From NCBI GenBank assembly GCA_942490825.1, contig CALNYG010000013.1, positions 55,311 to 119,310 on the forward strand: 64,000 nucleotides of DNA, written 5' to 3'. How positions within the stretch are numbered: the first letter of the stretch is position 1; every line of letters starts with the position of its first letter. The position numbers and the translations under genes were made by a program. Of the stretch, positions 1-64,000 are shown in pieces. The notes beneath the pieces were generated by a model. The model was not told the DNA's origin. It was given only the letters and a program-made list of their open reading frames with translations, and searched no databases. This DNA is from Candidatus Moraniibacteriota bacterium. GTDB lineage: Bacteria; Patescibacteriota; Minisyncoccia; Moranbacterales; GCA-2747515.

Positions 1-977
1 ATAAGTTACACTTCGACGAGAAGAATTAGAATAAACGAAGGTTTAAGTACAGTCAAAAAAGAAAACAAAATAAAAAATACTTCTCACAAAGAGAAAGAAA
101 AGAACATTATGGAGAATTAGTTCAATTCGATGGTTCATATCATGATTGGCTTGAAAATGAAGAAGAGCAATGCCTGTTACTTGCAGTAGACGATGCTACT
201 AGCGAGATAACTCCAGAACTTGATAAAAATGAAGGTATACAAGCAGTATTTAATTTTTGGAAAGAATACGTACAAGAAAAAGGAAGACCATTAGCTATTT
301 ATCTAGATAAATTCAGTACTTACAAAGTAAATCACAAAAATGCAACGGACAATCAAGAATTCAAGACACAATTTCAAAGAGCTATGAAAGAATTAGATAT
401 ACAAGTAATTTTTGCTAATACGCCTCAAGCCAAGGGAAGAGTAGAAAGAATGAACGAAACTTTACAAGACAGAATGATCAAAGAAATGCGACTAGCTAAA
501 ATAAATAGTATCGAACAAGCCGATGAATTTATTAAAGAAAAATTTACTCCAGAATTTAATAAAAAATTCAATGTTCCCGCAAAGAAAAAAGGAGACCTAC
601 ACAGAAAACTAACTAAGCAAGAAAAAGATAAATTAAATAATATTTTCTCAATTAAAAGCACTAGAAAAATAAGGAATGATTTTGTAGTTCAATATAAAAA
701 TAGATATTTTCAATTAAATGAAATACAACCAACTACAGTTTACAAAAAGGATGAAGTAATTATAGAAGAACATTTAGATGATTCAATTCATATTTCTAAA
801 AAAGATAAATATTTAAGTTTTAAAGAATTACCACATAAACCCAAAAAAGAAAATGAACTAAAATTACCAGCTATCAATAAAAGAAAATCAGATTACACTC
901 CACCAGCAGATCATCCTTGGAGAAGCTACCAATTTAAAAAAGAAAAATTAAAAGCTCAAAAATTAATTAAATTCTAA
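1..977 (+). mobile_element. IS transposase gene (DDE/rve-type, ISNCY-like); 5' end cut by the window edge and reading frame interrupted
   Basis: Frame 3 from ~30 reads RERKEHYGELVQFDGSYHDWLENEEEQCLLLAVDDATSEI...ANTPQAKGRVERMNETLQDR, giving the D, D, E spacing of an integrase-type DDE core. The upstream HTH-like part (ISYTSTRRIRINEGL) is in frame 1. Stops at 27-29 (frame 3) and 118-120 (frame 1) force a -1 frame change somewhere in ~60-110. Confidence 0.75.
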
Positions 978-1019
978 AGGTATGACATTTCTAAAGAAAA
1001 CAAAGGTATGACATTTCTA
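976..1019 (+). repeat. 18-bp direct repeat AAAGGTATGACATTTCTA x2 (976-993 and 1002-1019) overlapping the transposase stop codon (975-977)
   Basis: Two identical 18-mers 26 bp apart, read directly. Possibly part of the IS terminus. Confidence 0.6.
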
Positions 1020-1048
1020 TTGGTAGTTGACACTTTTTAAAAGCGGTA

Positions 1049-1077
1049 TTGACATAGATCAAATAAGATAGTATATT
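1049..1077 (+). promoter_or_regulatory. sigma70-type promoter candidate for the tRNA cluster
   Basis: TTGACA (1049-1054), 17-nt spacer, TATATT (1072-1077), about 30 nt upstream of the first tRNA. A second TTGACA lies at 1027-1032. Confidence 0.5.
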
Positions 1078-1106
1078 TATTTATGTATTCACTGTATGAA
1101 TTTTAC

Positions 1107-1180
1107 AGCGGGGTAGAGCAGTCTGGCAGCTCGTCTGGCTCATAACCAGGAGGTCATAGGTTCAAATCCTATCCCCGCAA
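1107..1180 (+). tRNA. tRNA-Met (anticodon CAT), initiator-like
   Basis: The cloverleaf folds by hand. Acceptor GCGGGG/CCCCGC with an unpaired A1/A72, as in bacterial initiators. Anticodon loop CTCATAA, T-loop GGTTCAAATCC. No encoded CCA. Confidence 0.85.
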
Positions 1181-1246
1181 CAAAGCGCTTAGTTGAAAGT
1201 TGATTATAAGGTTATTTTTTACTTTTCAACTTTGCAAATTGAGTAG

Positions 1247-1320
1247 ACCAGGGTAGCTCAGTTGGTTAGAGCGCGGGACTCATAAGCCCGAGGTCATGAG
1301 TTCAATTCTCATCCCTGGTA
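1247..1320 (+). tRNA. tRNA with CAT anticodon (elongator Met, or Ile2 if lysidine-modified)
   Basis: Acceptor ACCAGGG/CCCTGGT fully paired. D-arm GCTCAGTTGGTTAGAGC, anticodon loop CTCATAA, T-arm ATGAGTTCAATTCTCAT. Confidence 0.8.
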
Positions 1321-1361
1321 CAAATGAGAGTGTTATGTTAAAATTTCCATAGTATTTATTT

Positions 1362-1435
1362 GGGGGCGTAGCTCAGCTGGTTAGAGCGCCTGCCTGTCAC
1401 GCAGGAGGTCGAGGGTTCGAGTCCCTTCGTCCCCG
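1362..1435 (+). tRNA. tRNA-Asp (anticodon GTC)
   Basis: Acceptor GGGGGCG/CGTCCCC, anticodon loop CTGTCAC, T-loop GGTTCGAGTCC, discriminator G. Confidence 0.9.
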
Positions 1436-1440
1436 CAAAT

Positions 1441-1471
1441 AAAAAACAACGATTTTTATCGTTGTTTTTTT
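1441..1471 (+). terminator. intrinsic terminator after the tRNA cluster
   Basis: AAAAACAACGAT-TTTT-ATCGTTGTTTTT: a 12-bp stem running into a T-run. Confidence 0.75.
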
Positions 1472-1525
1472 GTTATTTAAAATAATTATGTTTATTAAAT
1501 TTTTTTTATAGTGTATAATCAAAGT

Positions 1526-2962
1526 ATGAAGCAAAAAATATTTTTTTCAATTTTACTTTTTATGGGCATTTTGATATGTCCGAGTTTAGCCTTAGCTAAA
1601 TATGATTGTTATGTGGATGCTAATGCGGATAGTGATGGGGATGGAAGTAAGGATAAGCCTTTTAATAAAATAAAAGATGCTTTAAATGAAGGAGAAAAAG
1701 ATATATTTATTAAAGAAGGAAAATATAGTGAGAGCATAACCTTGGGAAAGGGTGTGAAAATAAAAGGTGATGGGAATGATACTGTTATTAATGGCGTTGT
1801 TATGAAAGACAATTCCTATATTGAAAGTATTAAAATTGACGGCGGAGGCGTTTTTGTTGGCAGTGGTGATAGTGCTAAATTAAATGATGTTACAATTGTT
1901 AATTCTAATATAGGATTGGAAACTAAAGGAAATGGAACTGTTAAGATTTCAAATTCTTATATATCTGGAAATAGAAAAGGGATATATATACAAAAAGATA
2001 AAGATATAGAAATTATCTCTTCTGAGGTATCTAAAAATAATGAAGAAGGTATAGATATTCGTCAAAATGTTGATGGTATAATTTCAGGTAATAAAATTAA
2101 AAATAATAAAGAAGGTGGGATTGAAGTAATTGCTGGTGGATCAGAATTAAAAATTGCCAATAATTATATTCAAGGAAATAAATCTAGTGGTATAGCTATT
2201 CAATATTATAAAGAAGCAAATAAAAATGGTGCTCTGAGAATTTATGATAATAATATATCATCAAATGGACAATATGCGGTAACTTGTAAAAATCCAAGCG
2301 GTGGGACTCCTGGAGCGAGTTATTGGATGGAATCTGTTAATATGGGAGCAAATAGTCTATCTGGAAATAAAGACGGTGAATTTGCGCCTTTCTGTAAATT
2401 TTCTGATGATACTGTAAATGTTGCAACCAAAACTAAAGAAGAGTTAGAGCAAGAACGATTAAAACAAGAGCAATTAGAACAAGAAAAAAAAGAAGCACAA
2501 TTAAAAGAAGAAGAGGAGGTGTTGAAACAGAAAGAGAAAGAGCAAAAAATGAGGGAGCAGCTTGAGGAGGAAAAGCGATTAGAACAAGAAAGAATCATTA
2601 AAGAAAGAGATATAAAAAAGAACGAGTTTGAAATAATATATTCAGAATTTTTAGCTAAAAATGAAGATGATATTAATTTAAAAAAAGAAATAGAAAATAG
2701 ATCTAAATTATTAACTTATATGGTGGGCCCAGATTATAAAAAATTGAATATTTTAGCAGGTAATGTCTTGACATATGATGATAAATTTGTTAAACTGAAA
2801 AGCTTAAAGAATCAAATTGAAGATGAAGACATTAATAATCAAATAGAAGAAAAAATGAATGATATAAATGATAAAGAAAAAAATATTAAAGAATTTATTA
2901 TAAACGAATTAAATAAATTTAGTTTATTTGGTTGGTTTTTCAATCTTCTCAAACGACCTTAA
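1526..2962 (+). CDS. secreted parallel beta-helix repeat protein with a C-terminal E/K-rich coiled-coil
   Basis: ATG at 1526 gives the signal peptide MKQKIFFSILLFMGILICPSLALA; the track start at 1511 is GTG. Repeated NxIxxNxxxGI units (ISGNRKGIYI, VSKNNEEGIDI, IKNNKEGGIEV, IQGNKSSGIAI). Residues ~300-370 are an EQ/EK heptad-like tract. Confidence 0.65.
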   Translation: MKQKIFFSILLFMGILICPSLALAKYDCYVDANADSDGDGSKDKPFNKIKDALNEGEKDIFIKEGKYSESITLGKGVKIKGDGNDTVINGVVMKDNSYIESIKIDGGGVFVGSGDSAKLNDVTIVNSNIGLETKGNGTVKISNSYISGNRKGIYIQKDKDIEIISSEVSKNNEEGIDIRQNVDGIISGNKIKNNKEGGIEVIAGGSELKIANNYIQGNKSSGIAIQYYKEANKNGALRIYDNNISSNGQYAVTCKNPSGGTPGASYWMESVNMGANSLSGNKDGEFAPFCKFSDDTVNVATKTKEELEQERLKQEQLEQEKKEAQLKEEEEVLKQKEKEQKMREQLEEEKRLEQERIIKERDIKKNEFEIIYSEFLAKNEDDINLKKEIENRSKLLTYMVGPDYKKLNILAGNVLTYDDKFVKLKSLKNQIEDEDINNQIEEKMNDINDKEKNIKEFIINELNKFSLFGWFFNLLKRP

Positions 2963-3061
2963 AAATACTTTTTTACTAAATTTATTTAGTTGACATTACT
3001 AAAAAAAATAATTTAGTAAAATTTTTCATTAACTAATTTTTTATAAAATATTACCCTACAT

Positions 3062-4063
3062 ATGATGACAATTTTAATTTTTACCCTGTTGATTTTTTTA
3101 TCAGCTTTTTTTTCAAGTAGTGAGACAGCTTTCTTTTCATTATCTCCAGCTAAGATTCATTCGATGCGGAAAGAAAGTATGCGGTGTGCTAGTTTGGTTG
3201 ATAAATTAAAAAGTGATCCTCATAGATTGCTTATTACTATATTAATTGGAAATAATATAGTAAATCTTTTCACAGCTTCCTATGCAACTGTTGTAGCAAC
3301 TAACTTTTTTGATTCATCTGCTTTGGGAATTTCTACTGGACTTACAACTTTAATCATTTTGATTTTTGGTGAGATAATTCCAAAGTCATTTGCTTATGCT
3401 AAAAATATTTTATTTGTGCAAATAAGTGCATGGCCAATTTATTTTTGTAGTATAGTATTTTTTCCAATAGCTTGGTTTTTAAATAAAATAAGTAAAATTT
3501 TTCAAAAGATTGCGGGTATTAAAGATGAAGGAGAAAGAGTCACGGTGGATGAAGTTATGTTTATGAGTAAGATAGGTACGGAGCAGGGTGAAATAGATAA
3601 GTATGAACATGAGATGATTGAAAATGTATTTGGTTTTGATAAAATTTCAGCTGGAGATATAATGACAAAATGGGATGATGTAGTAGTTCTCTCAGGCGTT
3701 GTTCCTGTTGAACAAATTGCCCACTTTGTTTCTCAAGAGAGTCATTCACGATATCCAGTGTATGATGGTAAAAATGAGAAAAATATTATAGGGTATGTTC
3801 ATTTGAAGCATGTTATGAAGGCTTTAAATTCTGATGAAAGAGATAGGTCACTTGCTGATTTTGCAATTCCTATAAAGAAAGTGTCAATTGATATGACTAT
3901 TGAGCGTATTTTCAAAATAATGTTAAAAAATAAGTCACATGCATTCTTAATTTATGAAGGCAGTCAGGAAAATCTAGTTGGATTATTGACACTAGAAAAT
4001 GTTATTGAAGAAATTTTAGGTGAAATTAAAGATGAGACAGATCATTGGAAAGTTAAAAAATAG
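3062..4063 (+). CDS. CNNM/DUF21 + CBS-pair membrane protein (TlyC/CorC-like transporter family)
   Basis: N-terminal TM helices containing the GEIIPKS motif, followed by two CBS-like repeats. No CorC_HlyC C-terminal domain is apparent. Confidence 0.75.
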   Translation: MMTILIFTLLIFLSAFFSSSETAFFSLSPAKIHSMRKESMRCASLVDKLKSDPHRLLITILIGNNIVNLFTASYATVVATNFFDSSALGISTGLTTLIILIFGEIIPKSFAYAKNILFVQISAWPIYFCSIVFFPIAWFLNKISKIFQKIAGIKDEGERVTVDEVMFMSKIGTEQGEIDKYEHEMIENVFGFDKISAGDIMTKWDDVVVLSGVVPVEQIAHFVSQESHSRYPVYDGKNEKNIIGYVHLKHVMKALNSDERDRSLADFAIPIKKVSIDMTIERIFKIMLKNKSHAFLIYEGSQENLVGLLTLENVIEEILGEIKDETDHWKVKK

Positions 4064-4217
4064 AGCAATAATTTTATTTTATTATGGAGGAAAAGAATAA
4101 TTTTTAGGGTTTAAATTTGAAATAAATTAAGATTTTTTTGCTTAAAAATATTTTTTGTTATATAATTGAAGTATAAAATTAAAATAAAAAATAATAATTA
4201 AAAACAAAAATAAAAAT

Positions 4218-4661
4218 ATGAAAATGGATGATGAATTAGTTAAAAAAATAATTGTTGTTACTCTAGCGACATTTTCTTTTCTGGCAGTTACTTTTATATT
4301 CTATAGCCAAGACAAGCGTTTGGAAGAGGTTAGTTTGCAGGAGGTTATAACTAAAGATAAAGATTCTGATGGAAGAAAAGTTAAAAAATCCATTGAAGAT
4401 TTTTCTGGAAGGAAATATGTTTGTGATAACGGACAATTTATTTTTATAGATATCTATACTGGTAACGGAGGATATAAAGCTGATGTTGCCGTGGCTAATG
4501 CTGACGGTCATTATGGTATGGCATATTTAACTGAAGTTATTGGTGTTGGTAAAGATAAAAAATTTGAAGATAGTTATAATAATCAGTTGTTGTTGTCAGA
4601 TGATAATGCAAAAGTTTATGTAAATGATGTTTTAATTGCTGAAGGCTGTATTAAGAGATAA
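4218..4661 (+). CDS. hypothetical membrane-anchored protein
   Basis: ORF with one N-terminal TM segment (IIVVTLATFSFLAVTFIFY). No family recognised. Confidence 0.4.
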   Translation: MKMDDELVKKIIVVTLATFSFLAVTFIFYSQDKRLEEVSLQEVITKDKDSDGRKVKKSIEDFSGRKYVCDNGQFIFIDIYTGNGGYKADVAVANADGHYGMAYLTEVIGVGKDKKFEDSYNNQLLLSDDNAKVYVNDVLIAEGCIKR

Positions 4662-4796
4662 TTTTTAGTTAGTATTAAATATATTTTTATAATCAACGGT
4701 AGAATATAAGTTCATCTTATTGAGTTTTTAAAAATAAGTTTAGAGTTTATTTGTATAATCCTAATCTGTCTAACTAAATTTAGTTTTTTGTGAGAT

Positions 4797-4824
4797 TTGA
4801 CAAAAAAATAATTATTGATATAGT
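4797..4824 (+). promoter_or_regulatory. sigma70-type promoter candidate upstream of greA
   Basis: TTGACA (4797-4802), 16-nt spacer, TATAGT (4819-4824). Confidence 0.55.
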
Positions 4825-4880
4825 GAGTATCTAACATACTAGATAGTGTGTTTTTAATTTATTAAAAATAAAGTAAATTT

Positions 4881-5336
4881 ATGTCACGTTTGATTACTGA
4901 ATCAGGTTTGGAAAAGTTAAAGCAAGAATTGAAAGATAGAAATACTGTTACTCGACAAAATATTGCAAATGCTATAAAAGAAGCTAAAGAGCAGGGTGAT
5001 TTATCAGAAAATGCAGAATATAGTGCAGCTAAACAACAACAGGCTGAGAATGAGGCTAGAATTGCTGAATTAGAGATGATGATAAAAATTGCTAAAGTTG
5101 CTAAGCGTGATAAAAAAGATTCATCAGCTCAAATTGGTTCAAAGGTTACTGTTAAAACAGGAGGCAAGGAAATGGTTTTTGAAATAGTAGGTATCAATGA
5201 ATCGGATCCATCCACTAATAGGATTTCGAATGAATCGCCCATTGGGAGTGCTTTAATCAGTAGGAAAGAAGGTGATGAAGTCGAAATTATTGTTCCAAAT
5301 GGCTCAATGAAGTATGAGATTATAGCGGTTAATTAA
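4881..5336 (+). CDS. greA: transcription elongation factor GreA
   Basis: 151 aa. N-terminal coiled-coil with GDLSENAEYSAAKQQQ, C-terminal FKBP-like domain ISNESPIGSALISRKEGDEV. Confidence 0.9.
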   Translation: MSRLITESGLEKLKQELKDRNTVTRQNIANAIKEAKEQGDLSENAEYSAAKQQQAENEARIAELEMMIKIAKVAKRDKKDSSAQIGSKVTVKTGGKEMVFEIVGINESDPSTNRISNESPIGSALISRKEGDEVEIIVPNGSMKYEIIAVN

Positions 5337-5366
5337 TGTGAAGTAAGCCTTATTCGAAGTTAGGGC

Positions 5367-5395
5367 TTGACAAGATTTTATTAGATGTTATTATA
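5367..5395 (+). promoter_or_regulatory. sigma70-type promoter candidate for the infA-rplQ block
   Basis: TTGACA (5367-5372), 17-nt spacer, ATTATA (5390-5395). Confidence 0.5.
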
Positions 5396-5527
5396 TACTT
5401 AAGTTCAAAAATTGATAATTGTATATAAATTGAGTGCAGGTTTTCAATCTTTTTTTACAGGATATAGGATTGACTTATTAATGAAAATCACCTCTGTTTT
5501 TTTGTTGTTTTGAACTTAAAACTATTT

Positions 5528-5743
5528 ATGAGTAAAAAAGAAACTATAAAATTAGAAGGCGTTGTAGAAGAGACTTTACCAAGTACTACGTTTAGGGTAA
5601 AGTTAGATAACGGTCATGAAGTTCACGCTCATATTTCTGGTCGCATGAGAGTTAATTATATACGACTTTTGCCAGGAGATAGGGTTTTAGTAGAAATGAG
5701 CCCTTACGACTTAACTAAAGGACGTATCACTCAGAGATTGTAG
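5528..5743 (+). CDS. infA: translation initiation factor IF-1
   Basis: [41 protein letters not shown]... is a typical S1-fold IF-1. ATG 5528 is preferred over the track's TTG at 5510. Confidence 0.9.
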
Positions 5744-5793
5744 TTTTTTGCTATTATAGAAAGATTCAGTATTAATTTATAATATTTTTAGAA

Positions 5794-5907
5794 ATGAAAG
5801 TTAGAGCATCAGTTAAGAAAATATGTAAAGATTGTAAAGTGATTCGTCGTAGAGGAAGGGTTTATGTTATTTGTGTAAATCCTAAACATAAACAAAGACA
5901 AGGTTAA
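5794..5907 (+). CDS. rpmJ: 50S ribosomal protein L36 (not in the ORF track)
   Basis: Hand translation gives [37 protein letters not shown], at the canonical position between infA and rpsM. Confidence 0.9.
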
Positions 5908-5934
5908 TTTTATTTTTTATTTTTTTATAGTGTT

Positions 5935-6324
5935 ATGATTCGTATAGCTGGTACAAATATTCCAGATGAAAAATGTATAGAGATTTCTCTTACTTATATT
6001 TTTGGAGTTGGTCTTTCGACTAGTCAGAAAGTTCTTAGTGGATTAGGGATTGACCCTACGATTAGGACTAAAGATATTTCAAAAGTTGATGCTGACAAAA
6101 TACGTGATATGATTGAGAAGAATTATCGAATAGAAGGAGAATTAAGGCATGAAAGAAAAATGAATGTTCGTCGATTAAAAGAAATTGGATGTTATAGAGG
6201 TTTACGTCATCAAGTTGGGTTGCCATCTAGAGGACAAAGAACTAAAACTAACAATAGAACGGTTAGAGGTAATAAGCGAGTAACTGCAGGTAGTGGTAAA
6301 GCAGGATCTGCTTCTAAGACTTAA
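5935..6324 (+). CDS. rpsM: 30S ribosomal protein S13
   Basis: MIRIAGTNIPDEKCIEISLTYIFGVG...YRGLRHQVGLPSRGQRTKTN, and gene order. Confidence 0.92.
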   Translation: MIRIAGTNIPDEKCIEISLTYIFGVGLSTSQKVLSGLGIDPTIRTKDISKVDADKIRDMIEKNYRIEGELRHERKMNVRRLKEIGCYRGLRHQVGLPSRGQRTKTNNRTVRGNKRVTAGSGKAGSASKT

Positions 6325-6355
6325 AATTATTTTTTATTTGAAATTTCATTAATTT

Positions 6356-6807
6356 ATGAGTGAAGATATTACAAAAAAAGAAGGGATTATTGAGAATAAA
6401 GAAGATAAGACTTCTTCAGATATTCCTACTAAACCAGTAAAAAAAGGAAGAGTAAGCGACAAATTCACAAAGGTCAGGCACATATTCAATCAACTTACAA
6501 TAATACTATAGTTACGATTACAGATTTGAATGGTGCGGTATTAGGTTGGTCTAGTGCAGGATTGTTAGGATTTAAAGGAGCAAAAAAATCTACTCCATAT
6601 GCAGCTTCCCAGGTTGTAGCTGATGTAGTTGAAAAGATTCAAAGATATAGCGTCAAAGAGTTACAGATCTTTGTCAAAGGTGTAGGAGGCGGTCGTGATT
6701 CAGCAATGCGCGCTTTAGCAGCTAGAGGATTTAATATATCTCTAATTAAAGATATAACTCCAGTAGCTCATAACGGATGTACAAGACGTAAACCAAGACG
6801 TGTTTAA
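6356..6807 (+). CDS. rpsK: 30S ribosomal protein S11, interrupted by a -1 frame change in an A7 run
   Basis: ATG 6356 (frame 2) reads MSEDITKKEGIIENKEDKTSSDIPTKPVKK. The conserved S11 body KKRKSKRQIHKGQAHIQSTYNNTIVTITDLNGAVLGWSSAG... is in frame 1, beginning just after a stop at 6430-6432. The frames join at A-run 6439-6445. Confidence 0.85.
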
Positions 6808-6834
6808 TTAATTATTTTTTTAGTTTATAGTATT

Positions 6835-7454
6835 ATGGCTCGATACAGAGGACCAAAAGCAAAAATATGCCGTCGTTTCGGTGAAAATCTATATGGTACT
6901 GAGAAGTGCGCAAGAATATTGGAGCGTAAAAATTATCCTCCAGGACAACATGGAAAAAGTTTTTCTAAGAATGTTAGTGAATATGGAAAGCAACTTTTAA
7001 TGAAACAAAAGGCTAAGTTTATTTATGGTGTAATGGAAAACAATTTCGTAAGCATTATAACGATATTAAAAATAGGCAAGGTGTAGTGGGAGATTTATTA
7101 TTGGCTAGACTAGAGCAGAGATTAGATAATGTTGTTTATCGTTTGGGATTTGCTAATACACGTCCACAAGCAAGGCAAATTGTTGGTCATAACATGATTA
7201 GGGTGAATGGTAAAAAGATGGATGTTCCCTCATATGAAGTAAAAGTTGGAGATGAAATTACTGTAAATCCAGGTAAATCTAAAAATGGTTATTTTAAGAA
7301 TCAAGAACAATATATTACTAATAAAAAGAATGTTCCAGTTTGGTTGTCTTTAGACAATAAGGAAATGATAGGTAAGATAGTTGCTTTACCCAAAAAGGAA
7401 GATTCTGATGTGAATATAGATGCTCAAATAATTGTAGAGTTTTATTCTAAATAA
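6835..7454 (+). CDS. rpsD: 30S ribosomal protein S4, interrupted by a -1 frame change in an A4 run
   Basis: Track ORFs 6835-7086 and 7086-7454 are the two halves. Frame 1 gives [19 protein letters not shown]...[10 protein letters not shown]. Frame 0, from 7038, gives [39 protein letters not shown]. One extra A in 7037-7040 would restore a single ORF. Confidence 0.88.
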
Positions 7455-7482
7455 TTTTCTTTATAAATAAACTATAAATAAT

Positions 7483-8187
7483 ATGTCTATAATATCAATT
7501 CCACAAGAAGTTAAATACATAGAGGGAAAAAATAATTCTGGAACAATAGAAATTTTAGGTTGTTATCCTAACTATGGTTCAACAGTTGGAAATTCTATTC
7601 GCAGAGTTTTACTATCTTCTATTGAAGGTGCGGCCGTTACTGCTGTAAAAATTAATGGAGCTTCTCATGAATTTTCTGCTGTTGATGGTGTTATGGAGGA
7701 TGTTATTCAAATCATTCTAAATTTAAAACAAGTTCGTTTTAAGGTTTATTCAGATGAGCTAGTAAAACTTTCTTTAAAAGTTAAAGGTGAGGGGGATGTG
7801 ACTGCTGCTGATATTAAAACTTCTTCTGACGTGGAAGTTGTTAATGTCAAACAACATATTGCAACAATTACTGACAAGAAAGTGGAGTTAGAAATGGAAA
7901 TTAATGTAGGAAAAGGAATTGGATATGTTCCTGTTGAGCAACAAGAAGGTAGAGAAAAAGATTTAGGTTTGATAGCAATCGATGCAGTTTATACTCCAGT
8001 TAAGAGAGTTAACTATAAAGTTGAAAATATGCGTGTAGGTAAGCGAACTGATTATGAAAAAGTTATTTTAGAAGTTGTTACAGATGGAAGTTTGACACCA
8101 AAAGAAGCTTTTGATAGAGCTGTTAGTATTTTAGTGGGGCAGTTTCAATCTCTTGTTTCTTCTGATGAAAAAGTGATCACTGAATAA
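7483..8187 (+). CDS. rpoA: DNA-directed RNA polymerase alpha subunit, N-terminal domain only (234 aa)
   Basis: The alpha-NTD is recognisable (GNSIRRVLLSSIEGAAVTAVKINGASHEFS). The ORF stops where the linker would begin, and rplQ starts 26 nt later. Confidence 0.85.
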   Translation: MSIISIPQEVKYIEGKNNSGTIEILGCYPNYGSTVGNSIRRVLLSSIEGAAVTAVKINGASHEFSAVDGVMEDVIQIILNLKQVRFKVYSDELVKLSLKVKGEGDVTAADIKTSSDVEVVNVKQHIATITDKKVELEMEINVGKGIGYVPVEQQEGREKDLGLIAIDAVYTPVKRVNYKVENMRVGKRTDYEKVILEVVTDGSLTPKEAFDRAVSILVGQFQSLVSSDEKVITE

Positions 8188-8213
8188 GTTAATTTAAGTA
8201 TTTTTATAGAAAA

Positions 8214-8609
8214 ATGAAACATTGTAAATCAGGTAGACAATTTGGAAGAGTAGCATCTCAAAGAAAAGCTCTTTTAAGCTCAATGTTAACGAGTTTGATT
8301 GTTCACGAAAAAATTGAAACAACCGAAGCAAAAGCTAAAGAATTAAAAAGTGTGTTTGATAGAATTATCACTAGAGCTAAAAGGGCGGATGGAAAAATGG
8401 AACTGGTAAGGAAGTTAGAGGATAAATTGCCTGTTGTAGCTATTGATAAAGTTAAAGATGAATTGTTGGATAGAATGAGTGGTAGAAAAAGTGGTTATAC
8501 TCGTGTTATAAAAATGTCTCCTAGAAAAAGCGATGGCGCTCGTAGAGCTATTATAGAATTTGTTGATAAAAAAGAAAAAGAGACAAATTCTAAAAATGAT
8601 AGTGAATAG
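8214..8609 (+). CDS. rplQ: 50S ribosomal protein L17
   Basis: MKHCKSGRQFGRVASQRKALLSSMLTSLIVHEKIETTEAKAKEL, and gene order. Confidence 0.9.
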   Translation: MKHCKSGRQFGRVASQRKALLSSMLTSLIVHEKIETTEAKAKELKSVFDRIITRAKRADGKMELVRKLEDKLPVVAIDKVKDELLDRMSGRKSGYTRVIKMSPRKSDGARRAIIEFVDKKEKETNSKNDSE

Positions 8610-8693
8610 TGATAAGATGTCAGAAATGAAAAATCTTTCACTTGTGAAGATAGATTTGTAAAATGTTAAATTTATTGATAAGGATTAATAGTT

Positions 8694-9083
8694 ATGAATA
8701 GACAATATCATCTTTTTGATGCAAATAATAAAGTTTTAGGGAGATTTGCTACAGAAGTAGCGGGTGTTTTACGTGGAAAAAATAAGGTAGATTATACACC
8801 TCATATCGATGGTGGTGATATTGTGGTTATTATCAATGCTAATAAAGTAAGACTAACAGGTAATAAAGAAAATGATAAAAAGTATTATCATTATACTGGA
8901 TATGCTGGTGGAATTAAAGATATATCTGTAAAACAACAGAGAGAAAAAGATGCTAGTAAGATAATTTCTCGAGCAGTAGATGGGATGCTTCCTAAAAATA
9001 AGTTAGGTAATCAGATGAAAAAACGTTTGTTTATTTTTAATGAGGATAATCATAAATATACAATTGATATTAATCACGAGTAA
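8694..9083 (+). CDS. rplM: 50S ribosomal protein L13
   Basis: LFDANNKVLGRFATEVAGVLRGKNKVDYTPHIDGGDIVVIINA...MLPKNKLG. Confidence 0.9.
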   Translation: MNRQYHLFDANNKVLGRFATEVAGVLRGKNKVDYTPHIDGGDIVVIINANKVRLTGNKENDKKYYHYTGYAGGIKDISVKQQREKDASKIISRAVDGMLPKNKLGNQMKKRLFIFNEDNHKYTIDINHE

Positions 9084-9134
9084 TTTTGATTATGAAGATA
9101 AGAATTAATTTTTTTGAAAGAATTTTATAAAGTT

Positions 9135-9599
9135 ATGGCAACTAAGAAAACTCAAGTTAAAGAAAAAAAGAATAAAGCTAATGTAAATTTTAAAGGTCAG
9201 TACTTTTGTGCTGTGGGTAGACGTAAGACTGCTGTTGCTCAGGTTAGAGTGTATTTAAATGATGAAGCAGAAGCTAATAATAGTCAATTTATAGTTAATG
9301 AAAGAGAAATGTCAAATTATTTTCCATTAGCATCTCAGCAGGATATTTTCTTGAGTCCGTTGAAAGTTGCTGGTTTTGATGGCAAATGTGCAGTTTCAGT
9401 TTTAGTTAAAGGTGGTGGTTTAACTGGTCAAGTTGATGCTATTAAATTAGGAATCGCTAGAGCTTTAGTTAAATTTGATGAAGAGCTTAGAGCTGTATTG
9501 AAAGCTGAGGGATTTTTGACTAGGGATGCTCGTAAAGTTGAGCGTAAAAAGCCAGGTCTTCGAAAGGCTCGTCGTTCTCCACAATGGTCAAAACGATAA
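9135..9599 (+). CDS. rpsI: 30S ribosomal protein S9
   Basis: GRRKTAVAQVRV...GGGLTGQVDAIKLGIARAL...RKKPGLRKARRSPQWSKR. ATG 9135 is preferred over the track's TTG at 9114. Confidence 0.9.
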   Translation: MATKKTQVKEKKNKANVNFKGQYFCAVGRRKTAVAQVRVYLNDEAEANNSQFIVNEREMSNYFPLASQQDIFLSPLKVAGFDGKCAVSVLVKGGGLTGQVDAIKLGIARALVKFDEELRAVLKAEGFLTRDARKVERKKPGLRKARRSPQWSKR

Positions 9600-9607
9600 T
9601 CTTTATT

Positions 9608-9635
9608 TTTCAGACTAATATTTCTGAAAGTTTTT
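9608..9635 (+). terminator. terminator-like hairpin after rpsI
   Basis: TTTCAGA-8 nt-TCTGAAA followed by GTTTTT. Confidence 0.45.
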
Positions 9636-10007
9636 CTGTGGATTAGTTATTTTTGATATTGATTTATATTTGCAGATCAATTTATTGAATGGTGTTAAGC
9701 AATAATTCTTTTTTGAATTATTCTTTACCACTTTTAGTAATACTTTTAAAGTATACTTTTTAGAAAATTGTAAAAACTCTAAAGCTTACGAGTTTGATCT
9801 TTAAGTACTTTTTAGAATTGTTAAGAAAATTTTATATGCTATTATTTTTTATTTATTTATAATAAATAGTGATAAATATTTTTTTATTAATTAATTATGA
9901 TTAATTAAATTCTTTGAAATAACTTTGTAATTAATTTAAGATTGGTGAGTTTTTAGTTTTTAAAATATTTTTTTAAAAAATATTGTATTTAATAATTTAA
10001 CTTATAT

Positions 10008-12032
10008 ATGAAAGAAATAAAACAGACCTCTAAAAAATCGACTTATAATAGGTCGGCTAGTTCTGGAGGTAATAAAAATTTTGTGAGTAGAACAGCTCAA
10101 AAAAATGTTCAAAAATTACAAGAAGTAAAGCAACAAAAAGCTTCTTCGAAGAAAAATGTTCAAAAAGTAGATGATAAATCAACTAGAGATAGTTCTAAAA
10201 CTGATAAAAATCAGACTCAGCAACAAAAAAACTCTAGTAAGAAAAAAGGGAAAAAACGCGGAAATAGAAGACCAGTATTGCAAACTAATGCGGATAGGGT
10301 TATTCGTGCTACTAAATCGGATGGTGATCAAAGAGAATTCTTTGTGCCAAAGATAGAAAAAGATACGTTGCGTATTATTCCACTTGGAGGACAGGAAGAA
10401 GTTGGTCGTAATATGGTTGTGTTTGAATACGGCGAAGATATTGTAGTTGTGGATATTGGCATGCAGTTTCCAGAAGAAGATATGCCAGGAATAGATTATA
10501 TTGTTCCTAATGCTAATTATTTGAAAGGTAAAGAAAAAAATATTCGCGGTGTAATTTTTACGCATGGTCACTTAGATCATATTGGAGCAGCACCAATTAT
10601 CTTAAAAGAGTTAGGTTATCCACCAGTTATTGCTCGTGATTTAACTTTAGCTTTGATTAAAAAAAGATTGGAAGATGGTGATCCGGGTGCAAGTGATAGA
10701 ATTAAAACAATCAGTGTTAAAAATATTAATCAAAAAATTAGATTAGGATCTTCATTTCGAGCTAATTTCTTTGAAGTTGACCATTCAATTATGGATTCAA
10801 TGGGAGTAGCCTTAGAAACTCCAGTTGGTACGCCAATTCATTTTGGTGATTGGATGATTAGTCATGATCCTGTTAGTGGAGAGGTAACTGAATATAGTGA
10901 ATTATCTAAATTAGCTGAGCCTCGTATTTTAATGTTAGAAAGTTTAGCTGTTTCATATTCAGAGAAAAAGATTGTTACTGAGAAAGAAATTCAGAACAAC
11001 TTAGAAGGTTTAGTTGCTAAAGCTCCAGGTAGGATTATTATTGGTTCTTTTGCTTCACAAGTTCAAAGAATTAAGTTGCTTCTTGAATTTGCTCAGAGAA
11101 TTGGTAAAAAAGTAGCTTTGGATGGGTATTCAATGAAAACAAATGTGGAAGTGGCTAAACAATTAGGTTATTTTAACATTAATTCAGATTTGATTATTCC
11201 TGTTAATGATATTGATAAATATCCTGATAATAAGATACTAATTCTATGTACAGGTTCTCAAGGTGAGCATAATGCTGTATTTAATAGAATAGTAACGGAT
11301 AATCATAGATTTATTAAATTACAAAAGAAAGATACAGTAGTCTTTTCATCTTCAGTGATTCCAGGAAATGAGAGAACTATTCAGCGTTTGAAGGATAATA
11401 TGTATCGTAAGTGTGATAATGTTATTCATTCTGATATTATGAATACTCACATTGGAGGACATGCTACTTTAGAAGATATGCATACTGTTATGGAACAGGT
11501 TAAACCCCAGTATTTTATGCCAGTTTATGCTAATTATTACATGCTTAAAGAAGCTGGAAAACAGGTTGTTAAAAAAGGATTCCCAGAAGATAAAGTTCTA
11601 ATTTTGGACAATGGTTCAATATCTGAATTTACTAAACAAGGCTCTAAAATTCGTAAAGAAAAAGCTGACACTAGTTATGTATTTATTGATGGATTAGGTG
11701 TTGGTGATATTGGACATGTAGTTTTACGTGATCGACAAATGCTTTCTCAAGATGGTATGTATGTGATTACGGTATTGATTGATAGTAAAACTAAGGATGT
11801 TATTGGAAATATGCAGATTACTTCTCGTGGATTTATTTTTGTTAAAGATAATTTTGATTTGATTAATGAGACTAAGCGGAAAGTTCAGAAGATTATTAAA
11901 GATACTACTAGTAAGGACACTAAGATGGATTGGAGAGTGGTTGAAAATAATATTCGTGATCGAGTTGGTGAGTATCTTTTCCAAAAGACTCAAAGACGAC
12001 CGATGGTTTTGCCAGTTGTGATTGAAGTTTAG
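10008..12032 (+). CDS. rnj: ribonuclease J (metallo-beta-lactamase/beta-CASP) with a ~110-aa K/Q/S-rich N-terminal extension
   Basis: LRIIPLGGQEEVGRNM, HGHLDHIGA (HxHxDH), a beta-CASP region and a C-terminal domain. Residues 1-110 are low complexity. Confidence 0.85.
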   Translation: MKEIKQTSKKSTYNRSASSGGNKNFVSRTAQKNVQKLQEVKQQKASSKKNVQKVDDKSTRDSSKTDKNQTQQQKNSSKKKGKKRGNRRPVLQTNADRVIRATKSDGDQREFFVPKIEKDTLRIIPLGGQEEVGRNMVVFEYGEDIVVVDIGMQFPEEDMPGIDYIVPNANYLKGKEKNIRGVIFTHGHLDHIGAAPIILKELGYPPVIARDLTLALIKKRLEDGDPGASDRIKTISVKNINQKIRLGSSFRANFFEVDHSIMDSMGVALETPVGTPIHFGDWMISHDPVSGEVTEYSELSKLAEPRILMLESLAVSYSEKKIVTEKEIQNNLEGLVAKAPGRIIIGSFASQVQRIKLLLEFAQRIGKKVALDGYSMKTNVEVAKQLGYFNINSDLIIPVNDIDKYPDNKILILCTGSQGEHNAVFNRIVTDNHRFIKLQKKDTVVFSSSVIPGNERTIQRLKDNMYRKCDNVIHSDIMNTHIGGHATLEDMHTVMEQVKPQYFMPVYANYYMLKEAGKQVVKKGFPEDKVLILDNGSISEFTKQGSKIRKEKADTSYVFIDGLGVGDIGHVVLRDRQMLSQDGMYVITVLIDSKTKDVIGNMQITSRGFIFVKDNFDLINETKRKVQKIIKDTTSKDTKMDWRVVENNIRDRVGEYLFQKTQRRPMVLPVVIEV

Positions 12033-12095
12033 TTTGTAGCTTAAATTGAAAAGTCTATAAAGTCGAAAGTGCAACTTATAGGTGGACAATAAATA

Positions 12096-12130
12096 AAAAA
12101 CGATAAATTTTAAATTTATCGTTTTTTATT
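12096..12130 (+). terminator. intrinsic terminator after rnj
   Basis: AAAAACGATAAATTT/TAAATTTATCGTTTTT palindromic stem followed by a T-run. Confidence 0.7.
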
Positions 12131-12195
12131 TGAAGAAAAGTCGAGTTTTTGTTATTATAGGTAAATGGAAGGGATAATAAATTAAATGGTGAAAT

Positions 12196-13383
12196 ATGAA
12201 AAAAAGGACTTTTTCAGGGGTACAACCAAGTGGTGATTTACACATTGGGAATTATTTAGGGGCGATTAAAAATTGGGTGGAGCTTCAGGATAATTATGAA
12301 TCGATTTTTTGTATTGTTGATTTGCATGCGATTACTGTTCCGCAGGATCCGAAGGAATTGCGAAAGAAGATTATTGAGATTGCGAAGATTTATATTGCGG
12401 CGGGAATTGATCCGAAGAAATCTTCTATTTTTGTGCAGTCGCAAGTTAAGGAGCATTCTGAATTAATGTGGATCTTAAATACGATTACGAAGAATGGAGA
12501 TTTAACTAAAATGACACAGTTTAAAGATAAATCTGGTGTGGATTTTGATAAACTTGAATTAGTTTTAAAAGAGGCAGAAAAACAGAGATGGAATGATATG
12601 GATGTAGATAGTAGAAAAAGAGCGGAAGATGAATTTAAAAGGGTTTCGGAAGAACAATCACCAGTTGAAGCTTTTAGACAAACTTTTGACATAGCTCGTT
12701 CAGCAACTTACGAAGATGCAAGAAAATATTTTCAAAAATTCAAAGAAGACTTTAATTCAATTGGAGTTGGCTTATATGATTACCCTGTTTTGATGGCGGC
12801 GGATATATTACTTTATAATACGGCGATTGTGCCGGTGGGAGAAGATCAGTTGCAACATGTTGAACTTGCACGAACTTTAGCACGACGATTCAATCATCAA
12901 TTTGGAGAAACTTTTATTGTTCCTGAAGCGGAAATTAAAAAAGAAGGAAAACGAATTATGGGACTAGATAATCCAGAAAAGAAAATGAGTAAGTCAGCAG
13001 AAAGTATTTATAATTACATTGCACTTAATGACGAAGCTGATGTTATTCGTAAAAAGATTCGAAAAGCCGTAACAGATAGTGGTAGTGAAATTGTATATCA
13101 AGATGACAAGCCAGCTTTGAAAAATTTAATTAATATTTATAGTTTACTTTCTGAAAAATCAATTCCAGAAATTGAGGAAATGTATAAAGGAAAAGGCTAT
13201 GGTGATTTTAAAAATGATTTGGCGGAGGTTGTGGTAGATTTTATTACTCCTTTTCAAGAGCGACTTAATGCGATTAGTGATGAGGAAGTTATGAAAATTT
13301 TAGCAGATGGTGCGGATAAAGTTCGAAAGATTGCAGAAGAAAAAATGAAAGAAGTTAAAGAGAAGGTTGGCTTTTTAGTTTAA
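12196..13383 (+). CDS. trpS: tryptophan--tRNA ligase with a ~70-aa internal insertion
   Basis: FSGVQPSGDLHIGNYLGA (HIGH-type motif), KMSKS at KKMSKSAES, YPVLMAADIL. 395 aa, versus the ~330 aa usual for bacterial TrpRS. Confidence 0.9.
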   Translation: MKKRTFSGVQPSGDLHIGNYLGAIKNWVELQDNYESIFCIVDLHAITVPQDPKELRKKIIEIAKIYIAAGIDPKKSSIFVQSQVKEHSELMWILNTITKNGDLTKMTQFKDKSGVDFDKLELVLKEAEKQRWNDMDVDSRKRAEDEFKRVSEEQSPVEAFRQTFDIARSATYEDARKYFQKFKEDFNSIGVGLYDYPVLMAADILLYNTAIVPVGEDQLQHVELARTLARRFNHQFGETFIVPEAEIKKEGKRIMGLDNPEKKMSKSAESIYNYIALNDEADVIRKKIRKAVTDSGSEIVYQDDKPALKNLINIYSLLSEKSIPEIEEMYKGKGYGDFKNDLAEVVVDFITPFQERLNAISDEEVMKILADGADKVRKIAEEKMKEVKEKVGFLV

Positions 13384-13387
13384 TTTT

Positions 13388-13409
13388 AAAAAGCCCGTGC
13401 GGCGAGCAC
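13388..13409 (+). repeat. GC-rich intergenic repeat, copy 1 (AAAAAGCCCGTGCGGCGAGCAC)
   Basis: Read directly. Its A-run and GCC pair with GGCTTTTTA at 13369-13377, and the loop contains the trpS stop codon. Confidence 0.8.
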
Positions 13410-13456
13410 AATTTAATTTAGAATTATTAATTAATAATTAAAAAAAAGATAGTAAA

Positions 13457-14779
13457 ATGAAGATTACAATAATAGGAACGGGTTATGTAGGTTTGGTTAG
13501 TGGAACATGTTTTGCTGATGCAGGTAATGATGTTATGTGTATTGATTTGGATAAGAAAAAAATAGAAGGTTTAAAAAATGGTGCGATGCCAATTTATGAG
13601 CCAGGACTAGAAAAGTTAGTTAAGAAAAATTATAAATCAGGAAAATTAAATTTTTCTACTAATATTGCGAAAGGAATTAAATTTGGTGACATTATTTTTT
13701 CAGCAGTGGGAACTCCTCCAGATAAGGATTTCCGAGCAGATTTGTCAGCAGTTAAAGCAGTGGCAAAAAGCTTTGGGCAAAATGCTAATAAGTTTAAAGT
13801 TTTCGTAAATAAATCTACAGTGCCAGTTGGGACAGGAAAAATGTGCAAGCAAATTATTGAAAAAGAATTAAAAAAGCGAAAGAAAAATGTTAATTTTGAA
13901 GTTGTTTCTAATCCTGAATTTTTACGAGAAGGTTCAGCAATTAAAGACACAACCAAGCCAGATCGTGTAGTAGTTGGAACAGAAAGTGAAAAGGTAAAAG
14001 AGATGATGAAAGAACTTTACAAACCATTCGTTACTAAGAAATCTCCTTTGATTTTCACGGATATTGAAAGTGCGGAAATTATCAAATATGCTTCCAATTC
14101 ATTTTTAGCGACAAAGATTTCTTTTATAAATGAAATTGCTAATTTTTGTGAAAAGGCAGGGGGAAATGTTGAGGAAGTAGCTAGTGGAATGGGATTGGAT
14201 AGTCGTATCGGTCCGAAGTTTTTAAATGCAGGAATTGGTTATGGAGGGTCTTGTTTTCCAAAGGATGTGCAAGCCTTGATTCAAACTGGAAAACAAGTTG
14301 GTTATGATTTTCGTATTTTGAATGCAGTGGAAAGTATTAATAAGAGTCAAAAAGGTAAGCTTTTTAATATTCTTAAAGAAAAAATGCCTAAGATGGAAGG
14401 TAAAACAGCGGCTATTTTAGGGCTTGCTTTTAAGCCAGAGACTGATGATATGCGTGACGCTCCATCTATTAAAATTATTAAAAAACTTCAAGCTGAAGGT
14501 GTGAACATCAAAGCTTTTGATCCAGTTGCCGTAGAAAATGCTAAAAATTATTTTTCTAAAGTAAATCTTAATTTTTCAGAAACTGCTTATGATGCAATTG
14601 AGGATGCTGATGTTGTTCTAGTTTTGACAGAGTGGAATGAGTTTAGAAAGCTAGATTTGAAAAAGGTTGAGAAATTGATGAAAGGTAATTTGGTAATTGA
14701 CGGAAGAAATATTTTCTCAATAGAAGATTTGAATAAAGCTGGATTACAAGGTACGTGTATCGGTTGTTTACAAAATTAG
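13457..14779 (+). CDS. ugd: UDP-glucose 6-dehydrogenase
   Basis: MKITIIGTGYVGLVSG (Rossmann fold), GGSCFPKD catalytic Cys motif, 440 aa. Confidence 0.88.
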   Translation: MKITIIGTGYVGLVSGTCFADAGNDVMCIDLDKKKIEGLKNGAMPIYEPGLEKLVKKNYKSGKLNFSTNIAKGIKFGDIIFSAVGTPPDKDFRADLSAVKAVAKSFGQNANKFKVFVNKSTVPVGTGKMCKQIIEKELKKRKKNVNFEVVSNPEFLREGSAIKDTTKPDRVVVGTESEKVKEMMKELYKPFVTKKSPLIFTDIESAEIIKYASNSFLATKISFINEIANFCEKAGGNVEEVASGMGLDSRIGPKFLNAGIGYGGSCFPKDVQALIQTGKQVGYDFRILNAVESINKSQKGKLFNILKEKMPKMEGKTAAILGLAFKPETDDMRDAPSIKIIKKLQAEGVNIKAFDPVAVENAKNYFSKVNLNFSETAYDAIEDADVVLVLTEWNEFRKLDLKKVEKLMKGNLVIDGRNIFSIEDLNKAGLQGTCIGCLQN

Positions 14780-14856
14780 ATTATTGGACATGTAAAATGT
14801 AGATGATTAGACTTGTGAAGATATTGTGATAATGTTTTCGAAGTTGTTTTCTTGCA

Positions 14857-14884
14857 GTAGAGTTCAGGTATACCTGAACTCTAC
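14857..14884. repeat. 28-bp perfect palindrome GTAGAGTTCAGGTATACCTGAACTCTAC (possible terminator of ugd)
   Basis: Self-complementary over all 28 nt. Not followed by a clear T-run. Confidence 0.6.
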
Positions 14885-14940
14885 TAACGGGAAAATAAAA
14901 AAACTTTTTAAAAAATAATTCTTTAAAAATAAATAAAAAC

Positions 14941-15525
14941 ATGAAGAAAATATTGGTAATTAAAGGACATCCAAAAGAAGAGGGTTTTTGTAATACTCTG
15001 GCGGATAGGTATATTAAGGGTGTAAAGACTGCAAAAAATAAAGTGGAAGTTGTGAATGTGGGGGATCTGTGTGTTGAGAGATTTATTAAATTCGAACATA
15101 AGAGTAATCCTGATTTACCTTTGGATTTTATTAAGGTTCAAAAATTAATAACTTGGGCAGATCATTTGGTTTTTGTTTATCCAATTTGGTGGGCAACTCC
15201 TCCAGCGATGATGAAGCTTTTTTTGGAAGTTATTTTGACTTCAGGTTTTGCTTATAAATATAAAGCTCCAATTCATGGTATTATTCCGAGTTGGGATGAA
15301 TTATTGTCTGGTAAAACTGCCCGATTGATTGCTACAATGGATTCTCCATCTATTTTTTATAAATGGATTTTACGTGATCCTTCTTATAAAATGATGAAGG
15401 CTAATTTGAATTTTTGTGGGATTAAACCTGTGAAAAGGAGTTATTTTGGTTCGGTTAAATTGTCTTCTGATGAGAAGAAAAAGAAGTGGTTGGAGAAGAT
15501 TTATCGGGTTGGGATGAAGGAGTAA
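14941..15525 (+). CDS. flavodoxin-like fold NAD(P)H dehydrogenase (quinone) family protein
   Basis: MKKILVIKGHPKEEGFCNTLADRY...ADHLVFVYPIWWATPPAMMKLF is typical of the Flavodoxin_2/NQO family. Confidence 0.7.
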   Translation: MKKILVIKGHPKEEGFCNTLADRYIKGVKTAKNKVEVVNVGDLCVERFIKFEHKSNPDLPLDFIKVQKLITWADHLVFVYPIWWATPPAMMKLFLEVILTSGFAYKYKAPIHGIIPSWDELLSGKTARLIATMDSPSIFYKWILRDPSYKMMKANLNFCGIKPVKRSYFGSVKLSSDEKKKKWLEKIYRVGMKE

Positions 15526-15542
15526 ATAAATTATATATTTTT

Positions 15543-16460
15543 ATGAAAGAGCAGATTAGTAATAAAGGGGAAGAATTGAAAAAGGAATATCACTTTGATG
15601 AGAAAAATGAATATTTTTCAATTATATTTAATTTTTTTCCTGCTATGATAGCAGGTATAGTAGTTTATTTTTCTTTTTTAGAATTTAGAAGTGAGGGTTT
15701 TTATGGAGATATAGTACCAATATTGTTTGTAGGTATATTTAGTATAATATTTTTTAAGTTTTATATTGATTTTTTTAAAAAAATATCTTTAAGAAAAAAA
15801 TATCGTTCTAGGGAATCATTTATTGAGGAGATTAGTTATAATCAAGATGTTTCAATGAAAGAAGCTAGATCTATTTTAGATGAAAAGAATAGGATCAGAA
15901 TTGAGATAATAAAAGAAGATGAGATTTCAGGCGATTTTTTAAAGGTATTTCAGTATATCGAAAAAACAATAGAATTTTATATTTGGTCTATATTCAGTTT
16001 TTTGACAATTGCGGTTTTATGTCTGGCAGCAATTTATTTTGTGCTACAATCAAATAATTTGTATAAGGAAGTTGGATTTTATTTTACTAATGAATTAAAT
16101 CAAATTATTCATAAAACAGCTGGACAAATTTTCATGGAAGGCTTTTTTAAAAATATTCGTTTTTTTATTTATGAATCCATACTTATAACTTTATTAGCTT
16201 TTTGTCTTAAAAAAATATCAAATTATATTTCTATGATTGAAGTTTACAAAGAATGGAAAGTTCTTTTAATTATGGATATTCAAAGACAATATAAAACAGC
16301 TAATGAAAATGAGAGAGGAATTGTTTCAAAAGAATTTCAACATAATTTTACTGAAAGACTGAAAAGACATGAAGAATGCTTATTGAATAACAAAGAAAAT
16401 ATAGAAATAAAAACAACCCCCGACAGATTAAATGGATTATTTTCAAAGACAAAGAAGTAA
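15543..16460 (+). CDS. hypothetical multi-pass membrane protein
   Basis: ATG 15543 is preferred; the track's GTG at 15486 overlaps the previous gene. Several hydrophobic segments, no family recognised. Confidence 0.4.
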   Translation: MKEQISNKGEELKKEYHFDEKNEYFSIIFNFFPAMIAGIVVYFSFLEFRSEGFYGDIVPILFVGIFSIIFFKFYIDFFKKISLRKKYRSRESFIEEISYNQDVSMKEARSILDEKNRIRIEIIKEDEISGDFLKVFQYIEKTIEFYIWSIFSFLTIAVLCLAAIYFVLQSNNLYKEVGFYFTNELNQIIHKTAGQIFMEGFFKNIRFFIYESILITLLAFCLKKISNYISMIEVYKEWKVLLIMDIQRQYKTANENERGIVSKEFQHNFTERLKRHEECLLNNKENIEIKTTPDRLNGLFSKTKK

Positions 16461-16465
16461 AAAAC

Positions 16466-16550
16466 ATGCTCAAAAAAATCCTAAAAAACATTCAGTTACA
16501 ACAAATTCCGACCACTCCAAAAAGAAATCATCAACAATATTTTTAACAAG
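16466..16550 (+). pseudogene. decayed duplicate of the recQ 5' end
   Basis: ATGCTCAAAAAAATCCTAAAAAACATTCAGTTACAACAAATTCCGACCACTCCAAAAAGAAATCATCAACAAT aligns with recQ 19093-19170 at roughly 80-85% identity with a 2-nt gap. It encodes FSYNKFRPLQKEIINN versus FGYNKFRPLQKEIIDN. Confidence 0.8.
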
Positions 16551-16574
16551 TTTGAAAGATCATAAAATATACCA

Positions 16575-17507
16575 TCATTCAATAAAACCCTTTTCTTTAA
16601 GTAGCTCTATTAGTTTCTCATTAAATATCACTACACCATCTTGATTCATATGATTAGAATCAAAAAAATAAGTCGAATCATCAAGATCCAAAATATTATT
16701 AAAATTAATATATTCCCCATAAGAACTCATTTTCTCATCAAAATATTCAGGATTAATATATGAATTATAATAATCATGCGTCATAGGAGCTTGTATTAAT
16801 ATAAAATCTATATTATTTGATTTAAATATATGTAAAATATCTTCAAATGCATTGATTTGATTTTTATTAATCTCAATCTCTTTTTCTTCAATCTCCTCAA
16901 GTTCATAATGCATAATTTCTTTTTCAACAAAACCTCCTGAGATATAGGTGTCATTAATTTTAATTTTTTTCTCAATGAATTTATCATTTAAATTAAAAAA
17001 ATCTTTATAAAATCCAAAAATAGCAGTATTGAGTGTCTTCATATGTTTTATTTTAGCCAACATTTTTAATGTCTCTATATCATTCTTATCATTTGCAATT
17101 AAATCCAATGATGATTCAACTCCTTCACTTGTAAAAGTATTTGGAAAAACTTCAAATATCACTAATTTTGGATTCAACTCCTTTAAATATCTATTGATTA
17201 GAACTTTAGTTTGGATAGGAGTTTGACTGCTTGATCCCAAATTAAAAACTTTCAATCCCTTTTCTTCATAGAGTCTGACATCGAATCCACGATATGAATG
17301 AGATGAGCCTAAAAATAAAATATCAACGTCTTTGAAATCTTTTACTTCATTCATTCTAGAATACATATGTCCATAGGATCCTATTCTATAATTTAAGTTA
17401 GGTGTAAAATTTTGAGGAAACAGTGTTCCCCAAACGCAAGTTAATATTACATATACGAAAAATGAGAATAAAATAAATTTAATAAGTGAAAGTATAAAAT
17501 ATTTCAT
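16575..17507 (-). CDS. DltD/AlgX-like (SGNH-type) accessory protein of an MBOAT O-acyltransferase
   Basis: N-terminal TM anchor, DILFLGSSHSYRGF block, and a position directly downstream of the MBOAT gene with a 3-nt gap. Confidence 0.5.
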   Translation of the reverse strand: MKYFILSLIKFILFSFFVYVILTCVWGTLFPQNFTPNLNYRIGSYGHMYSRMNEVKDFKDVDILFLGSSHSYRGFDVRLYEEKGLKVFNLGSSSQTPIQTKVLINRYLKELNPKLVIFEVFPNTFTSEGVESSLDLIANDKNDIETLKMLAKIKHMKTLNTAIFGFYKDFFNLNDKFIEKKIKINDTYISGGFVEKEIMHYELEEIEEKEIEINKNQINAFEDILHIFKSNNIDFILIQAPMTHDYYNSYINPEYFDEKMSSYGEYINFNNILDLDDSTYFFDSNHMNQDGVVIFNEKLIELLKEKGFIE

Positions 17508-17510
17508 AAG

Positions 17511-18962
17511 TTAAAATTGAAAATAAATAAAAGGGGTTTCGATTGTTTGCATATACATACCAATAGTAAAGATTATCAATGAATAAAAAGCCCAGCGAAG
17601 AGATCTTCTACAACTCAGACCTAATTTAGCAATTGCATGTTCTTGTTCTCTGCCGAGCCATTCAATAATCAAAAAAATAAATATTAAAAAAGATAAGGTT
17701 ATTACTCCATTCATATCTTTAAGTGCAGGGATTGTAAATAGAGAAAACGAAAATATTCTTGAAATGTAATTTATTGCATGACTAACATTTTCAGCTCTGA
17801 AAAATATCCAAGCAAAAATAGTTAGACCAAAAGTTAATGCCATAAGGAAAAATTCCTTTATGCTTGGTAAATATTTTCCTTTTGCCACAACTTCTAAATT
17901 AGACCTGTTTTTATTAGCTAACAGAAGTGGTAAAAAATAAATTGCATTTAATGCTCCCCAAATTATAAATGTCCAATTAGCACCATGCCAAAATCCACTG
18001 ACTATAAAAATAATAAAAATATTTCTAATTTTTTTCCAAATACTACCACGACTACCACCTAATGGAATATAGAGATAATCTCGAAACCATGTGGAAAGTG
18101 AGATGTGCCAGCGTCTCCAAAACTCTGCGATGTCTCTAGAAAAATAGGGAAATGCAAAGTTTTGCATTAAATTAAAGCCAAAAAGTCTCGATGTACCAAT
18201 TGCTATATCTGAGTAACCTGAAAAATCTCCATAAATTTGAAAGGCGAAAAAAAATGCTCCCAGCACTAAAGTACTACCTGAATAATCACTTGAATTATTG
18301 AAAATTAGATTTGCATATTCTGCACAGTTATCCGCTATCACAACTTTCTTAAATAAGCCCCAAAGTATTTGACGCATTCCATCAATAGATTTTGAATAGC
18401 TAAAAATTCTTTTTTTATGAAATTGAGGGAGTAAATTAGAAGCTCTTTCAATTGGTCCTGCAACTAATTGAGGAAAAAAGCTTACAAAAGCAGAAAATGC
18501 AATAAAATCTTTCGTTGGTTTTATTTTCTTTTTATATACATCTATTGTGTAGCTTAATGTTTGAAATGTGTAGAAACTTATACCTACAGGTAATATTATA
18601 TTTAAAGTATTTGCTTTTATCTCTGTTCCAAATAATGAGAATGCTGTAATAAAATTTTCTAGAAAAAAATTGTAATATTTAAAAAATCCTAAAAATCCAA
18701 GATTAACAAGAATGCTTATCCAAAATAATATTTTTCTTCTTTTGGCATTTTCTTCTTTCGAGAGTTTAATTCCAATAGAATAATCAATGACTGTGCTAAA
18801 AAATATCAATGCTAAAAATTTATAATCCCACCATCCATAAAATAAGTAACTTGTTGCAAAAAGTAAAAGGTTTTGTAACCTTAAGTTTTTGTTTGTTACA
18901 AACCAGTAAAGTATAAAAACTATAGGTAGGAATATTGCAAAATCAATAGAATTAAAAAGCAT
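17511..18962 (-). CDS. MBOAT family O-acyltransferase (AlgI/DltB-like)
   Basis: Multi-pass membrane protein with RRWHISLSTWFRDYLYIPLGGSRG, the conserved His motif of AlgI/DltB. Confidence 0.85.
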   Translation of the reverse strand: MLFNSIDFAIFLPIVFILYWFVTNKNLRLQNLLLFATSYLFYGWWDYKFLALIFFSTVIDYSIGIKLSKEENAKRRKILFWISILVNLGFLGFFKYYNFFLENFITAFSLFGTEIKANTLNIILPVGISFYTFQTLSYTIDVYKKKIKPTKDFIAFSAFVSFFPQLVAGPIERASNLLPQFHKKRIFSYSKSIDGMRQILWGLFKKVVIADNCAEYANLIFNNSSDYSGSTLVLGAFFFAFQIYGDFSGYSDIAIGTSRLFGFNLMQNFAFPYFSRDIAEFWRRWHISLSTWFRDYLYIPLGGSRGSIWKKIRNIFIIFIVSGFWHGANWTFIIWGALNAIYFLPLLLANKNRSNLEVVAKGKYLPSIKEFFLMALTFGLTIFAWIFFRAENVSHAINYISRIFSFSLFTIPALKDMNGVITLSFLIFIFLIIEWLGREQEHAIAKLGLSCRRSLRWAFYSLIIFTIGMYMQTIETPFIYFQF

Positions 18963-19092
18963 TGAATTTAAAATTTATAGGTTAATAGGTAAAGTTTAGA
19001 ATTAAGTCAAGATTTGTAGATTGTGTAAAATTAAGATATATTAAAAGTACATTTAGTGATTATATCATGAAATTTGTAATAATAAATAAATC

Positions 19093-21306
19093 ATGCCACA
19101 AAAAATTCTAAAAAAAACATTCGGTTACAACAAATTCCGACCGCTTCAAAAAGAAATAATAGACAATGTCTTAAATAAAAAAGACACCGTCGTATTAATG
19201 CCAACAGGAGGCGGAAAGTCACTTTGCTATCAAATTCCTGCAATCCACCTTCAAGGATTAACAGTTGTCGTTTCACCTTTGATTTCCTTAATGAAAGATC
19301 AAGTTGATGCTTTGCGACAAAATGGAGTTGAGGCTGCTTTTTGGAATTCGACACTTTCGCTTGAACAACAAAATAAATTACAAGAAAAAATACATAATAA
19401 AGAATTAAATCTTCTTTACATAGCACCAGAAAGATTTGGTGCAAGTGGATTTTTACAATTTTTACAAAATCTTAAAGACGACATTTCACTTTTCGCTATA
19501 GATGAGGCACATTGTATTTCTGCATGGGGACACGATTTTCGTCCAGATTATCGAAATTTACAAGTTCTAAAAAATGATTTTCCGAAAATTCCCATTATTG
19601 CACTTACAGCCACAGCGACGCCGAAAGTTTTACAAGATATAATTTCCAACTTAAATTTAAATAAAGATTTTAAAGTTTTTCAAGGATCCTTTGATCGAAA
19701 AAATTTATTTTATGAAGTGAAAAGAAAACAAAAATCTTTTGATCAAATTTGTTATTTTTTAAATAAAAGAAAAAAAGAATCGGGAATTATTTATTGTTTC
19801 TCACGGAAAAAAGTAGACGCAATGGCTCAAAAGTTAAAACATAAAGGCTTTTCAGTTTTGCCGTACCATGCAGGATTAAGTCCGCAAATTAGAGCAAAAA
19901 ATCAAGATAAATTTATTAAAGATGAAGTGCAAATTATTGTGGCAACGATTGCTTTTGGGATGGGAATTGATAAACCAGATGTGCGTTTTGTAATTCATGA
20001 TAGTTTGCCAAAAAATATTGAAAGTTACTATCAAGAAACTGGGCGAGCGGGACGTGATGGTGATCCAGCACATTGTCTTTTATTTTTTTCTTATGGCGAC
20101 AAGCGAAATATTGAATTTTTCTTTAATGATATTTCGGATGAGTCTGAAAGAAAAAATGCTGAAGAAAAGTTGCAAAAAATGATTGATTTTTGTGAACAGA
20201 AAAGATGTCGTCGGCAAATGCTTTTAAATTATTTTGATGAAGATTTTTCAATTTCACCAGATAGAAGTGACGATGAGGCAAAAAAATGTTGTGATTTTTG
20301 CGTGAATCCTCCCGATGTTTTTGATGCGACGGAAATTTCTTTTAAAATATTTTCAGCGATTGCACGGACTAATCAACGTTTTGGCATGATGACAATTATT
20401 GATATTTTAAAAGGTAGTAAAAATCAAAAAATGGTGGGACGAGGTTTTGAAAAATTGTCAGTTTTTGGAATTGTTACAGATTTTTCTAAAGATGCGATGA
20501 GTGAAATTATTCGACAGTTAATTGATCGAAATTTTTTGCGATTAACAAAAGATGAATTTCCTGTTTTGAAATTAACACAACAGGCAGCTGAAGCAATTTC
20601 ACATAGAAAAATGATTAGTCTTTTTTCAATTAAAAAAGATTTTATTGAATCAAGTACAAATGTTCAGGAAGAATTTGAGTTTGATGAGGAACTTTTTGAG
20701 GACTTACGTATTTTACGAACAAGAATTGCTCAAGAGAAAAATCTTCCACCTTATGTTATTTTTCATGATAAGGCTTTGCGTCAGATTGCAGCAGTTCTAC
20801 CAACTTCGAAAGATGATTTAGAAAATATTTCAGGTATTGGTTCGCGAAAAATTAATGATTATGGTGATGGTGTGATTGAGGTGGTGCAGGATTTTTGTGA
20901 AAGGAAAAAAGTTGATAAAGATGTTCATAAAGATAATATTGATTTTGATGAAATTAATAAGACGGAAGTTAAAATTGCACCACCGAATGGTCGCTCTGAG
21001 GATATTTTAAATTTATTGAAACAAGGTAAGTCTGTTCTGGAGATGACTAATATTTTTGGAATTAAGGAAGGGACAATTTTTGCTCATATTGAACGTTTAA
21101 TTTTTTCAGGTGATATTGAGGGAATTGATTATTTTGTTGATAAAGAAACTCAGATTGTGATCGAGAATGCTTTTGATGGTAATTTTAAACAGAATCTTTC
21201 TGTTATTAAAGAGAGATTGGAGGACGATTTTAGTTATGATGAGATTAGGTTGGTGAGAGTGATTGGATTGAGAAATAAGGAAAAGAAAGTTATAATTAAG
21301 ATATAA
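19093..21306 (+). CDS. recQ: ATP-dependent DNA helicase RecQ
   Basis: FGYNKFRPLQKEII, MPTGGGKSLCYQIPA, DEAHCISAWGHDFRPDY, a Zn-binding C-rich region, an HRDC-like region (LRILRTRIAQEKNLPPYVIFHDKALRQIA) and an extra C-terminal domain. Confidence 0.9.
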   Translation: MPQKILKKTFGYNKFRPLQKEIIDNVLNKKDTVVLMPTGGGKSLCYQIPAIHLQGLTVVVSPLISLMKDQVDALRQNGVEAAFWNSTLSLEQQNKLQEKIHNKELNLLYIAPERFGASGFLQFLQNLKDDISLFAIDEAHCISAWGHDFRPDYRNLQVLKNDFPKIPIIALTATATPKVLQDIISNLNLNKDFKVFQGSFDRKNLFYEVKRKQKSFDQICYFLNKRKKESGIIYCFSRKKVDAMAQKLKHKGFSVLPYHAGLSPQIRAKNQDKFIKDEVQIIVATIAFGMGIDKPDVRFVIHDSLPKNIESYYQETGRAGRDGDPAHCLLFFSYGDKRNIEFFFNDISDESERKNAEEKLQKMIDFCEQKRCRRQMLLNYFDEDFSISPDRSDDEAKKCCDFCVNPPDVFDATEISFKIFSAIARTNQRFGMMTIIDILKGSKNQKMVGRGFEKLSVFGIVTDFSKDAMSEIIRQLIDRNFLRLTKDEFPVLKLTQQAAEAISHRKMISLFSIKKDFIESSTNVQEEFEFDEELFEDLRILRTRIAQEKNLPPYVIFHDKALRQIAAVLPTSKDDLENISGIGSRKINDYGDGVIEVVQDFCERKKVDKDVHKDNIDFDEINKTEVKIAPPNGRSEDILNLLKQGKSVLEMTNIFGIKEGTIFAHIERLIFSGDIEGIDYFVDKETQIVIENAFDGNFKQNLSVIKERLEDDFSYDEIRLVRVIGLRNKEKKVIIKI

Positions 21307-21325
21307 TTTTTTAGTAATATATTCT

Positions 21326-21892
21326 ATGAAAAATTTATTAATAGTAATTACGGGATTTCCAGGAACTGGAAAAACAACTTTTGGTAAAAAAATATCGGAA
21401 GATTTTAACATGCCATTTATTTCAAAAGATGATTTTAAAGAGATTATGTTTGATGGATTTGGATACAAAGATCGTAATTTATCTAAAAAATTTGGTATTG
21501 TTAGTTACGATATTCTTTATCATGTTGCAGAAGCTAATTTAAGAAGTAATAATTCTGTTATCATTGAAACAAATTTTGATCCTAAATTTGCAAATAAGAG
21601 AATTTTAAATTTAAAGAAAAAATATGATTTTGAAATTTTGCAAATAAGATTTTATACAGAAGGCAATGTTCTTTTTGAAAGATTTAAAAAAAGAGCTTTT
21701 TCAGAAAATCGTCATTCAGGTCATTGTGATAGTGAATGTTTAGAGGAATGGCGACCAATACTATTAAAAGGCATGATAGAAGCTTTGGATATAAATGGAG
21801 ATATTGTTGATGTTGATACAACAGATTTTGATAAAATTAATTATAAAGAAGTTTTTGATGTTATTAGTAATAAATTAGGTAATATTAATTAA
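21326..21892 (+). CDS. P-loop kinase-like ATP-binding protein (AAA_33-type)
   Basis: Walker A motif ITGFPGTGKTTFGKKI. 188 aa. Confidence 0.55.
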   Translation: MKNLLIVITGFPGTGKTTFGKKISEDFNMPFISKDDFKEIMFDGFGYKDRNLSKKFGIVSYDILYHVAEANLRSNNSVIIETNFDPKFANKRILNLKKKYDFEILQIRFYTEGNVLFERFKKRAFSENRHSGHCDSECLEEWRPILLKGMIEALDINGDIVDVDTTDFDKINYKEVFDVISNKLGNIN

Positions 21893-21902
21893 ATAAAAAT
21901 TT

Positions 21903-22205
21903 ATGAACAAAAAACAACCGCAGTCAAACAATCAAATAAAACTTGCAGATAATATCGCAGGAGCAGAATATGCAAATATCGCACAAATCATGCATAATAA
22001 AGAAGAATTTCGTTTAATGTTTGCACATATTTTTGAACCGACTGGAAAAGTAGTTGGCAAAGTAACAGTTACGCCCGGGCATTTCAAGAGGATGGTAAAA
22101 GCGATGCAGGAAAATTTAAAAAAGTACGAAGAGCAGTTTGGTGAAATTGAAAAATCAGAAGGTCCTAGTTCTGGAGGGATCGGGTTTGCGGATAGAAAAG
22201 AGTAG
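21903..22205 (+). CDS. DUF3467 family protein
   Basis: GAEYANIAQIMHNKEEFRLMFAHIF...VTVTPGHFKRMVKAMQENLKKYEEQFGEI matches my recollection of the DUF3467 pattern. Confidence 0.65.
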   Translation: MNKKQPQSNNQIKLADNIAGAEYANIAQIMHNKEEFRLMFAHIFEPTGKVVGKVTVTPGHFKRMVKAMQENLKKYEEQFGEIEKSEGPSSGGIGFADRKE

Positions 22206-22211
22206 TTTTTT
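22137..22211 (+). repeat. 75-bp direct repeat, copy 1 (functional 3' end of the DUF3467 gene)
   Basis: TTTGGTGAAATTGAAAAATCAGAAGGTCCTAGTTCTGGAGGGATCGGGTTTGCGGATAGAAAAGAGTAGTTTTTT. About 90% identical to 22541-22615. Confidence 0.85.
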
Positions 22212-22233
22212 ATTAAAAATTAAAAACAATAAA

Positions 22234-22461
22234 ATGAAAAAATGTTCAAATTGTAAAAAGGAATTAGAACCCATATTTATAATCGATGGAACTAACACGT
22301 CAAGCGTTCGAAATGGATTTGTTTTTACTAAGGAAAAACCAACGAAATCATGGACTGGAAGTGTTAATAATGAAGCTGGTGTTGTTCGTGCTTTCTTTTG
22401 TTCTGAATGTAAAAAAGTTGAGTTATATGCGATTGAGGGAGAAAAAGATTTATTTGTATAA
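22234..22461 (+). CDS. small zinc-ribbon protein (75 aa)
   Basis: MKKCSNCKKE...FFCSECKK gives two CxxC pairs. ATG 22234 is preferred over the track's TTG at 22138, which overlaps the previous gene. Confidence 0.5.
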   Translation: MKKCSNCKKELEPIFIIDGTNTSSVRNGFVFTKEKPTKSWTGSVNNEAGVVRAFFCSECKKVELYAIEGEKDLFV

Positions 22462-22540
22462 AATAAATTTAAAATTTTTAAAGTTCAGTTTAAGTTTATT
22501 CTTAAATTGGGCTTTTATTTTTATTTCAATTAATAATGAT

Positions 22541-22615
22541 TTTGGTGAAATTGAAAAGTCAGAAAGTCCTATCTCGGGAGGGATCGGGTTTGCGGATAGA
22601 AAAGAATAGTTTTTT
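22541..22615 (+). pseudogene. 75-bp direct repeat, copy 2 (orphan DUF3467 3' end fragment)
   Basis: Encodes FGEIEKSESPISGGIGFADRKE-stop with no upstream gene body. Same stop-codon context and T6 run as copy 1. Confidence 0.8.
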
Positions 22616-22640
22616 GTGGTACACTAGGTTGTATTAATTT

Positions 22641-23564
22641 ATGAATCGAATTTTTATGAAAAATGTTATCATAACAATCTTAGTATTTTTAGTTTTGATT
22701 TCGAGCGGGATAAGTTTATATTTTTTCAAAGAATTAAATTCTAATAAAATAGAAACGAATGAAAAAGATATTCCTACTATTGAAGATAAAAAAGTAGAGG
22801 AAGAAGTTTTGGATCAGATTTCAGGTAAAGTTAAAAAGACAGGCGAAAAAGAAAAAATTTCAAATCAGAATTTAAAACCTGAAGATGATTTGGCTGTTTA
22901 TAAAAATGAAAAATATAATTATAGTTTTAAATATCCGAAAGATTGGTATCTTTATGAATATTCTGATTATAGAGAAAAATGTCCAACTAAAAGTGATCTT
23001 TTTGGAGTTGAGAAATCTGTTATTTTAAGTAAGAGTGAATTAAAAGGATGCGAGATCGTTGAGGATGGAGAATATAATAGTGCTTTTGGAGGAAATATTT
23101 ATTTTCATGCAATGGACAAGGGAGGAATGGTTAATATTGTTGAAAATCGCTTAAGTAGTTATAATGAAGAATACAAGGAGGCGTTTATTGGAAATGGTAT
23201 AAGGTCAACAAAGTCTGTATTTGAGGGCTCTCCAAGATATACTTACGACTTTAGAGTGGCAAGATTTAATTATAGTATTATAATTAAAAAAGATAATAAA
23301 GAAAATATCGATTCAGAATTGATGAGTTTTTTAGATAGTATAGTTATAGAAGATTATTATTGTGAGACAGATAGTGATTGTGTTATAAAAGAAGAAAAAG
23401 ATACTTGTCTTGAATGTGATAAAAAATTTGTTTGTGTTAATGAGAATTCAGAAATTAATAAGGTAAAAGCTTATTGTGCTAGTCCTAAAAATTATGAAAC
23501 ATGTATAACTTCAATCGTTCCGACAGGGTGTCAGTGTGTTAATAATAGGTGTGAAGATAATTAA
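22641..23564 (+). CDS. hypothetical membrane-anchored or secreted protein with a Cys-rich C-terminus
   Basis: N-terminal TM/signal segment (VIITILVFLVLISSG). C-terminal 70 aa carry about 10 Cys. Confidence 0.4.
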   Translation: MNRIFMKNVIITILVFLVLISSGISLYFFKELNSNKIETNEKDIPTIEDKKVEEEVLDQISGKVKKTGEKEKISNQNLKPEDDLAVYKNEKYNYSFKYPKDWYLYEYSDYREKCPTKSDLFGVEKSVILSKSELKGCEIVEDGEYNSAFGGNIYFHAMDKGGMVNIVENRLSSYNEEYKEAFIGNGIRSTKSVFEGSPRYTYDFRVARFNYSIIIKKDNKENIDSELMSFLDSIVIEDYYCETDSDCVIKEEKDTCLECDKKFVCVNENSEINKVKAYCASPKNYETCITSIVPTGCQCVNNRCEDN

Positions 23565-23581
23565 TATTTCTTTAGCAAATT

Positions 23582-23614
23582 AAAAAACCTCTTTCTTGAT
23601 GATTGAGGTTTTTT
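23582..23614 (+). terminator. intrinsic terminator
   Basis: AAAACCTC-13 nt-GAGGTTTT running into a T-run. Confidence 0.65.
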
Positions 23615-23646
23615 ATTTTGTTGATTTTTTTAAAATTATGTAGTAT

Positions 23647-23664
23647 AGCCCGTGCGGCGAGCAC
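23647..23664 (+). repeat. GC-rich intergenic repeat, copy 2 (AGCCCGTGCGGCGAGCAC + T6)
   Basis: Read directly. Confidence 0.8.
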
Positions 23665-23704
23665 TTTTTTAATCATGCTGAAAAGTTTAAATAAATCATA
23701 AATT

Positions 23705-23733
23705 TTGCCACCATTCCTTAAAATTGCTACAAT
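23705..23733 (+). promoter_or_regulatory. sigma70-type promoter candidate for pheT
   Basis: TTGCCA, 17-nt spacer, TACAAT. Confidence 0.5.
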
Positions 23734-23770
23734 TAGAGATGTAAATTAACTTTTAAAAATATTAATTTTT

Positions 23771-26221
23771 ATGAAATTCTCATACAATTGGCTTAAAGAA
23801 TTAAGCGGAACAAAAAAAACAGCTCAAGAAATAGCAGAACTATTTCTAACACATAGCTTTGAAGTTGAAGAAATTATCGATTTAGGGAAAGGTTTAGAAA
23901 ATGTTGTTGTAGGTGAAGTAGTAGAAGTGGAAAAACATCCTGATGCAGATAAACTAAATGTGGCAAAAGTGAATGTTGGTAACGAAGAATTACAAATTGT
24001 TTGCGGTGCACCAAATTTAAAAGTTGGGCAAAAAGTTCCGGTAGCATTAATCGGAGCAAAATTACCGATGCCAAAAAATAAAGATGGCGTTGATTTTTTT
24101 GAAATTAAAAAAGCAAAATTGCGAGGAGTTGAGTCAAGCGGAATGATTTGTGCAGAAGACGAATTAGAACTTGGTGAAAATCACGAGGGAATTATGGTTT
24201 TGGCTGAAGATGCGGAAGTTGGAAAACCTTTTGCTGAGTATTTAAATTTAAATGACACTGTTTTTGACATTGATATTTTGCCAAATCGTGGTCATGATTG
24301 TTTGAGCTATAACGGAATCGCACGAGAGATAGTTACTTTAGATCAGGATATTTCGGAAGATTTAGAATTTCAAATTTCAAGTTTTAAAAAAAATAATAAT
24401 TTAGCTTCTAAATTAAATTTAGATAATTCAGACTTGTCTGCCGAACAGGTAGGATTAGAAATTAGTCTTGATACAGAAAATTGCAGTCGATATATTGGTA
24501 CAAAAATTAGCAATGTGGAAATCGGTGAATCACCAGAATGGATGAAGGCTCGATTGAAGGCGTCAGGAATGAATTCGATTAACAATTTAGTTGATATTAC
24601 AAATTATGTGATGTTGGAAACTGGTCAGCCATTGCATGCTTTTGATTCACGAGGTTTCGAGAAAATTGCTGTGCGACAGGCGAAAAGTGATGAAAAGTTA
24701 ATTTTACTTAATGATCAAGAAGTGAAGTTAATTGAAGATGATATGGTAATTACTCATGATGGGGAGCCAGTAGGTTTAGCTGGTGTGATGGGTGGGAAAG
24801 ATAGTGGAATCAAAGATGATACAACTAATATTATTTTAGAAAGTGCTAGTTTTCATTCAAGCACAATTCGATTAACTCAGCGACGATATAATTTACAAAC
24901 AGATGCGGCATACCGATATGAGCGTGATATTGATCCTAATTTTGCTGAGCAAGCAGCGGTACGAGCAATTGAGTTGATTCAAGAGTTGTGTGGTGGTGAA
25001 GTTGAAGAAATTAAAGATGTATATTTAGAACCAATTACTTTTTGGTCCGTTAAACTTTCTGTTGAATATGTACAGAAACTTTTAGGTGTAAAAATTTCTA
25101 GTGATGAAGTTGTTAATATTTTGAATCGTTTGGGAATTACTGTTGTTAAAGATTTAGGTGAAGAAAGATTTGCTTGTAAAATTCCAACTCGACGGAGAGA
25201 TTTGAGGACGCAAGAAGATTTAATTGAAGAAATTGGGCGAATTTATGGTTATGATAAGATTACACCAACTCCGATTGTGAGTGATGTTGAAATGCCTCAT
25301 CGAAATGAACAAAGATTTTTTGAGCGAACTTTGAAAGATGTTTGTGTAAGTAATGGTTTTAATGAAATTAAAAGTTATTCTTTCTATGGTAAAGATCAGG
25401 CGGAGATAATTGGTTTAGGTGATAAGAAGCACTTGGCACTTTTGAATCCGTTTAGTTCTGAACAAGATTATTTGCGAAGAAGTTTAATGGTGCATTTATT
25501 ATCTGCAGATAAAAAGAATTTGAGTTATTTTGATCAGGTAAATATTTTTGAAATCGGACGAGTTTATAATCCAACAGAAACTTCTCTTCCGGATGAGCGA
25601 TTAGTTTTCGGAGCAAGTGTGGCGAGCAAAGATAAAAAAGGTGAACAATTTTTTGAACTAAAAGGTTTGCTAGAGGTTTTGTTTGAGCGAGTTGGTTTGA
25701 ATGATTTTTATTTTGATGACTCTGTGGAAAGTGATGAAGAATATTTGATTCCTGCTTTACATCCATCTCGACAGGCTTTGATTAAAAATGGTGAGGGTAA
25801 AATTTTAGGTTGGATTGGTGAGGTTAATCGAAATGCACACAAGCAATTTGGTTTGAAAAAAGTTCGAGCGGCGGTTTGTGAAGTTGATGTTGATGCTTTG
25901 CGGGCGGAGACTGAGAAGGAGAGATTTTTTGAACCGTTGGCGAAGTTTCCTTTTGTGAATCGTGATTTGTCGATGGTTGTTGGTGAAGAGGTTCGAGTTG
26001 GTGATGTTGAGAGGGTGATGTATTTGGCTGGTGGTGATTTGGTGAAGGATGTTGATTTGTTTGATCTTTATGTTAATCCTGAAACTAGTGAACGTTCAAT
26101 GGCTTTTCGGATTACTTTTGGGAATGTTGAGAGGACTTTGAAGTCTGAGGAGGTTGATGAGAAGATTGTTAAGGTTATTGAGAGTGTTGAGGGGGAGTTG
26201 GGGGTTGAGGTTAGGAAATAG
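23771..26221 (+). CDS. pheT: phenylalanine--tRNA ligase beta subunit
   Basis: MKFSYNWLKEL start, tRNA-binding domain (HPDADKLNVAKVNVG), B3/4 and B5 domains, FDX-ACB-like C-terminus. 816 aa. Confidence 0.9.
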   Translation: MKFSYNWLKELSGTKKTAQEIAELFLTHSFEVEEIIDLGKGLENVVVGEVVEVEKHPDADKLNVAKVNVGNEELQIVCGAPNLKVGQKVPVALIGAKLPMPKNKDGVDFFEIKKAKLRGVESSGMICAEDELELGENHEGIMVLAEDAEVGKPFAEYLNLNDTVFDIDILPNRGHDCLSYNGIAREIVTLDQDISEDLEFQISSFKKNNNLASKLNLDNSDLSAEQVGLEISLDTENCSRYIGTKISNVEIGESPEWMKARLKASGMNSINNLVDITNYVMLETGQPLHAFDSRGFEKIAVRQAKSDEKLILLNDQEVKLIEDDMVITHDGEPVGLAGVMGGKDSGIKDDTTNIILESASFHSSTIRLTQRRYNLQTDAAYRYERDIDPNFAEQAAVRAIELIQELCGGEVEEIKDVYLEPITFWSVKLSVEYVQKLLGVKISSDEVVNILNRLGITVVKDLGEERFACKIPTRRRDLRTQEDLIEEIGRIYGYDKITPTPIVSDVEMPHRNEQRFFERTLKDVCVSNGFNEIKSYSFYGKDQAEIIGLGDKKHLALLNPFSSEQDYLRRSLMVHLLSADKKNLSYFDQVNIFEIGRVYNPTETSLPDERLVFGASVASKDKKGEQFFELKGLLEVLFERVGLNDFYFDDSVESDEEYLIPALHPSRQALIKNGEGKILGWIGEVNRNAHKQFGLKKVRAAVCEVDVDALRAETEKERFFEPLAKFPFVNRDLSMVVGEEVRVGDVERVMYLAGGDLVKDVDLFDLYVNPETSERSMAFRITFGNVERTLKSEEVDEKIVKVIESVEGELGVEVRK

Positions 26222-26224
26222 AAT

Positions 26225-27430
26225 ATGGGAAGCTATGCATCATTTAAGATAAAAGATTATGAAGTTCTTTGGATGAAAAGCTACATTAGTCCACTTGTGG
26301 CAAGTCTTTTTATAGAAAGTGATAGGATTGAAAAAGATGATGGTAATGACAAATATAGGTATATCTATTATCAAACAAATGTTGAAACTATAAAAAAGAG
26401 ATTGGATATTATGGGATTTAATCTTGAAACATTAAAATGTGCATTTCATAAATCTAAAAGGTGTAAGTTGGATAATTTAAATGAGAAAAATAATGTAAAT
26501 TTTTTAGATAAATTTACTTTTGAAGAGTATTTAATTGCTTTAAAAAAAATTTATGACAGTAAGATAGATTTTTTCTTAAGTGAAAATAATTTATCGCATG
26601 AGGAAGTAGAAAGGATTAAGGAAGATGATCCATACGTTAAATACGTATTAGAAGAATGTGAAAGTTTTGGTGATTTAAGTATCGAATGTGTATTAAGAGG
26701 ATTTTTAGAAAAAATAGAAGATGACACCAGTGTTTCGGTAGATGTATCAGCGTTAATAGATGCGGGTTATTATGAAGAAAAAGATAAGATAGTTGAAAAA
26801 GAATCAGATATAAATAAAACAATTATTTTCACAGAAGGAAAGTATGATACATCAGTTATAAAACAGAGTATGAAATTATTGTATCCGCAATATGTGAAAT
26901 ATTTTTCATTTTTAGATATCGATTTAGCTAATCTTGAATTAGGATCAACTAGAGTAGTTACATATTTAAAATCTTTTATTTCGGCAGGAATTACAAATAG
27001 GGTTATAGTTTTATTTGATAATGATGTGGAGGGGATTTTTTGTAAAGAAGAGTTATTAAAATTAAAAAAAATTCCGAACAACTTTTGTATTCAAACGTAT
27101 CCCGATATAGATATTGCAAAAAATTATCCGACAAGGGGTCCTGCTGGGATAGAAAAAATAGATATTAATGGATCGGCTTGTAGCATTGAATTATATCTTT
27201 GTGAGAATGTTTTAAGAGAAAATAATGATTTAATTCCAATACAGTGGAAGTCTTTTAATGAAAGGATGGAAAAGTACCAAGGCTCTTTTTCTAGTAAAAA
27301 TAAGAGGCTGATACAGAAAAAGTATAATAATATTTTAAAGGATAAAAAAAATATAGAAAAGTATGACTTTAATAATATGAAGACTTTATTAGAAAGTATT
27401 TTTAGTGCCTTTGATGATAAGGTTTTATGA
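26225..27430 (+). CDS. Toprim-domain protein with an uncharacterised N-terminal domain (HEPN/Toprim-associated-like); putative defence nuclease
   Basis: TIIFTEGKYDTSVI (conserved Glu) and VLFDNDVEG (DxD) about 65 aa apart fit a Toprim fold. The N-terminus MGSYASFKIKDYEVLWMKSY...LFIESDR resembles, from memory, the N-terminal domain annotated as HEPN/Toprim-associated. Starts 3 nt after the pheT stop. Confidence 0.5.
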   Translation: MGSYASFKIKDYEVLWMKSYISPLVASLFIESDRIEKDDGNDKYRYIYYQTNVETIKKRLDIMGFNLETLKCAFHKSKRCKLDNLNEKNNVNFLDKFTFEEYLIALKKIYDSKIDFFLSENNLSHEEVERIKEDDPYVKYVLEECESFGDLSIECVLRGFLEKIEDDTSVSVDVSALIDAGYYEEKDKIVEKESDINKTIIFTEGKYDTSVIKQSMKLLYPQYVKYFSFLDIDLANLELGSTRVVTYLKSFISAGITNRVIVLFDNDVEGIFCKEELLKLKKIPNNFCIQTYPDIDIAKNYPTRGPAGIEKIDINGSACSIELYLCENVLRENNDLIPIQWKSFNERMEKYQGSFSSKNKRLIQKKYNNILKDKKNIEKYDFNNMKTLLESIFSAFDDKVL

Positions 27431-27529
27431 TAATTATAAAGCCAATTTGTAATAGCTACATTTTGAAATACGCAAATCAAACATTCTACAAGTAAAAATA
27501 AATTAATTTTGAGTAATAACTGAAAAATG

Positions 27530-27564
27530 TTAAAATATGTATAGGTAACCTATACATATTTTAA
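27530..27564. promoter_or_regulatory. 35-bp perfect palindrome (17-bp arms, 1-nt centre) 22 nt upstream of the R-M gene
   Basis: TTAAAATATGTATAGGT-A-ACCTATACATATTTTAA, verified base by base. Confidence 0.6.
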
Positions 27565-27585
27565 TTTTCCAAAATATAATTTATT

Positions 27586-30039
27586 ATGACTAATTTAAGA
27601 AAAAATGAAGCAAAAGGAGATATAAATTTATTTAATTTTATCAAAGAAAATAGAATTTACAGTAAAGATTGGACTGTTCAAAAGCAAAATAATAAATTTA
27701 TTCAAGAAATTTTAGATAAAACTAGTAAAAAGGGTAATGGAAATAAAGGTTATCCAGATTTGATTTACGTTAATGAAAATAAAAAATTATTAATTTTAAT
27801 TGAGAATAAAGATCAAATAAAAAGTCATGTTTCTAAAAATGAAGATAATCCTGTGGATTTTGCTGTTGATGGAATAAAGCATTATTTATCTTTTTTTACT
27901 GATGATAAATTATTGGAAGAGAAAGAAACCATTAAAAAATATTTTAAAGATTGGAAGATAATCGGAATTGCTTTTTCGGGAGATATTAATGATGAATATA
28001 ATCATAGACTAGATACATATGTTATTGAAGGTAATAATGTTAAAAATATTAACAAAAATGAAATTTTAGACGAAGAGGATTACTTGGCTTTTTTTGAGAA
28101 CGTCGATTTAGAAAAGATAGCTAATGATATTTCAAAATCTTCAAGTGAGATCAATACTTTGTTAAGAAATTTAGACTCACAGAAAAGACCTGTGCTTTTG
28201 AGTGCTTTAATGGTTTGTTTGTTTGAAAAGCCTACTTTTAGAAACTCTTTTAGAGAAAATTATTCAAATTATGATACTGATTATATTATTTCTAATATAC
28301 CACTTACAGTTGAAAAAATTCTTAAAAGTGAGAATATAACTCAGGAAAAAATAAATGTTCTTATAAATGAGTTAGCTTTCATGAAGACAGATAAGGATTT
28401 AAATGACACTGATATTTTAAAAGATATTTTAGTTGAATTGCAAGATAATGTTATTCCTCTTTTTGATAAAAAAACAAATTATGATATTATTGGAAAATTT
28501 TATGAGGAATTTTTAAGATATGCAGGAATTACAAATGTTAAAAAAGGTATTGTATTAACTCCAAATCACATTGCTACGTTATTTACAGAATTAATTGATA
28601 TAAAAACTGATGATATTTTTTTTGATCCAGCTTGTGGGACGGGAGCTTTTTTGATTGCGGGAATGAATAAACTTATTGATAAAATCAATAATTCTAGTTT
28701 AGTTGATAAGCAAGATAGAATTAAGAATATAAAAAAGAAACAGCTTATCGGATTTGAAAAAAGTAGTACAATGTATTCTTTGGCAATTTCAAATATGCTT
28801 TTTCGAGGAGATGGAAAATCTCAAATTTTTAACGAAGACTTTTTTTCAGAAGAGTCTAAAAAAGTTTTGAAAAATTTAAAGCCTACAATTGGTTTTGTTA
28901 ACCCTCCATACAGTGGCAAAGATAACAAAAAAAATCCTACAAAAAAAGAAATTCAATTTTTGGAGTTAATGTTAGATAATTGTAGTAGATATGGAATTAT
29001 TATCGCTCCACTTTCGACTTTTTTTAAGGATGAAAATTACAGAAATAGGATTTTAACAAAACATACTTTGAAGTACATGATTAATATGCCAAGTGATTTG
29101 TTTCAACCAAATGCTTCAGCTCCTACAGCAATTGCAGTTTTTGAAACAAATGAACCTCATGGCGATAATAAAGTGGTATTTTATGATTTGAAAGACGATG
29201 GTTTTGTTTTGTCTAAAAATAAAGGAAGAACTGATGTTTTTAACAAATGGGGCAGTGTAAAAAAAGAATTGTTAAAAAAAATAAAAAATCCATATGAAAA
29301 TGAAGATTTATTAAAATTGGTATATAAAAAAATAACAGGGGACGATGAGTGGATTATTCAAGCTCATTCAAAAAATAATTATAATGATCTAAATAACGTA
29401 AATTTTGATAAAAATTTAAAAAAGTTTTTAATATTTTATTTTAGACATCGTCTAAATTTAATTAATAAAAAAATTGATGAAATTACTTTAGTGGATATTT
29501 TTCGTAAAAATGGATTATCTAGTAATTCAATTTTAGATAATCATCTCGAATTAAATACAGACACATGGAAAGAATTTAGTTTGACAGATGTTTTTTCTCT
29601 TTCGTTAGGTAAGCCAATTCATAAAATACAAATATTTGAATCAGTTGATGATGGAGTTACTCCGTATATAACAAGAACTGCAAAAAACAATGGGACAGAG
29701 TTATTTTTGGATTCAAGTAATTTAGGAGATAAGGTGTCTAAAGGTAATTGCATTACTATTGGGGCTGAAGGCTTGAAATCATTCTATCAAAAAGAGGATT
29801 TTTTGACGGGTAATAAAATTAACATATTAAGAAATAAAGAAATTAATTTACACAGGGCTTTGTTTATTTGTACAGTTTTAGATTTTATAATAGAAGAAAA
29901 ATATACTTATGGAAGAGCTGTTGTAAAAAACAGATTGGAGAATGAAAAAATAAAACTTCCAGTAGATAAAAATGGAAATCCAGATTGGCAGTTTATGGAA
30001 GATTATATAAAATCATTGCCTTATTCTTCAAGTTTATAA
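27586..30039 (+). CDS. single-chain restriction-modification-specificity enzyme (Type IIG-like: PD-(D/E)xK nuclease + N6-adenine methyltransferase + HsdS-like TRD)
   Basis: N-terminus GYPDLIY...LLILIENKD (PD...ExK). FDPACGTGAFL (SAM motif I) precedes VNPPYSG (motif IV). The C-terminal ~180 aa (KEFSLTDVFSLSLGKPI...) resemble one type I S-subunit target-recognition domain. Confidence 0.7.
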   Translation: MTNLRKNEAKGDINLFNFIKENRIYSKDWTVQKQNNKFIQEILDKTSKKGNGNKGYPDLIYVNENKKLLILIENKDQIKSHVSKNEDNPVDFAVDGIKHYLSFFTDDKLLEEKETIKKYFKDWKIIGIAFSGDINDEYNHRLDTYVIEGNNVKNINKNEILDEEDYLAFFENVDLEKIANDISKSSSEINTLLRNLDSQKRPVLLSALMVCLFEKPTFRNSFRENYSNYDTDYIISNIPLTVEKILKSENITQEKINVLINELAFMKTDKDLNDTDILKDILVELQDNVIPLFDKKTNYDIIGKFYEEFLRYAGITNVKKGIVLTPNHIATLFTELIDIKTDDIFFDPACGTGAFLIAGMNKLIDKINNSSLVDKQDRIKNIKKKQLIGFEKSSTMYSLAISNMLFRGDGKSQIFNEDFFSEESKKVLKNLKPTIGFVNPPYSGKDNKKNPTKKEIQFLELMLDNCSRYGIIIAPLSTFFKDENYRNRILTKHTLKYMINMPSDLFQPNASAPTAIAVFETNEPHGDNKVVFYDLKDDGFVLSKNKGRTDVFNKWGSVKKELLKKIKNPYENEDLLKLVYKKITGDDEWIIQAHSKNNYNDLNNVNFDKNLKKFLIFYFRHRLNLINKKIDEITLVDIFRKNGLSSNSILDNHLELNTDTWKEFSLTDVFSLSLGKPIHKIQIFESVDDGVTPYITRTAKNNGTELFLDSSNLGDKVSKGNCITIGAEGLKSFYQKEDFLTGNKINILRNKEINLHRALFICTVLDFIIEEKYTYGRAVVKNRLENEKIKLPVDKNGNPDWQFMEDYIKSLPYSSSL

Positions 30040-30040
30040 C

Positions 30041-30304
30041 ATGACCTACTACGTCTACATCCTAAAATGTTCCGACCAAACACTCTACACAGGAATCACC
30101 ACAGACCCAAAACGCCGAATCCATGAACACAATAATTCAAATAAACTAGGCGCAAAATACACCCGACCCAGACGCCCCGTAAAACTAGTCTACACCAAAA
30201 AATACCCCACACGCTCAGAAGCAACTAAAGAAGAGATACGAATAAAAAAACTCTCACGTAAACAGAAAGAATCGCTAATAAGCTCATCTAAAAGCTCTTT
30301 TTAA
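30041..30304 (+). CDS. GIY-YIG nuclease family protein (UPF0213-like)
   Basis: YYVYILKCSDQTLYTGITTDPKRRIHEHN...R...E. ATG lies 1 nt after the stop of the R-M gene. Confidence 0.8.
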   Translation: MTYYVYILKCSDQTLYTGITTDPKRRIHEHNNSNKLGAKYTRPRRPVKLVYTKKYPTRSEATKEEIRIKKLSRKQKESLISSSKSSF

Positions 30305-30406
30305 GAAAATGACTATTATAAATAGTTAGACAGTTTTCAAAACAAAAACTATTGCTTTTTTTTCTTTACTATAGTATATTCAAGTTATTATAATTTAAAA
30401 AAATAA

Positions 30407-30631
30407 ATGAATAATATTTATTTAATCGCACAATCAGTAGTTTCAATTCTATTAATAACAGCTATCTTGTTTCAAAATAAAGAAGGTGGTTTAGGCGTAG
30501 TTGGAGGAAGCGTTGGAAGTTCTTACCACACAAAACGTGGATTTGAGAAATTCTTAACACAAAGTACAGTAGTCTTAAGTGCTTTATTCATATTCTTATC
30601 ACTAATAGTAGTGATGATAAAAGCTGGATAG
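30407..30631 (+). CDS. secG: preprotein translocase subunit SecG
   Basis: 74 aa, two TM segments, ILFQNKEGGLG motif. Confidence 0.75.
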   Translation: MNNIYLIAQSVVSILLITAILFQNKEGGLGVVGGSVGSSYHTKRGFEKFLTQSTVVLSALFIFLSLIVVMIKAG

Positions 30632-30704
30632 ATAAAATATCTTTATCGTTTTAATTATTAAATTTTAGTTTATCAAAAATTTTTCTGTTTCTACAATTTT
30701 TTCA

Positions 30705-32384
30705 GTGAGAAAATTGTTTGTTTCTACAAAGCATTTGCCATTACGTAATAAGATAGTGGTAGTTCTATTGTTATTAATTATTTTTGGAGGTCTAGCTTGG
30801 TTTTCTGTCAATCTATTCAAGCATTTAACAGAAAAAATACCAGCTACAGGAGGAAGATATACCGAGGCACTAGTTGGACAGCCAGGCTACTTAAATCCTT
30901 TATTAAATCAAACAAGTCCAATTGTTAGTTTAGTATACAGTGGATTATTTAGTTATGATGCAAACGGTGTGTTAATTACCGATTTAGCGGATAGATATGA
31001 AAGAAGCGAAGATGGAAAAGAATACACTATTTTTCTAAAACAAAATGTTCAATGGCATGATGGTGATCAATTCAATGCTGATGATGTTGTCTTTACTATT
31101 AACTTAATTAAAAATAAAGATTATGGAACAGTCGGTGTTGATTCAGGTTTAAGAATATCTCTTGATGGTGTAAATATCGAGAAGGTTGATGATTTTACTA
31201 TTAAGCTTATTTTGAAAGAAGAACGATTCGATTTTTTACATAGTCTGACAGTTGGAATTTTACCGCAACACAAGTGGTCCGAGATTAGCTTAAGTAGTTT
31301 TTTACTTTCTGATTTAAATAAGAAACCTATTGGAACTGGTCCGTTTGAATTTGTAAAGCGTGATGCTGATGATGATTATGTATCTTCATACACATTACGT
31401 TCAAATAAAGAGTATTATAAAGGTAGACCACGTATAAATAAAGTTGTCTTTAGATTCTATCCAGATCGTACTAGTGCAATTGATGCTTATAATAATAAAG
31501 AAGTTGTAGCGGTTACTGCAAATTCAAAAGATTATTTAGCTAGTGTAATTGACAAAAATACAGAAAAGCAAAAAATGATTTCACCTTTATATTTTGCAGT
31601 ATTTTTTAATCAGAAAAAAAGTGTGCCATTAGCTTATGATGAAGTACGTAAAGCCTTGGCTTTAGCTACTAATAATGAAGAAATTGTAAATCAGGTTTTT
31701 GGTGACATTGCAAATCCTATTTATTCTCCTTTCATGAAAGATTCTTTTGGATATAGTGATAAATATCAACAAGATAAACTTAATATTGAAGAAGCAAATA
31801 AATTACTAGAAGAGAAAGGCTGGAAAATGGAAGATGACGGTATTCGCAAAAAAGATGATGATCGTTTGGAATTTACTTTGCATGTTAGTTCTAATCCATC
31901 TTCGTATGTTCAAATAGCTAATGTTATAAAAAATCAGTGGAAACAAATAGGTGTAGATGTTAAAATTAATGAACATGATAGAGACAGTTTAAATGTTGAT
32001 GTTATTAATCCTCGAGATTTTGAAGCTTTGTTAATGAATCATTCAACTAGATTTTCTGATCCTGATCTTTTGTCTCTATGGCATAGTAAGAGTAGCGATT
32101 CAGGGAATAATTATTCGGGCATGAAAGATGATAAGCTAGATGAAATATTAGAGAAACTTAAAAAAGAAACAGATCAAGAAAAAAGGAAAGAATTATATGA
32201 AAAAACTCAAGAGCAAATTAAGTCTGAAAATCCAGCAATATTCTTATTTGCACCAGGATTTACTTTTGTGCATAGCGGTAGTTTAAAGGGCGTTGAGGCA
32301 GAGAGAATTAATTCAGCTAAGGGAAGATATGCTAATGTTCATCTTTGGTACCTTAAAGAAAAGCATGTTTTAAAAAAGAAATAG
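30705..32384 (+). CDS. ABC transporter substrate-binding protein, family 5 (peptide/nickel type), with no adjacent permease genes
   Basis: N-terminal anchor, then GGRYTEALVGQPGYLNPLL...WHDG..F.ADDVVFT, typical of SBP_bac_5. Confidence 0.7.
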   Translation: MRKLFVSTKHLPLRNKIVVVLLLLIIFGGLAWFSVNLFKHLTEKIPATGGRYTEALVGQPGYLNPLLNQTSPIVSLVYSGLFSYDANGVLITDLADRYERSEDGKEYTIFLKQNVQWHDGDQFNADDVVFTINLIKNKDYGTVGVDSGLRISLDGVNIEKVDDFTIKLILKEERFDFLHSLTVGILPQHKWSEISLSSFLLSDLNKKPIGTGPFEFVKRDADDDYVSSYTLRSNKEYYKGRPRINKVVFRFYPDRTSAIDAYNNKEVVAVTANSKDYLASVIDKNTEKQKMISPLYFAVFFNQKKSVPLAYDEVRKALALATNNEEIVNQVFGDIANPIYSPFMKDSFGYSDKYQQDKLNIEEANKLLEEKGWKMEDDGIRKKDDDRLEFTLHVSSNPSSYVQIANVIKNQWKQIGVDVKINEHDRDSLNVDVINPRDFEALLMNHSTRFSDPDLLSLWHSKSSDSGNNYSGMKDDKLDEILEKLKKETDQEKRKELYEKTQEQIKSENPAIFLFAPGFTFVHSGSLKGVEAERINSAKGRYANVHLWYLKEKHVLKKK

Positions 32385-32393
32385 ATTGAATTG

Positions 32394-32425
32394 AAAAAGA
32401 AACGGCTCAAGGTCGTTTCTTTTTT
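32394..32425 (+). terminator. intrinsic terminator
   Basis: AGAAACG-9 nt-CGTTTCT followed by TTTTT. Confidence 0.7.
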
Positions 32426-32449
32426 GTTTAAATTATTAATTTTAAATTT

Positions 32450-33037
32450 ATGATAAATAAAGAAATAATAAAAAAATCGTTGAAATGGCTTATAGTTTTT
32501 GGAGGGTTATTCACTAGCCTCATTTTTTTGTTTTATAATTATATATTTTTTGGAGAGCATGAAGTTTGTGAAAAATCATCAAAAGTTAAAGCGGACGGCA
32601 GAATTTCGATATCTGAGAAGGGCGTTTGTTTTGAGAGGTCTATTTGTAATCAATTGGAGGAAATTGTTAAATGCAAAAATTTAAATAATGGTTTTGATGA
32701 GCGTGATAGCAAAATTGTAAAAAATTTAAATAAGAATAATTTTAGATTTGAAAATATTGATGCAAGAATTGATAGAATTTTATTTATTTTTAAAGAGGAT
32801 AATTATGCAATATTTTTAGCTAATAAAAAATATTATAAAATTGAGAATATCGACCCAGATACTTTTCAATATCTCGGTGGAAAATATTCAAAAGATAAAA
32901 ATCATGTTTATTACAAAAATGAAATAATTGAAGTAGATTTAGAAACATTTATTTACGAAAGAGGCAATGGAAAAGCAATCGGAAAAGGGCGAGATAAAAA
33001 TGGAACTTGGATTAAGGGAATTTTACAGGACAAATAA
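32450..33037 (+). CDS. hypothetical membrane-anchored protein
   Basis: N-terminal TM segment. The C-terminal DKNHVYYKNEII resembles a DKNYY-type repeat (weak). Confidence 0.35.
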   Translation: MINKEIIKKSLKWLIVFGGLFTSLIFLFYNYIFFGEHEVCEKSSKVKADGRISISEKGVCFERSICNQLEEIVKCKNLNNGFDERDSKIVKNLNKNNFRFENIDARIDRILFIFKEDNYAIFLANKKYYKIENIDPDTFQYLGGKYSKDKNHVYYKNEIIEVDLETFIYERGNGKAIGKGRDKNGTWIKGILQDK

Positions 33038-33069
33038 AATTAAAGTTTTTTAACTTAACTATTGTAGTT

Positions 33070-33090
33070 AAAAGCCCGTGCGGCGAGCAC
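33070..33090 (+). repeat. GC-rich intergenic repeat, copy 3 (AAAAGCCCGTGCGGCGAGCAC)
   Basis: Read directly. Its 5' A-run pairs with TTTTAACT at 33048-33055 (partner AGTTAAAA at 33066-33073). Confidence 0.8.
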
Positions 33091-33111
33091 ATGAATTTTT
33101 TTAAAAGGTAC

Positions 33112-33139
33112 TTGAATAAATATTTAAAAAGAGTAAAAT
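33112..33139 (+). promoter_or_regulatory. sigma70-type promoter candidate for pgi
   Basis: TTGAAT, 16-nt spacer, TAAAAT. Confidence 0.45.
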
Positions 33140-33167
33140 TAAAGCGTTAAATATTAAAATCAAAAAT

Positions 33168-34469
33168 ATGAAATCAATAAGTTTTATAAATCATGATAAT
33201 TCTAGTTACGTTGAGGATAAAGAAGTTCAGCAGAAGATTTTAAAGTCAGTAGAAGTGTTAGAAAATAAAAGCGGTGCAGGGGCAGATTCATTAGGTTGGA
33301 TAGATTTACCTAATGATTATGATAAAGAAGAATATCAAAACATTAATAACGTTGCTGAGGAAATAAGAGAGAACGCAGACGTTTTTATAACAATAGGTAT
33401 CGGAGGATCTTATTTGGGCGCTAGAGCCGTTATAGAGGCGTTGTCGCATCCTTTTCATAACACATTGAATCGTGATGAAAAAAGAAAATCTCCAGAGATG
33501 TATTACGCAGGCATTAATATGAGTGGAGAATATTTAGATGCTTTAGGAGATATTATTGAAAATAAAAGTGTTTACATTAATGTTATTTCTAAATCAGGGA
33601 CAACTTTAGAACCAGCTTTAGCCTTTCGATTTTTTAAAGAAAAATTAGTTAGTAAATATGGCAAAGAAGAAGCGAGTAAAAGAATAATTTGTACCACTGA
33701 TAAAGAAAAAGGAGCGTTAAAAAATGCTTGCAATAAAGAGGATTATCGAACTTTTGTTGTGCCGGATGATGTTGGTGGACGATATTCAGTTTTGACGGCA
33801 GTTGGACTTTTGCCGATTGCAGTGGCAGGGATTGATATTGATGAGTTGATGAGAGGTGCTAGTGATTCAATTGAATTATTTAAAAAACCTTTTGAGGATA
33901 ATCTTTGTTATCAATATGCGGCTTTTCGAACAAAAATGAATACTTTAGAAAAAAAGACTGAGATTATGGCGACTTATGAACCGTCTCTTTATTATTTTTC
34001 TGAATGGTGGAAACAACTTTTTGGTGAGTCGGAAGGTAAAGAAAATAAGGGTATTTTTCCTGCATCAGTTAATCTGACGACTGATTTGCATTCCATGGGT
34101 CAATATATTCAAGAGGGGCAGAGAAATATTTTTGAAACTGTTGTAAGTGTTAATTCATCTTCTTCTGAAAATAAAGTTGTTTCGGATGAAGAGAATTATG
34201 ATGGATTGAATTTTTTGGCGGGTAAATCAATTGATTTGATTAATTGTAAGGCAAAAGAGGGAACTATTAAGGCTCATGTTTCGGGGGATGTTCCAACTTG
34301 CGAAATTATAATGCCTGAGAAAAATGAATATTACTTAGGGCAATTGATTTATTTTTTTGAAAAGGTTTGTGCGATCAGTGCTTATTCTTTGGGTGTGAAT
34401 CCGTTTAATCAGTCTGGTGTTGAGGTTTATAAGAAAAATATGTATGAGTTATTGGAGGATTTGAAGTAG
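33168..34469 (+). CDS. pgi: glucose-6-phosphate isomerase
   Basis: GIGGSYLGARAV, SKSGTTLEP, DDVGGRYSVLTAVGL, GESEGK motifs. 433 aa. Confidence 0.9.
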   Translation: MKSISFINHDNSSYVEDKEVQQKILKSVEVLENKSGAGADSLGWIDLPNDYDKEEYQNINNVAEEIRENADVFITIGIGGSYLGARAVIEALSHPFHNTLNRDEKRKSPEMYYAGINMSGEYLDALGDIIENKSVYINVISKSGTTLEPALAFRFFKEKLVSKYGKEEASKRIICTTDKEKGALKNACNKEDYRTFVVPDDVGGRYSVLTAVGLLPIAVAGIDIDELMRGASDSIELFKKPFEDNLCYQYAAFRTKMNTLEKKTEIMATYEPSLYYFSEWWKQLFGESEGKENKGIFPASVNLTTDLHSMGQYIQEGQRNIFETVVSVNSSSSENKVVSDEENYDGLNFLAGKSIDLINCKAKEGTIKAHVSGDVPTCEIIMPEKNEYYLGQLIYFFEKVCAISAYSLGVNPFNQSGVEVYKKNMYELLEDLK

Positions 34470-34491
34470 GATTTTTTAATTTTAGGAAAAT

Positions 34492-34528
34492 AAAAAAAGA
34501 CATAGGTTTTTGGCTTATGTCTTTTTTT
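34492..34528. terminator. bidirectional terminator between convergent pgi and the 34527-35549 gene
   Basis: AAAAAAGACATA-11 nt-TATGTCTTTTTT, with A/T runs on both sides. Confidence 0.7.
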
Positions 34529-35549
34529 AAATAATATTTTCATCTTTAGCCCAATTTTCTAATTTTTTGATACGTTTTAATGCAATTTTTTGATCTTTTT
34601 TGTTATAGCGTTTTGCATAATTGATTTGCTGTTTTTTCCAACTTGAAAAGCCTCCAACATAATGTTTAATCATTTCTTTTTCAAAATTGATAATCTGTGA
34701 TTCTTTTTCATTTTCTGTAAGGTCAGGAAGGTTTTTTATGTGATTAAATAAATCTTGAGTTTCTTTGTCTTTTTTTGCAATTGTTCTGAAAATTTTAATG
34801 TGTTCAATTGGTAGTATTTTTTCTATTTTTTCAATTTCATGTATGTCTAAGACTGGATAAGGATTATCTATTCCCACTTTTTTATTCCAATCAAATTTTA
34901 TCACGCTGATAGGGTATCTTAAAAGATGTAAAGTTATGATATTGATTATAATTTTTTCATAAGTTTTAATCCAATCTAAAAAAATCTCAGGTTCAAATGT
35001 TTGATGATTAGGTTTATGTGTTCCTAAATAATTTGAGTATTTGTAGCCTTTTGTATGGATGTAATTATGTAAGAAATTCAATTTATTAAATTCTTCAATA
35101 AAATTAAATTTTTTATCAAACTCTTTAATATTCTTATTTAGAAGAAGTATCTTTTTTATTTGTGGAGAATACGGAGTATTTGCTTCTTTAGAATCTTTTG
35201 ATTTGAGCCATTTCTTTATATTTACAGGTCCGTTGTCGTCTATGTTGTAATAAATTGAAAGAAGACCTAATTCAAATCCGCTACGTAAAGACATAAATGC
35301 TTGTTTATAAAAGCCAAATACAGCTAGATTGAATGATATTTGTAATTCTCGCCATGCTTCCATGTGAGGAAAATTATGACCAGAAAAAAAATTTTCAGTT
35401 GTCAGCGGAATAGTTTTCCAAGTACTATTATAAGACCAGCTTAATTCTTCAATTCTTAGTTTTTTATCTTTATTTGATAGAAAAAATTTTTCAGTTTCTT
35501 TTAAAACAACGTTGCTTTTTTCTGGTGTATAAATAAATGGTGAAAACAT
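34527..35549 (-). CDS. hypothetical protein (340 aa), family not recognised
   Basis: Clean ORF 5 nt downstream of the DNPH1-like gene. All-helical-looking sequence with a basic, K-rich C-terminus. Confidence 0.4.
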   Translation of the reverse strand: MFSPFIYTPEKSNVVLKETEKFFLSNKDKKLRIEELSWSYNSTWKTIPLTTENFFSGHNFPHMEAWRELQISFNLAVFGFYKQAFMSLRSGFELGLLSIYYNIDDNGPVNIKKWLKSKDSKEANTPYSPQIKKILLLNKNIKEFDKKFNFIEEFNKLNFLHNYIHTKGYKYSNYLGTHKPNHQTFEPEIFLDWIKTYEKIIINIITLHLLRYPISVIKFDWNKKVGIDNPYPVLDIHEIEKIEKILPIEHIKIFRTIAKKDKETQDLFNHIKNLPDLTENEKESQIINFEKEMIKHYVGGFSSWKKQQINYAKRYNKKDQKIALKRIKKLENWAKDENII

Positions 35550-35554
35550 TTTTT

Positions 35555-35971
35555 TTATTTCAAATACTTATCAATAATCCTCTTCGCAGATTCTAAATTA
35601 TCATACTCTTCATTTACAATATCTTTGCAACCACCAATCATTGCCGACAAACGCTTTCCTTTATTCCCATGCTTTCTATATAAACAAATAACTTTTTTGC
35701 CTCTTTCGATACCTCTACCAATTTCATAACCAACACCTAGACTAGGATTTGTCACTTCTGCAACAATTATATCGCAATTTTCTAGCCATTTCATATCTCT
35801 ATCATGAATAGATTCATCAGTTGTGTGATTTTCACCAAAAGAAGTTAGAGAAGGTTCACCGATATGTTCTGTTAAAACTTCTCCAAAATTTTTAAGATAA
35901 TCAATGATTTTGATATAAATATCTAAATCGTCACGACCGCCCCTAATTGAACCTGCAAAATAAATCTTCAT
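35555..35971 (-). CDS. nucleoside 2-deoxyribosyltransferase-fold protein, DNPH1/Rcl-like (2'-deoxynucleoside 5'-phosphate N-hydrolase family)
   Basis: MKIYFAGSIRGGRDD...VLTEHIG...DIIVAEVTNPSLGVGYEIGR parallels the IYFCGSIRGGR...VVAEVTQPSLGVGYELGR pattern of DNPH1. Confidence 0.7.
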   Translation of the reverse strand: MKIYFAGSIRGGRDDLDIYIKIIDYLKNFGEVLTEHIGEPSLTSFGENHTTDESIHDRDMKWLENCDIIVAEVTNPSLGVGYEIGRGIERGKKVICLYRKHGNKGKRLSAMIGGCKDIVNEEYDNLESAKRIIDKYLK

Positions 35972-36049
35972 ATTTTTTAAAATCTAAATTTATTAAATTA
36001 AAACTAAAAAAAGAGAAAGAAAAACTTTCTCTTTTCATTCTTTAACTAT

Positions 36050-37441
36050 CTATTTCTTCTCAACTCGTCCATATTCATCATCAAAACGAACAATGTCATC
36101 CTCTTCCAAATAACTACCACTCTGAACCTCAATAATCTCCAAGTCAATCTTACCTGGGTTAGCCAAGCGATGCTTATTCAACTGGGGGATAAAAGTGCCT
36201 TCATCTTTAGTTAAAATAAGAGTTTTATCACCATTAACCACTTCAGCTGTACCTTTAATCACAACCCAATGCTCAGCTCTATGATAGTGCATTTGTAAAC
36301 TTAAAATTTTTCCTGGATAAACAGTGATTTTTTTAACCTTATTTTTATCTTCATCAATTAAAACTTCATATTTTCCCCAAGGTCGATGAACGATCATGTT
36401 ATCATCAATTTCTTTATGTCCATTAGTTTTTAAGTAATCAACAACATCTTTAACTTTTTCAGATTCGCCACGTTTTTGAATTAAAATGCTATCGTTGTTT
36501 TCGACTACAATTAAATTATCCACTCCAGTTACTGTAATTAATTTACCAGTTTTACTGTGAATAAAAGTATTTTTTGAATTAATCTTAATGTGCTTAGGAT
36601 TTTCATCTTTTCCATTCTGAATCATTAGATCAGCCAAAGCATCAAAAGATCCAATATCACTCCATCCGAAATCACCTTCAAAAACGATTACTTTTTTAGA
36701 TTTTTCAGAGATCGCATAATCGATTGAGATCGATGGCATTTCGCTAAATTTTTCAGTTAAAGTTTCTAAGTTTTCTTTGAAGTATTCATAAATTTCAGGT
36801 GAATGTTTGCTTAGTTCTTTTTCAAAAGTTTTAAAATTGAAAAAATACATTCCACCATTCCAAACATATTTTCCAGATTTTATATATTTTTCAGCAGTTG
36901 CTTTATTGGGTTTTTCTTTAAATTCTGACACTCGAAAATGTCCAGCTTCTTTTCTTCCTTTTTGAATATAGCCGTAGCCAGTTTCTGGGATGGTAGGGGT
37001 GATGCCGATTGTTCCAATATAATCTTTGTTTTCTTTCATGGCTGCTTTCACTATCTTCGTGTATTCTTTTTCATTATCTATGTAATGATCAGAGGGTAGG
37101 AAAATAACTTGTTTATCACTTCTAATCTTTATCTTTTCTTTTAAGTATTTCATAGCATAAGCTATAGCGGGCGCAGTATTTAAAGCGATGGGTTCTGTGA
37201 TTATTTGATCTTCTGAAAGTTCAGGATAAATTTCTCTTATTTGATTAAGTATGTTGAAATAATTGTCTGTATTAGTAGAAAAATAAATATTTTCTTTAGG
37301 GATGATCTTGCTAATTCTTAAAAAAGTTTCTTGAATTAAAGAATTGTCTCCATATAAATTTAAAAACTGTTTAGGGAAGTTTTTTCGACTTAGTGGCCAA
37401 AGTCGAGTTCCTGAACCGCCACATAATATAACACTGTACAT
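36050..37441 (-). CDS. manC: mannose-1-phosphate guanylyltransferase / mannose-6-phosphate isomerase (bifunctional ManC type)
   Basis: MYSVILCGGSGTRLWPLSR N-terminus, and a C-terminal cupin (RPWGKYEVL...HYHRAEHWVVIKGTA). 463 aa. Confidence 0.88.
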   Translation of the reverse strand: MYSVILCGGSGTRLWPLSRKNFPKQFLNLYGDNSLIQETFLRISKIIPKENIYFSTNTDNYFNILNQIREIYPELSEDQIITEPIALNTAPAIAYAMKYLKEKIKIRSDKQVIFLPSDHYIDNEKEYTKIVKAAMKENKDYIGTIGITPTIPETGYGYIQKGRKEAGHFRVSEFKEKPNKATAEKYIKSGKYVWNGGMYFFNFKTFEKELSKHSPEIYEYFKENLETLTEKFSEMPSISIDYAISEKSKKVIVFEGDFGWSDIGSFDALADLMIQNGKDENPKHIKINSKNTFIHSKTGKLITVTGVDNLIVVENNDSILIQKRGESEKVKDVVDYLKTNGHKEIDDNMIVHRPWGKYEVLIDEDKNKVKKITVYPGKILSLQMHYHRAEHWVVIKGTAEVVNGDKTLILTKDEGTFIPQLNKHRLANPGKIDLEIIEVQSGSYLEEDDIVRFDDEYGRVEKK

Positions 37442-37777
37442 AACATTTTTTTAAATTTCTATAGTATATTTTTACTATAGAATTTAAATAATTTAATAAT
37501 TATTAATTGTGAAATTGAGCACGCCTATATTCTAGTGCTAAATAAATAAAAGGTCAACTTGGAAAATGTTTCAGAAAAAAAACTGATAAAATTTAACTTT
37601 TAATTTTTCTTTGATTGAGTTTTAGAATTAAGTCTAAGTTATTATTTTTAGATATTATATTTTAAAAATGCTTTATGTAAAATTAATTGACGCTTCATAT
37701 TACGACTGAATAAATCTATTTAAATTGAAGAATATTATTAAAAAATAAAATTTATTTTTTAATAATAAGAAATAAAT

Positions 37778-37806
37778 TTGACAAAAAAAATAGTGGATGT
37801 TAATAT
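37778..37806 (+). promoter_or_regulatory. consensus-like sigma70 promoter in the long manC-tuf spacer
   Basis: TTGACA, 17-nt spacer, TAATAT. Lies 300 nt upstream of tuf. Confidence 0.45.
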
Positions 37807-37976
37807 GTTGTTAATGTTTTGAAATGATTTTTGAGAGAGAATATTTGATTAAATGTTTAAGCTGAAAGTTAGAAAGTTTTTGAAAAAAATAAATATTTTT
37901 TAATAACGCTTTCAACTAAACTTTATTCAAATATTTATTTCTAAAGAATATGAGAAACTAAAAAATAAATACACGC

Positions 37977-38005
37977 TTGCACAAGTGAGAAAAATTGTTT
38001 ATAAT
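37977..38005 (+). promoter_or_regulatory. sigma70-type promoter candidate for tuf
   Basis: TTGCAC, 17-nt spacer, TATAAT. Lies ~100 nt upstream of tuf. Confidence 0.55.
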
Positions 38006-38107
38006 AATTATTGTGCTAGTTTTTTTGTTTATAAAATTTTTTTAAATAATTTATTAATATATTTTGCACTTATACGTGGCTAATCGTATAGGTAGCGATA
38101 CAAAGCT

Positions 38108-39298
38108 ATGGCAGAAAAATTTGATCGTAGTAAAGCTCATGTTAATGTGGGTACAATTGGTCACGTTGATCATGGTAAGACTACAACAACAGCAGCTATT
38201 TTACATGTCCTATCAATGAAGGGATTTGCTAAAAAGCAAAACGTTGATGAAATCGATAAGGCTCCAGAAGAAAAAGAGCGCGGTATTACAATTGCAACTG
38301 CTCATTGTGAGTATGAATCAGATACTCGTCATTATGCTCATGTTGATTGTCCAGGACATGCTGATTATATTAAAAATATGATTACTGGTGCGGCTCAGAT
38401 GGATGGTGCTATTCTTATTGTAGCTGCTACTGATGGTCCTATGCCTCAAACTCGTGAACATATTTTACTTGCTCGTCAAGTCGGTGTTCCTGAAATTGTT
38501 GTGTTCATCAATAAAGTTGATATGGTTGATGATAATGATATGATTGAACTTGTTGAAGAAGAAATTCGTGAGTTATTAACAAAGTATGAATTTGATGGAG
38601 AAAATGCAAGTGTTATTAAAGGAAGCGCTATTAAAGCTTTAGAAACATCTAGTATTGATGATGCAGATGCACAACCTATTCTTGAATTAATTGATGCGCT
38701 TGATGAGAAAATTCCACAACCAGAACGTGATACTGAAAAAGACTTTTTAATGCCTATTGAAGATATCTTCTCAATTGAAGGACGTGGTACGGTGGTAACT
38801 GGTAGAATTGATCGTGGAGTTGTTAATGTTAATGATGAAGTAGAAATTGTTGGTTTACGAGATACACAAACAACTACAGTAACTGGAGTTGAGATGTTTA
38901 ATAAATCACTTGATCGTGGTGAAGCTGGAGATAACGCAGGGATTCTTCTTCGAGGTACTAAAAAAGAGGATGTAGAACGTGGTCAAGTTTTAGCTAAACC
39001 AGGAACTATTACTCCTCATACTGAATTTGAAACAGAAGTATATATTTTAACAAAAGAAGAAGGCGGACGACACACGCCTTTCTTTAAGGGATATAAACCA
39101 CAATTCTATATTAGAACAACTGATGTGACTGGTGAGGTTATTCTTCCAGAGGGAACGGAGATGGTTATGCCTGGTGATACAATTACTTTAACTGTGAAAC
39201 TTGGTTCAGATGTTGCTATGGAAGATGGTATGCGTTTCGCTATTCGCGAAGGTGGTCGTACTGTTGGGGCTGGTGTAGTAACTAAGATTATCAAATAA
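38108..39298 (+). CDS. tuf: elongation factor Tu
   Basis: [21 protein letters not shown] motifs. 396 aa. Confidence 0.97.
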
Positions 39299-39401
39299 TC
39301 TTTGATGGTAGAAGTGGAGAGAGAATCTCTAATTGAGATGCTTTCTTCCTTTTCTCATTAATGGTGAGGAAATTTAATTAATGTAGGTTATTATTTTAAA
39401 G

Positions 39402-39725
39402 ATGGCCAAGAAAGATGAAGCGTTGACACGCGTCCGCATCAAAATCAAAGCATACGATAATAAAGTTATCGATAAGTCTGCAAAGCAAATTGTAGAGACT
39501 TCTCAGCGTACAGGAGCTCAGGTAGTAGGTCCAGTGCCTCTTCCAACACATATTAGAAAGATTACTGTTAATCGTTCTACTTTTGTTCATAAAGATGCAA
39601 GAGAGCAATACGAGATGAGAACTCATAAAAGACTTATTGATATTATTAATCCATCTCAAAAAACTATAGAGAACTTGACAAATTTAGATTTGCCAGCAGG
39701 TGTAGATATAGAAATAAAGATGTAA
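39402..39725 (+). CDS. rpsJ: 30S ribosomal protein S10
   Basis: [38 protein letters not shown]. Confidence 0.93.
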
Positions 39726-39831
39726 ATAAGTGTTTTATTTTTGGTTAGTTATTTTTAATTAAAGATGTGTTTCAATAAAGTCCTTTTTAGGAAACTTATT
39801 GAGCTGGATATTTACTTGTTTAGAGGATCTC

Positions 39832-39860
39832 TTGACAAGAAATAAATAATCGTCTACTAT
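39832..39860 (+). promoter_or_regulatory. consensus-like promoter inside the rpsJ-rplC spacer
   Basis: TTGACA, 17-nt spacer, TACTAT. Confidence 0.4.
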
Positions 39861-39879
39861 GAAGTAGAGAAGTGCAATC

Positions 39880-39900
39880 TGGCTTGAATAGCCATTTTTT
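39880..39900 (+). terminator. short hairpin + T6 (attenuator-like) 21 nt before rplC
   Basis: TGGCT-TGAAT-AGCCA followed by TTTTTT. The stem is only 5 bp. Confidence 0.3.
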
Positions 39901-39921
39901 GTTTGTGTTTTAAAGAACATT

Positions 39922-40482
39922 ATGAAATTTATTTTAGGAAAAAAATCTGGGATGACAACTGTATATAAAGAGGACAGAGCTTATAATGTTACTCTTATTG
40001 AAGTTTTACCAAATACTGTTGACAAGGTTTGTAGTGAGGAAAGTGATGGCTATACTTCAGTAAGACTTTCAGTTTCTAAAACTAAGAATGTTGAGTATAA
40101 GAGAGAGTTTAGAATTGAGTCTACAGAAGATTTTAAATTAGGTGAAAACATTGAAGTAGATATTTTTGAATCAGGCGAGAAAGTTAATGTTTTTGGAATT
40201 AGTAAGGCAAAAGGTTTTCAAGGTGTTGTTAAAAGGCATGGATTTGCTGGAGGTCCTGCAACACATGGACATCGTCATGCACTTAGATCTCCAGGTTCAA
40301 TTGGGTCAGCTTACCCACAACATGTTTTAAAAGGGAAGAAGATGGCTGGTCGTATGGGAGGAGACAGAGTAGTGTCTAAAAATTTAGAAGTTGTTTTTGT
40401 GGATAAAGAAAAGAATTTGATTGCATTGGAAGGTGCTGTACCAGGAGTTTCAGGGAGAATTATAGAAATTACGACTGTTTAA
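39922..40482 (+). CDS. rplC: 50S ribosomal protein L3
   Basis: ILGKKSGMTTVY...GFQGVVKRHGFAGGPATHG, and gene order. Confidence 0.92.
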   Translation: MKFILGKKSGMTTVYKEDRAYNVTLIEVLPNTVDKVCSEESDGYTSVRLSVSKTKNVEYKREFRIESTEDFKLGENIEVDIFESGEKVNVFGISKAKGFQGVVKRHGFAGGPATHGHRHALRSPGSIGSAYPQHVLKGKKMAGRMGGDRVVSKNLEVVFVDKEKNLIALEGAVPGVSGRIIEITTV

Positions 40483-40496
40483 TTTTATATAAATTT

Positions 40497-41126
40497 ATGA
40501 TCAAAATTGATGTATACAATTTAAAGGGTAAGGTCACAGGAAATGTTTCATTGCCTGAGGAGATCTTCGGATTAGAGAGTAATAATGACTTAGTTCATCA
40601 GGTATATGTTGCTCAATCAGCTAATCGTCGTTCTGGTACCTCCCACACTAAAACTAGAGGTGATAAAAGAGGAGGAGGAAAAAAGCCTTGGAAGCAAAAA
40701 GGTACAGGAAACGCAAGAACTGGATCTATAAGAAATCCAATTTGGAAAGGTGGAGGTACTATTTTTGGACCTAGTAAGGACATGAATTTTACTAAAACAG
40801 TAAATGCAAAAATGCGAAGGAAAGCTTTATTGATAACTTTGTCTGAAAAAGCTAAATCTGATAAAATTAAAGTTGTTGAGTCGCTTAATTTAGAAGAAAA
40901 AAAGACAAAGTTTTTTGTTGAAATGGTTAAAGGATTAAATTTAAATAAAAGCGCTTTACTAGGCTTTGGAAAAGAAGAGAAAAATAGTTATAGAGCCGCT
41001 AGAAACATAGAAAAGGTTAGAACTTTAGAAGTTGAACAATTAAACGTATTTGATTTGATGAATTCAGAATACTTAGTTATTAGTCAAGATTCAATTGAAC
41101 AGATTAAAGGTAAATATATTTCTTAA
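40497..41126 (+). CDS. rplD: 50S ribosomal protein L4
   Basis: HQVYVAQSANRRSGTSHTKTRGDKRGGGKKPWKQKGTGNARTGSIRNPIWKGGG. Confidence 0.92.
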   Translation: MIKIDVYNLKGKVTGNVSLPEEIFGLESNNDLVHQVYVAQSANRRSGTSHTKTRGDKRGGGKKPWKQKGTGNARTGSIRNPIWKGGGTIFGPSKDMNFTKTVNAKMRRKALLITLSEKAKSDKIKVVESLNLEEKKTKFFVEMVKGLNLNKSALLGFGKEEKNSYRAARNIEKVRTLEVEQLNVFDLMNSEYLVISQDSIEQIKGKYIS

Positions 41127-41143
41127 TTTTATTAATATTTCTT

Positions 41144-41533
41144 ATGGGATTATTTAGTAAGAAGACAACAGAAGATAAAGTTAAAGACGTATCTCCGAAA
41201 GTGTCTGAGAAAGGTGATAGTAAAGATGTAATAAACTCTTTAGTTTCAGATACTGCTCAAAAGGTTATAATTAATCCAATTATGACAGAAAAATCTCATG
41301 CTATGAGTGATAATGGCAAATATTTATTTAAAGTATTTTCAAAAACAACAAAGCGTAGTATTAAAAAAGCAATTGAAGACATCTATAAAGTGAATGTTTA
41401 TAAAATTAATGTTTTAACAGTTTCAAAGAAGAAGAGAACAATTAAGTATGATAGAGGTTATCAGAAGAGTTATAAAAAAGCAGTGGTTACGCTTAAAAAA
41501 GGTCAAAGTATCCCTGTTTTTGAGGGTGTATAG
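41144..41533 (+). CDS. rplW: 50S ribosomal protein L23 (with a ~35-aa N-terminal extension)
   Basis: The L23 core starts at IINPIMTEKS...YLFKV....K..IK.AIE..Y.V.V..INV, and gene order. Confidence 0.88.
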   Translation: MGLFSKKTTEDKVKDVSPKVSEKGDSKDVINSLVSDTAQKVIINPIMTEKSHAMSDNGKYLFKVFSKTTKRSIKKAIEDIYKVNVYKINVLTVSKKKRTIKYDRGYQKSYKKAVVTLKKGQSIPVFEGV

Positions 41534-41557
41534 TTTTATTCAAGATATTTAGATTAT

Positions 41558-42388
41558 ATGGCAATTAAAGTTTACAAAAGAAATAATGCAGCAAGGCGTA
41601 ATATGTCTATTATTAAGCCTGAAAATGTCACAGAAAAAAAACCTGAGAAATCTTTAGTTACTAAACTTAATAAGAAATCAGGACGTTCTAATGGTAAGAT
41701 TTCTGTAAGACATAAAGGAGGGGCTTGTAAGCGTTTATATCGTAAAATTGATTTTGTTCAAGATAAATTTGGTATTTTAGGGACTGTAGCTGCTATCGAG
41801 AAAGATCCAAATAGAAGTGCTTTAATTGCTTTAGTAGTTTATGTAGATGGTGAAAAAAGATATGCTTTAGCTGTCGAGGGTATGAAGTCTGGAGATAAAA
41901 TTTTGTGTTCAGAGGATGCACCAATTAAAAATGGTAATCGAACACAGTTAAAAAGAATTCCAACCGGAACAGTCATATCTTCAATTGAAATGAAAAAAGG
42001 GAAAGGTTCACAAATAGTTCGTAGTGCTGGATCAGGAGCTATGTTAATGAGTATGGATGAAAAGTATGCTCATGTAAAAATGCCTTCAGGTGAGGTGCGC
42101 TTGATTAATATCGAATGTTATGCGACACTTGGACAAGTGAGTAATTTTGAACATAATACAGTTAAAATTGGTAAGGCTGGACGAGCAAGAAGATTAGGAA
42201 AAAGACCAGCTGTACGTGGTTCAGCGATGAATCCAGTTGACCATCCTCATGGTGGTGGAGAAGGATGTCAGCCGATAGGTCTAAAATATCCAAAGACTCC
42301 ATGGGGAAGACCTGCTTTAGGAGTTAGAACTAGAAAAAAAAATAAGATTAGTAGTAAGTATATTGTAAAGTCAAGACATAAGAAATAA
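41558..42388 (+). CDS. rplB: 50S ribosomal protein L2
   Basis: GRSNGKISVRHKGGACKRLYR...MNPVDHPHGGGEG. Confidence 0.95.
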   Translation: MAIKVYKRNNAARRNMSIIKPENVTEKKPEKSLVTKLNKKSGRSNGKISVRHKGGACKRLYRKIDFVQDKFGILGTVAAIEKDPNRSALIALVVYVDGEKRYALAVEGMKSGDKILCSEDAPIKNGNRTQLKRIPTGTVISSIEMKKGKGSQIVRSAGSGAMLMSMDEKYAHVKMPSGEVRLINIECYATLGQVSNFEHNTVKIGKAGRARRLGKRPAVRGSAMNPVDHPHGGGEGCQPIGLKYPKTPWGRPALGVRTRKKNKISSKYIVKSRHKK

Positions 42389-42399
42389 TTTTGTAAATT

Positions 42400-42723
42400 A
42401 TGAGTCGATCACTAAAAAAAGGACCTTTCATTGATGAAAGAGTTATAAAGAAAATTGAAGGAAAAAAACCTCAGGACACAGGGATTATTAAAACTTGGTC
42501 AAGAGCTTGTACAGTTGTTCCTGAAATGATTGGTTTTACATTTGCAGTACATAACGGGAGGAATTTTATTGAAGTATTTATTAATGAAGAAAAGATTGGT
42601 CACAAGTTGGGTGAGTTTTCTAAAACTAGAAAGTTTTCTCGACATGGTGGTAAAATTCAGAAAGATTTAGATCAAGCAACTCGTCAGCGTGAGATTGATG
42701 CATCTAAAGCGACTAAGGGTTAA
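42400..42723 (+). CDS. rpsS: 30S ribosomal protein S19
   Basis: [12 protein letters not shown]...[31 protein letters not shown]. Confidence 0.93.
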
Positions 42724-42742
42724 TTTAATTTAGTTTTAAAGT

Positions 42743-43189
42743 ATGAGTGAAAAAGTAACAGCACAATTGAATAATTTGAGAGTTTCTCCAAGAAAGGTTC
42801 GTTTAGTTACTGATCAAATTAGAGGTTTGAATGCTAATAAAGCATTAATTATATTAGAATATAATTTGAAGAAGCCAGCTGATATAGTTGCAAAGTTAGT
42901 TAGAAGCGCTTTGGCAAATGCAGAGAATAATTTTAATCTAAAAAAAGATGGTTTAATTATTTCTGAGATACAGGTAGGAGAGGGAAAAACTTTGAAACGT
43001 TGGATGCCTAGAGCTTATGGTAGAGCGTCACAGATTTTAAAAAGAACCTCTAAGATTAAGGTTGTCCTTACAGATGAGAAAAGAGAAATAGTTGGAGATA
43101 AAAAAGTAGCAAAGAAAAAAGTAGCTAGAAATAAAGTTAAAAAAGCTACTAAAAAAGCTACTAAAAAAGTAAGTAAAAGTAATAAATAA
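42743..43189 (+). CDS. rplV: 50S ribosomal protein L22 (K-rich C-terminal tail)
   Basis: LRVSPRKVRLVTDQIRGLNANKALIILE...KRWMPRAYGRAS.ILKRTS.I. Confidence 0.92.
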   Translation: MSEKVTAQLNNLRVSPRKVRLVTDQIRGLNANKALIILEYNLKKPADIVAKLVRSALANAENNFNLKKDGLIISEIQVGEGKTLKRWMPRAYGRASQILKRTSKIKVVLTDEKREIVGDKKVAKKKVARNKVKKATKKATKKVSKSNK

Positions 43190-43204
43190 TTTAATTTTCT
43201 TGTT

Positions 43205-43855
43205 ATGGGTCATAAAGTAAATCCAAAAAGTTTGCGAATCGGTATCACTACAGGGTGGAGGTCTCGTTGGTTTGGTGGAAAAAATTATGCAAATTTATTA
43301 CAACAAGATGTCGAATTGCGTCGAGCAGTGATGAAGAAATGGCGACATGCAGCTATTGCTGATGTCGAGGTGGAGAGAAGTTCAGGGGATGTGCATATTA
43401 TTGTTAAAACATCTCGTCCAGGTATGATTATTGGTCGTGGTGGAAGTGGTATTGAGGATTTGACTAAATTTATCAAAAAAACAATTTTTTCAGGAAAGAA
43501 AGTTAATATTAAAGTAGATGTTCAAGAGATTAAGCAATTTGAAGAAAATGCAGCTCTTGTAGCACAAAGCGTAGCTGAACAGATAGAAAAACGTATGCCG
43601 TTTCGAAGAGTGTTGAAAAGTACATTGGATCAGGTTGAGAAAAATCGAAATGTTAAAGGTGTTAAAATTCAAGTTTCAGGTAGATTAAATGGTGCAGAAA
43701 TGTCTCGAGCTGAATGGTTATCAAGAGGAGCAATTCCTCTTCATACATTAAGAGCTGATATAGATTTTGCTCGTGATACAGCAAGAACAATTTATGGAGC
43801 TATCGGAGTAAAAGTTTGGATTTATAAAGGTGAAGTTTTTGAAGATGAGAAGTAA
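43205..43855 (+). CDS. rpsC: 30S ribosomal protein S3
   Basis: MGHKVNPKSLRIGI...RPGMIIGRGGSGIE (KH domain)...GRLNGAEMSRAEW. Confidence 0.95.
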   Translation: MGHKVNPKSLRIGITTGWRSRWFGGKNYANLLQQDVELRRAVMKKWRHAAIADVEVERSSGDVHIIVKTSRPGMIIGRGGSGIEDLTKFIKKTIFSGKKVNIKVDVQEIKQFEENAALVAQSVAEQIEKRMPFRRVLKSTLDQVEKNRNVKGVKIQVSGRLNGAEMSRAEWLSRGAIPLHTLRADIDFARDTARTIYGAIGVKVWIYKGEVFEDEK

Positions 43856-43886
43856 TTTTTATAAAATTTTAAGATAAAAGAGTTTT

Positions 43887-44303
43887 ATGTTAATGCCGAG
43901 AAAAGTAAAACATAGAAAAATGCATCGTGGAGGAAAACTGCGAGGTGACGCGAAACGTGGTAATACCGTAAGTTTCGGTAGTTTTGGAATTAAAGCGGTA
44001 ACTTCAGGTTTGATTACAGCACGACAAATAGAGTCAGCTCGTCGAACAATTACTCGGTATATGCAGAGAACGGGTAAATATTGGATTAGAATATTCCCTT
44101 CTCATCCAATGACTAAGAAGGGAGATGAGACTCCTATGGGTAAAGGTAAAGGTGCAGTTGATCACTATGTTTCTAAAGTAAAGTCAGGTAAAGTTTTATT
44201 TGAGATAGACGGAGTAGCTGAAGAGGCGGCAAGGGAAGCATTTAGATTAGCTGGACATAAGTTAGGAGTGAAAACAAAATTCGTTACTAGGCATGGTGAA
44301 TAA
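43887..44303 (+). CDS. rplP: 50S ribosomal protein L16
   Basis: [15 protein letters not shown]...[39 protein letters not shown]. Confidence 0.95.
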
Positions 44304-44389
44304 TTTCGATTCATGTAATTTAGTAAGAGTATTTACTATTGCGAAGAAAGAATTAAGTGAATAAATTATTAGGGCTAATATTTAATTTT

Positions 44390-44629
44390 ATGTCAGATAA
44401 AAAATCAACAATTATGCAAGGTACTGTAGTGAGTGATGCAATGGATAAAACTATAGTTGTAGCTGTAAATACATTTAAAACGCATAAGAAGTATTTAAAA
44501 AAGTTTAACTTTACTAAAAAGTATAAGGTTCACGATTCAGAGAATAAATATTCAGTAGGGGATGTAGTTGAATTTCAAGGTTGCAAACCTATGAGCAAAG
44601 ATAAAAATTTTATTGTTGTTGAAAATTAA
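44390..44629 (+). CDS. rpsQ: 30S ribosomal protein S17
   Basis: MQGTVVSDAMDKTIVVAVNTFKTHKKYLK...KVHDSENKYSVGDVVEFQGCKPMSKDK. ATG 44390 is preferred over the track's GTG at 44357. Confidence 0.9.
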   Translation: MSDKKSTIMQGTVVSDAMDKTIVVAVNTFKTHKKYLKKFNFTKKYKVHDSENKYSVGDVVEFQGCKPMSKDKNFIVVEN

Positions 44630-44651
44630 GATTTAAATTTATTAAAATAAT

Positions 44652-45023
44652 ATGATTCAGGCAGAAACATGGTTAAAAATTGCAGATAACTCTGGAGCTA
44701 AGGAAATCGAATGCTTTAAGGTTTTAGGTGGCTCTAAAAGACGTTACGCAGGTATCGGTGATATTGTAATCGCTTCTGTTAAGGCTGCTGAGCCAAGGTC
44801 TAACGTTAAAGCTGGGGATGTTGTTAAGGCTGTAATTGTTAGGCAGAGAAAAGCTTTTCGTCGTAAAGATGGATCATATATTAGATTTGATGAGAATGCT
44901 GCAGTCATTGTTGATCCAGATAATAAGGAGCCAAAGGCTACACGTATTTTTGGTCCAATCGCAAGAGAATTAAGAGAAAAAGGTTTTAATAAAATAATCT
45001 CGTTGGCTTCTGAAGTTTTATAA
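44652..45023 (+). CDS. rplN: 50S ribosomal protein L14
   Basis: [39 protein letters not shown]. Confidence 0.95.
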
Positions 45024-45047
45024 TTTATTATAGTTTATTCAAATAGT

Positions 45048-45359
45048 ATGTTAAAGATTAAAAAAGGAGACAATGTGGAAGTTATCACTGGTAAAGATAA
45101 AGGAAAACAAGGTGAGATAATATCTGTTATTCCTGATAGCGAAAAGGTCGTAATTAAGGGTATAAATGTTGTAACTAAACATATTAAACCTAAGCAAAAT
45201 GGAGCAAAAGGAGAACGAATTAAAGTAGAATCTTCAATTCATATTTCGAACGTTATGCTGGTTTGTCCAGAATCAAATAAAAGAACGAGAGTAGGTTTTT
45301 CTGTTAAGGATGGAAATAAAGTTAGAATTTCTAAAAAAAGTAATAAAGAAATTGATTAA
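45048..45359 (+). CDS. rplX: 50S ribosomal protein L24
   Basis: IKKGDNVEVITGKDKGKQGEII (KOW motif), and gene order. Confidence 0.92.
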   Translation: MLKIKKGDNVEVITGKDKGKQGEIISVIPDSEKVVIKGINVVTKHIKPKQNGAKGERIKVESSIHISNVMLVCPESNKRTRVGFSVKDGNKVRISKKSNKEID

Positions 45360-45384
45360 AGTTTTTTAAGTATTATTTTAAATC

Positions 45385-45936
45385 ATGAAAGAATTAAAAA
45401 CTACAAAAGAGATATATAATGATAGCGTAAAAGATTTGCAAAAAAATCTTGGTTTTGATAGTGTGATGATGGTTCCAAAAATAACTAAAATTGTTATTAA
45501 TGCTGGAATTGGTAAAATAACTAAGGAATCAGAAAAAGTTGACGAGGTGTTTGAATCTCTAAGAGATATTACTGGTCAAAACCCAATCAAAACTAAGTCT
45601 AAAAAATCAATCGCTGGTTTTAAAATTCGTGAGAATCAGGATATAGGAGTAAAAGTTACTTTGAGAGGTCAGAGAATGTGGGATTTTATAGATAGGTTGA
45701 ATAACGGTGCGTTGCCACGTGTACGTGACTTTCAAGGGATAGAATTGCGTTCTATTGATAAATCTGGTAATCTAAATATTGGTATCAAAGAACATACAAT
45801 TTTTCCAGAAATTATTGCAGAGAAAGTTAGACATACGTTTGGTTTCCAGGTTACAGTTGTGTCTACTGCAAATAATGGGCAAGAAGCTGAAAAATTATAT
45901 CGTAAGTTAGGATTTCCATTAAAAAAGGAAAATTAG
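45385..45936 (+). CDS. rplE: 50S ribosomal protein L5
   Basis: VPKITKIVINAGIG...ITGQNPIKTKSKKSIAGFKIRE...FPEI. Confidence 0.93.
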   Translation: MKELKTTKEIYNDSVKDLQKNLGFDSVMMVPKITKIVINAGIGKITKESEKVDEVFESLRDITGQNPIKTKSKKSIAGFKIRENQDIGVKVTLRGQRMWDFIDRLNNGALPRVRDFQGIELRSIDKSGNLNIGIKEHTIFPEIIAEKVRHTFGFQVTVVSTANNGQEAEKLYRKLGFPLKKEN

Positions 45937-45958
45937 TATAATTTAATTTTTATATATT

Positions 45959-46144
45959 ATGGCAAAGAAGTCAGTAAAAGCAAGAGCAAATAAAAAACCT
46001 AAGTTTTCATCTCGAAAAGTTAATCGTTGTTGGAAGTGTGGTAGAAAGCATGGTTATTTACGTTATTTTGGTATATGTAGAATTTGTTTTCGTGAATTAG
46101 CAAGTAAAGGTGAGATACCAGGAATACGTAAAAGTAGTTGGTAA
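45959..46144 (+). CDS. rpsN: 30S ribosomal protein S14, type Z (zinc-binding, 61 aa)
   Basis: [38 protein letters not shown], with CxxC...CxxC. Confidence 0.93.
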
Positions 46145-46178
46145 ATTTAAATAAGTTATATTTAAGTGAAATTTAGTT

Positions 46179-46592
46179 ATGATAGACTCAATTAGTGACA
46201 TGTTAACAAGAATTCGTAATGCTCAAAAAGCTGGGCATGAGTTTGCTTTAATGTCTTTTTCAAATGTAAAGATAGCAATTGCTGAGGTTCTTAAAGCAGA
46301 AGAATTTGTTTTAGATGTGGTTAAAGAGCAAAGTGAAGAAAATGAGAAATTTGAAAATATTAAGATAGTCTTGAAATACAATAAATTATCTAGTACAAAA
46401 TTAAGTCCAGTAATTGAAGGTATTAAGCAAGTTAGTAAACAAGGGCAGAGATGCTATGTTAGAAAAAATGATATTAGTAAAGTGAAGAATGGATATGGTA
46501 TTTCAATCATATCAACATCGCAAGGAGTTATGAGTGGAAAAGATGCTAGAAAACGTGGTTTAGGCGGTGAATTAATTTGTGAAGTTTGGTAA
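46179..46592 (+). CDS. rpsH: 30S ribosomal protein S8
   Basis: ISDMLTRIRNAQKAGHE...GISIISTSQGVMSGKDARKRGLGGELICEVW. Confidence 0.95.
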   Translation: MIDSISDMLTRIRNAQKAGHEFALMSFSNVKIAIAEVLKAEEFVLDVVKEQSEENEKFENIKIVLKYNKLSSTKLSPVIEGIKQVSKQGQRCYVRKNDISKVKNGYGISIISTSQGVMSGKDARKRGLGGELICEVW

Positions 46593-46601
46593 TAAAAAAA
46601 T

Positions 46602-47141
46602 ATGAGTAGAATAGGTCAAAAACCAATTAAGATTCCAACAGACGTTATTGTAGATATTTCTGCAGGCGCTGTTACTGTCAAAGGTAAAAAGGGTGAGTTG
46701 AATATACCCCTTCATGATTCTGTTTCTATTAAAACAGAAGAAGGCTCACTTAACGTTTCTCAAAAAAGAAATTCAAAAATTGCACGATCTATGAACGGAA
46801 CAACTGTTCGATTGATTGAAAATATGATCATAGGTGTAGCAAAAGGATTTGAGAGGAAGCTAGAATTGAATGGTGTAGGTTTTAGAATGGCTTTAAAAGG
46901 TAAACAAATAGATTTAGCTTTAGGTTTTTCACATCCTGTACTAGTAGATATTCCTGAGGGGTTAAATGTAAATATTGAAGGTGTAGTAATGACAATTTCA
47001 GGCATTGATAAACAAAAAGTTGGTCAGTTCGCTGCTGAAATTAGAGACTTAAAGCCAGTTGAGCCATATAAAGGTAAAGGATTTAAATACGATGATGAAC
47101 ATGTTCGTCGTAAGGAGGGTAAAAAAGCAGCTTCAGCTTAA
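46602..47141 (+). CDS. rplF: 50S ribosomal protein L6
   Basis: MSRIGQKPIKIP..V...........VKGKKGEL...L.GVGFR....G..I.L.LGFSHPV...EPYKGKG. Confidence 0.93.
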   Translation: MSRIGQKPIKIPTDVIVDISAGAVTVKGKKGELNIPLHDSVSIKTEEGSLNVSQKRNSKIARSMNGTTVRLIENMIIGVAKGFERKLELNGVGFRMALKGKQIDLALGFSHPVLVDIPEGLNVNIEGVVMTISGIDKQKVGQFAAEIRDLKPVEPYKGKGFKYDDEHVRRKEGKKAASA

Positions 47142-47173
47142 TAAAGTTTAAATAGATTTTTTTAAAAATAGTC

Positions 47174-47524
47174 ATGAAACAAGAAACTCGTAACAATAAA
47201 AGATTGTCTAGAGCAAGACGTATTAGAGCTAAGGTTAAAGGTGTTGAAACTAGGCCTAGAGTTAGAGTTTTTAGATCTCTTAAATCTTTTTATGCTCAGG
47301 TTATAGACGATGTAAATGGGAAAACGATTGCACAAGCTAATCTTAAAGATATTAAAGGAGCTAAAAATGATTTAACTGGAGTTGAAAAATTAGGAGTGTT
47401 TTTAGCAAAAAAGTGTTTGGATAGCGATATTAAGGAAATTGTTTTTGATCGTGCTGGTTATAAATACCACGGTAAAGTTAAAGTTTTTGCTGAGGCTTTA
47501 CGTTCAGAAGGATTAAAATTTTAA
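47174..47524 (+). CDS. rplR: 50S ribosomal protein L18
   Basis: RARRIRAKVKG...RPRVRVFRSLKSFYAQVIDD...VFDRAGYKYHGKVKVFAEALRSEGLKF. Confidence 0.93.
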   Translation: MKQETRNNKRLSRARRIRAKVKGVETRPRVRVFRSLKSFYAQVIDDVNGKTIAQANLKDIKGAKNDLTGVEKLGVFLAKKCLDSDIKEIVFDRAGYKYHGKVKVFAEALRSEGLKF

Positions 47525-47539
47525 TTTTTAGTTATATTT

Positions 47540-48082
47540 ATGTCAAATAATTTTAAGAAGAAAAAAGGCGGTAGAAGAAGACCAAAGCCAGAGTTTGAGC
47601 AAAAACTTTTAGATTTAGCTCGAGTTACTCGTGTGGTTAAGGGTGGTCGTCGTTTTCGATTCAGGGCTACTGTTGTAATTGGTAATCGTAAAGGAAAAGT
47701 TGGAGTTGGTGTGTCTAAAGGAACAGATGTTTCTCAGGCTATCCAAAAAGCATTTGCTGATGCTAAGAAGAATGCTATTACTATTCAGTTACATGGAAGT
47801 ACAATTTTACATGATGTAAATCATAAATTAGGTAGTGCTAAAATTCTTTTGAGACCAGCTACTGAAGGTAAGGGTATTATTGCTGGTGGTTCAGTGAGAT
47901 CTGTTGTTGAATTGGCAGGTATTCGTGATATTGTATCTAAATCAATGGGTACAAAAAATAAATTGAATGTTGCTCGAGCTACTGTTGAAGCTCTTAATTC
48001 AATCAAAAAGATTGAGATAGATGAAAAGTTGGATAAAGCTGTTGATGAAAAAGCTGTTTCAGATAAGAAATCTAATAAATAA
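47540..48082 (+). CDS. rpsE: 30S ribosomal protein S5
   Basis: LLDLARVTRVVKGGRRFRFRATVVIGNRKGKVGVGVSKG. Confidence 0.93.
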   Translation: MSNNFKKKKGGRRRPKPEFEQKLLDLARVTRVVKGGRRFRFRATVVIGNRKGKVGVGVSKGTDVSQAIQKAFADAKKNAITIQLHGSTILHDVNHKLGSAKILLRPATEGKGIIAGGSVRSVVELAGIRDIVSKSMGTKNKLNVARATVEALNSIKKIEIDEKLDKAVDEKAVSDKKSNK

Positions 48083-48114
48083 TTTTTAGAATTTAGATAT
48101 TTAAGAAAAAATTT

Positions 48115-48579
48115 ATGCAAATTCATGAATTAGAAACTAAAGAAAGAAAAACTTCTAAGCGAGTAGGGCGAGGAGGTAAGAGAGGTACTTACAGTGGTCG
48201 TGGGATGAAAGGTCAAAAATCTAGAAGTGGTGGAAATGTAGACCCTCTTTTTGAGGGAGGAAGGTCTTCTTTGATTCAGCGTATGAAAAAATTGCGAGGT
48301 TTTAAATCTATTCATGCTAAAAAAAATGTCATTTCTTTGACTGATTTGGAGAAGTCTTTTGTTGATGGGGAAACTGTTTCTGTTTCATCTTTGATGGAGA
48401 AGAAATTATTACGAAAGAGGTTTTCGAGGGATGGTGTTAAGATTGTTTCTAATGGTGAATTATCAAAAAAATTGACTATTTTTGATAATATTTCATTAAC
48501 AAAAGTTACAAAAGAAGCTATTGAGAAAGTTGGAGGAGAAATTATTGAAGCTAAAAAAGAAATTAAAGATAAAAAATAG
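48115..48579 (+). CDS. rplO: 50S ribosomal protein L15
   Basis: KRVGRGGKRGTYSGRGMKGQKSRSGG...FEGG. Starts 32 nt after rpsE, leaving no room for L30. Confidence 0.92.
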   Translation: MQIHELETKERKTSKRVGRGGKRGTYSGRGMKGQKSRSGGNVDPLFEGGRSSLIQRMKKLRGFKSIHAKKNVISLTDLEKSFVDGETVSVSSLMEKKLLRKRFSRDGVKIVSNGELSKKLTIFDNISLTKVTKEAIEKVGGEIIEAKKEIKDKK

Positions 48580-48603
48580 TTTCTATAAAATTTGAGTTTT
48601 CTT

Positions 48604-48637
48604 AAATCCCTACTTTAAGTGGGGATTTTTATTTTTT
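48604..48637 (+). terminator. intrinsic terminator after rplO
   Basis: AAATCCC-11 nt-GGGATTT followed by a T-rich run. Confidence 0.65.
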
Positions 48638-49066
48638 AAATAATACTCTTTACAGTCCTCTTTGATTCTTACCACTATATAATCATAAATCTTCTTTGTT
48701 TTAAAAGAAATAATAATCTAGTGTTAATTTAAAAAATGGATAAAATTCCTTTTTAAAAATATTTAATGGATTCTTATGGCTTAAATGTCATATTTTCTTA
48801 GGTGATTGAAATGACCGTTGCGAGTAGATTTAGTTTTGTTTTTCTTGTTTGATATATTTTCTATTAGAATTTATTTATTTTAGTAGATGAATATATTTTT
48901 ACGAAGAGTTTTTCTGTATTGCGTTTAAATAGTTTTAGTAATATACTAGAAAAAGTTTCAGAAGATGGTTTTTGACATGATTTTTAATGTTTTAAAATAT
49001 GATAAATTAGTGTTTTTTGAAAGATATTGATAATAAGACTTTAAATTTACTTTATAACATGATAAT

Positions 49067-50167
49067 ATGAAAAAAATAATTATACTCGGAGCCACAGGGT
49101 CAGTTGGTCAATCAACTTTTAATGTGGTTCGGCGAAATCCTGATAAGTTTCAAATTGTTGGTGCATCTGCACATAACAACTTTACAGATTTAAAAAAATT
49201 AGCTGATGAATTTAAAATTCCTTTTTTATTTAATACTAAGGAAAAAAGTATTGAAAATTTTTCAGATTTTGTTGAACAGTGTGAACCAGATATTATTTTA
49301 AATGCAATTACAGGATTTGCAGGATTAGAATATTCAATTGAAATTTTGAAAAATAAAATTCCTTTAGCTTTGGCAAATAAGGAGAGCTTGGTTGCTGGTG
49401 GTGAAATTTTAATGCAGCTTTCTAAAGAAATGAAAACGCCAATTTTGCCAGTTGATTCTGAACACTCAGCTATTTTTCAATGTTTATTAAATTCCGCAAA
49501 AGGTGGTGAAGATTATGATTTTAATAAAATTTTATTAACTTGTTCAGGAGGTCCTTTTTACGGAAAAACTTTAGACGATTTACAAAATGTAACATTAGAA
49601 AATGCGTTAGCTCATCCAAATTGGTCAATGGGTGCTAAAATATCGATTGATTCAGCTACTTTGGCAAATAAATGTTTAGAATTTTTTGAAGTGATGCATC
49701 TTTTCGGTGCGACTAAAGATCAAATTGAAATTGTTATTCATCGAGAATCCATTGTTCATTCGATGGTAGAATTTCCAGATTCTTCGGTGATTGCACAACT
49801 TTCTCCGCCAACGATGGAATTACCGATAGCATTTGCGTTAAATTATCCAGATAGATTAGATTGTAGCGTTCCAAGACAGGATTTTAAAAATCTTGATTTA
49901 AGTTTCCGTGAACCAGATAAAAAGGTTTTTCGTATATTGAAAACTTTGGAAGTTTGTACAGAAAATATGCAAAATTATCCAATAGTTTTTAATGCTGTAA
50001 ACGAAGTTTTAGTAGCTGAATTTTTGAATGGTAAAATTAAGTTTGTCGATATTTTTGAAAAATTGGATCAAGTTATTGATAATACTAAATTAGAAACAGT
50101 GGATTCATTGGAGAAAATTTTTGAGATTGATATCAAAGCTAGAAAATTAACACGTGAGATTTTGTAA
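49067..50167 (+). CDS. dxr: 1-deoxy-D-xylulose 5-phosphate reductoisomerase
   Basis: IIILGATGSVGQST, LANKESLV, PVDSEHSAIFQC, HPNWSMG. Confidence 0.92.
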   Translation: MKKIIILGATGSVGQSTFNVVRRNPDKFQIVGASAHNNFTDLKKLADEFKIPFLFNTKEKSIENFSDFVEQCEPDIILNAITGFAGLEYSIEILKNKIPLALANKESLVAGGEILMQLSKEMKTPILPVDSEHSAIFQCLLNSAKGGEDYDFNKILLTCSGGPFYGKTLDDLQNVTLENALAHPNWSMGAKISIDSATLANKCLEFFEVMHLFGATKDQIEIVIHRESIVHSMVEFPDSSVIAQLSPPTMELPIAFALNYPDRLDCSVPRQDFKNLDLSFREPDKKVFRILKTLEVCTENMQNYPIVFNAVNEVLVAEFLNGKIKFVDIFEKLDQVIDNTKLETVDSLEKIFEIDIKARKLTREIL

Positions 50168-50182
50168 AAATAATTATTTTTT

Positions 50183-50878
50183 ATGAATAAAATAAACGAA
50201 AAAGTAACGGCAATAATTCTAGCGGCAGGAATGGGAAGTCGAATGGGTTTAGGTTATAATAAAATATTTTTTGATTTTGAAAAACCATTAATTTGTTACA
50301 CCATTGATTCTTTTGAAAATAATAATAATGTTGATGAAATTATTATTGTTTGTGCAAAAGGTGAGGAAAAAAAGTTTAATGAAATTTTAAATGAGCAAAA
50401 TTATAAAAAAATTTCAAAAATAGTTAAAGGTGGAGAGACTCGTCAAGATTCATCTAAAATTGGCGTGGAAAATAGTGGTGGGGATATTATAATTATTCAA
50501 GATGGAGCACGACCATTTACAACTCAAGCAGTTATTTCTGACTCGATTAAAAGTGCTAAAGAGTTTGGTTCAGCGATCGTGGCGGTTCCATGTAAAGATA
50601 CGGTAAAATTATCTAAAGAGAATGATATTATTAAAGAAACTGTTGATCGGTCAAAGCTCTGGATGGCTCAAACTCCGCAGACTTTTCGGCGTGAAATAAT
50701 ATTGAAAGCTCATCGAGACGCTAAAGAAAATGATTTTATTGGAACGGACGAGGCTTCTTTGATTGAGAGAATGGGTGGTGAAGTGAAATTGGTCATGGGG
50801 AATTATGATAATATTAAAATAACAACAGAAGAAGATTTGCTTTTGGCACGATTAATAATTGATAAATATAAATTATGA
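50183..50878 (+). CDS. ispD: 2-C-methyl-D-erythritol 4-phosphate cytidylyltransferase
   Basis: AIILAAGMGSRMG...VKGGETRQDS...IQDGARPF...QTPQTF. Confidence 0.9.
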   Translation: MNKINEKVTAIILAAGMGSRMGLGYNKIFFDFEKPLICYTIDSFENNNNVDEIIIVCAKGEEKKFNEILNEQNYKKISKIVKGGETRQDSSKIGVENSGGDIIIIQDGARPFTTQAVISDSIKSAKEFGSAIVAVPCKDTVKLSKENDIIKETVDRSKLWMAQTPQTFRREIILKAHRDAKENDFIGTDEASLIERMGGEVKLVMGNYDNIKITTEEDLLLARLIIDKYKL

Positions 50879-51354
50879 TTCGAGTAGGAATTGGACAAGA
50901 TTCTCATCCTTTAAGTTTTATTGAGAAAGAGTTAATTTTAGGCGGAATTAAAATTGATTCTGATTTAGGAATAAATGGAAATTCTGATGGAGATGCGGTT
51001 TTACATGCATTGTGCAATGCTTTAGGCAGTTCAATTGGCGAAGGTTCTCTTAGTGTTTATTCAGATAAGATGTGTTTAGAACAAGGAATTATAGATAGTC
51101 GTGAATATGTTAAATATATTTTTAATAAAGTTAAAGAGAAAAACTTTAAGGTGCAAAATATCTCTATTGCCATGGAAGCTAAACGACCAAAGTTAGAAAA
51201 ACACTTTCCTAAGATGAAAGAAACTATTGCGGGACTTCTTGAGATTGATTCTGATGATGTTGGTATTACAGTAACTAGTGGAGAAGAATTAACATCATTT
51301 GGTAGAGGTGAAGGCATTCAGGTTTTTGCGAATGTTTGTATTGTGAAGAATTGA
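50875..51354 (+). CDS. ispF: 2-C-methyl-D-erythritol 2,4-cyclodiphosphate synthase
   Basis: IRVGIGQDSHPL...SDGDAVLHALCNAL. Its ATG shares an ATGA overlap with the ispD stop. Confidence 0.9.
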   Translation: MIRVGIGQDSHPLSFIEKELILGGIKIDSDLGINGNSDGDAVLHALCNALGSSIGEGSLSVYSDKMCLEQGIIDSREYVKYIFNKVKEKNFKVQNISIAMEAKRPKLEKHFPKMKETIAGLLEIDSDDVGITVTSGEELTSFGRGEGIQVFANVCIVKN

Positions 51355-51396
51355 TTCTTTATTTTACGATATTTTATTTACAGTCTTTTTCGGTTT

Positions 51397-51438
51397 AAAA
51401 GACTGTGCGGCGAGCCTGCCTGTTCGGCAGACAGGTAC
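51397..51438 (+). repeat. GC-rich intergenic repeat, copy 4 (long variant with nested hairpin)
   Basis: AAAAGACTGTGCGGCGAGCCTGCCTGTTCGGCAGACAGGTAC. Its first 9 nt pair with CAGTCTTTT at 51381-51389. Confidence 0.8.
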
Positions 51439-51455
51439 AATTTTAAATTTAAATT

Positions 51456-52322
51456 ATGAAAAAACTTACTAAAAAATCTTATTCACGAATTACATTGGCA
51501 TTGGATGTAATTAAAAAACGTACAAAGGGTGAATTCGCAGGTTTTCACAAATTGGGAATTATTAAACATCAAATAAATTTATTTGATGAAATTGCAGTTT
51601 GTGATTCTGATGAATTAAAAATTGTTTGTGATGATCTAACTGTGCCAACGGATGAAAATAATATTTGTTGGAAAGTGGTTGAATTGTTAAAGAAGGAATT
51701 TGATATTGATAAAAATGTTGTAATTGAAATAAAAAAGAATATTCCGGCACAGGGTGGTTTGGCAGGAGGTTCAAGTAATGCAGCGACGACTTTCAATTTA
51801 TTAAATAAACTTTGGAATTTAAATTTGTCTTTTGATGAATTAGCTAGATTAGGTCAAAAGGTGGGGATGGATGTGCCGTTTTTCTTTATGGGCGGTACAG
51901 CTTTTGATAGTGAAAGTGGGGGTGTTTTAAGAAATATTGAAACAAAAATTAAATTGAATTTTATTTTATTACTTCCAGATTTTGGTGTGTCAACTCCAGA
52001 AGCTTATAAAAATCTTGATTATAATAAAATCGCTCAGAATGTTGATCAAACTAAATTGATGGAAAATTTACTATTGAATAATGAAGAAGATTTTGATTTT
52101 AATGAATTTGTTAAATTGATGCACAATGATTTTGAAATGAGTGTTTTTGAATACCATTCAGAATTACAAAAGTTAAAAAATGAATTATATGAATTAGGTC
52201 TTGAGGGCGTGGTTATGTCAGGCTCAGGATCGACTTTGATTGGGTTGGCTAAAAATAGAGAAGAAGCTTTGAAAATTTGTAAACAGATTTCTTGTCGAGC
52301 AATTGCGGTGGAGAGTTTATGA
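51456..52322 (+). CDS. ispE: 4-diphosphocytidyl-2-C-methyl-D-erythritol kinase
   Basis: GHMP kinase motif IPAQGGLAGGSSNAATT. 288 aa. Confidence 0.88.
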   Translation: MKKLTKKSYSRITLALDVIKKRTKGEFAGFHKLGIIKHQINLFDEIAVCDSDELKIVCDDLTVPTDENNICWKVVELLKKEFDIDKNVVIEIKKNIPAQGGLAGGSSNAATTFNLLNKLWNLNLSFDELARLGQKVGMDVPFFFMGGTAFDSESGGVLRNIETKIKLNFILLLPDFGVSTPEAYKNLDYNKIAQNVDQTKLMENLLLNNEEDFDFNEFVKLMHNDFEMSVFEYHSELQKLKNELYELGLEGVVMSGSGSTLIGLAKNREEALKICKQISCRAIAVESL

Positions 52323-52369
52323 TGATGGTTTTTTTATTAACTTTTGTGGAAATTAATATTTTAAGTTTC

Positions 52370-52410
52370 AAAAGCCTGTGCGGCGAGCCTGCCTGTCGGC
52401 AGACAGGCAC
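52370..52410 (+). repeat. GC-rich intergenic repeat, copy 5 (long variant with nested hairpin)
   Basis: AAAAGCCTGTGCGGCGAGCCTGCCTGTCGGCAGACAGGCAC. Inner 8-bp hairpin TGCCTGTC-GGCA-GACAGGCA at 52390-52409. Confidence 0.8.
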
Positions 52411-52421
52411 TTGAATTATTT

Positions 52422-52449
52422 TTGAAATGATTTTAAATCATGTTATACT
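52422..52449 (+). promoter_or_regulatory. sigma70-type promoter candidate for ispG
   Basis: TTGAAA, 16-nt spacer, TATACT. Confidence 0.45.
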
Positions 52450-52497
52450 AGGTCAGTTGTGTGAAAGCAATATTATTTTACATTTAAGTCAAATATT

Positions 52498-53682
52498 ATG
52501 AAAAACAATTTTAAAGCATTAAAACCTCGACGAAAAACTCGAGTAGTAAAAGTAGGAAATATTGGAATTGGTGGGGATAATCCAATTCGAGTTCAAACAA
52601 TGACTAATACAGATACTTTAGACATTAAAGCTACAGTTGAACAAATTTTAAAATGTGTCAAAGCAGGTTCAGAAATGATTCGTTTAACAACGCAAACACC
52701 AGCACATACAAAAGCATTAGGTAAAATTAGAAAAATTTTGCAAGAAGAACATAATTGTAATATTCCTTTGATTGCGGATACACATTTCAATTTGGATTCA
52801 GCTTATGAAGCAATTAATTGGGCAGATAAAATTCGGATTAATCCGGGTCTTTTTGCTAATAAATTTGCAAGTAAAAAAAGTTTTACGGATGAGGAATATC
52901 AAGAAGCTCTTAATGATGTCGAAGAAACTTTAATTCCATTTATCGAAAAATTGAAAGAAAAAAATATTCCAGTTCGGATCGGCACAAATCATGGGTCATT
53001 ATCTCCTAGAATTTTAGAACGTTATGGAAATACTGCAGAAGGTTTAGTAACTAGCGTTATAGAATATTTGAATATATTCAGAAAAAATGGTTATGAAAAT
53101 TTAGTTGTCGCAATTAAATCTTCAGATCCTTTAGTGATGCTTGAATCTAATCGTTTGTTAGCTTACACACTAGATAAAAATAATATGGATTATCCAATTC
53201 ATTTAGGCGTAACTGAAGCAGGCATGGAAGACGATGGTAGAGCTAAATCAACGATTGGAATTGGAGTGCCTTTGATGGAAGGGATTGGTGATACTTTACG
53301 TGTATCCTTAACTGAAGAGCCAGAAAAAGAAATTCCTGTTTGTTATACAATTTTACAGGCAGTTCAAAGAAGAATTACAAAAACAGAATTTATTTCCTGT
53401 CCTTCTTGCGGACGAACTTTGTTTGATATTGAGCTAGTGACTAAAAAAATAAAGGAAAAAATGAGTCACTTGAAAGGTTTGAAAATTGCGGTGATGGGGT
53501 GTATCGTGAATGGTCCTGGTGAAATGGCTGGATCTGACTATGGTTATGTCGGTGGTGCTCCAGGTAAAGTTAGCCTTTATCATCAAAGTGAATTGGTTAA
53601 GAGAAATGTTCCTGAAGAAGAAGCAATTGATGATTTAATTGAGCTTATTAAAGAAAATGGGGATTGGGTTGATGAGGGATAG
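52498..53682 (+). CDS. ispG: 4-hydroxy-3-methylbut-2-en-1-yl diphosphate synthase
   Basis: VKVGNIGIGGDNPIRVQTMTNT, IRINPG, and C-terminal CPSCGR...C..NGPGE (Fe-S ligands). Confidence 0.92.
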   Translation: MKNNFKALKPRRKTRVVKVGNIGIGGDNPIRVQTMTNTDTLDIKATVEQILKCVKAGSEMIRLTTQTPAHTKALGKIRKILQEEHNCNIPLIADTHFNLDSAYEAINWADKIRINPGLFANKFASKKSFTDEEYQEALNDVEETLIPFIEKLKEKNIPVRIGTNHGSLSPRILERYGNTAEGLVTSVIEYLNIFRKNGYENLVVAIKSSDPLVMLESNRLLAYTLDKNNMDYPIHLGVTEAGMEDDGRAKSTIGIGVPLMEGIGDTLRVSLTEEPEKEIPVCYTILQAVQRRITKTEFISCPSCGRTLFDIELVTKKIKEKMSHLKGLKIAVMGCIVNGPGEMAGSDYGYVGGAPGKVSLYHQSELVKRNVPEEEAIDDLIELIKENGDWVDEG

Positions 53683-53782
53683 TTTTTGATTTAGTACAAT
53701 TATTTTATTTAAAAAATGATCTTGAGGAACAAACACATATTTGATAGAGAAATAAGTTATATAAATTTAGACATTAGAAGTC

Positions 53783-53899
53783 ATGAAAAAAAATGAAAAA
53801 GGAGCTGTTGCTACTGGACATCCAAAAGTTAGTGAGGCAGGCAAAATTATATTAGAATCAGGTGGAAATGCTTTTGATGAAATTATTAGAAGATTTTGA
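53783..53899 (+). pseudogene. 38-codon remnant of a gamma-glutamyltranspeptidase N-terminus
   Basis: MKKNEKGAVATGHPKVSEAGKIILESGGNAFDEIIRRF-stop matches the G.VAT.HP.AS.AG..IL..GGNA.DA N-terminal signature of GGT. The rest of the gene is absent. Confidence 0.6.
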
Positions 53900-53922
53900 T
53901 AAAAAAGTATTTAAATTTAATT

Positions 53923-55032
53923 ATGTCAAAAATAAAAACATCACAGCGGGCAGAAAAAATGTCGGTGAGTGGTATCAGGCGTGTTTTTGAATTGTCTCAG
54001 AGTATGAAAGATACGATTGATTTAAGTATTGGAAAGCCTGATTTTGCAGTACCTGAGATTATTAAAGAAAAAGCCAAACAAGCGATTGACGCTGATCTTA
54101 ATTCATATTCTTTAACAACTGGTATTCCAGAATTACGTCAGGCAGTTGCTCAGAAATTACGTGATAAAAATAAAATTAATGCTAGTGAAGATGAAATTAT
54201 AATTACTTCTGCGGTTTCAGGCGGCATGAGTATTATTTTACCTGTTCTAATTGATCCAGGAGATGAAGTGATTATATTTGATCCATATTTTGTTTCTTAT
54301 AAACAACTAGTATCTTTGTATAATGGCGTTCCAATTATTGTACCAAAAAATGATAATTTTTCACTGAATATTGACTGGTTGCAAAATGCAATTACTGATA
54401 AAACAAAAATAATTATTATCAATTCGCCAGAAAATCCAACAGGACATGTTTGGAGTAAGGATGAATTGAGACAAGTTATTGTGTTAGCTAAAAAATATGA
54501 TCTAACAATTATTTCTGATGAAATTTACGAAGACTTTATTTATGAGGATGATTGCCCACATATTTCACCAGCTTCATTATATGATAAAGTTGTAACTTTA
54601 AATGGTTTTTCTAAATCTCATTCAATGACAGGTTGGCGAGTTGGATATTTGCACGCACCAAAAGAAATTATTGAACAAGCTATTAAGGTGCAACAGTATA
54701 CTTTCGTCTGTGCTCCAACTCCTTTTCAATACGCAGCTCTGAGTGCGTTTGACTGCGATATTTTAGAATACGTAGCTGATTATAAGGAGCGAAGAGATAT
54801 GTTGTATTTGGCGTTGTCTAAAAAGTATGAAATTGTGCAATCACAAGGTGCTTTTTATTTTTTTGTAAAATATCCTAGTGATCCAGATAAATTCATTCAG
54901 TCTTGTTTGGATAATGATTTATTGGTTGTTCCAGGGAATGTATTTAGTGAAAAAAATAATTATTTTCGTATTTCCTTCGCTGCTTCAAAAGAAAATATTA
55001 AAAGGGCTATTGAGGTTTTTGAAAGGCTTTAA
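53923..55032 (+). CDS. class I/II pyridoxal-phosphate-dependent aminotransferase (aspartate aminotransferase-like)
   Basis: INSPENPTG, and NGFSKSHSMTGWRVGY (PLP-lysine motif). ATG 53923 is preferred over the track's TTG at 53896. Confidence 0.85.
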   Translation: MSKIKTSQRAEKMSVSGIRRVFELSQSMKDTIDLSIGKPDFAVPEIIKEKAKQAIDADLNSYSLTTGIPELRQAVAQKLRDKNKINASEDEIIITSAVSGGMSIILPVLIDPGDEVIIFDPYFVSYKQLVSLYNGVPIIVPKNDNFSLNIDWLQNAITDKTKIIIINSPENPTGHVWSKDELRQVIVLAKKYDLTIISDEIYEDFIYEDDCPHISPASLYDKVVTLNGFSKSHSMTGWRVGYLHAPKEIIEQAIKVQQYTFVCAPTPFQYAALSAFDCDILEYVADYKERRDMLYLALSKKYEIVQSQGAFYFFVKYPSDPDKFIQSCLDNDLLVVPGNVFSEKNNYFRISFAASKENIKRAIEVFERL

Positions 55033-55161
55033 AATATTTTTGTAGAAATGTTGGTTTATTGTGTCTGAATATGTTGTATGATTTAGGTTTATTTGAATTC
55101 TGTGACAAGTCTTGATTTTTTCCGTAGTTTTGATATTATAGACTGTATTGAAGTGATTTTT

Positions 55162-55233
55162 GGTCCCATCGTCTAGCGGCTAGGACGCCAGGTTCTCATC
55201 CTGGAAACCGGAGTTCGATTCTCCGTGGGATCA
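55162..55233 (+). tRNA. tRNA-Glu (anticodon CTC)
   Basis: Acceptor GGTCCCA/TGGGATC, D-arm GTCTAGCGGCTAGGAC, anticodon stem CCAGG/CCTGG with loop TTCTCAT, T-loop GTTCGATTC. Confidence 0.88.
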
Positions 55234-55490
55234 CACATTAATATAAAAGGATAGATTTTTCTTACCTGTTTTCTATGTTTTATTAGTTTAAAATAAATTT
55301 TAAAAATTTATTTTAATTTGAATAATATTCTAAAAATTTTATAAAATCTTTTGTGGATATCTTCAGAAGTGCAGTACTTTTTAGTAAATGAAAAAGAAGA
55401 AGTCCATGGTCAAAAATTTCTTTATTGATGATGACTGATAGAAATATTATATTTTATTTAAAATGATTAATTTGAATATCTCCAAGAAGA

Positions 55491-56603
55491 TCAATCCAAA
55501 ATTCCAAATTCATAGGCGTCCATTAAATTTAAAATAGCATGTTGATTTCTATCTACTCGCATATTTTTTGAAGTTTCACTACCTAAAATTCCACCAATTG
55601 CTGCTTTAGGATATTTAGCTTCATTAGTTAATTGAATAGATAAAATATAATCAGCAGCCTCTTTAGAAAAGTTTTTATAACATTCCTTTTTCTCTCTTTC
55701 TGCTAGGTCGTAAGCCATATTAACTCCTTCAGCATGAACAGCAATTACACTGTTAGTTATATTAAATTCAGAACATTTTCCTTTTGGTTTATATGAATTG
55801 AGCATAAAATCATTCATTTCAAAAATAAATTTTTTTACATCTTCGTTTCCAGTAGCTTTATAAAATTTATAGTAAGCTCGACTTTGCCAAGGCGTAAAAG
55901 CAGTATTTGGATTTGCTTTCCAATATTCAGTATAAAAAGGAAAAGCTTTCTCTACAGTTTCTAGATATTTTTCATTTCCATTATATTCATATAATGACAT
56001 TAGAGCCAGGAGTGCTTCTCCTGGATAATAATCTATACCAGTAGCTCGATCAGAAAAAAAGAAAGTCTTCAATCCGCCATGTGATTCTTGTTGATAAATA
56101 ATTCCATTAGCTAATTTTTCTAGTAGATAATTTTTATTAGGATGATCAATTTCCAAAAGAGTTAAAATTGAAAATGCGTTGTAACCTAATTTGATATCGT
56201 CTGGAATTATATCTACATATATAAAATCATCTCCTTCAACATATTCAAAACTGTTTTCAAAATAATTAAATCCTTTTTTGGACAAATTCATTAATTCTTC
56301 ATCTTCAAAATAATTTGCTGCTTTTGCGATAGACCAAAGAGCTCCAGATTCTCTGAGTCGGTGATGTTTTTCAGAATGCTTATTTTCATAGGGGAAATAT
56401 TGATAGTGAATAAAATTTTCATCTTGGTTATTTACAAACCATTGAGCACTAAGTTCAATCGCTTCAACATAAGGATCATTATTGGGGGTTGCTATTATTT
56501 GAGCATCATTTTTAAATGTATTAAAAATAAGTTGATATGTTAGTAATGTAATTGCGAGAAGCGAACAAAAAATTGTGAACTTCCATTGTTTTATAATTTC
56601 CAT
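55491..56603 (-). CDS. membrane-anchored protein, possibly an alpha/alpha-toroid (six-hairpin) fold
   Basis: N-terminal TM segment. Repeated aromatic-rich helical hairpin-like segments (YYPGEALLALMSLYEYNG, WQSRAYYKFYKATG). Assignment is weak. Confidence 0.35.
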   Translation of the reverse strand: MEIIKQWKFTIFCSLLAITLLTYQLIFNTFKNDAQIIATPNNDPYVEAIELSAQWFVNNQDENFIHYQYFPYENKHSEKHHRLRESGALWSIAKAANYFEDEELMNLSKKGFNYFENSFEYVEGDDFIYVDIIPDDIKLGYNAFSILTLLEIDHPNKNYLLEKLANGIIYQQESHGGLKTFFFSDRATGIDYYPGEALLALMSLYEYNGNEKYLETVEKAFPFYTEYWKANPNTAFTPWQSRAYYKFYKATGNEDVKKFIFEMNDFMLNSYKPKGKCSEFNITNSVIAVHAEGVNMAYDLAEREKKECYKNFSKEAADYILSIQLTNEAKYPKAAIGGILGSETSKNMRVDRNQHAILNLMDAYEFGILD

Positions 56604-56697
56604 TTATTGTATTTATTAATCTTTGTTAAGGCTGGTTTATCAATATCTTTATCTTTTATATTATACTATATTTCATATCATAGAGATACTAGGTGAT

Positions 56698-56719
56698 AAA
56701 AAGCCCGTGCGGCGAGCAC
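56698..56719 (+). repeat. GC-rich intergenic repeat, copy 6 (AAAAAGCCCGTGCGGCGAGCAC)
   Basis: Read directly. Lies in a divergent intergenic region. Confidence 0.8.
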
Positions 56720-56735
56720 TATTTTGTTTTAAACC

Positions 56736-56763
56736 TTGAATTAATCTCAATAAGTAGTATAAT
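56736..56763 (+). promoter_or_regulatory. sigma70-type promoter candidate for the 56802 gene
   Basis: TTGAAT, 16-nt spacer, TATAAT. Confidence 0.5.
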
Positions 56764-56801
56764 TACTTTGAGGAGCTAGATAATTTTGAATACTTTTACT
56801 T

Positions 56802-57404
56802 ATGACAGAAATTTTAGAAAATATATTTAAGTCTAAATATCAATTACGTTTGATGCGTTTTTTTGTTTTGAACCCAGAGAAAACAATATCTACGATTGAA
56901 TTGAGAGATAAGTTGCACATTGATGGACGAACAATTTTGAGTGAAATGAGATCTTTATTAAAGATTGGTTTTGTGAAACAAGTTAGTCGGAAAAAACAAA
57001 AGTTTTATACATTTAATGAAACTTTTCCGTATTTTACAGAATTTCAAAATCTTTTTATAAAAGCTAATACTTATCCTCAATGTAAAGAACTTGCGAGTTT
57101 GAAGAAAGTTGGAAGGGTAAAATTGATTATTATTGGTGGAATTTTTGTTAATTATACAAAAGCACGTTTAGATGTTTTGATTGTATGTGATGATATGAGT
57201 CGAACAAAATTAAAGAATTCAATTTCTATTATTGAAGCTGAGATCGGGAAAGAAGTTCGATACATGGCAATTAGTAGTGAAGAATTTAATTATCGCTTAG
57301 ATATGATGGATCGATTTATTATTGAGCTTTTGTCTTCTCCGCATGATATTTTACTTAATAAAGTACCAAAATTGAAAGGATTTATTGTAAATCTTAAAAA
57401 ATAG
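56802..57404 (+). CDS. hypothetical protein with an N-terminal winged-helix-like domain
   Basis: LRLMRFFVLNPEKTISTIELRDKLHIDGRTILSEMRSLLKIGFVKQ looks like a wHTH. The C-terminal half is unassigned. Confidence 0.4.
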   Translation: MTEILENIFKSKYQLRLMRFFVLNPEKTISTIELRDKLHIDGRTILSEMRSLLKIGFVKQVSRKKQKFYTFNETFPYFTEFQNLFIKANTYPQCKELASLKKVGRVKLIIIGGIFVNYTKARLDVLIVCDDMSRTKLKNSISIIEAEIGKEVRYMAISSEEFNYRLDMMDRFIIELLSSPHDILLNKVPKLKGFIVNLKK

Positions 57405-57412
57405 TTTGCTAT

Positions 57413-58510
57413 ATGTCTACGTTTATTATTGTTGGACTTCTTGTTTTAATTGCGGTTCTTATTATTTTTAATATTAAGATTGTTTTACAGGGAAAAGAAG
57501 ATTCTGGTAAAGATGTTCGATTGGGCGTAATTGAAAAACAATTGGATGGTATTACACAGAGCGGTGATAAGATGCGAGAAGTCATGGATAATAAATTAGA
57601 ATTTATTCATAAGTCAGGGCAAAATCAATTTCGTGAAGCACGTGAAATTATTGGTGAGATTACTAGAAGGTCTGATAAATTGATTGAAAATGTAAATGAA
57701 AAATTAGGAAGTTTAGATAAGACTAATCAGAAAATCGTTGACTTTTCTTCGCAATTACAAAATTTACAAGATATTTTAAAAAATCCAAAACAGCGAGGTG
57801 TTTTAGGTGAATTTATTTTAGAACAGGTTTTAGGTAATGTTCTTCCGCCAGATTCTTATCAAATGCAGTATGGTTTTAAAAATGGAGTTATTGTGGATGC
57901 AGCGGTTTTTGTTAAAGATAAAGTTATTCCGATTGATTCAAAATTTTCTTTGGAAAATTATGAAAGAATTATTTATGCTAAACCTGAAGATGATATTGTG
58001 TCTTTGGAAAAAAAGTTTAAACAAGATTTGAAAAATAGGATTGATGAAACTTCTAAATATATTAAACCAGAAGAAGGAACGACTGAATTTGCGTTTATGT
58101 TTATTCCATCAGAGTCAATTTATTATGATTTGTTAGTAAATAAGGTTGGTGTTGCAGGTGTAGACACTCAGAACATGATTGAATATGCCTTTATTAAAAA
58201 ACATGTTGTAATAGTTTCACCAACTTCATTTCTTGCTTATTTACAAACAGTTTTACAGGGATTAAAGGCAATGGAAATTGAAAGTAATGCAAAAGAGATT
58301 CGGACTCGAGTTGATCAATTAAGTCGTCATTGGCGTGTTTTTGACTCGTATGCGGATAAATTAGGTAAAACGTTAACGACTACAGTTAATCATTATAATC
58401 ATATGTACAAGGAGTTAGGTAAGGTTGATAGGGATGTTATGCGAATCACTGAACGAAAAGATAAATCTGTTAATCCTGAAAAAATTGATAAGCCACAGAT
58501 GGATATTTAA
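57413..58510 (+). CDS. rmuC: DNA recombination protein RmuC
   Basis: N-terminal TM segment plus coiled-coil, then NPKQRGVLGEFILEQVL...FAFMFIPSESIYYDLL, typical of the RmuC family. Confidence 0.8.
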   Translation: MSTFIIVGLLVLIAVLIIFNIKIVLQGKEDSGKDVRLGVIEKQLDGITQSGDKMREVMDNKLEFIHKSGQNQFREAREIIGEITRRSDKLIENVNEKLGSLDKTNQKIVDFSSQLQNLQDILKNPKQRGVLGEFILEQVLGNVLPPDSYQMQYGFKNGVIVDAAVFVKDKVIPIDSKFSLENYERIIYAKPEDDIVSLEKKFKQDLKNRIDETSKYIKPEEGTTEFAFMFIPSESIYYDLLVNKVGVAGVDTQNMIEYAFIKKHVVIVSPTSFLAYLQTVLQGLKAMEIESNAKEIRTRVDQLSRHWRVFDSYADKLGKTLTTTVNHYNHMYKELGKVDRDVMRITERKDKSVNPEKIDKPQMDI

Positions 58511-58616
58511 TTTAGATATTTAGATTTGTAGAATGTTAGATTTTTAGAAATACAATAATATTATATTGTATTTGAAACATGTGATTAGTATCTTATAATT
58601 TATTTATTTTAAAAAC

Positions 58617-59003
58617 ATGATGAACAATCAACAACAATTAAATCAGGATCCTTTGCAAAATGTTTCTTTTTGGAATAATGCGATTGTGCATTGGATGATC
58701 ATTGCTAATGTTGTTTTAAATCTGGGTGTGGTGGTTTTACTAGCTTTTTATGTTCACCCGTCTGATGTCTTGATTAAATTACAATATAATGTTTTTTTTG
58801 GAACTAGTTTGCATGTGGAATGGTGGAAGACTTATTCTTTGCCGTTAGTTGGAATGGTATTTTTTGTTATTGACTTATTGATAGGAAATGTGCTTTATTA
58901 TACAAAGGAGAGAATTGCTGCTTATATTATTCTTTTGGGTGCGTTGTTCGCTCATATTGCTTTAGCAATTGCAGCTTTGAGCATTGTTTTGAATAATTTT
59001 TAG
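58617..59003 (+). CDS. hypothetical integral membrane protein
   Basis: Four predicted hydrophobic segments. No family recognised. Confidence 0.4.
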   Translation: MMNNQQQLNQDPLQNVSFWNNAIVHWMIIANVVLNLGVVVLLAFYVHPSDVLIKLQYNVFFGTSLHVEWWKTYSLPLVGMVFFVIDLLIGNVLYYTKERIAAYIILLGALFAHIALAIAALSIVLNNF

Positions 59004-59009
59004 TTTTAT

Positions 59010-59663
59010 ATGAAGCTACTTTTAACATCTGGAGGAATTAGTAACAAATCAATAGAACTAGCTTTAGAAGATTTAGCAGGTAAACCATTAAAAAAATTAA
59101 ATGTTGCTTTTATTCCGACAGCTTCACATTGGGAGAGTGGAGATAAAAGTTGGTTAATTGGAGATTTGGTAATTTGTCAGAGAATTTTTAAGTCTGTTGA
59201 TATTGTTGATATAGCTGTTTTGCCACAAGAAAAGTGGAAAGATCGTTTAAGCGATGCAGATGTTATTTTTATTGAAGGCGGAAATACAGGTTTTTTGAGT
59301 TATTGGATGTATAAATCAGAATTTAATATTTATTTAGATAAAATACTTAGTCAAAAAATTTATGTTGGGGTTAGTGCTGGATCGATGATAATAGGTAAAA
59401 ATATACTTCTTGATTATTCTGAATTACTTTATGGTGAAGTTACTGAAAAATGGATGAATGAAAGATCTATTCCAATTTTAAATTTTTCTATCATACCGCA
59501 TTACAAATCTAATTATTTTGTAAATATTAATGATTTTAATTTACAGAAAATTATAAAAGAAACAGGTGAGGTGATTTATGCATTAGATGATAATTCAGCA
59601 ATAAAAGTTGAAGATGAAAAAATAGAGGTTATTTCAGAAGGAGAATGGAAAAAGTTTAAATAA
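59010..59663 (+). CDS. peptidase S51 (dipeptidase E-like) family protein
   Basis: LLLTSGG...FIPTAS...IFIEGGNT...YVGVSAGSMI (Ser nucleophile context). Confidence 0.7.
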   Translation: MKLLLTSGGISNKSIELALEDLAGKPLKKLNVAFIPTASHWESGDKSWLIGDLVICQRIFKSVDIVDIAVLPQEKWKDRLSDADVIFIEGGNTGFLSYWMYKSEFNIYLDKILSQKIYVGVSAGSMIIGKNILLDYSELLYGEVTEKWMNERSIPILNFSIIPHYKSNYFVNINDFNLQKIIKETGEVIYALDDNSAIKVEDEKIEVISEGEWKKFK

Positions 59664-59676
59664 TAATTTTTTAAAT

Positions 59677-61371
59677 ATGGATAAAACAACCTTTAAATTC
59701 CCAAGTCCAAAGACAACCGTGCCGAGTGAAAAAAAAGCACAAAGAATGTTGGAAGTAATTCCAGCCATTTTAACATGGTCAACTTTAATCGGAATGGTCG
59801 TTTTTTCTTATCTACTGCCAGTATGGATGGCAGTTTTTATAATTGCTTTTGATATATATTGGATTCACAGAACTATTTTCATTTCTTATTATTCAGTCAA
59901 GGCTTATTTTCAGTTGAAAGAAGGTCAGAGAATAGATTGGTTTGAGAGGTGTTCACATGTAAATGAAGTGGAAGATTACAAACAGGAAATTGCCAAAAGA
60001 ATTGTTGATAATGAAAATTTATTAGCAATGATTCATCGTAAAAAATATAAAAAAGAATTAAAACAAGCTATTGATTCAGACAGGAAGTTTCTACAAGAAT
60101 TGAAAAAAATTAACGGTGAAGACGTGATGGATTGGCGGGATATTATTCATGTAGTAGCTTTGCCTACAGCCATAGAGAATGCGGAAAATATTGATCCTGC
60201 TATTGAATCTATTCAAAATAGTATTTTTCCAAATGAACAAATCATTATTCTTTTAGCAACAGAGGAGCGTGAAGATGAGGAAAAACGTATGAAAAAAGTT
60301 AATTTTTTGAAAGAGAAATACGAGGGAGTTTTTAAGGATTTTATAGTTACAACTCATGAAGTGGCTGATGGCGAAATGAAATGTAAGGCTTCTAATATGA
60401 CTTATGCAGCTAGAAAACTTCAAAAATATTTTGATGAAAATGATATTGATTATGAGCGTGTAATCCTTTCTAATTTCGATTGTGAGACTATTACTCATCC
60501 TCAATTTTTAGCAGCTTTAACTTATGCTTACATTATTGAGCCCGATCGATTAAAAAGGGCATATCAGCCAATCCCTCTTTATCATAATAATATTTGGGAC
60601 ACAAATGCTTTTGTTCGAGTGATTGTAACTAGTTCTAGTTTTTGGCATATGTTTCAAACTACTCGAAAAGAAATGGTTACTTTTTCTTCTCATTCAGAAC
60701 CTTTTGCGACTTTAGTTAAATTTGATTTTTGGCCGGTTAATATGATCAGTGAGGACTCAATTATTTATTGGAAGGGTTATAGTTATTATAATAGCGAATA
60801 TTATGTTCGACCAATTCATCTACCAGTTTCAATGGATGCTGTTTTAGCGGAAACTTATTGGGAAACTCTTAAAAATCAGTATAAACAAAAGCGTCGTTGG
60901 GCGTATGGTATTGAGAATTTCCCGATTATTATGCGAGCTATTTGGCCAAATAAAAAAATTAAATTATTCGAAAAATTGCGAGTGGCTTTCGAGATGTTAG
61001 AAGGTCATCATTCATGGGCAACAGCTCCATTTATTTTAGCTTTATTAGGATGGTTACCTTTAATTTTTGGTGGATCAGAATTTAATCAGAGTACACTTGC
61101 TCATAACCTGCCGTTGATTACTCGTTTGTTAATGACTTTAGCGATGAGTGGTTTAATTGTTTCAGTGGCACTTTCATTCTTTCTTTTGCCTAAGCGACCT
61201 GAACATCATTCACGAAAACGATATATTTATATGATGTTGCAGTGGCTTTTAGTTCCAATTATTGCACCAACTTTAGGAGCGATGCCAGCGATTGAATCTC
61301 AAACTAGAATTTTATTTAAAAAATATTTTACGGAATTTTGGGTTACAGATAAGATTAAAAAGAAACAATAG
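59677..61371 (+). CDS. membrane-embedded family 2 glycosyltransferase (processive synthase-like)
   Basis: N- and C-terminal TM bundles around a cytoplasmic GT-A-like region. QKRRWAYG matches the Q(Q/R)xRW motif of cellulose/chitin/hyaluronan-type synthases. Confidence 0.6.
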   Translation: MDKTTFKFPSPKTTVPSEKKAQRMLEVIPAILTWSTLIGMVVFSYLLPVWMAVFIIAFDIYWIHRTIFISYYSVKAYFQLKEGQRIDWFERCSHVNEVEDYKQEIAKRIVDNENLLAMIHRKKYKKELKQAIDSDRKFLQELKKINGEDVMDWRDIIHVVALPTAIENAENIDPAIESIQNSIFPNEQIIILLATEEREDEEKRMKKVNFLKEKYEGVFKDFIVTTHEVADGEMKCKASNMTYAARKLQKYFDENDIDYERVILSNFDCETITHPQFLAALTYAYIIEPDRLKRAYQPIPLYHNNIWDTNAFVRVIVTSSSFWHMFQTTRKEMVTFSSHSEPFATLVKFDFWPVNMISEDSIIYWKGYSYYNSEYYVRPIHLPVSMDAVLAETYWETLKNQYKQKRRWAYGIENFPIIMRAIWPNKKIKLFEKLRVAFEMLEGHHSWATAPFILALLGWLPLIFGGSEFNQSTLAHNLPLITRLLMTLAMSGLIVSVALSFFLLPKRPEHHSRKRYIYMMLQWLLVPIIAPTLGAMPAIESQTRILFKKYFTEFWVTDKIKKKQ

Positions 61372-61465
61372 GTTTGTATTTTTTGTTAGTGTCGTTATTT
61401 TGATGCGAAAAAACTCAGTAAGTTTTTTTATTATTTTAGTTTTAAATTTTAATGATATTTTTTGG

Positions 61466-61521
61466 GGGATTCTTCACTTCATAAATTTATCTATGTTAAA
61501 TTTATTACGTTCAGAATGACA
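61466..61521 (+). repeat. ~56-nt intergenic element, copy A
   Basis: GGGATTCTTCACTTCATAA...TTCAGAATGACA. Its termini are identical to the reverse complement of 62644-62700. Confidence 0.75.
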
Positions 61522-61575
61522 GGTGACTTAAGGGTTTTAAATTTCATAAATCTTAAATCGTAAATCTTCAGGGGT

Positions 61576-62609
61576 ATGTTTCAATTTTACGGATTACCAT
61601 TCGTGATTTCTTTTTTTATTTCAATATCTTTTTGCTTTGTTTTAGTTTATTTTTTTAAAAAAAATAATTGTCAGAATGTTCGCGAAAGCGTAAGGCATAT
61701 TCATGACAATAAACAAATTTCGCGTTTCGGTGGAGCAACGATTATTTTTTCATTTGTTTTAATTTTATTTTTAAATAAAGATATAGTTTTTGATCATCTA
61801 ACTTTAGTAATGTTGATTGGGTTGGTGATAATTTTTATTTTAGGTGTGATTGATGATGTTTGGGAACTAAATTGGAAAATTCAACTTTTTTTTCAAATCA
61901 TAATTATTTTTTTGATTTTTCATTATGGTATCCAAATTGAATTTATTACAAATCCTTTTGGTGGGTTAATTCTATTTAATTCATTAGTTAGCTTTATTTT
62001 TACTTTAATTTGGATGTTAGTTATTATTAACATTGTTAATTGGAGTGATGGAGTAGATGGGTTAATGGGTGGAATTATATTTTTTGCTTCAATTGCTTTA
62101 TTTTTTCTTTCTTTGAGACCCGAAGTAAATCAACCTCCATTAGCTATTATTTCAATCGTATTGTCAGGAAGTATCTTAGGATTTTTAGTTTTAATTTTCC
62201 GCCAGCTAAAATTTTTGCAGGAACGGGAGGGTCTTTTTTTACTGGATTTTTAATTGCGATTTTAGCAATTTTTGCTGGAGCTAAAATTGGGACGACTCTC
62301 TTGGTTTTAATTGTACCACTGACAGATGCGTTATTTGTGGCTTGGCAACGGTGGAGAGAAGGAGTGTCTGTATTTGAGGCGGATACGAGGCATTTACATC
62401 ATCAATTACTTCAATTGGGCTGGTCGCAGAGAAAGATCGTTGTTTCTTATTATTTTATTACTGCTGTTGGTGTGGTCGTGGCACTTTCGACTAGTTCGGT
62501 TAATAAATTTTTTGCATTCGTTTTATTTTTTATGGCAGTTTTAATTTTTTGTTTTGTTGTGAATAGGGTAGTTGAAAAAATTGATAATAAATCAATAATA
62601 AATCAATAA
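61576..62609 (+). CDS. polyprenyl-phosphate N-acetylhexosamine-1-phosphate transferase (WecA/TagO/MraY superfamily), interrupted by a -1 frame change in a T4 run
   Basis: NIVNWSDGVDGLMGG in frame 1. From 62190, frame 0 reads FNFPPAKIFAGTGGSFFTGF...DTRHLHHQLL. Track ORFs 61576-62253 and 62301-62609 are the two parts, and the join is at T-run 62189-62192. Confidence 0.8.
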
Positions 62610-62643
62610 GATAAAAAACTAGATAGTTTTAAATAATATAATT

Positions 62644-62700
62644 TGTCATTCTGAAAGAAATAATTTTTTATTTTATAAAAATTATGTAGTGAAGAATCCC
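62644..62700 (-). repeat. ~56-nt intergenic element, copy B (inverted)
   Basis: TGTCATTCTGAA...GTGAAGAATCCC. Confidence 0.75.
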
Positions 62701-62735
62701 AATAGGTTTTTCTGATATTTTTATTTTAAAGTTTT

Positions 62736-62803
62736 GGGATTCTCTGTGGGAGATTATTCACTTCATAAAATTTTTTACAAAAATCTTGTTACGTTTAGAA
62801 TAA
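62736..62803 (+). repeat. ~56-nt intergenic element, copy C (with a 13-nt internal insertion)
   Basis: GGGATTCT[CTGTGGGAGATTA]TTCACTTCATAAA...TTACGTTTAGAATAA. Forms a long imperfect inverted repeat with copy B. Confidence 0.65.
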
Positions 62804-62827
62804 TTATGGTAATCTGAATATATTACA

Positions 62828-63265
62828 ATGAAAAAATATAGAAAAATTTTACTATTAATTTTAGTTTTGATTATTGGAGCTAGTGTGTTTTTTACTTTTT
62901 TTAAAAAGGAAGAAGTCGTTGATAAAATTAAAATAAATGATCTTGAGTTTTCTGTTGAGATTGTTAGTAATGTCCAGGAGAGGATGAAAGGTTTGAGTGG
63001 GCGAAGTGGTTTATGTGAAAATTGTGGGATGTTGTTTATTTTCGATAAAGTTGATCAATATGGTTTTTGGATGAAAGATATGAATTTTGATATTGATATT
63101 TTATGGATTAAAAACGGGGAAATTGCTTATATTGAAAAAGGTGTTTCTCATGAAACACCTGAGGTTGTTTATAATCCTAATGTTGAGAGTGCTATGGTTT
63201 TAGAATTGGATTCTAGGACAGTTGAAGAGTTTAGGATTGAGGTTGGGGATAAAATTGAGTTTTAA
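62828..63265 (+). CDS. DUF192 domain protein
   Basis: Signal/anchor segment, then GLSGR..L....GMLFIF......FWMKDM.F.IDILWI, as in DUF192. Confidence 0.7.
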   Translation: MKKYRKILLLILVLIIGASVFFTFFKKEEVVDKIKINDLEFSVEIVSNVQERMKGLSGRSGLCENCGMLFIFDKVDQYGFWMKDMNFDIDILWIKNGEIAYIEKGVSHETPEVVYNPNVESAMVLELDSRTVEEFRIEVGDKIEF

Positions 63266-63355
63266 AAAATTGAATGTATTGACAAAACTTTGAAAGTATG
63301 ATTAAATAAAGAGTCTTAGTTCTTTTAAAAAAATAAAATAGGGAGGTTTTTAGGA

Positions 63356-63787
63356 ATGAAAAAAATAGCTATATTTATTGGAAAGTTGCCTTTTGTTGGT
63401 AAATTAGTAATAAGACCAGTAATTTTTGGACTTTATCAGAGTCAGACATTTTATAAAAGGTTAATATACTATTGCTTGTTAGTAGTAATTCTTTTATATT
63501 TTGTTTTTGTTCATGGAAGTCAAATGATTTCAGCTATTAAATATTTTAATTTAAATTCATCTTTTATTCTAAAAGGTGTGTGTTGTGTATTCGCTGTTGT
63601 TAACTTTTGCGTTACATTAACGCAACTATATTTAATTTATCGATCAACCTGTTTTTTCATAAAAGGTAAATATTTGAAAAAAATTCATCATTACAGAGAT
63701 TATTCTTTTTTGGAGAAAGTTATAATGTTTGTTACTACATTAAGTGGGCAAATAATTGCTATCTTTTCTTGCTATCAATTTTTTTAA
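63356..63787 (+). CDS. hypothetical integral membrane protein
   Basis: Four hydrophobic segments. No family recognised. Confidence 0.35.
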   Translation: MKKIAIFIGKLPFVGKLVIRPVIFGLYQSQTFYKRLIYYCLLVVILLYFVFVHGSQMISAIKYFNLNSSFILKGVCCVFAVVNFCVTLTQLYLIYRSTCFFIKGKYLKKIHHYRDYSFLEKVIMFVTTLSGQIIAIFSCYQFF

Positions 63788-63796
63788 AAAATATTT

Positions 63797-63836
63797 AAAG
63801 CTTGCTACAGTTGAATAACTGATGCGAGCTTTTTTT
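63797..63836 (+). terminator. intrinsic terminator
   Basis: AAAGCTTGC-18 nt-GCGAGCTTT (one G-T pair) followed by a T-run. Confidence 0.55.
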
Positions 63837-64000
63837 AATCTTAAGAAGGGTTTATTCTCCAATCCTTGGATTGCCTGACTTTTCGATTGGAATATCTCTC
63901 TTTCGAGCGAAGTAATGAAAGTGGCGAAGCCAGAGCTTGCTCTGAGGATATTTAGTCTTTCTCCAATTCTTCAAAAAAGTATTTATAAATTAAAATAAAT

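Follow-up and report, generated by a model that had tools for sequence, protein, structure and literature searches.

A short intergenic repeat of Candidatus Moranbacteria that is oriented with the replication strand and looks like a small REP-like element

The 64-kb stretch of DNA analysed here, which we call the window, comes from an uncultivated member of Candidatus Moranbacteria (CPR) with about 30% GC. Between its genes, about once per 10 kb, lies a GC-rich repeat unit of 17-21 nt with a tiny hairpin, whose appearance is that of a small REP-like mobile repeat and not of a promoter or terminator part. The explanation we favour, and in which we have about even confidence, is a young, lineage-restricted family of very small REP-like non-autonomous repeats, which may be processed in single-stranded form at the replication fork. 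The most informative property of the repeat, which was missed in the original prediction, is that its orientation tracks the replication strand and not the genes.

We searched the window with GCCYGTGCGGCGAGC, allowing up to two mismatches, and found it at 13393, 23648, 33074, 51401 (one mismatch), 52374 and 56703. All six copies lie between ORFs on the plus strand, compared to 0.01 copies predicted for 64 kb by dinucleotide shuffles. This confirms the original prediction of six intergenic copies in the same orientation that are unlikely to be there by chance; its coordinates for both length forms are correct, and the distances of 18-107 nt to the next plus-strand start codon were found again. 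Among the GC-rich islands in the intergenic DNA of the window, the motif is by far the commonest. Four copies are of the short form, AAAAGCCCGTGCGGCGAGCAC; in the two copies of the long form, a hairpin of 20-21 nt is inserted ahead of the final AC. The copies (w1-w6) and the upstream arms that are predicted to pair with some of them are as follows.

13388-13409, plus strand: w1, short form, subfamily B (AAAAAGCCCGTGCGGCGAGCAC), 5 nt past the trpS stop and ending 48 nt before the ugd start
13369-13378, plus strand: facultative upstream arm of w1 (GGCTTTTTAG), overlaps the end of trpS and pairs with 13386-13395 (10 bp; MFE -15.9, z -2.2)
23638-23670, plus strand: w2, short form of subfamily A (ATGTAGTATAGCCCGTGCGGCGAGCACTTTTTT), preceded by a canonical AT-rich terminator; the pheT -35 box follows after 40 nt and the next plus-strand start codon after 107 nt
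33070-33090, plus strand: w3, short form, subfamily B, upstream of the pgi promoter and 78 nt before the next plus-strand start codon
33047-33055, plus strand: facultative AT-rich upstream arm of w3, pairs with 33066-33074 (z -0.6, the same as shuffles)
51397-51438, plus strand: w4, long form (AAAAGACTGTGCGGCGAGC + CTGCCTGTTCGGCAGACAGGT + AC), in the ispF-ispE spacer, 18 nt before the ispE start
51379-51389, plus strand: upstream arm of w4 (ACAGTCTTTTT), pairs with 51397-51407 (11 bp; z -3.1)
52370-52410, plus strand: w5, long form, in the ispE-ispG spacer, 11 nt upstream of the ispG -35 box and 88 nt before the next plus-strand start codon
56698-56719, plus strand: w6, short form, subfamily B, between divergent genes, of which the upstream one (55491-56603) lies on the minus strand; the -35 box of the 56802 gene follows after 16 nt and the next plus-strand start codon after 83 nt

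A search of related genomes, which the original prediction had proposed as a check, was carried out on about 72-78 kb from four related lineages. It yielded seven further copies, all near-identical, intergenic and on the plus strand. Five of these are independent sites and two are orthologues, which brings the total to 13 copies at 11 independent sites. They were found in the loci L121/L126, L122/L130 and L124/L127 of Moranbacteria whose ispG is 88-91% identical to that of the window or belongs to its 90% cluster. No copies are present in 21 kb of a relative with 76% ispG identity or in IMG/VR, and the JGI metagenomes contain no genuine ones, the single match being a chance occurrence in GC-rich DNA. 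A profile search of the window and the relatives detected near-consensus copies only, and none that were diverged or on the minus strand. The literature searched describes no comparable repeat family in CPR bacteria. Besides the two length forms, the 13 copies define two subfamilies: in front of the core, subfamily B has (A)n-GCCY and subfamily A has TGTGTAnnATA-GCCC.

All 11 independent sites carry the motif on the G-rich strand, which is the leading strand as read from the GC skew (positive in the window and in every locus). Under random orientation, the same polarity at every site has a probability of about 0.001. Three sites only separate replication polarity from gene polarity: L130:12326, where both flanking genes are on the minus strand; L121, where the downstream gene is on the minus strand and the L121/L126 copy lies between convergent genes; and w6. 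At all three the motif is on the plus strand. Since the leading-strand polarity is constant regardless of the neighbouring genes, the most likely way in which the repeat spreads is by a trans-acting enzyme on single-stranded DNA. Such an enzyme would recognise the hairpin of one strand while this is single-stranded at the replication fork, and by analogy might resemble the HUH/Y1 transposases that act on IS200/IS605 ends and REPs in the lagging-strand template. For IS200/IS605, where the hairpin is recognised on one strand only, an orientation bias relative to the replication fork is the hallmark of the mechanism (PMC5027513, PMC6006769). The RAYT gene that goes with a REP family is present in the genome as a single copy and usually has REPs on its flanks. 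The co-occurring RAYT/Y1 transposase for which a search had been suggested was not found: the Pfam annotation of the window lists neither RAYT/Y1_Tnp (PF01797) nor another suitable transposase, and no Y1_Tnp appears among the precomputed Pfam entries for related loci of about 100 kb in total.

Comparison of close relatives shows that copies are gained, lost and remodelled, between short and long form, in untranscribed or weakly transcribed spacers between transcription units. Presence or absence differs at three of the five comparable sites: w5 is missing from the orthologous spacer of L127/L128 and from the regions upstream of ispG in L121/L126 and L122, w6 is missing from the orthologous spacer of L130, and the copy at L124:6763 has no counterpart in the window. 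The copy w3 is shared, with an orthologue in L124:9899 and L125 that carries one C-to-T change. Also shared is w4, where L127 holds the short form GCCCGCGCGGCGAGCGC at the orthologous site and the window the long form. In this ispF-ispE spacer, four substitutions in 21 nt of motif separate the window from L127, compared to three in about 70 nt upstream and none in 33 nt downstream. Filled and empty sites reveal no target-site duplications or clean empty-site junctions at the limited resolution of the AT-rich flanks, which are also too diverged for the left boundary to be placed. The ends of two short-read contigs coincide with the motif (L125 begins inside a copy and L130 ends just past one), as is expected of a multi-copy repeat. 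Copies persist in spacers because these are the sole places where an 80%-GC 17-mer is harmless in a 30%-GC genome.

The hairpin core of the original prediction, GTGC-GGCGA-GCAC, is indeed predicted in every short copy, but its 4-bp stem (-3.4 kcal/mol as DNA) is no more stable than the folds of shuffled sequence (z -0.4 to -0.8). The stem GYGC/GCRC is paired in 100% of 12 sequences and the loop GGCGA is invariant. One double compensatory change in the stem, from T:A to C:G, is seen in the short orthologous copy of L127, a result that is matched by 42 of 500 shuffles. Judged from sequence, the recognition core would best be explained as G-Y-G-C / GGCGA / G-C-R-C, where 4 bp of stem enclose the invariant loop of 5 nt, and a loop conserved this strongly would be compatible with a functional protein-binding site as well. 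None of the copies matches an Rfam covariance model, either at the gathering threshold or at E up to 5. Hairpins of 7-8 bp or a 6-bp P1 helix are confined to the two long forms. For w5 as DNA, a three-way junction is predicted, consisting of the 6-bp P1 GCCTGT/ACAGGC, GC-GGCGA-GC and CTGCC/GGCAG. Speculatively, the long form can be read as a degenerate head-to-head dimer.

Good pairing with an upstream arm is predicted for w1, w3 and w4, as had been claimed, but strong pairing (-9.4 to -11.1 kcal/mol) is limited to about 3-4 of the 11 independent sites; -10 kcal/mol is reached by 2% of control intergenic windows. Over all sites the mean pairing of -7.1 is barely better than the -6.2 of mismatched motif/flank combinations. 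The co-variation between arm and motif, which had been put forward as a sign of a selected structure, is no constant feature: at ispF-ispE, the upstream arm is identical in the window and L127, and the motif side alone differs and mismatches the arm in L127.

Among the three roles originally suggested, a REP-like element is the best fit, since the copies are near-identical, intergenic, found in one lineage and polymorphic, although the motif departs from canonical REPs. REP/REPIN sequences are imperfect palindromes of 20-40 nt, in which 7-20 fully paired nt make up the basal stem and 2-5 nt the loop (PMC6006769; PMC3333891), whereas nine of the 11 sites have the short form with its 4-bp stem and 5-nt loop. 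The GTAG/GTGG (or CGTC) foot that REPs carry 0-2 nt from the hairpin is absent: only GCCY is conserved at the foot of the stem, and GTAG stands 4-6 nt upstream of GCCC in w2, L122 and w3 only, with GTAT, GTAA or an A run elsewhere. Moreover, 13 out of 13 copies are single and on the plus strand, and none forms an inverted pair (BIME/REPIN). What the motif does share with REPs is the many extragenic, lineage-specific copies with subfamilies (six in 64 kb and seven in the relatives). Its 5' half (GCCGGATGCGGCG) also resembles what we take to be an arm of the E. coli REP (GCCCG-TGCGGCG), a lead only.

It is somewhat unlikely that the motif acts on transcription, be it as a weak intrinsic terminator, as a 3'-end stabiliser of the upstream mRNA or as a unidirectional terminator of antisense (head-on) transcription from the downstream promoter region. 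An intrinsic-terminator geometry is present on the minus strand in subfamily B, which reads GCUCG-CCGCA-CGGGC followed by UUUU(U) and is scored terminator-like by a scan, and on the plus strand in subfamily A, where a U run directly follows GUGC-GGCGA-GCAC. Where a minus-strand gene ends beside the motif, which is so in two cases, the reverse-complement motif begins 2 nt (L130:12326) and about 20 nt (L121) past its stop. Most copies lie 5-120 nt downstream of a plus-strand gene, and canonical GC-rich terminators are rare in the spacers of the window. REPs of other bacteria are likewise found mainly downstream of coding regions and are thought to work as RNA elements (PMC3733652). However, the stems have merely 4-5 bp (roughly -5 to -6 kcal/mol as RNA), subfamily A lacks a minus-strand U run, and the natural variants GCCTG and GACTG break the 5-bp stem which a minus-strand terminator needs, while the 4-bp stem is compensated. 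An adjacent gene end is faced at only these two of the 11 sites. The other nine copies are wrongly oriented for terminating the adjacent plus-strand gene, none is reversed behind a plus-strand gene, and w6 has no plus-strand gene upstream. The copies w2 and L121 already lie behind good canonical terminators, the same spacers lack the motif in close relatives, and the sequence identity between sites is abnormal for terminators. The terminator role of the original prediction is thus weak, and an effect on neighbouring genes, such as that of a weak minus-strand terminator-like hairpin, would be secondary.

Less probably, and unlikely in our view, the motif is not junk but serves a single-strand-DNA system of Patescibacteria, as yet undescribed, as its substrate or signal, either in a new and extremely miniaturised hairpin transposition system whose enzyme acts on the lagging-strand template only, or as a polarity signal selected by the host. 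The second form, if true, would be a long signal of hairpin type, functionally analogous to Chi or KOPS, which reduced CPR genomes would keep intergenic because AT-rich genes cannot carry it. For a selected polar signal of the chromosome that is read strand-specifically by a replication, repair or segregation machine, whether an analogue of Chi (RecBCD/AddAB) or KOPS/SRS (FtsK/SpoIIIE) or a lagging-strand-template hairpin site, the chances appear quite low. It would agree with the co-orientation of all 11 sites with the leading strand whatever the gene direction, the fairly even spacing, with about one copy every 10 kb both in the window and in each related lineage, the invariant stem and loop, and the G-rich core with GCGG-type words. 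The motif does show the polarity of Chi and KOPS. Known polar signals, however, are words of 5-8 nt, located mainly within genes and conserved across a genus or family, whereas the motif is conserved over 17-21 nt and strictly intergenic, does not occur in the relative with 76% ispG identity and turns over between close relatives. Outside full copies, GTGCGG occurs 22 times on the plus strand and never on the minus strand, but the plus-strand excess of such sub-words is small, as a GC skew of about 0.3 predicts. Short and long variants are also hard to reconcile with a fixed protein site.

Promoter-like -35/-10 pairs follow four copies, w2, w3, w5 and w6, at 40, 21, 11 and 16 nt, as had been noted before. 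The functional link drawn from them, a unit placed in front of promoters, is not supported: four related loci lack the motif and yet conserve the ispG promoter and 5' UTR, as does L130 with the promoter of the 56802 gene; the distance to the -35 box is anything between 11 and 40 nt; and no plus-strand gene follows the motif at the convergent L121 site or at L130:12326. Any element between co-directional transcription units will show a position upstream of promoters. We therefore consider it very unlikely that the motif is an operator through which a lineage-specific DNA-binding regulator or insulator protein governs the downstream promoters as one regulon, or an ops-like non-template-strand hairpin that recruits an elongation factor. 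The location of the four window copies and of L124:6763 11-40 nt upstream of good -35/-10 pairs would suit an operator, and so would the GC-rich, sequence-invariant core, which resembles a specific protein site. GCGG(CG)AGC is also loosely like what is presumably the ops core (GCGGTAGC). However, the downstream genes (ugd, pheT, pgi, ispE, ispG, an unknown gene, secG and a Wzz-like gene) have no common theme, the sites of one regulator are normally degenerate while here they are 15/15 identical, and an ops-like role requires a motif downstream of the promoter, which is mostly not the case.

DNA uptake sequences (DUS/USS) occur about once per kb, in both orientations and also in genes, whereas the motif occurs about once per 10 kb, in one orientation and never in ORFs, and a MITE is not supported, given the lack of TIRs, the lack of a visible duplication at filled versus empty sites within the resolution that the AT-rich flanks allow, and the unrelated flanks of w4, w5 and the other copies.

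Compared to known systems, the small REP-like repeat that we favour shares with intrinsic terminators a GC-rich stem-loop that borders on a run of A or T and lies in the spacer behind a gene, and its minus-strand reading passes a simple terminator scan; unlike them, it is identical across sites, has a stem of 4-5 bp, is wrongly oriented at nine of 11 sites and is redundant with real terminators at two. With Chi and KOPS/SRS it has in common the complete co-orientation with the leading strand and a spacing on the order of 10 kb, but it is 2-3 times longer, intergenic only, confined to a narrow clade and folded into a hairpin with a compensatory change. In IS200/IS605 elements and PATEs, which measure at least 100 nt, the two ends differ from each other and both carry a hairpin and a guide tetranucleotide, whereas the motif is one unit of 17-42 nt that lacks a second end and has neither tnpA nor tnpB in its vicinity; the subterminal hairpins of these elements resemble it in the orientation bias relative to the replication fork and in the single-strand hairpin recognition that we propose. 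REP/REPIN sequences (RAYT / TnpA-REP, Y1 HUH) differ in their GTAG/GTGG foot, in a stem of 7-20 bp rather than 4 bp, and in not being singletons of one orientation, strictly co-oriented with replication at a density of about 1 per 10 kb in a CPR host; in size and in palindromic character, the short form falls well below every REP that has been characterised. Like REP/REPIN sequences, however, the motif is short, GC-rich for its genome, hairpin-containing and strictly extragenic, mostly between co-directional or convergent genes, and it forms a lineage-specific, near-identical multi-copy family with subfamilies, whose presence or absence varies between strains.

A scan of the window with GCCYGTGCGGCGAGC, allowing up to two mismatches, recovers six matches, all on the plus strand, at 13393, 23648, 33074, 51401, 52374 and 56703, compared to a chance expectation of 0.01 in dinucleotide shuffles. 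Thus, the six plus-strand copies of the original prediction, all located between ORFs, are confirmed, and the motif is real and non-random. The predicted distances to the next plus-strand start codon are borne out for all six as well. The copies (w1 to w6) are flanked by genes that have no common theme:

13388-13409, plus strand: w1, short form, trpS/ugd
23638-23670, plus strand: w2, short form, unknown gene/pheT
33070-33090, plus strand: w3, short form, DKNYY-domain gene/pgi
51397-51438, plus strand: w4, long form, ispF/ispE
52370-52410, plus strand: w5, long form, ispE/ispG
56698-56719, plus strand: w6, short form, divergent pair of unknown genes

The short form, found in four of the six copies, is (A)AAAAGCCCGTGCGGCGAGCAC, and the long form carries 20-21 nt more, CTGCCTGT(T)CGGCAGACAGG, before the terminal (C/T)AC. 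At ~30% GC overall, the window has the motif as the dominant GC-rich island of its intergenic DNA; few GC-rich hairpin terminators occur there otherwise. GC skew is strongly positive throughout, and the plus strand is therefore the leading strand. Rfam gave no match at any motif copy at either gathering or permissive thresholds, and literature searches on the motif sequence, Patescibacteria repeats and uptake sequences returned nothing relevant.

Alignment of 12 copies defines an invariant block, G5, G7-C15 and C17 of GCCYG-YGC-GGCGA-GCRC, and a variable 5' tract GCCY (GCCC, GCCT, GCTC or GACT). Pairing of the 4-bp stem GYGC/GCRC holds in every aligned sequence. At L127, a locus of a motif-bearing relative, the stem shows a compensatory double change from T:A to C:G, a single event that is equalled in 42 of 500 shuffles. 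An alternative 5-bp stem, GCCCG/CGAGC, is interrupted by a C.A mismatch at its centre, and its variation does not keep the pairing. As DNA, the short form has a weak hairpin (-3.4 kcal/mol, not above shuffles), and the long form is a predicted three-way junction that retains GC-GGCGA-GC and to which the insert contributes a CTGCC/GGCAG hairpin and, by pairing with the 5' GCCTGT, a 6-bp P1 helix. Two subfamilies can be distinguished:

Subfamily A (w2, the L122 copy and both L130 copies): TGTGTAnnATA 5' of GCCC, T run 3' of GCAC
Subfamily B: A run 5' of GCC

The TGTGTAnnAT of subfamily A was rejected as a promoter -10 box on account of the wrong TG spacing and the lack of a consistent -35 box. 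Group II intron 5' ends (GUGCG), CRISPR or TIGR solo repeats, dif and attC were all rejected on anatomy: the L127 variant reads GCGCG, and neither arrays nor paired arms are present. For a Chi-like word nested in the motif, the sub-word skew is accounted for by GC skew.

An upstream segment that pairs and co-varies with the motif had also been proposed. Pairing was found for copies 1, 3 and 4 but does not hold as a general feature, since it is strong (-9.4 to -11.1 kcal/mol) at only 3-4 of 11 independent sites and the remainder are unpaired; 2% of control intergenic windows reach -10 kcal/mol. Native motif/flank pairs are barely better than cross-site combinations (-7.1 versus -6.2), and the L121 "arm" is the T tail of a canonical terminator. 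The co-variation is largely incidental: at ispF-ispE the window and L127 share the same arm, ACAGTC, and the motif side alone varies, being GACTG (arm-matching) in the window and the consensus GCCCG in L127. Because few sites pair and this arm is unchanged while the motif side differs, the upstream arm is a facultative local feature outside the repeat.

The nearest ispG proteins belong to Candidatus Moranbacteria (CPR/Patescibacteria), and the proteins of the window map to an NCBI contig of 290,293 bp. The search of related genomes that the original prediction advised was carried out on ~78 kb of sequence covering four related lineages (L121/L126, GCA_023133275.1 and GCA_030630955.1; L122 and L130, SRR31654895; L124 and L127, ERZ25073479; L125 and L128, SRR26215690). 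It recovered the motif at five more independent sites and at orthologues of w3 and w4:

L121:3730, independent copy, same site in L126
L122:8826, independent copy
L124:6763, independent copy
L130:12326, independent copy
L130:17736, independent copy
L124:9899 and L125, orthologues of w3
L127:4305, orthologue of w4

The density is ~1 per 10 kb in each motif-bearing lineage. A profile search of both strands of the window and the relatives found no copies beyond those known; copies are near-consensus or absent, with nothing between. The motif does not occur in 21 kb of a distant Moranbacteria locus with 76% ispG identity (L131), and an IMG/VR scan gave zero matches. In JGI metagenomes the AT-flanked pattern had one match only (L123), a chance one inside GC-rich DNA. 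The genome-contig scan with GCCYGTGCGGCGAGC yielded chance matches in high-GC genomes, the loci concerned (L001-L120) including no low-GC one. Since copies are near-consensus or absent, and none is found in the 76% relative, IMG/VR or JGI, the motif family is young and confined to a narrow clade.

L131 carries a different small GC-rich palindrome, CAGCCNNNGGCTGA, at 2905-2918 and 5247-5260 (0.06 expected), in the spacers that precede mraZ and a PBP gene. A protein of ~350 aa that joins Sigma70 region 4 to HARE-HTH, an architecture that is unusual in a sigma-like factor, is found at L121:5700-6776, L122:3316-4350 and L126:5858-6892.

Five orthologous spacers could be compared between relatives. 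The w3 copy is kept, with one C-to-T change. The w4 copy is common to the window and L127 but remodelled, long in the former and short in the latter, with 4 substitutions in the 21-nt motif, 3 in ~70 nt of upstream flank and 0 in 33 nt downstream. The w5 copy is missing from L127/L128 and from the DNA upstream of ispG in L121 and L122, and all of these loci retain the ispG TG-extended -10 box and 5' UTR. Moreover, w6 is missing from L130, where the promoter TTGAAT-N16-TATAAT is retained. The proposed placement of the unit before promoters is thus largely an incidental association. The window lacks a counterpart of L124:6763, and its synteny breaks exactly at the 3' edge of the motif. An origin of w5 by segmental duplication of w4 was rejected, as their flanks are no more similar than by chance; the repeated unit is therefore the motif alone. 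Finally, two Logan short-read contigs start or end exactly at the motif (L125:1-17, L130:17736-17761), as expected for a repeat that disrupts k-mer assembly.

At the site of the L124 copy, window 30305-30340 reads TCTAAAAGCTCTTTTTAAG, which resembles the 5' and 3' edges of a variant copy (AAGCTC...TTTT) with the core missing; this may be an excision scar or a coincidence. The preceding 26225-30304, between pheT and secG, encodes a HEPN/Toprim_N protein, an 817-aa N6 DNA methylase and a small GIY-YIG protein. Its absence from the syntenic L124 makes a defence or mobile island probable; the synteny break coincides with the L124 motif copy.

The window also holds a second intergenic repeat family, GGGGATTCTTCACTTCA ... 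TTACGTTCAGAATGAC, unrelated to the motif:

61464-61519 and 62748-62803, plus strand: direct copies
62646-62698, minus strand: partial inverted copy
L130:12268-12310: compact copy, ~15 nt upstream of a main-motif copy

A 67-nt direct repeat of 85% identity (16483-16549 and 19112-19178) brackets the region's only minus-strand gene pair, MBOAT + DUF1574, suggestive of a cassette that was inserted or inverted. A 75-nt repeat, 92% identical (22137-22211 and 22541-22615), lies at the 3' ends of two small neighbouring ORFs, probably a recent tandem paralogue since one of them is DUF3467. Ribosomal protein S4 appears to be split into two overlapping ORFs in different frames, 6835-7086 (S4 N-terminal domain) and 7086-7454 (S4 RNA-binding domain); recoding, a frameshift or a sequencing error could account for this.

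All 11 independent sites carry the motif on the G-rich strand (P ~0.001 if orientation were random), and GC skew is positive at every locus examined. At three sites gene polarity and strand polarity are separated, and the motif is on the plus strand in each:

w6, plus strand: upstream gene on the minus strand
L121 copy, plus strand: between convergent genes, ~20 nt beyond the stop codon of an ABC transporter gene encoded on the minus strand
L130:12326, plus strand: between two minus-strand genes, 2 nt past one stop

Selection through transcription cannot explain the orientation bias. A reversed copy would do no harm where it stands between a terminator and the promoter that follows, yet none of the five copies with a clear downstream promoter is reversed.

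The best supported interpretation, and the one of the earlier readings that fares best, is a REP-like non-autonomous repeat, which fits better than a regulatory site or a terminator because copies are identical, exclusively intergenic and restricted to one narrow lineage, and because of the rapid gain, loss and remodelling, the subfamilies and the assembly breaks at the motif. A role at the level of transcription is unlikely: read on the minus strand, the motif passes a simple scan for terminators and directly follows two minus-strand genes, but its stem is weak and disrupted by natural variants, and 9 of 11 copies have the wrong orientation. Quite improbable is a selected polar chromosomal signal, for which polarity is the sole fitting feature. 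A regulator site or ops-like element is very improbable, given promoters conserved in the absence of the motif and flanking genes without a common theme.

CPR/Patescibacteria genomes are ~1 Mb, streamlined and from uncultivated organisms, and to our knowledge dispersed repeat families in them are scarcely described. Extrapolated from the sampled density, a genome would contain ~100 near-identical copies. Turnover between close relatives, short-read assembly breaks and perfect co-orientation with replication would be the unusual traits of the family. Copies would mark recent genome dynamics, offer a practical means to type strains and to orient replichores in MAGs, and hint at an ssDNA-processing enzyme active in the lineage; if the polarity were selected rather than mechanistic, they would represent a new kind of chromosomal orientation signal.

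Strict replication polarity is a signature of elements handled as ssDNA at the lagging-strand template, e.g. IS200/IS605, and REPs are cleaved by related Y1 enzymes (PMC3333891, PMC5027513, PMC6006769). By analogy to IS200/IS605, the REP-like motif would be processed as single-stranded DNA at the lagging-strand template. A RAYT/Y1 transposase, which the original prediction advised looking for, was not found in the window, where Pfam detects none of the Y1/HUH type. The one transposase candidate there, rejected as unrelated to hairpin elements, is a weak rve_3 integrase-core fragment at 384-977 (E 2.7e-4, below the Pfam cut-off), beside tRNA-Met/Met/Asp (1107-1436); this ORF may be a transposase or integrase remnant. 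Tested for canonical REP features, the motif has no GTAG foot, no stem of at least 7 bp in its short form and no inverted pairs. The family is therefore not a member of the REPs, but it is REP-like in behaviour.

Follow-up and report, generated by a model that had tools for sequence, protein, structure and literature searches.

Integrative elements that target gene ends, such as e14/phage 21 at icd, the dusA-specific islands and the tRNA islands, encode their tyrosine integrase beside att and have an identical core in common. Homology-facilitated illegitimate recombination (HFIR) needs no integrase, and its illegitimate joint usually has a microhomology of 3-10 bp. Both HFIR and single-crossover partial-gene duplications have been described (PMC3240628), and displaced gene ends of the HFIR type are found in the T6SS effector-immunity arrays of Vibrio cholerae and among Rhs orphan ends (PMC5361080). 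A related integrase-free route, insertion with long target duplication (Nobusato/Furuta/Kobayashi), leaves target duplications of 30-420 bp and was reported mostly for competent species; the published inserts carry restriction-modification genes between repeats that are 93-100% identical (PMC2853133). The com genes are reported to be conserved across CPR, with natural transformation demonstrated only in Saccharibacteria (PMC10633639).

CPR/Patescibacteria are uncultivated and their gene gain is largely inferred, but at the locus described here the footprint of an acquisition is still legible. The mechanism that we favour for it is already known from other bacteria, and the window, i.e. the whole 64-kb stretch of DNA that was analysed, is a further example. 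The organism is Candidatus Moraniibacteriota, an ultra-small CPR bacterium. The features of the locus are collected in Table 1.

Table 1 Features of the recQ and DUF3467 locus, with positions in the window.
Feature	Position	Strand	Evidence
Flavodoxin-like (Flavodoxin_2) core gene; stop forms the left slot boundary	14941..15525	+	Pfam 3.4e-32
memb305, hypothetical multi-pass membrane protein, slot module 1	15543..16460	+	no Pfam/NCBIfam match
Copy A, probable recQ 5'-end remnant (-5 to +85), frameshifted	16461..16549	+	blastn, tblastn, shuffle test, state sharing
DUF1574/DltD-like SGNH-type partner with N-terminal membrane anchor, GSSH and DSxH motifs	16575..17507	-	Pfam DUF1574 7.9e-8
MBOAT (AlgI/DltB-type) membrane O-acyltransferase, full length	17511..18962	-	Pfam MBOAT 1.4e-27
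MBOAT-recQ divergent intergenic region	18963..19092	.	~34 nt at its end common to L010
recQ start, functional counterpart of copy A	19088..19178	+	blastn pair
recQ, intact, all RecQ domains, mosaic	19093..21306	+	Pfam; mosaic test
AAA_33 kinase-like gene, second variable slot (recQ to DUF3467)	21326..21892	+	Pfam
DUF3467 core gene, intact	21903..22205	+	80-92% identity to relatives
DUF3467 3' end, duplicated downstream	22137..22211	+	self-blastn, z = 30
Small zinc-ribbon gene, 75 aa, weak DUF6487 match, absent from relatives	22234..22461	+	lies between DUF3467 3' ends
Copy B, DUF3467 3'-end remnant	22541..22615	+	92% over 64 nt, E 1.5e-21

The start of recQ occurs twice in the window. By blastn, copy A and the recQ start are 81.3% identical over 91 columns, two of which are gap columns (E 1.5e-19, 86 bits), and the runner-up match anywhere in the window reached 30 bits. 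The core that aligns without gaps (16483-16549 versus 19112-19178) has a length of 67 nt and an identity of 85%. Against 1000 dinucleotide shuffles, which served as the null for repeat scores, the local alignment score of 100 compares with 23.4 ± 3.2 (maximum 40; z = 24). The original prediction of a duplicated recQ 5' end (~80 nt, 80-85% identity, a 2-nt gap) was thus borne out as statistically significant once the two copies had been aligned computationally, with two corrections to its borders. The similarity starts at 16461 and not at 16466, taking in the 5 nt that precede the ATG, and 5 nt, instead of 6 nt, separate this ATG (16466) from the upstream stop codon, which ends at 16460.

On the protein level, residues 10-29 of RecQ match 16491-16550 at 80% identity (tblastn). 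Some 8 changes are private to copy A, and its reading frame is shifted after codon 7 by a deletion of 2 nt. The longest identical run between the copies comprises 19 nt (+31 to +49) and is internal to the repeat, while the distal repeat end (+70 to +85) is mismatched. Searches around copy A for RNA families, terminators, promoters and tRNAs gave nothing above background; the closest tRNA is 15 kb away. Positions 16541-18415 are matched at 99.8% identity by an independent Logan contig (L020, run ERR9669538), which spans the cassette/remnant junction and reaches 9 nt into the remnant. Judging from these data, copy A is probably a dead remnant of the recQ 5' end, left as a scar of recombination.

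Comparison with four relatives, three of which are one species, shows that the region from the flavodoxin-like gene to recQ is a hypervariable slot and a hot spot of recombination. We placed its left boundary at the stop of the flavodoxin-like gene, because homology to L010 and L013 ends exactly there, and its right boundary within the intergenic region, because the last ~34 nt before recQ match the region upstream of recQ in L010. Slot module 1, memb305, is absent from the relatives and has just two homologues, both distant (49% and 44%), among 5.8 billion proteins; these lie on short contigs, and the next gene there encodes a Ser hydrolase or a protein kinase and is not recQ.

Each relative carries unrelated cargo in the slot. 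L010 has an MFS transporter, divergent from recQ across an intergenic region, and L013 has a methyltransferase together with a PD-(D/E)XK nuclease (restriction-modification), with a different upstream gene abutting recQ. In L011, L001 and L012 the end of an IS30 transposase lies 46 nt upstream of recQ; the 40-aa ORF fragment in L011 was recognised as IS30-family transposase by tblastn against plasmids, whereas NCBIfam gave no match. None of the relatives has a second recQ fragment in this slot. The empty site that the original prediction had proposed to look for, with memb305 running straight into recQ, did not turn up in any of the four: the slot is substituted in each and memb305 stands nowhere directly before recQ. 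A scan of JGI data with a degenerate recQ 5' pattern, which fits all known relatives and copy A, returned no matches. A second scan with the DUF3467 protein returned 37 loci (43-65% identity), none of which has a window gene (recQ, MBOAT or others) within 10 kb and which are therefore uninformative on the slot. The second slot is occupied in the relatives by DUF6714, a GDSL lipase or an unknown gene.

A second scar, with the geometry of the first, lies 3 kb downstream of it, where the last 75 nt of DUF3467 are repeated around the zinc-ribbon gene. Copy B reached z = 30 in the shuffle test, and its downstream flank is still that of L010 and L011. Self-blastn of the window in 300-nt chunks detected only two gene-end remnants in the 64 kb, namely copy A and copy B. 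A scar at the DUF3467 3' end in addition to that at recQ suggests a general recombination process at the locus rather than one dedicated element. We also considered a single replacement of ~6 kb as the source of both scars; its geometry fits, but the divergence of the scars (19% for copy A, 8-9% for copy B) and their nearest relatives differ, and it was not established. The unequal divergence fits two events as well as one, and the scars may stem from either.

Two-component O-acyltransferases composed of an MBOAT and an SGNH-like protein are known from DltB/DltD, AlgI/AlgJ/AlgX and PatA/PatB. The 2.5-kb minus-strand block between the recQ copies consists, as had been predicted, of two intact ORFs for an MBOAT and an SGNH/DltD-like protein. 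As in the known systems, an SGNH-type partner that is anchored in the membrane and has GSSH and DxxH motifs comes after the MBOAT; LFLGSSH and DSxH are kept in an alignment with two homologues. Unlike in these systems, the partner belongs to DUF1574, with a Pfam match above the curated cut-off, and not to DltD, AlgJ or PatB; its match to Pfam DltD is weak (0.008; 16 bits, under the cut-off of 22.7). A further difference to DltB/DltD is that the MBOAT is no DltB equivalog, scoring 143 bits against LTA_dltB (TIGR04091), far under the 375-bit cut-off, and that neither dltA nor dltC adjoins the cassette. The cassette thus does not qualify as a DltB/DltD D-alanylation system; it does have the make-up of a generic MBOAT plus SGNH-like two-component O-acyltransferase, i.e. 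an MBOAT with an adjacent, membrane-anchored and motif-bearing partner.

The MBOAT shares 73-80% amino acid identity with 120 homologues, of which the named ones are nearly all from Bacteroidota, and it falls inside the divergence range of this family. Compared with MBOAT/partner pairs from non-CPR organisms, the cassette is 74-78% identical at the nucleotide level (MBOAT 78-80% and partner 50-55% at the amino acid level), and homology extends from the ATG of the MBOAT to near the stop of the partner, i.e. over one unit. The pairing is kept in every non-CPR homologue locus that was fetched (L016-L019, L058, L059). Two of the non-CPR contigs are identifiable as Bacteroidota: one is from Echinicola pacifica, where the pair lies within a polysaccharide locus, and the other carries a Por_Secre_tail gene. 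The cassette is absent from all four close relatives, and apart from the recQ copies it is bounded by no convincing inverted or direct repeats. It is an intact, horizontally acquired two-gene O-acyltransferase unit of Bacteroidota type, which shows genes crossing phylum boundaries into reduced CPR genomes. Its predicted role is presumably the acylation (acetylation) of a cell-envelope glycan.

The recQ gene itself, 78-86% identical to its relatives at the nucleotide level, is significantly mosaic. Its first ~1340 nt are L011-like and its 3' end is L010-like, with informative sites divided 60 versus 125 to the left of ~nt 1345 and 142 versus 49 to the right (maximum chi2 66.4, p<=0.0005). Copy A shares four states with L013, a more distant relative, at sites where L013 departs from the majority of window, L010 and L011 (P ~1e-4 to 6e-4), and no state is exclusive to copy A and the window's own recQ. 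These patterns support an origin of the two recQ ends from different recQ lineages and not by a recent tandem duplication, in agreement with the original prediction that one end came from another lineage. In the flavodoxin-like gene, where a left-hand anchor was sought, no mosaicism was evident.

Our best explanation for the locus, which we consider probable, is a scar of homology-anchored, integrase-independent recombination, by HFIR or by insertion with long target duplication, and not a self-mobile element. Two slot haplotypes would have been spliced, with copy A as the joint between the two modules. In the first, memb305 would have abutted recQ, an architecture seen in L013 with its different upstream gene; in the second, the MBOAT and DUF1574/DltD-like cassette would have stood divergent from recQ across the intergenic region, as the MFS transporter does in L010. 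By HFIR, this would take a crossover somewhere in the long homology of recQ plus an illegitimate joint ~85 nt into the resident gene; the single crossover of a circularised fragment, as in insertion with long target duplication, would be geometrically equivalent. Both routes would leave an intact recQ and a displaced 5' stub without an integrase. The enzymology that we infer is a RecA-type anchor plus an illegitimate joint after DNA uptake, and either module may have arrived last.

The homology and mosaicism of recQ provide the anchor that HFIR requires. Insertions with long target duplication are defined by an insert of <20 kb, direct repeats of >30 bp and no mobility genes; here the insert is ~2.5 kb and free of mobility genes, and each of the two repeats (89 and 91 nt) aligns to the one recQ 5' end present in L010, L011 and L013. 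The 75-nt DUF3467 repeats fit the definition likewise. The locus resembles the published cases in its short gene block between direct repeats of the target, both of which align to a single target, and in the lack of transposase and integrase. It differs in its cargo (an acyltransferase pair, and a zinc-ribbon gene at the second site), in the identity of its repeats (81% and 92%), and in that the repeats cover a gene end, so that the gene stays intact. With the T6SS and Rhs loci it has in common that foreign DNA stands beside a conserved anchor gene, that a fragment of the resident gene is displaced, that no integrase is involved and that the locus is a hot spot. There, the displaced piece is the variable 3' end of a toxin gene and the arrays grow repeatedly, whereas the stubs in the window are the conserved recQ 5' end and the conserved DUF3467 3' end, both from housekeeping-type genes.

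Several points run counter to the simplest form of this explanation. The simplest HFIR model would predict an L010-like remnant, corresponding to the lineage of the recQ 3' part, but copy A is closest to L013. Had the copies already diverged to ~81% identity at the time, a single crossover confined to their 91 nt would have been very inefficient. No relative has an uninterrupted target with otherwise the same flanks, as a true indel would show, and no parental haplotype, empty or donor, was found among the four relatives, in the JGI scans or among the memb305 homologues. The locus provides evidence from a natural population that accessory genes of CPR move by homology-anchored, integrase-free recombination, as DNA uptake predicts.

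A purely local origin, in which the start of recQ was duplicated in tandem or by slippage, the cassette was inserted afterwards and the redundant copy decayed neutrally, with the live copy perhaps overwritten by gene conversion, appears unlikely to us. In its favour, the copies are closely spaced direct repeats, the private changes and the deletion in copy A are as neutral decay predicts, and the demonstrated exchange of the recQ 5' part between lineages could mask an original sister relationship. Nevertheless, copy A has no state exclusive to the window's recQ and four states with L013. A local duplication would also need two or three separate events instead of one recombination, and would leave unexplained why a foreign cassette sits exactly between the copies and why a second insert has a like geometry.

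The reading first proposed, in which a cassette-bearing element integrated at the recQ 5' end by means of an integrase, since lost or acting in trans, and supplied a replacement end, we likewise consider doubtful. The part that stood is the attL/attR-like geometry, in which an acquired foreign block has an intact gene on one side and the displaced remnant of a gene end on the other. As at e14/phage 21, dusA and tRNA islands, native and element-borne copies of a gene end flank the block, are diverged and leave the gene intact; moreover, the two recQ ends are of different lineages, and the slot is a hot spot in which one relative carries an IS30 transposase. What did not stand is the element itself. 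In contrast to those islands, no tyrosine integrase and no identical core were found here. Both cassette ORFs match only MBOAT and DUF1574/DltD and no integrase or transposase family, as had been predicted for the block. The 6 kb between the scars, which hold recQ, AAA_33, DUF3467 and the 75-aa zinc-ribbon gene, likewise encode no integrase, recombinase or transposase, and IS30-like sequence is absent from the window. The distal repeat boundary lacks an identical core, although decay since the event could have erased it. The question raised originally, whether the MBOAT/DltD pair is flanked by recQ fragments elsewhere, is answered in the negative by three non-CPR contexts, in which the pair never lies beside recQ or a fragment of it. 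The slots of the relatives contain unrelated cargo and no recQ repeats, and the second scar flanks a 75-aa gene, which is unable to encode a recombinase.

An assembly chimera, in which two haplotypes of different strains were fused at recQ-like sequence into an arrangement present in no cell, is very improbable. In its favour, the locus is strain-variable, the closest relatives of the source are MAGs, so that it too is probably a metagenome-assembled genome, and in one relative three assemblies end immediately before recQ. These contig ends are explained by the IS30 copy. The frameshift and private substitutions of the remnant are not expected of a live allele, copies with 81% identity and no identical run beyond 19 bases are too dissimilar to confuse an assembler, and contig L020 reproduces the cassette/remnant junction, over just 9 nt of the remnant.

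In practice, stubs of this kind are cheap markers for recombination hot spots in metagenome-assembled genomes. A wider reading, which we put forward as speculative and rather improbable, is that accessory genes in this Moraniibacteriota clade circulate on fragments in which 45-90 nt from the end of the adjoining core gene are retained. If so, the stubs may act as portable homology tags that permit re-insertion beside recQ or DUF3467 and thereby an exchange of cassettes without a recombinase; the Bacteroidota-type cassette may, as part of the same improbable reading, indicate that the episymbiont has Bacteroidota for its physical host or neighbour. Three candidate instances of such stubs are at hand, two in the window and a third in L010, where a degraded recQ promoter and start lies next to DUF6714.

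Searching the whole window by blastn with the recQ start revealed a second copy upstream of the gene (copy A), with 81.3% identity over 91 columns including two gap columns (86 bits; the best unrelated match in the window reached 30 bits) and an ungapped core of 85% identity over 67 nt. The local alignment score was 100, compared to 23.4 ± 3.2 (maximum 40) for 1000 dinucleotide shuffles (z = 24). The similarity is thus significant, and the diverged duplicate of the recQ 5′ end put forward in the original prediction is confirmed. At the protein level, RecQ residues 10-29 and 16491-16550 are 80% identical. Copy A retains its ATG at 16466, 5 nt past the stop codon of the upstream gene, and is a pseudogene fragment, because a 2-nt deletion after the ATG destroys the reading frame.

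Features of the recQ region, slot contents of related loci and copies of the recurrent motif
Feature	Position	Strand	Remarks
Membrane-protein gene	15543-16460	+	in window slot, with copy A and cassette
Copy A	16461-16549		recQ 5′-end remnant
DUF1574 ORF	16575-17507	-	intact; 7.9e-8; DltD similarity weak
MBOAT ORF	17511-18962	-	intact; Pfam 1.4e-27
Counterpart of copy A	19088-19178		start of live recQ
recQ	19093-21306	+	
DUF3467 3′ end	22137-22211		last 75 nt
Zinc-ribbon gene	22234-22461		75 aa; between both DUF3467 3′-end copies; absent from relatives
Copy B	22541-22615		DUF3467 3′-end remnant
L010 slot		-	MFS transporter; RecQ identity to window 87%
L011, L001, L012			one species; RecQ identity to window 84%
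L013 slot			N6/N4 methyltransferase, 139-aa ORF, PD-(D/E)XK nuclease; RecQ identity to window 77%
AGCCCGTGCGGCGAGCAC, exact	13392, 23647, 33073, 56702	+	
AGCCCGTGCGGCGAGCAC, diverged	52373, ~51401	+	
AGCCCGTGCGGCGAGCAC, relatives	L010:5770, L011:4337, L001:4221, L012:4226		

In an alignment with four recQ starts, copy A displayed about 8 private changes besides the 2-nt deletion, and no state exclusive to itself and the window's own recQ. At four sites where the related locus L013 differs from the majority of window, L010 and L011, copy A matches L013; the chance of this agreement is ~1e-4, or 6e-4 on third codon positions alone, values that a transition bias would raise somewhat. Copy A also adjoins the preceding gene, like recQ in L013, whereas the live recQ is preceded by an intergenic region and a divergent neighbor, as in L010. 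Thus, the two ends stem from different recQ alleles and architectures, supporting the earlier remark that one came from another lineage and arguing against a recent local duplication as the origin of copy A. Moreover, the live recQ is itself a mosaic produced by recombination: the 5′ ~1340 nt resemble L011 most closely, the 3′ ~500 nt L010. Left of ~nt 1345, informative sites favor L011 over L010 by 125 to 60, and right of it L010 over L011 by 142 to 49 (max chi2 66.4, permutation p ≤ 0.0005). Thus, homologous exchange between lineages occurs in recQ.

Proteins of Candidatus Moraniibacteriota/Moranbacteria MAGs share 84-87% identity with the window RecQ, and four related contexts were recovered. 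Their common backbone comprises trpS, ugd, a flavodoxin-like gene, a variable slot, recQ, a further slot and DUF3467, and continues to pheT. On the left, homology reaches precisely to the flavodoxin-like gene's stop codon; on the right, it returns 9-34 nt 5′ of the recQ ATG. The slot genes of L013 probably form a restriction-modification unit. Three independent assemblies of the L011 species, the nearest named relative, break just 5′ of recQ. Their contigs start with a partial ORF (L011:3-125), 46 nt upstream of recQ, corresponding to the C-terminal end of transposases of the IS30 family (792 plasmid records; 61% over 33 aa). Between recQ and DUF3467, too, each of the four genomes has a different gene. 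As slot content differs in every genome, the region is a hot spot of gene flux. None of the relatives contains a second recQ 5′ copy in the flavodoxin-recQ slot, nor the predicted empty site; the slot holds other cargo instead. Restriction-modification genes also occupy variable positions around the locus (L013:3300-5116; L010:8355-10107; L011:6900-10069), as N6_N4 or C5 methylases with PD-(D/E)XK, HinP1I- or NgoFVII-type nucleases.

Within the cassette between the recQ copies, the DUF1574 partner conserves the GSSH and DSxH motifs. The best 120 MBOAT homologs are all 73-80% identical to the window MBOAT over their full length, and those named are nearly all Bacteroidota (Echinicola pacifica, Bacteroidia, Bacteroidales, Salibacteraceae, Xanthomarina, Winogradskyella, Pontibacter and one Endomicrobiia MAG). 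Since identity among the homologs themselves ranges from 72 to 100% (median 79%), the window MBOAT lies within the family's own spread. Judging from these relationships, the cassette is foreign, and an envelope acyltransferase pair is a notable cross-phylum acquisition. Of three homologous contexts inspected, L016 has a T9SS Por_Secre_tail gene and L017 is a polysaccharide locus of Echinicola; the third is L058. All three have a 306-308-aa partner after the MBOAT gene, 50-55% identical to that of the window. DNA identity of 74-78% extends from the MBOAT ATG to near the partner stop, so that the mobile unit consists of the two genes alone. Neither recQ nor a recQ fragment lies near the pair in these three loci, at odds with the idea that such fragments flank it elsewhere. 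Cassette G+C is low everywhere, at 27% in the window (30% overall) and 31% in Echinicola pacifica (L017:8001-10382), within a 38% G+C locus; the pair looks horizontally mobile inside Bacteroidota as well. A 99.8% identical Logan contig (L020) confirms both the cassette and the point where it meets copy A, into which the contig extends 9 nt. Compared with window 17511-18415, positions 1-904 of this contig have a 1-nt indel that breaks the MBOAT ORF into pieces of 69 and 218 aa, reflecting either an error in sequencing or a gene-inactivating population variant.

The block is flanked by a displaced gene-end copy and an intact gene, a geometry that fits two integrase-free routes from the literature. 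In homology-facilitated illegitimate recombination, incoming DNA recombines at one end through homology, while its other end is joined illegitimately (PMC3240628), a route proposed to account for gene ends displaced in T6SS and Rhs loci of Vibrio (PMC5361080). Alternatively, a circularised fragment that carries a piece of the target may enter by single crossover, which in experiments surrounds the insert with partial gene duplications of 109-950 bp (PMC3240628). Insertion with long target duplication, which the scar also resembles and which is found without mobility genes and mainly in competent species (PMC2853133), may arise in this way. Reports describe core com genes across CPR, and Saccharibacteria have been shown to undergo natural transformation (PMC10633639). 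We prefer an anchored double event, with one crossover in recQ homology and one illegitimate joint, because recQ, at 2.2 kb, provides plenty of homologous sequence and has demonstrably recombined. The last-arriving module would be either the cassette, together with the new start of recQ, or the membrane-protein gene, together with the old start. A circular single crossover would be very inefficient between 91-nt copies if they were already as diverged as now (81% identity). We find no support for an attL/attR-type integrative element: neither an integrase nor a transposase is encoded in the block, as noted originally, and searches there yielded no identical core at the repeat border and no RNA gene or tRNA target. 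The original reading was partly right, in geometry, foreign origin and ends of different lineage. We regard the locus as a well-preserved new instance of an already-known event type in an under-studied phylum.

A second scar lies at DUF3467, whose 3′ end, including stop codon and T-run, is repeated as copy B (92% identity over 64 nt, E 1.5e-21, z = 30). Copy B is flanked by the sequence that follows DUF3467 in L010 and L011, and an orthologue of L011's next gene comes after it; copy B is therefore the stranded native DUF3467 end. Nucleotide and translated self-searches of the 64 kb returned no further gene-end remnants. Together, the two remnants enclose a segment of about 6 kb from cassette to zinc ribbon, and both scars could stem from one replacement event; their divergence is unequal (19% for copy A, 8-9% for copy B), and their nearest relatives differ too. 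L010 contains, in the downstream slot between a minus-strand DUF6714 gene and DUF3467, a degraded duplicate of the region upstream of its own recQ together with the first 45 nt of the gene (L010:4509-4619; 72% over 112 nt; 56 bits, with background scores reaching at most 35). This suggestive but weak similarity may represent a third scar of the same kind.

Elsewhere in this genome, intergenic regions repeatedly contain a G+C-rich motif of 17-18 nt, AGCCCGTGCGGCGAGCAC, always on the plus strand; no copies are expected by chance. It is kept at the orthologous site 5′ of pheT in relatives, and an Rfam scan of window 12000-26000 returned no match for the stretch bearing it. Near-perfect palindromes of 29-41 nt were detected as self reverse-complement matches at 12091-12131, 14856-14885, 27530-27564, 37733-37767 and 55288-55316. 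Several lie just beyond gene ends, and the palindromes may be terminators or operators.

Follow-up and report, generated by a model that had tools for sequence, protein, structure and literature searches.

The stretch of DNA analysed here, 64,000 nucleotides in length and referred to throughout as the window, is AT-rich chromosomal DNA (30% GC) whose nearest public relatives are MAGs of Candidatus Moraniibacteriota (Moranbacteria). It contains a DUF3467 gene whose 3′ end is present twice, and the two copies of this gene end lie on either side of a short segment with one small gene. The ORF at 21903-22205 matches Pfam DUF3467 (PF11950) with E = 9e-21 and 74.1 bits, above the gathering cut-off of 25, and its orthologues in the related contigs L001 and L026-L033 are 89-92% identical at the amino acid level. 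The features of the locus are:

21903-22205, + strand: DUF3467 gene, 100 aa (Pfam PF11950), a conserved backbone gene with its 3′ end duplicated
22137-22211, + strand: repeat copy 1, the functional DUF3467 tail, consisting of the last 22 codons, the stop codon and T6
22212-22540, + strand: inserted segment, 329 bp, 25% GC, not present in any relative
22234-22461, + strand: zinc-ribbon ORF (CxxC...CxxC), 75 aa, the lone ORF of the insert
22480-22525, + strand: predicted intrinsic terminator of the inserted gene, a 15-pair hairpin followed by a T-rich tail (terminator scan)
22541-22615, + strand: repeat copy 2, an orphan and decaying DUF3467 tail, joined to the ancestral downstream flank
22616-22640, + strand: ancestral intergenic region, with a homologue in L031 and L001 that directly follows the T-run of DUF3467
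22641-23564, + strand: lipoprotein-like gene, 307 aa, the ancestral downstream neighbour of DUF3467, with homologues in L001/L026 and L031

The direct repeats (22137-22211 and 22541-22615) align without gaps over 75 nt, and 69 of the 75 bases are the same. The computed identity of 92% agrees with the value of about 90% obtained by hand alignment in a preliminary description of this DNA. In a self-BLAST the pair scored 109 bits (E = 4.5e-24), against a maximum of 31.9 bits in 500 shuffles. The same description had correctly taken copy 1 to be the DUF3467 end, stop codon and T6, with a small miscount (23 codons, where 22 are found), and had read copy 2 as a frame kept to the stop with no gene body; the frame of copy 2 does still read FGEIEKSESPISGGIGFADRKE-stop, and no gene body lies upstream of it. 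Self-BLAST revealed no further copy of the tail or of the insert within the window, where the only gene-end repeats are this pair and a second pair at recQ. The remaining repeats of the window consist of a GC-rich intergenic motif and AT-rich elements, and are not gene ends. Folding of the tails was no better than that of shuffled sequence, and thus gave no sign of a structured RNA.

At an identity of at least 90%, the DUF3467 protein of the window clusters with six proteins, whose contigs represent five different contexts. The gene orders in the window and in relatives, with genes on the reverse strand marked (-), are:

Window, 5′ part: flavodoxin, 324-aa ORF, recQ remnant, DltD-like (-), MBOAT (-), recQ, AAA_33 kinase, DUF3467
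Window, after DUF3467: zinc ribbon, orphan tail, lipoprotein-like gene, pheT, HEPN/Toprim and a type IIG restriction-modification enzyme
L001/L026-L028: IS30-like transposase end, recQ, GDSL lipase, DUF3467, 292-aa lipoprotein-like gene, pheT, two C5 methylases and NgoFVII
L029/L030: flavodoxin, MFS (-), recQ, DUF6714 (-), DUF3467, dCMP deaminase, pheT, methylase and HinP1I
L031: DUF3467, then a 242-aa homologue of the window gene at 22641
L032: ParE, DUF3467, hairpin, reverse-strand gene

An empty site is preserved in L031. Positions 23-357 of this contig align with window positions 21880-22211, and positions 283-701 align with 22541-22957. The single tail of L031 thereby aligns with both window copies, in colinear order, and the sequence past its T-run is clearly homologous to the window sequence past copy 2. 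L001 and L026 also have an uninterrupted order, in which the DUF3467 tail is followed by the intergenic region and the lipoprotein gene. Neither the zinc-ribbon gene nor a second tail was found in the relatives listed above, and a DNA homologue of the insert (22212-22540) was present in none of the fetched loci. It follows that the zinc-ribbon unit is an insertion specific to this lineage; as the preliminary description had proposed, it is bracketed by a diverged duplicate of the adjacent gene end. The alignment with the empty site also gives the polarity of the event, since it identifies copy 2 as the resident tail left on the old flank. On this flank, the lipoprotein-like gene has 54% amino acid identity to the 292-aa gene of L001/L026 and 42% to the L031 gene, and its 5′ part has about 81% nucleotide identity to L031. 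The motif TGGTACACT (22617-22625) resembles an extended -10 element and may be a candidate promoter ahead of this gene.

Comparison of the two copies with the tails of relatives shows where the changes have occurred. Copy 1 matches the DUF3467 tails of relatives at 84-91%. Six positions differ between the copies, and four to five of these changes are private to copy 2 (A18G, G25A, G32T, T36G and, in part, T33C). Two of them are radical: a Gly to Ser change at the EGP motif, which no relative has altered, and a Ser to Ile change. On the copy 1 side the sole difference is the G at position 66, which is common to L031, and no change is clearly private. Since its private changes include the invariant glycine, copy 2 is decaying, and to judge from its sequence it behaves as an untranslated remnant. 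An ORF at 22286-22609 would translate copy 2; it was rejected as spurious, since it runs through the terminator and shares sequence with the zinc-ribbon ORF in a different frame. At position 45 both copies have ATC and every relative has ATT. The copies are therefore each other's closest relatives, and derive from one lineage or population. The insertion event is not recent, yet it is later than the split from the sampled relatives. The longest run without a mismatch between the copies is 29 nt (22173-22201), with mismatches on either side. The mismatch at position 66 was considered as proof of a Campbell crossover in this 29-nt core, and was dropped because L031 has G there too.

As had been described, the 329 bp between the copies carry one 75-aa CxxC...CxxC protein, seen as the ORF at 22234-22461. 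The AT-rich hairpin at 22480-22515 (fold z-score -3.3) forms a convincing intrinsic terminator, and the insert, which ends in a terminator of its own, is a complete transcription unit. Among 5.8 billion clusters, a word-indexed search returned only the zinc-ribbon protein itself, and no relative of more than 50% identity was found among approximately 15 billion proteins. An exhaustive HMMER search recovered 16 homologues of 71-102 aa with 35-46% identity, which keep both CxxC pairs together with several Gly, Ala and Val positions. An AlphaFold model built on the alignment of these homologues is all-beta, with a pLDDT of 92, and no PDB fold matched it at E < 0.1. Against Pfam DUF6487 (PF20097) the ORF scored 19.7 bits (E = 1e-3), under the gathering cut-off of 24. 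The remote homologues with conserved cysteines, together with the confident AlphaFold model, indicate that the zinc-ribbon ORF is a real gene, encoding a rare small protein. The three homologues with readable contigs lie in DNA of 66-69% GC, among unrelated neighbours and with no DUF3467 nearby. Thus the suggestion that the zinc-ribbon gene might travel with DUF3467 tails is not borne out.

We searched for mobile elements that could account for the insertion. A Pfam scan of 40 window ORFs detected no recombinase or transposase, only a sub-threshold rve_3 fragment at 384-977, in agreement with the earlier reading that no recombinase is present. No integrase, excisionase or mobility gene was found in the DUF3467 insert, in the recQ insert, in the insert of a further locus (L010, see below) or in the slots of relatives. 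Terminal inverted repeats are absent from the insert, which has only low-complexity A/T inverted matches. With no such repeats, no transposase nearby and a duplication of 75 nt, a transposon, IS or MITE was rejected; the duplication is far longer than any transposon target-site duplication known to us. When core motifs were inspected by eye, no attC-like site was seen in the insert, in which the AT-rich terminator is the sole hairpin. Like an integron cassette, the insert is a single small promoterless-looking ORF in a unit of a few hundred bp within a variable array. It differs from cassettes in having no attC palindrome (GTTRRRY core), attI or IntI, and cassettes do not duplicate the end of a neighbouring gene. 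No Rfam family matched between 13 and 31 kb. Neither viral contigs nor JGI metagenome contigs gave any match to the DUF3467 tail pattern, the zinc-ribbon protein had no relative in viral contigs, and PHROG and PADLOC matches were negligible. A phage or viral origin was rejected, as both the tail pattern and the zinc-ribbon protein are missing from viral contigs.

A second gene-end duplication, at recQ, had also been reported in this window. It is real, and lies 3-6 kb away as a mirror image of the DUF3467 case that involves the recQ 5′ end:

16461-16549, + strand: decayed recQ 5′ remnant, with the ATG kept and a frameshifting indel, 5 nt past the stop of the 324-aa ORF
16575-18962, - strand: companion cargo, a DltD/DUF1574-like gene and an MBOAT O-acyltransferase gene of Bacteroidota type (Pfam)
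19088-19178, + strand: functional recQ 5′ end, partner of the remnant (recQ gene 19093-21306)

The remnant is 81% identical to 19088-19178 over 91 nt, and scored 86 bits against a shuffle maximum of 29. Unexpectedly, the MBOAT protein has 76-80% amino acid identity to Bacteroidota proteins. A contig recognised as Bacteroidota by a Por_Secre_tail neighbour (L037) carries the matching gene pair, and the MBOAT coding sequences are 77.6% identical in nucleotides over the whole length. No Moranbacteria locus with MBOAT as the neighbour of recQ was found.

Both duplications lie in a region that is highly variable between its conserved genes. The backbone flavodoxin-recQ-DUF3467-pheT has 78-87% nucleotide conservation, and every slot between backbone genes contains different genes in the window, L026, L029, L031 and L032. 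Nucleotide homology between the window and relatives is limited to backbone genes, and ends within a few to about 35 nt of the ends of recQ and DUF3467; at pheT it reaches about 190 nt upstream. No remnants of the slot genes of relatives were detected in the window. In L032 and L033 the slot after DUF3467 begins immediately past the stop codon; in the window it begins where the T-run ends, and in L029 about 10 nt later. Within recQ, the first 1200 nt or so are closer to L026, and the last 500 nt or so are 91-95% identical to L029 as against 68-80% to L026. Homologous exchange inside backbone genes is therefore directly visible in the recQ mosaic.

Orphan gene ends were sought at 33 other DUF3467 loci (about 290 kb). 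No orphan tail was present at 32 of them. The exception, L010, is from a Moraniibacteriota MAG, in which the last nine or so codons and the stop of DUF3467 recur on the same strand, 2.95 kb downstream, with 29 of 29 nt identical. The four intervening genes encode two paralogous membrane proteins, an MBL-fold protein and a C39-like peptidase; there is no integrase among them. Between DUF6714 and DUF3467, L029 contains a decayed duplicate of the promoter and 5′ region of recQ, which scored 56 bits where 500 shuffles reached at most 40. The repeats that flank DUF3467 in L008 were considered as a further case and rejected, being MITE-like palindromic elements and not gene ends.

On balance, the 404-bp unit, made up of a tail copy and the 329-bp insert, is probably the scar left when DNA was inserted, anchored by homology and independently of a recombinase, into a hypervariable slot of a Moranbacteria (CPR) chromosome. 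On the incoming fragment, the zinc-ribbon gene with its terminator would have come after a DUF3467 3′ end, and the donor would most likely have been a closely related cell that already had the zinc-ribbon gene after DUF3467. The fragment would have recombined with the resident DUF3467 gene through the sequence that they shared. This could have happened by either of two routes: the fragment may have been recircularised and integrated by a Campbell-type single crossover, or, by homology-facilitated illegitimate recombination (HFIR), a homologous crossover in DUF3467 may have been combined with an illegitimate joint 69 nt before the resident stop codon. Both routes would produce a gene body with an intact tail (copy 1), then the new gene, and then the displaced resident tail (copy 2) on the old flank. 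Copy 2 would from then on be untranslated and would decay, and the function of the anchor gene would be restored by the incoming gene copy.

Homology-anchored insertion would also explain why gene ends are struck, because conserved backbone genes are the only homology anchors. As the spacers are merely 5-35 nt long and leave no neutral room for a second joint, a viable joint would come to lie inside the anchor gene. The apparent targeting of gene ends may thus follow from intergenic spacers of 5-35 nt together with selection for an intact backbone gene.

Structures of this kind have been obtained experimentally. When fragments with the lacZ 3′ end were introduced into E. coli, most integrants arose by a single crossover of recircularised molecules, and lacZ-end duplications of 109-950 bp were found around the insert (PMC3240628). 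The present locus resembles such Campbell insertion-duplications in that the insert lies between direct copies of the target's 3′ part, one copy is intact and the other truncated, and no dedicated recombinase is involved. It differs from them in that the duplication is 75 nt long, 8% diverged, natural and old enough to have decayed, and in that the circular intermediate and the entry route are proposals. With regard to entry, natural competence has been shown in cultivated Patescibacteria (PMC10633639). True HFIR was a minority class in the E. coli lacZ experiments, and is established in three naturally transformable species (PMC3240628). Displacement of 3′ ends by incoming modules has been proposed for Vibrio T6SS effector clusters and for Rhs C-termini (PMC5361080). 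The locus shares with HFIR and with T6SS effector-immunity and Rhs/CDI arrays an upstream anchor gene, an old end pushed downstream as an orphan and a mosaic array (PMC5361080, PMC3240628). Unlike the T6SS, Rhs and CDI systems it has no toxin-immunity logic; the displaced piece is 22 codons long and non-functional, and the cargo is one small zinc-ribbon gene.

Several observations count against homology anchoring. Classical HFIR usually results in insertion together with deletion of recipient DNA, whereas here there is a duplication, which would arise only by the circular variant or if the joint fell within the homologous stretch. The donor arrangement, with DUF3467 directly followed by the zinc ribbon and no duplicate, was not found in any locus, an absence that may reflect sampling. 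As the MBOAT cargo is of Bacteroidota origin, the recQ case would need a two-step history, with acquisition beside recQ in some Moranbacterium and later transfer between relatives. Finally, the similar duplication lengths (75 and about 89 nt) and the L010 orphan also fit a site-specific system.

In such a system, the two copies would be the attL and attR of a site-specific element that inserted at the DUF3467 3′ end with a replacement tail, and that later shed its integrase along with most of the cargo (a CIME or degraded island) or else is mobilised in trans by a recombinase from elsewhere in the genome. We regard this as unlikely, even though the layout of the locus invites it. The block of identity starts within the gene and stops shortly beyond its end, with the displaced gene fragment on the far side, and this is exactly the architecture of elements that integrate at gene 3′ ends; the partial tRNAs that flank tycheposons form a matching pattern (bioRxiv 10.1101/2020.12.28.424599). 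Tycheposons and other tRNA-targeting islands likewise have cargo bracketed by repeats of the target 3′ end, give rise through repeated use to variable islands next to a conserved gene, and leave orphan partial genes when degraded (bioRxiv 10.1101/2020.12.28.424599). The 29-nt identical core between mismatches, the independent L010 orphan separated from DUF3467 by four accessory genes, and a slot after DUF3467 that is different in every relative could all be read in the same way. The target here is, however, the protein-coding DUF3467 gene, no integrase or hallmark gene occurs in the examined inserts, the slots of relatives or the scanned window ORFs, and no free or viral form of the att site was found; neither viral nor JGI metagenome contigs contain the tail pattern, and viral contigs include no relative of the zinc-ribbon gene. 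The slot contents of L029 and L001 differ without any orphan tails, which indicates that slots usually change by replacement and not by att-flanked integration. The slot boundaries also vary between L032/L033, the window and L029.

A one-step event in situ, in which foreign DNA was joined at a staggered break or by template switching (MMBIR-like) and 75 nt were copied a second time, appears rather improbable, and a little more so than the att sites. The copies would then have been identical at birth, and copy 2 would have diverged since. This would account for a derived state that the copies share and relatives lack, and for the finding that nearly all differences are on the orphan copy. It needs no donor with the arrangement described above, for which no example is known, and the cargo of both window cases has its nearest known relatives outside the lineage. 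Against it, the functional recQ has about 30 nt upstream that resemble the sequence upstream of L029 recQ, and the remnant lies 5 nt past the stop of the 324-aa ORF. An incoming recQ 5′ end would account for these features better than a second copying in place, but the point is weak as the sequence is AT-rich. The literature searched gave no bacterial precedent for target duplications of 75-90 nt.

A further reading is that in CPR bacteria, or in Moranbacteria, conserved gene ends serve as landing pads for small recombinase-free cassettes. Recombination between the tail copies on either side would excise a circle of about 400 bp, comprising tail and cargo, and RecA or an unrecognised trans-acting enzyme could then re-insert it at the same gene end in a different cell. 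This reading would cover the DUF3467 tail and recQ head of the window, the L010 tail and the L029 copy of the recQ head, and if true would represent a minimal gene-cassette mobility system that leaves gene-end duplications of 30-110 nt. We consider this reading quite improbable.

An assembly artefact, in which two co-occurring strain variants were concatenated in a metagenome-assembled contig, is very improbable: the sequence comes from a MAG contig about 290 kb long and the divergence between the copies is typical of strain variants, but the six differences exclude the usual identical-copy artefact of collapsed or duplicated reads, the assembler would need read support across both junctions, the insert has no overlap with the tail to seed a false join, the recQ remnant with 81% identity and an indel is far beyond strain variation, and a similar orphan tail occurs in the independent assembly L010.

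The preliminary description had taken the two duplications as a hint of a common, possibly uncharacterised, mechanism that targets gene termini. Such a mechanism is not needed. No junction motif is common to the DUF3467 and recQ cases, slot boundaries differ, 32 of the 33 loci lack an orphan tail, and ordinary recombination gives such structures (PMC3240628, PMC5361080). There is no positive evidence for a new terminus-targeting mechanism, and the locus is a new and fairly ordinary instance of a known recombination scar in a gene-swapping hotspot.

The locus provides a clean, datable example of the entry of an accessory gene into the compact genomes of uncultivated CPR bacteria. CPR genomes are thought to have few classical mobile elements. 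Conserved housekeeping genes act as recombination anchors, the gene content of the slots between is exchanged, and now and then an orphan gene end is left as a record of the event. Such orphan ends could be mined genome-wide to measure how fast, in which direction and from which sources Patescibacteria gain genes, and these sources include uptake across phyla, as with the Bacteroidota-type MBOAT operon next door.

The last approximately nine codons and stop of DUF3467 are also repeated in another Moraniibacteriota MAG, at 6246-6277 and 9200-9231 of locus L010 (29/29 nt), with the second tail lying 2.95 kb downstream of the first. Four accessory genes are found between the two copies, encoding two paralogous membrane proteins, an MBL-fold protein and a C39-like peptidase, and no integrase is present among them.

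The recQ gene of the window (19093-21306) was compared with those of relatives sharing the same backbone genes. Its first ~1200 nt (the 5′ part) are nearer to relative L026; over the last ~500 nt, identity is 91-95% to relative L029 against 68-80% to L026. This recQ is a recombinant mosaic. In L029, the recQ promoter and first codons (1765-1875) are also present as a decayed copy (4509-4619; 72%), between DUF6714 and DUF3467 and downstream of recQ itself. This copy may have come along as a passenger, or it may be a promoter that was captured.

Several of the repeats found by self-BLAST of the window are due to a GC-rich motif, which occurs six times exactly, against 0.03 expected:

13397, 23652, 33078, 51405, 52378 and 56707, all + strand: exact copies of GTGCGGCGAGC

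The motif is frequently embedded in a longer AAAAGCCCGTGCGGCGAGCAC, and all six copies are intergenic, each with a + strand gene starting about 50-120 nt downstream. Relatives L001 and L026-L029 have conserved the one that precedes pheT. GTGCGGCGAGC is probably a regulatory or REP-like element specific to this lineage.

Other repeats were observed in the window and in two other contigs:

window 61407-61517, 62644-62700 and 62691-62801: AT-rich repeats containing GTCATTCTGA
L008 (a surveyed DUF3467 locus) 2509-2567, 3216-3322 and 4103-4210: MITE-like palindromic elements with termini TGTCATTCCGACCGAAGCGA ... TTCGGTCGGAATGACA
L037 (a Bacteroidota contig) 4686-4841 and 8389-8544: 156-nt direct repeats, 97% identical, bracketing an MBOAT/DUF1574/MamF cluster

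The AT-rich repeats, direct and inverted, lie on either side of a glycosyltransferase family 4 gene that appears to be divided over ORFs 61576-62253 and 62301-62609, through either a frameshift or decay into a pseudogene. The MITE-like elements are located after dnaK, after a GNAT gene and after DUF3467, and a GIY-YIG nuclease gene adjoins; dnaK directly precedes DUF3467 in most loci outside the window. Window ORF 384-977, adjoining a tRNA-Met/Met/Asp cluster (1107-1436), gave a sub-threshold match to rve_3 (integrase core) and is possibly a transposase remnant.

In the window, the slot after pheT (26225-30039) encodes a HEPN/Toprim protein together with a type IIG restriction-modification enzyme. 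Relatives have other methylase and restriction systems there, so the slot acts as one for defence genes.

Upstream of recQ, the window carries a gene pair:

16575-18962, - strand: MBOAT O-acyltransferase and DltD/DUF1574-like genes

The pair is close to Bacteroidota genes (76-80% amino acid and 77.6% nucleotide identity), and the same two-gene order is present in L037 (5001-7574). The pair looks like the result of gene transfer between phyla into a CPR chromosome, the donor possibly being a host or a neighbour.
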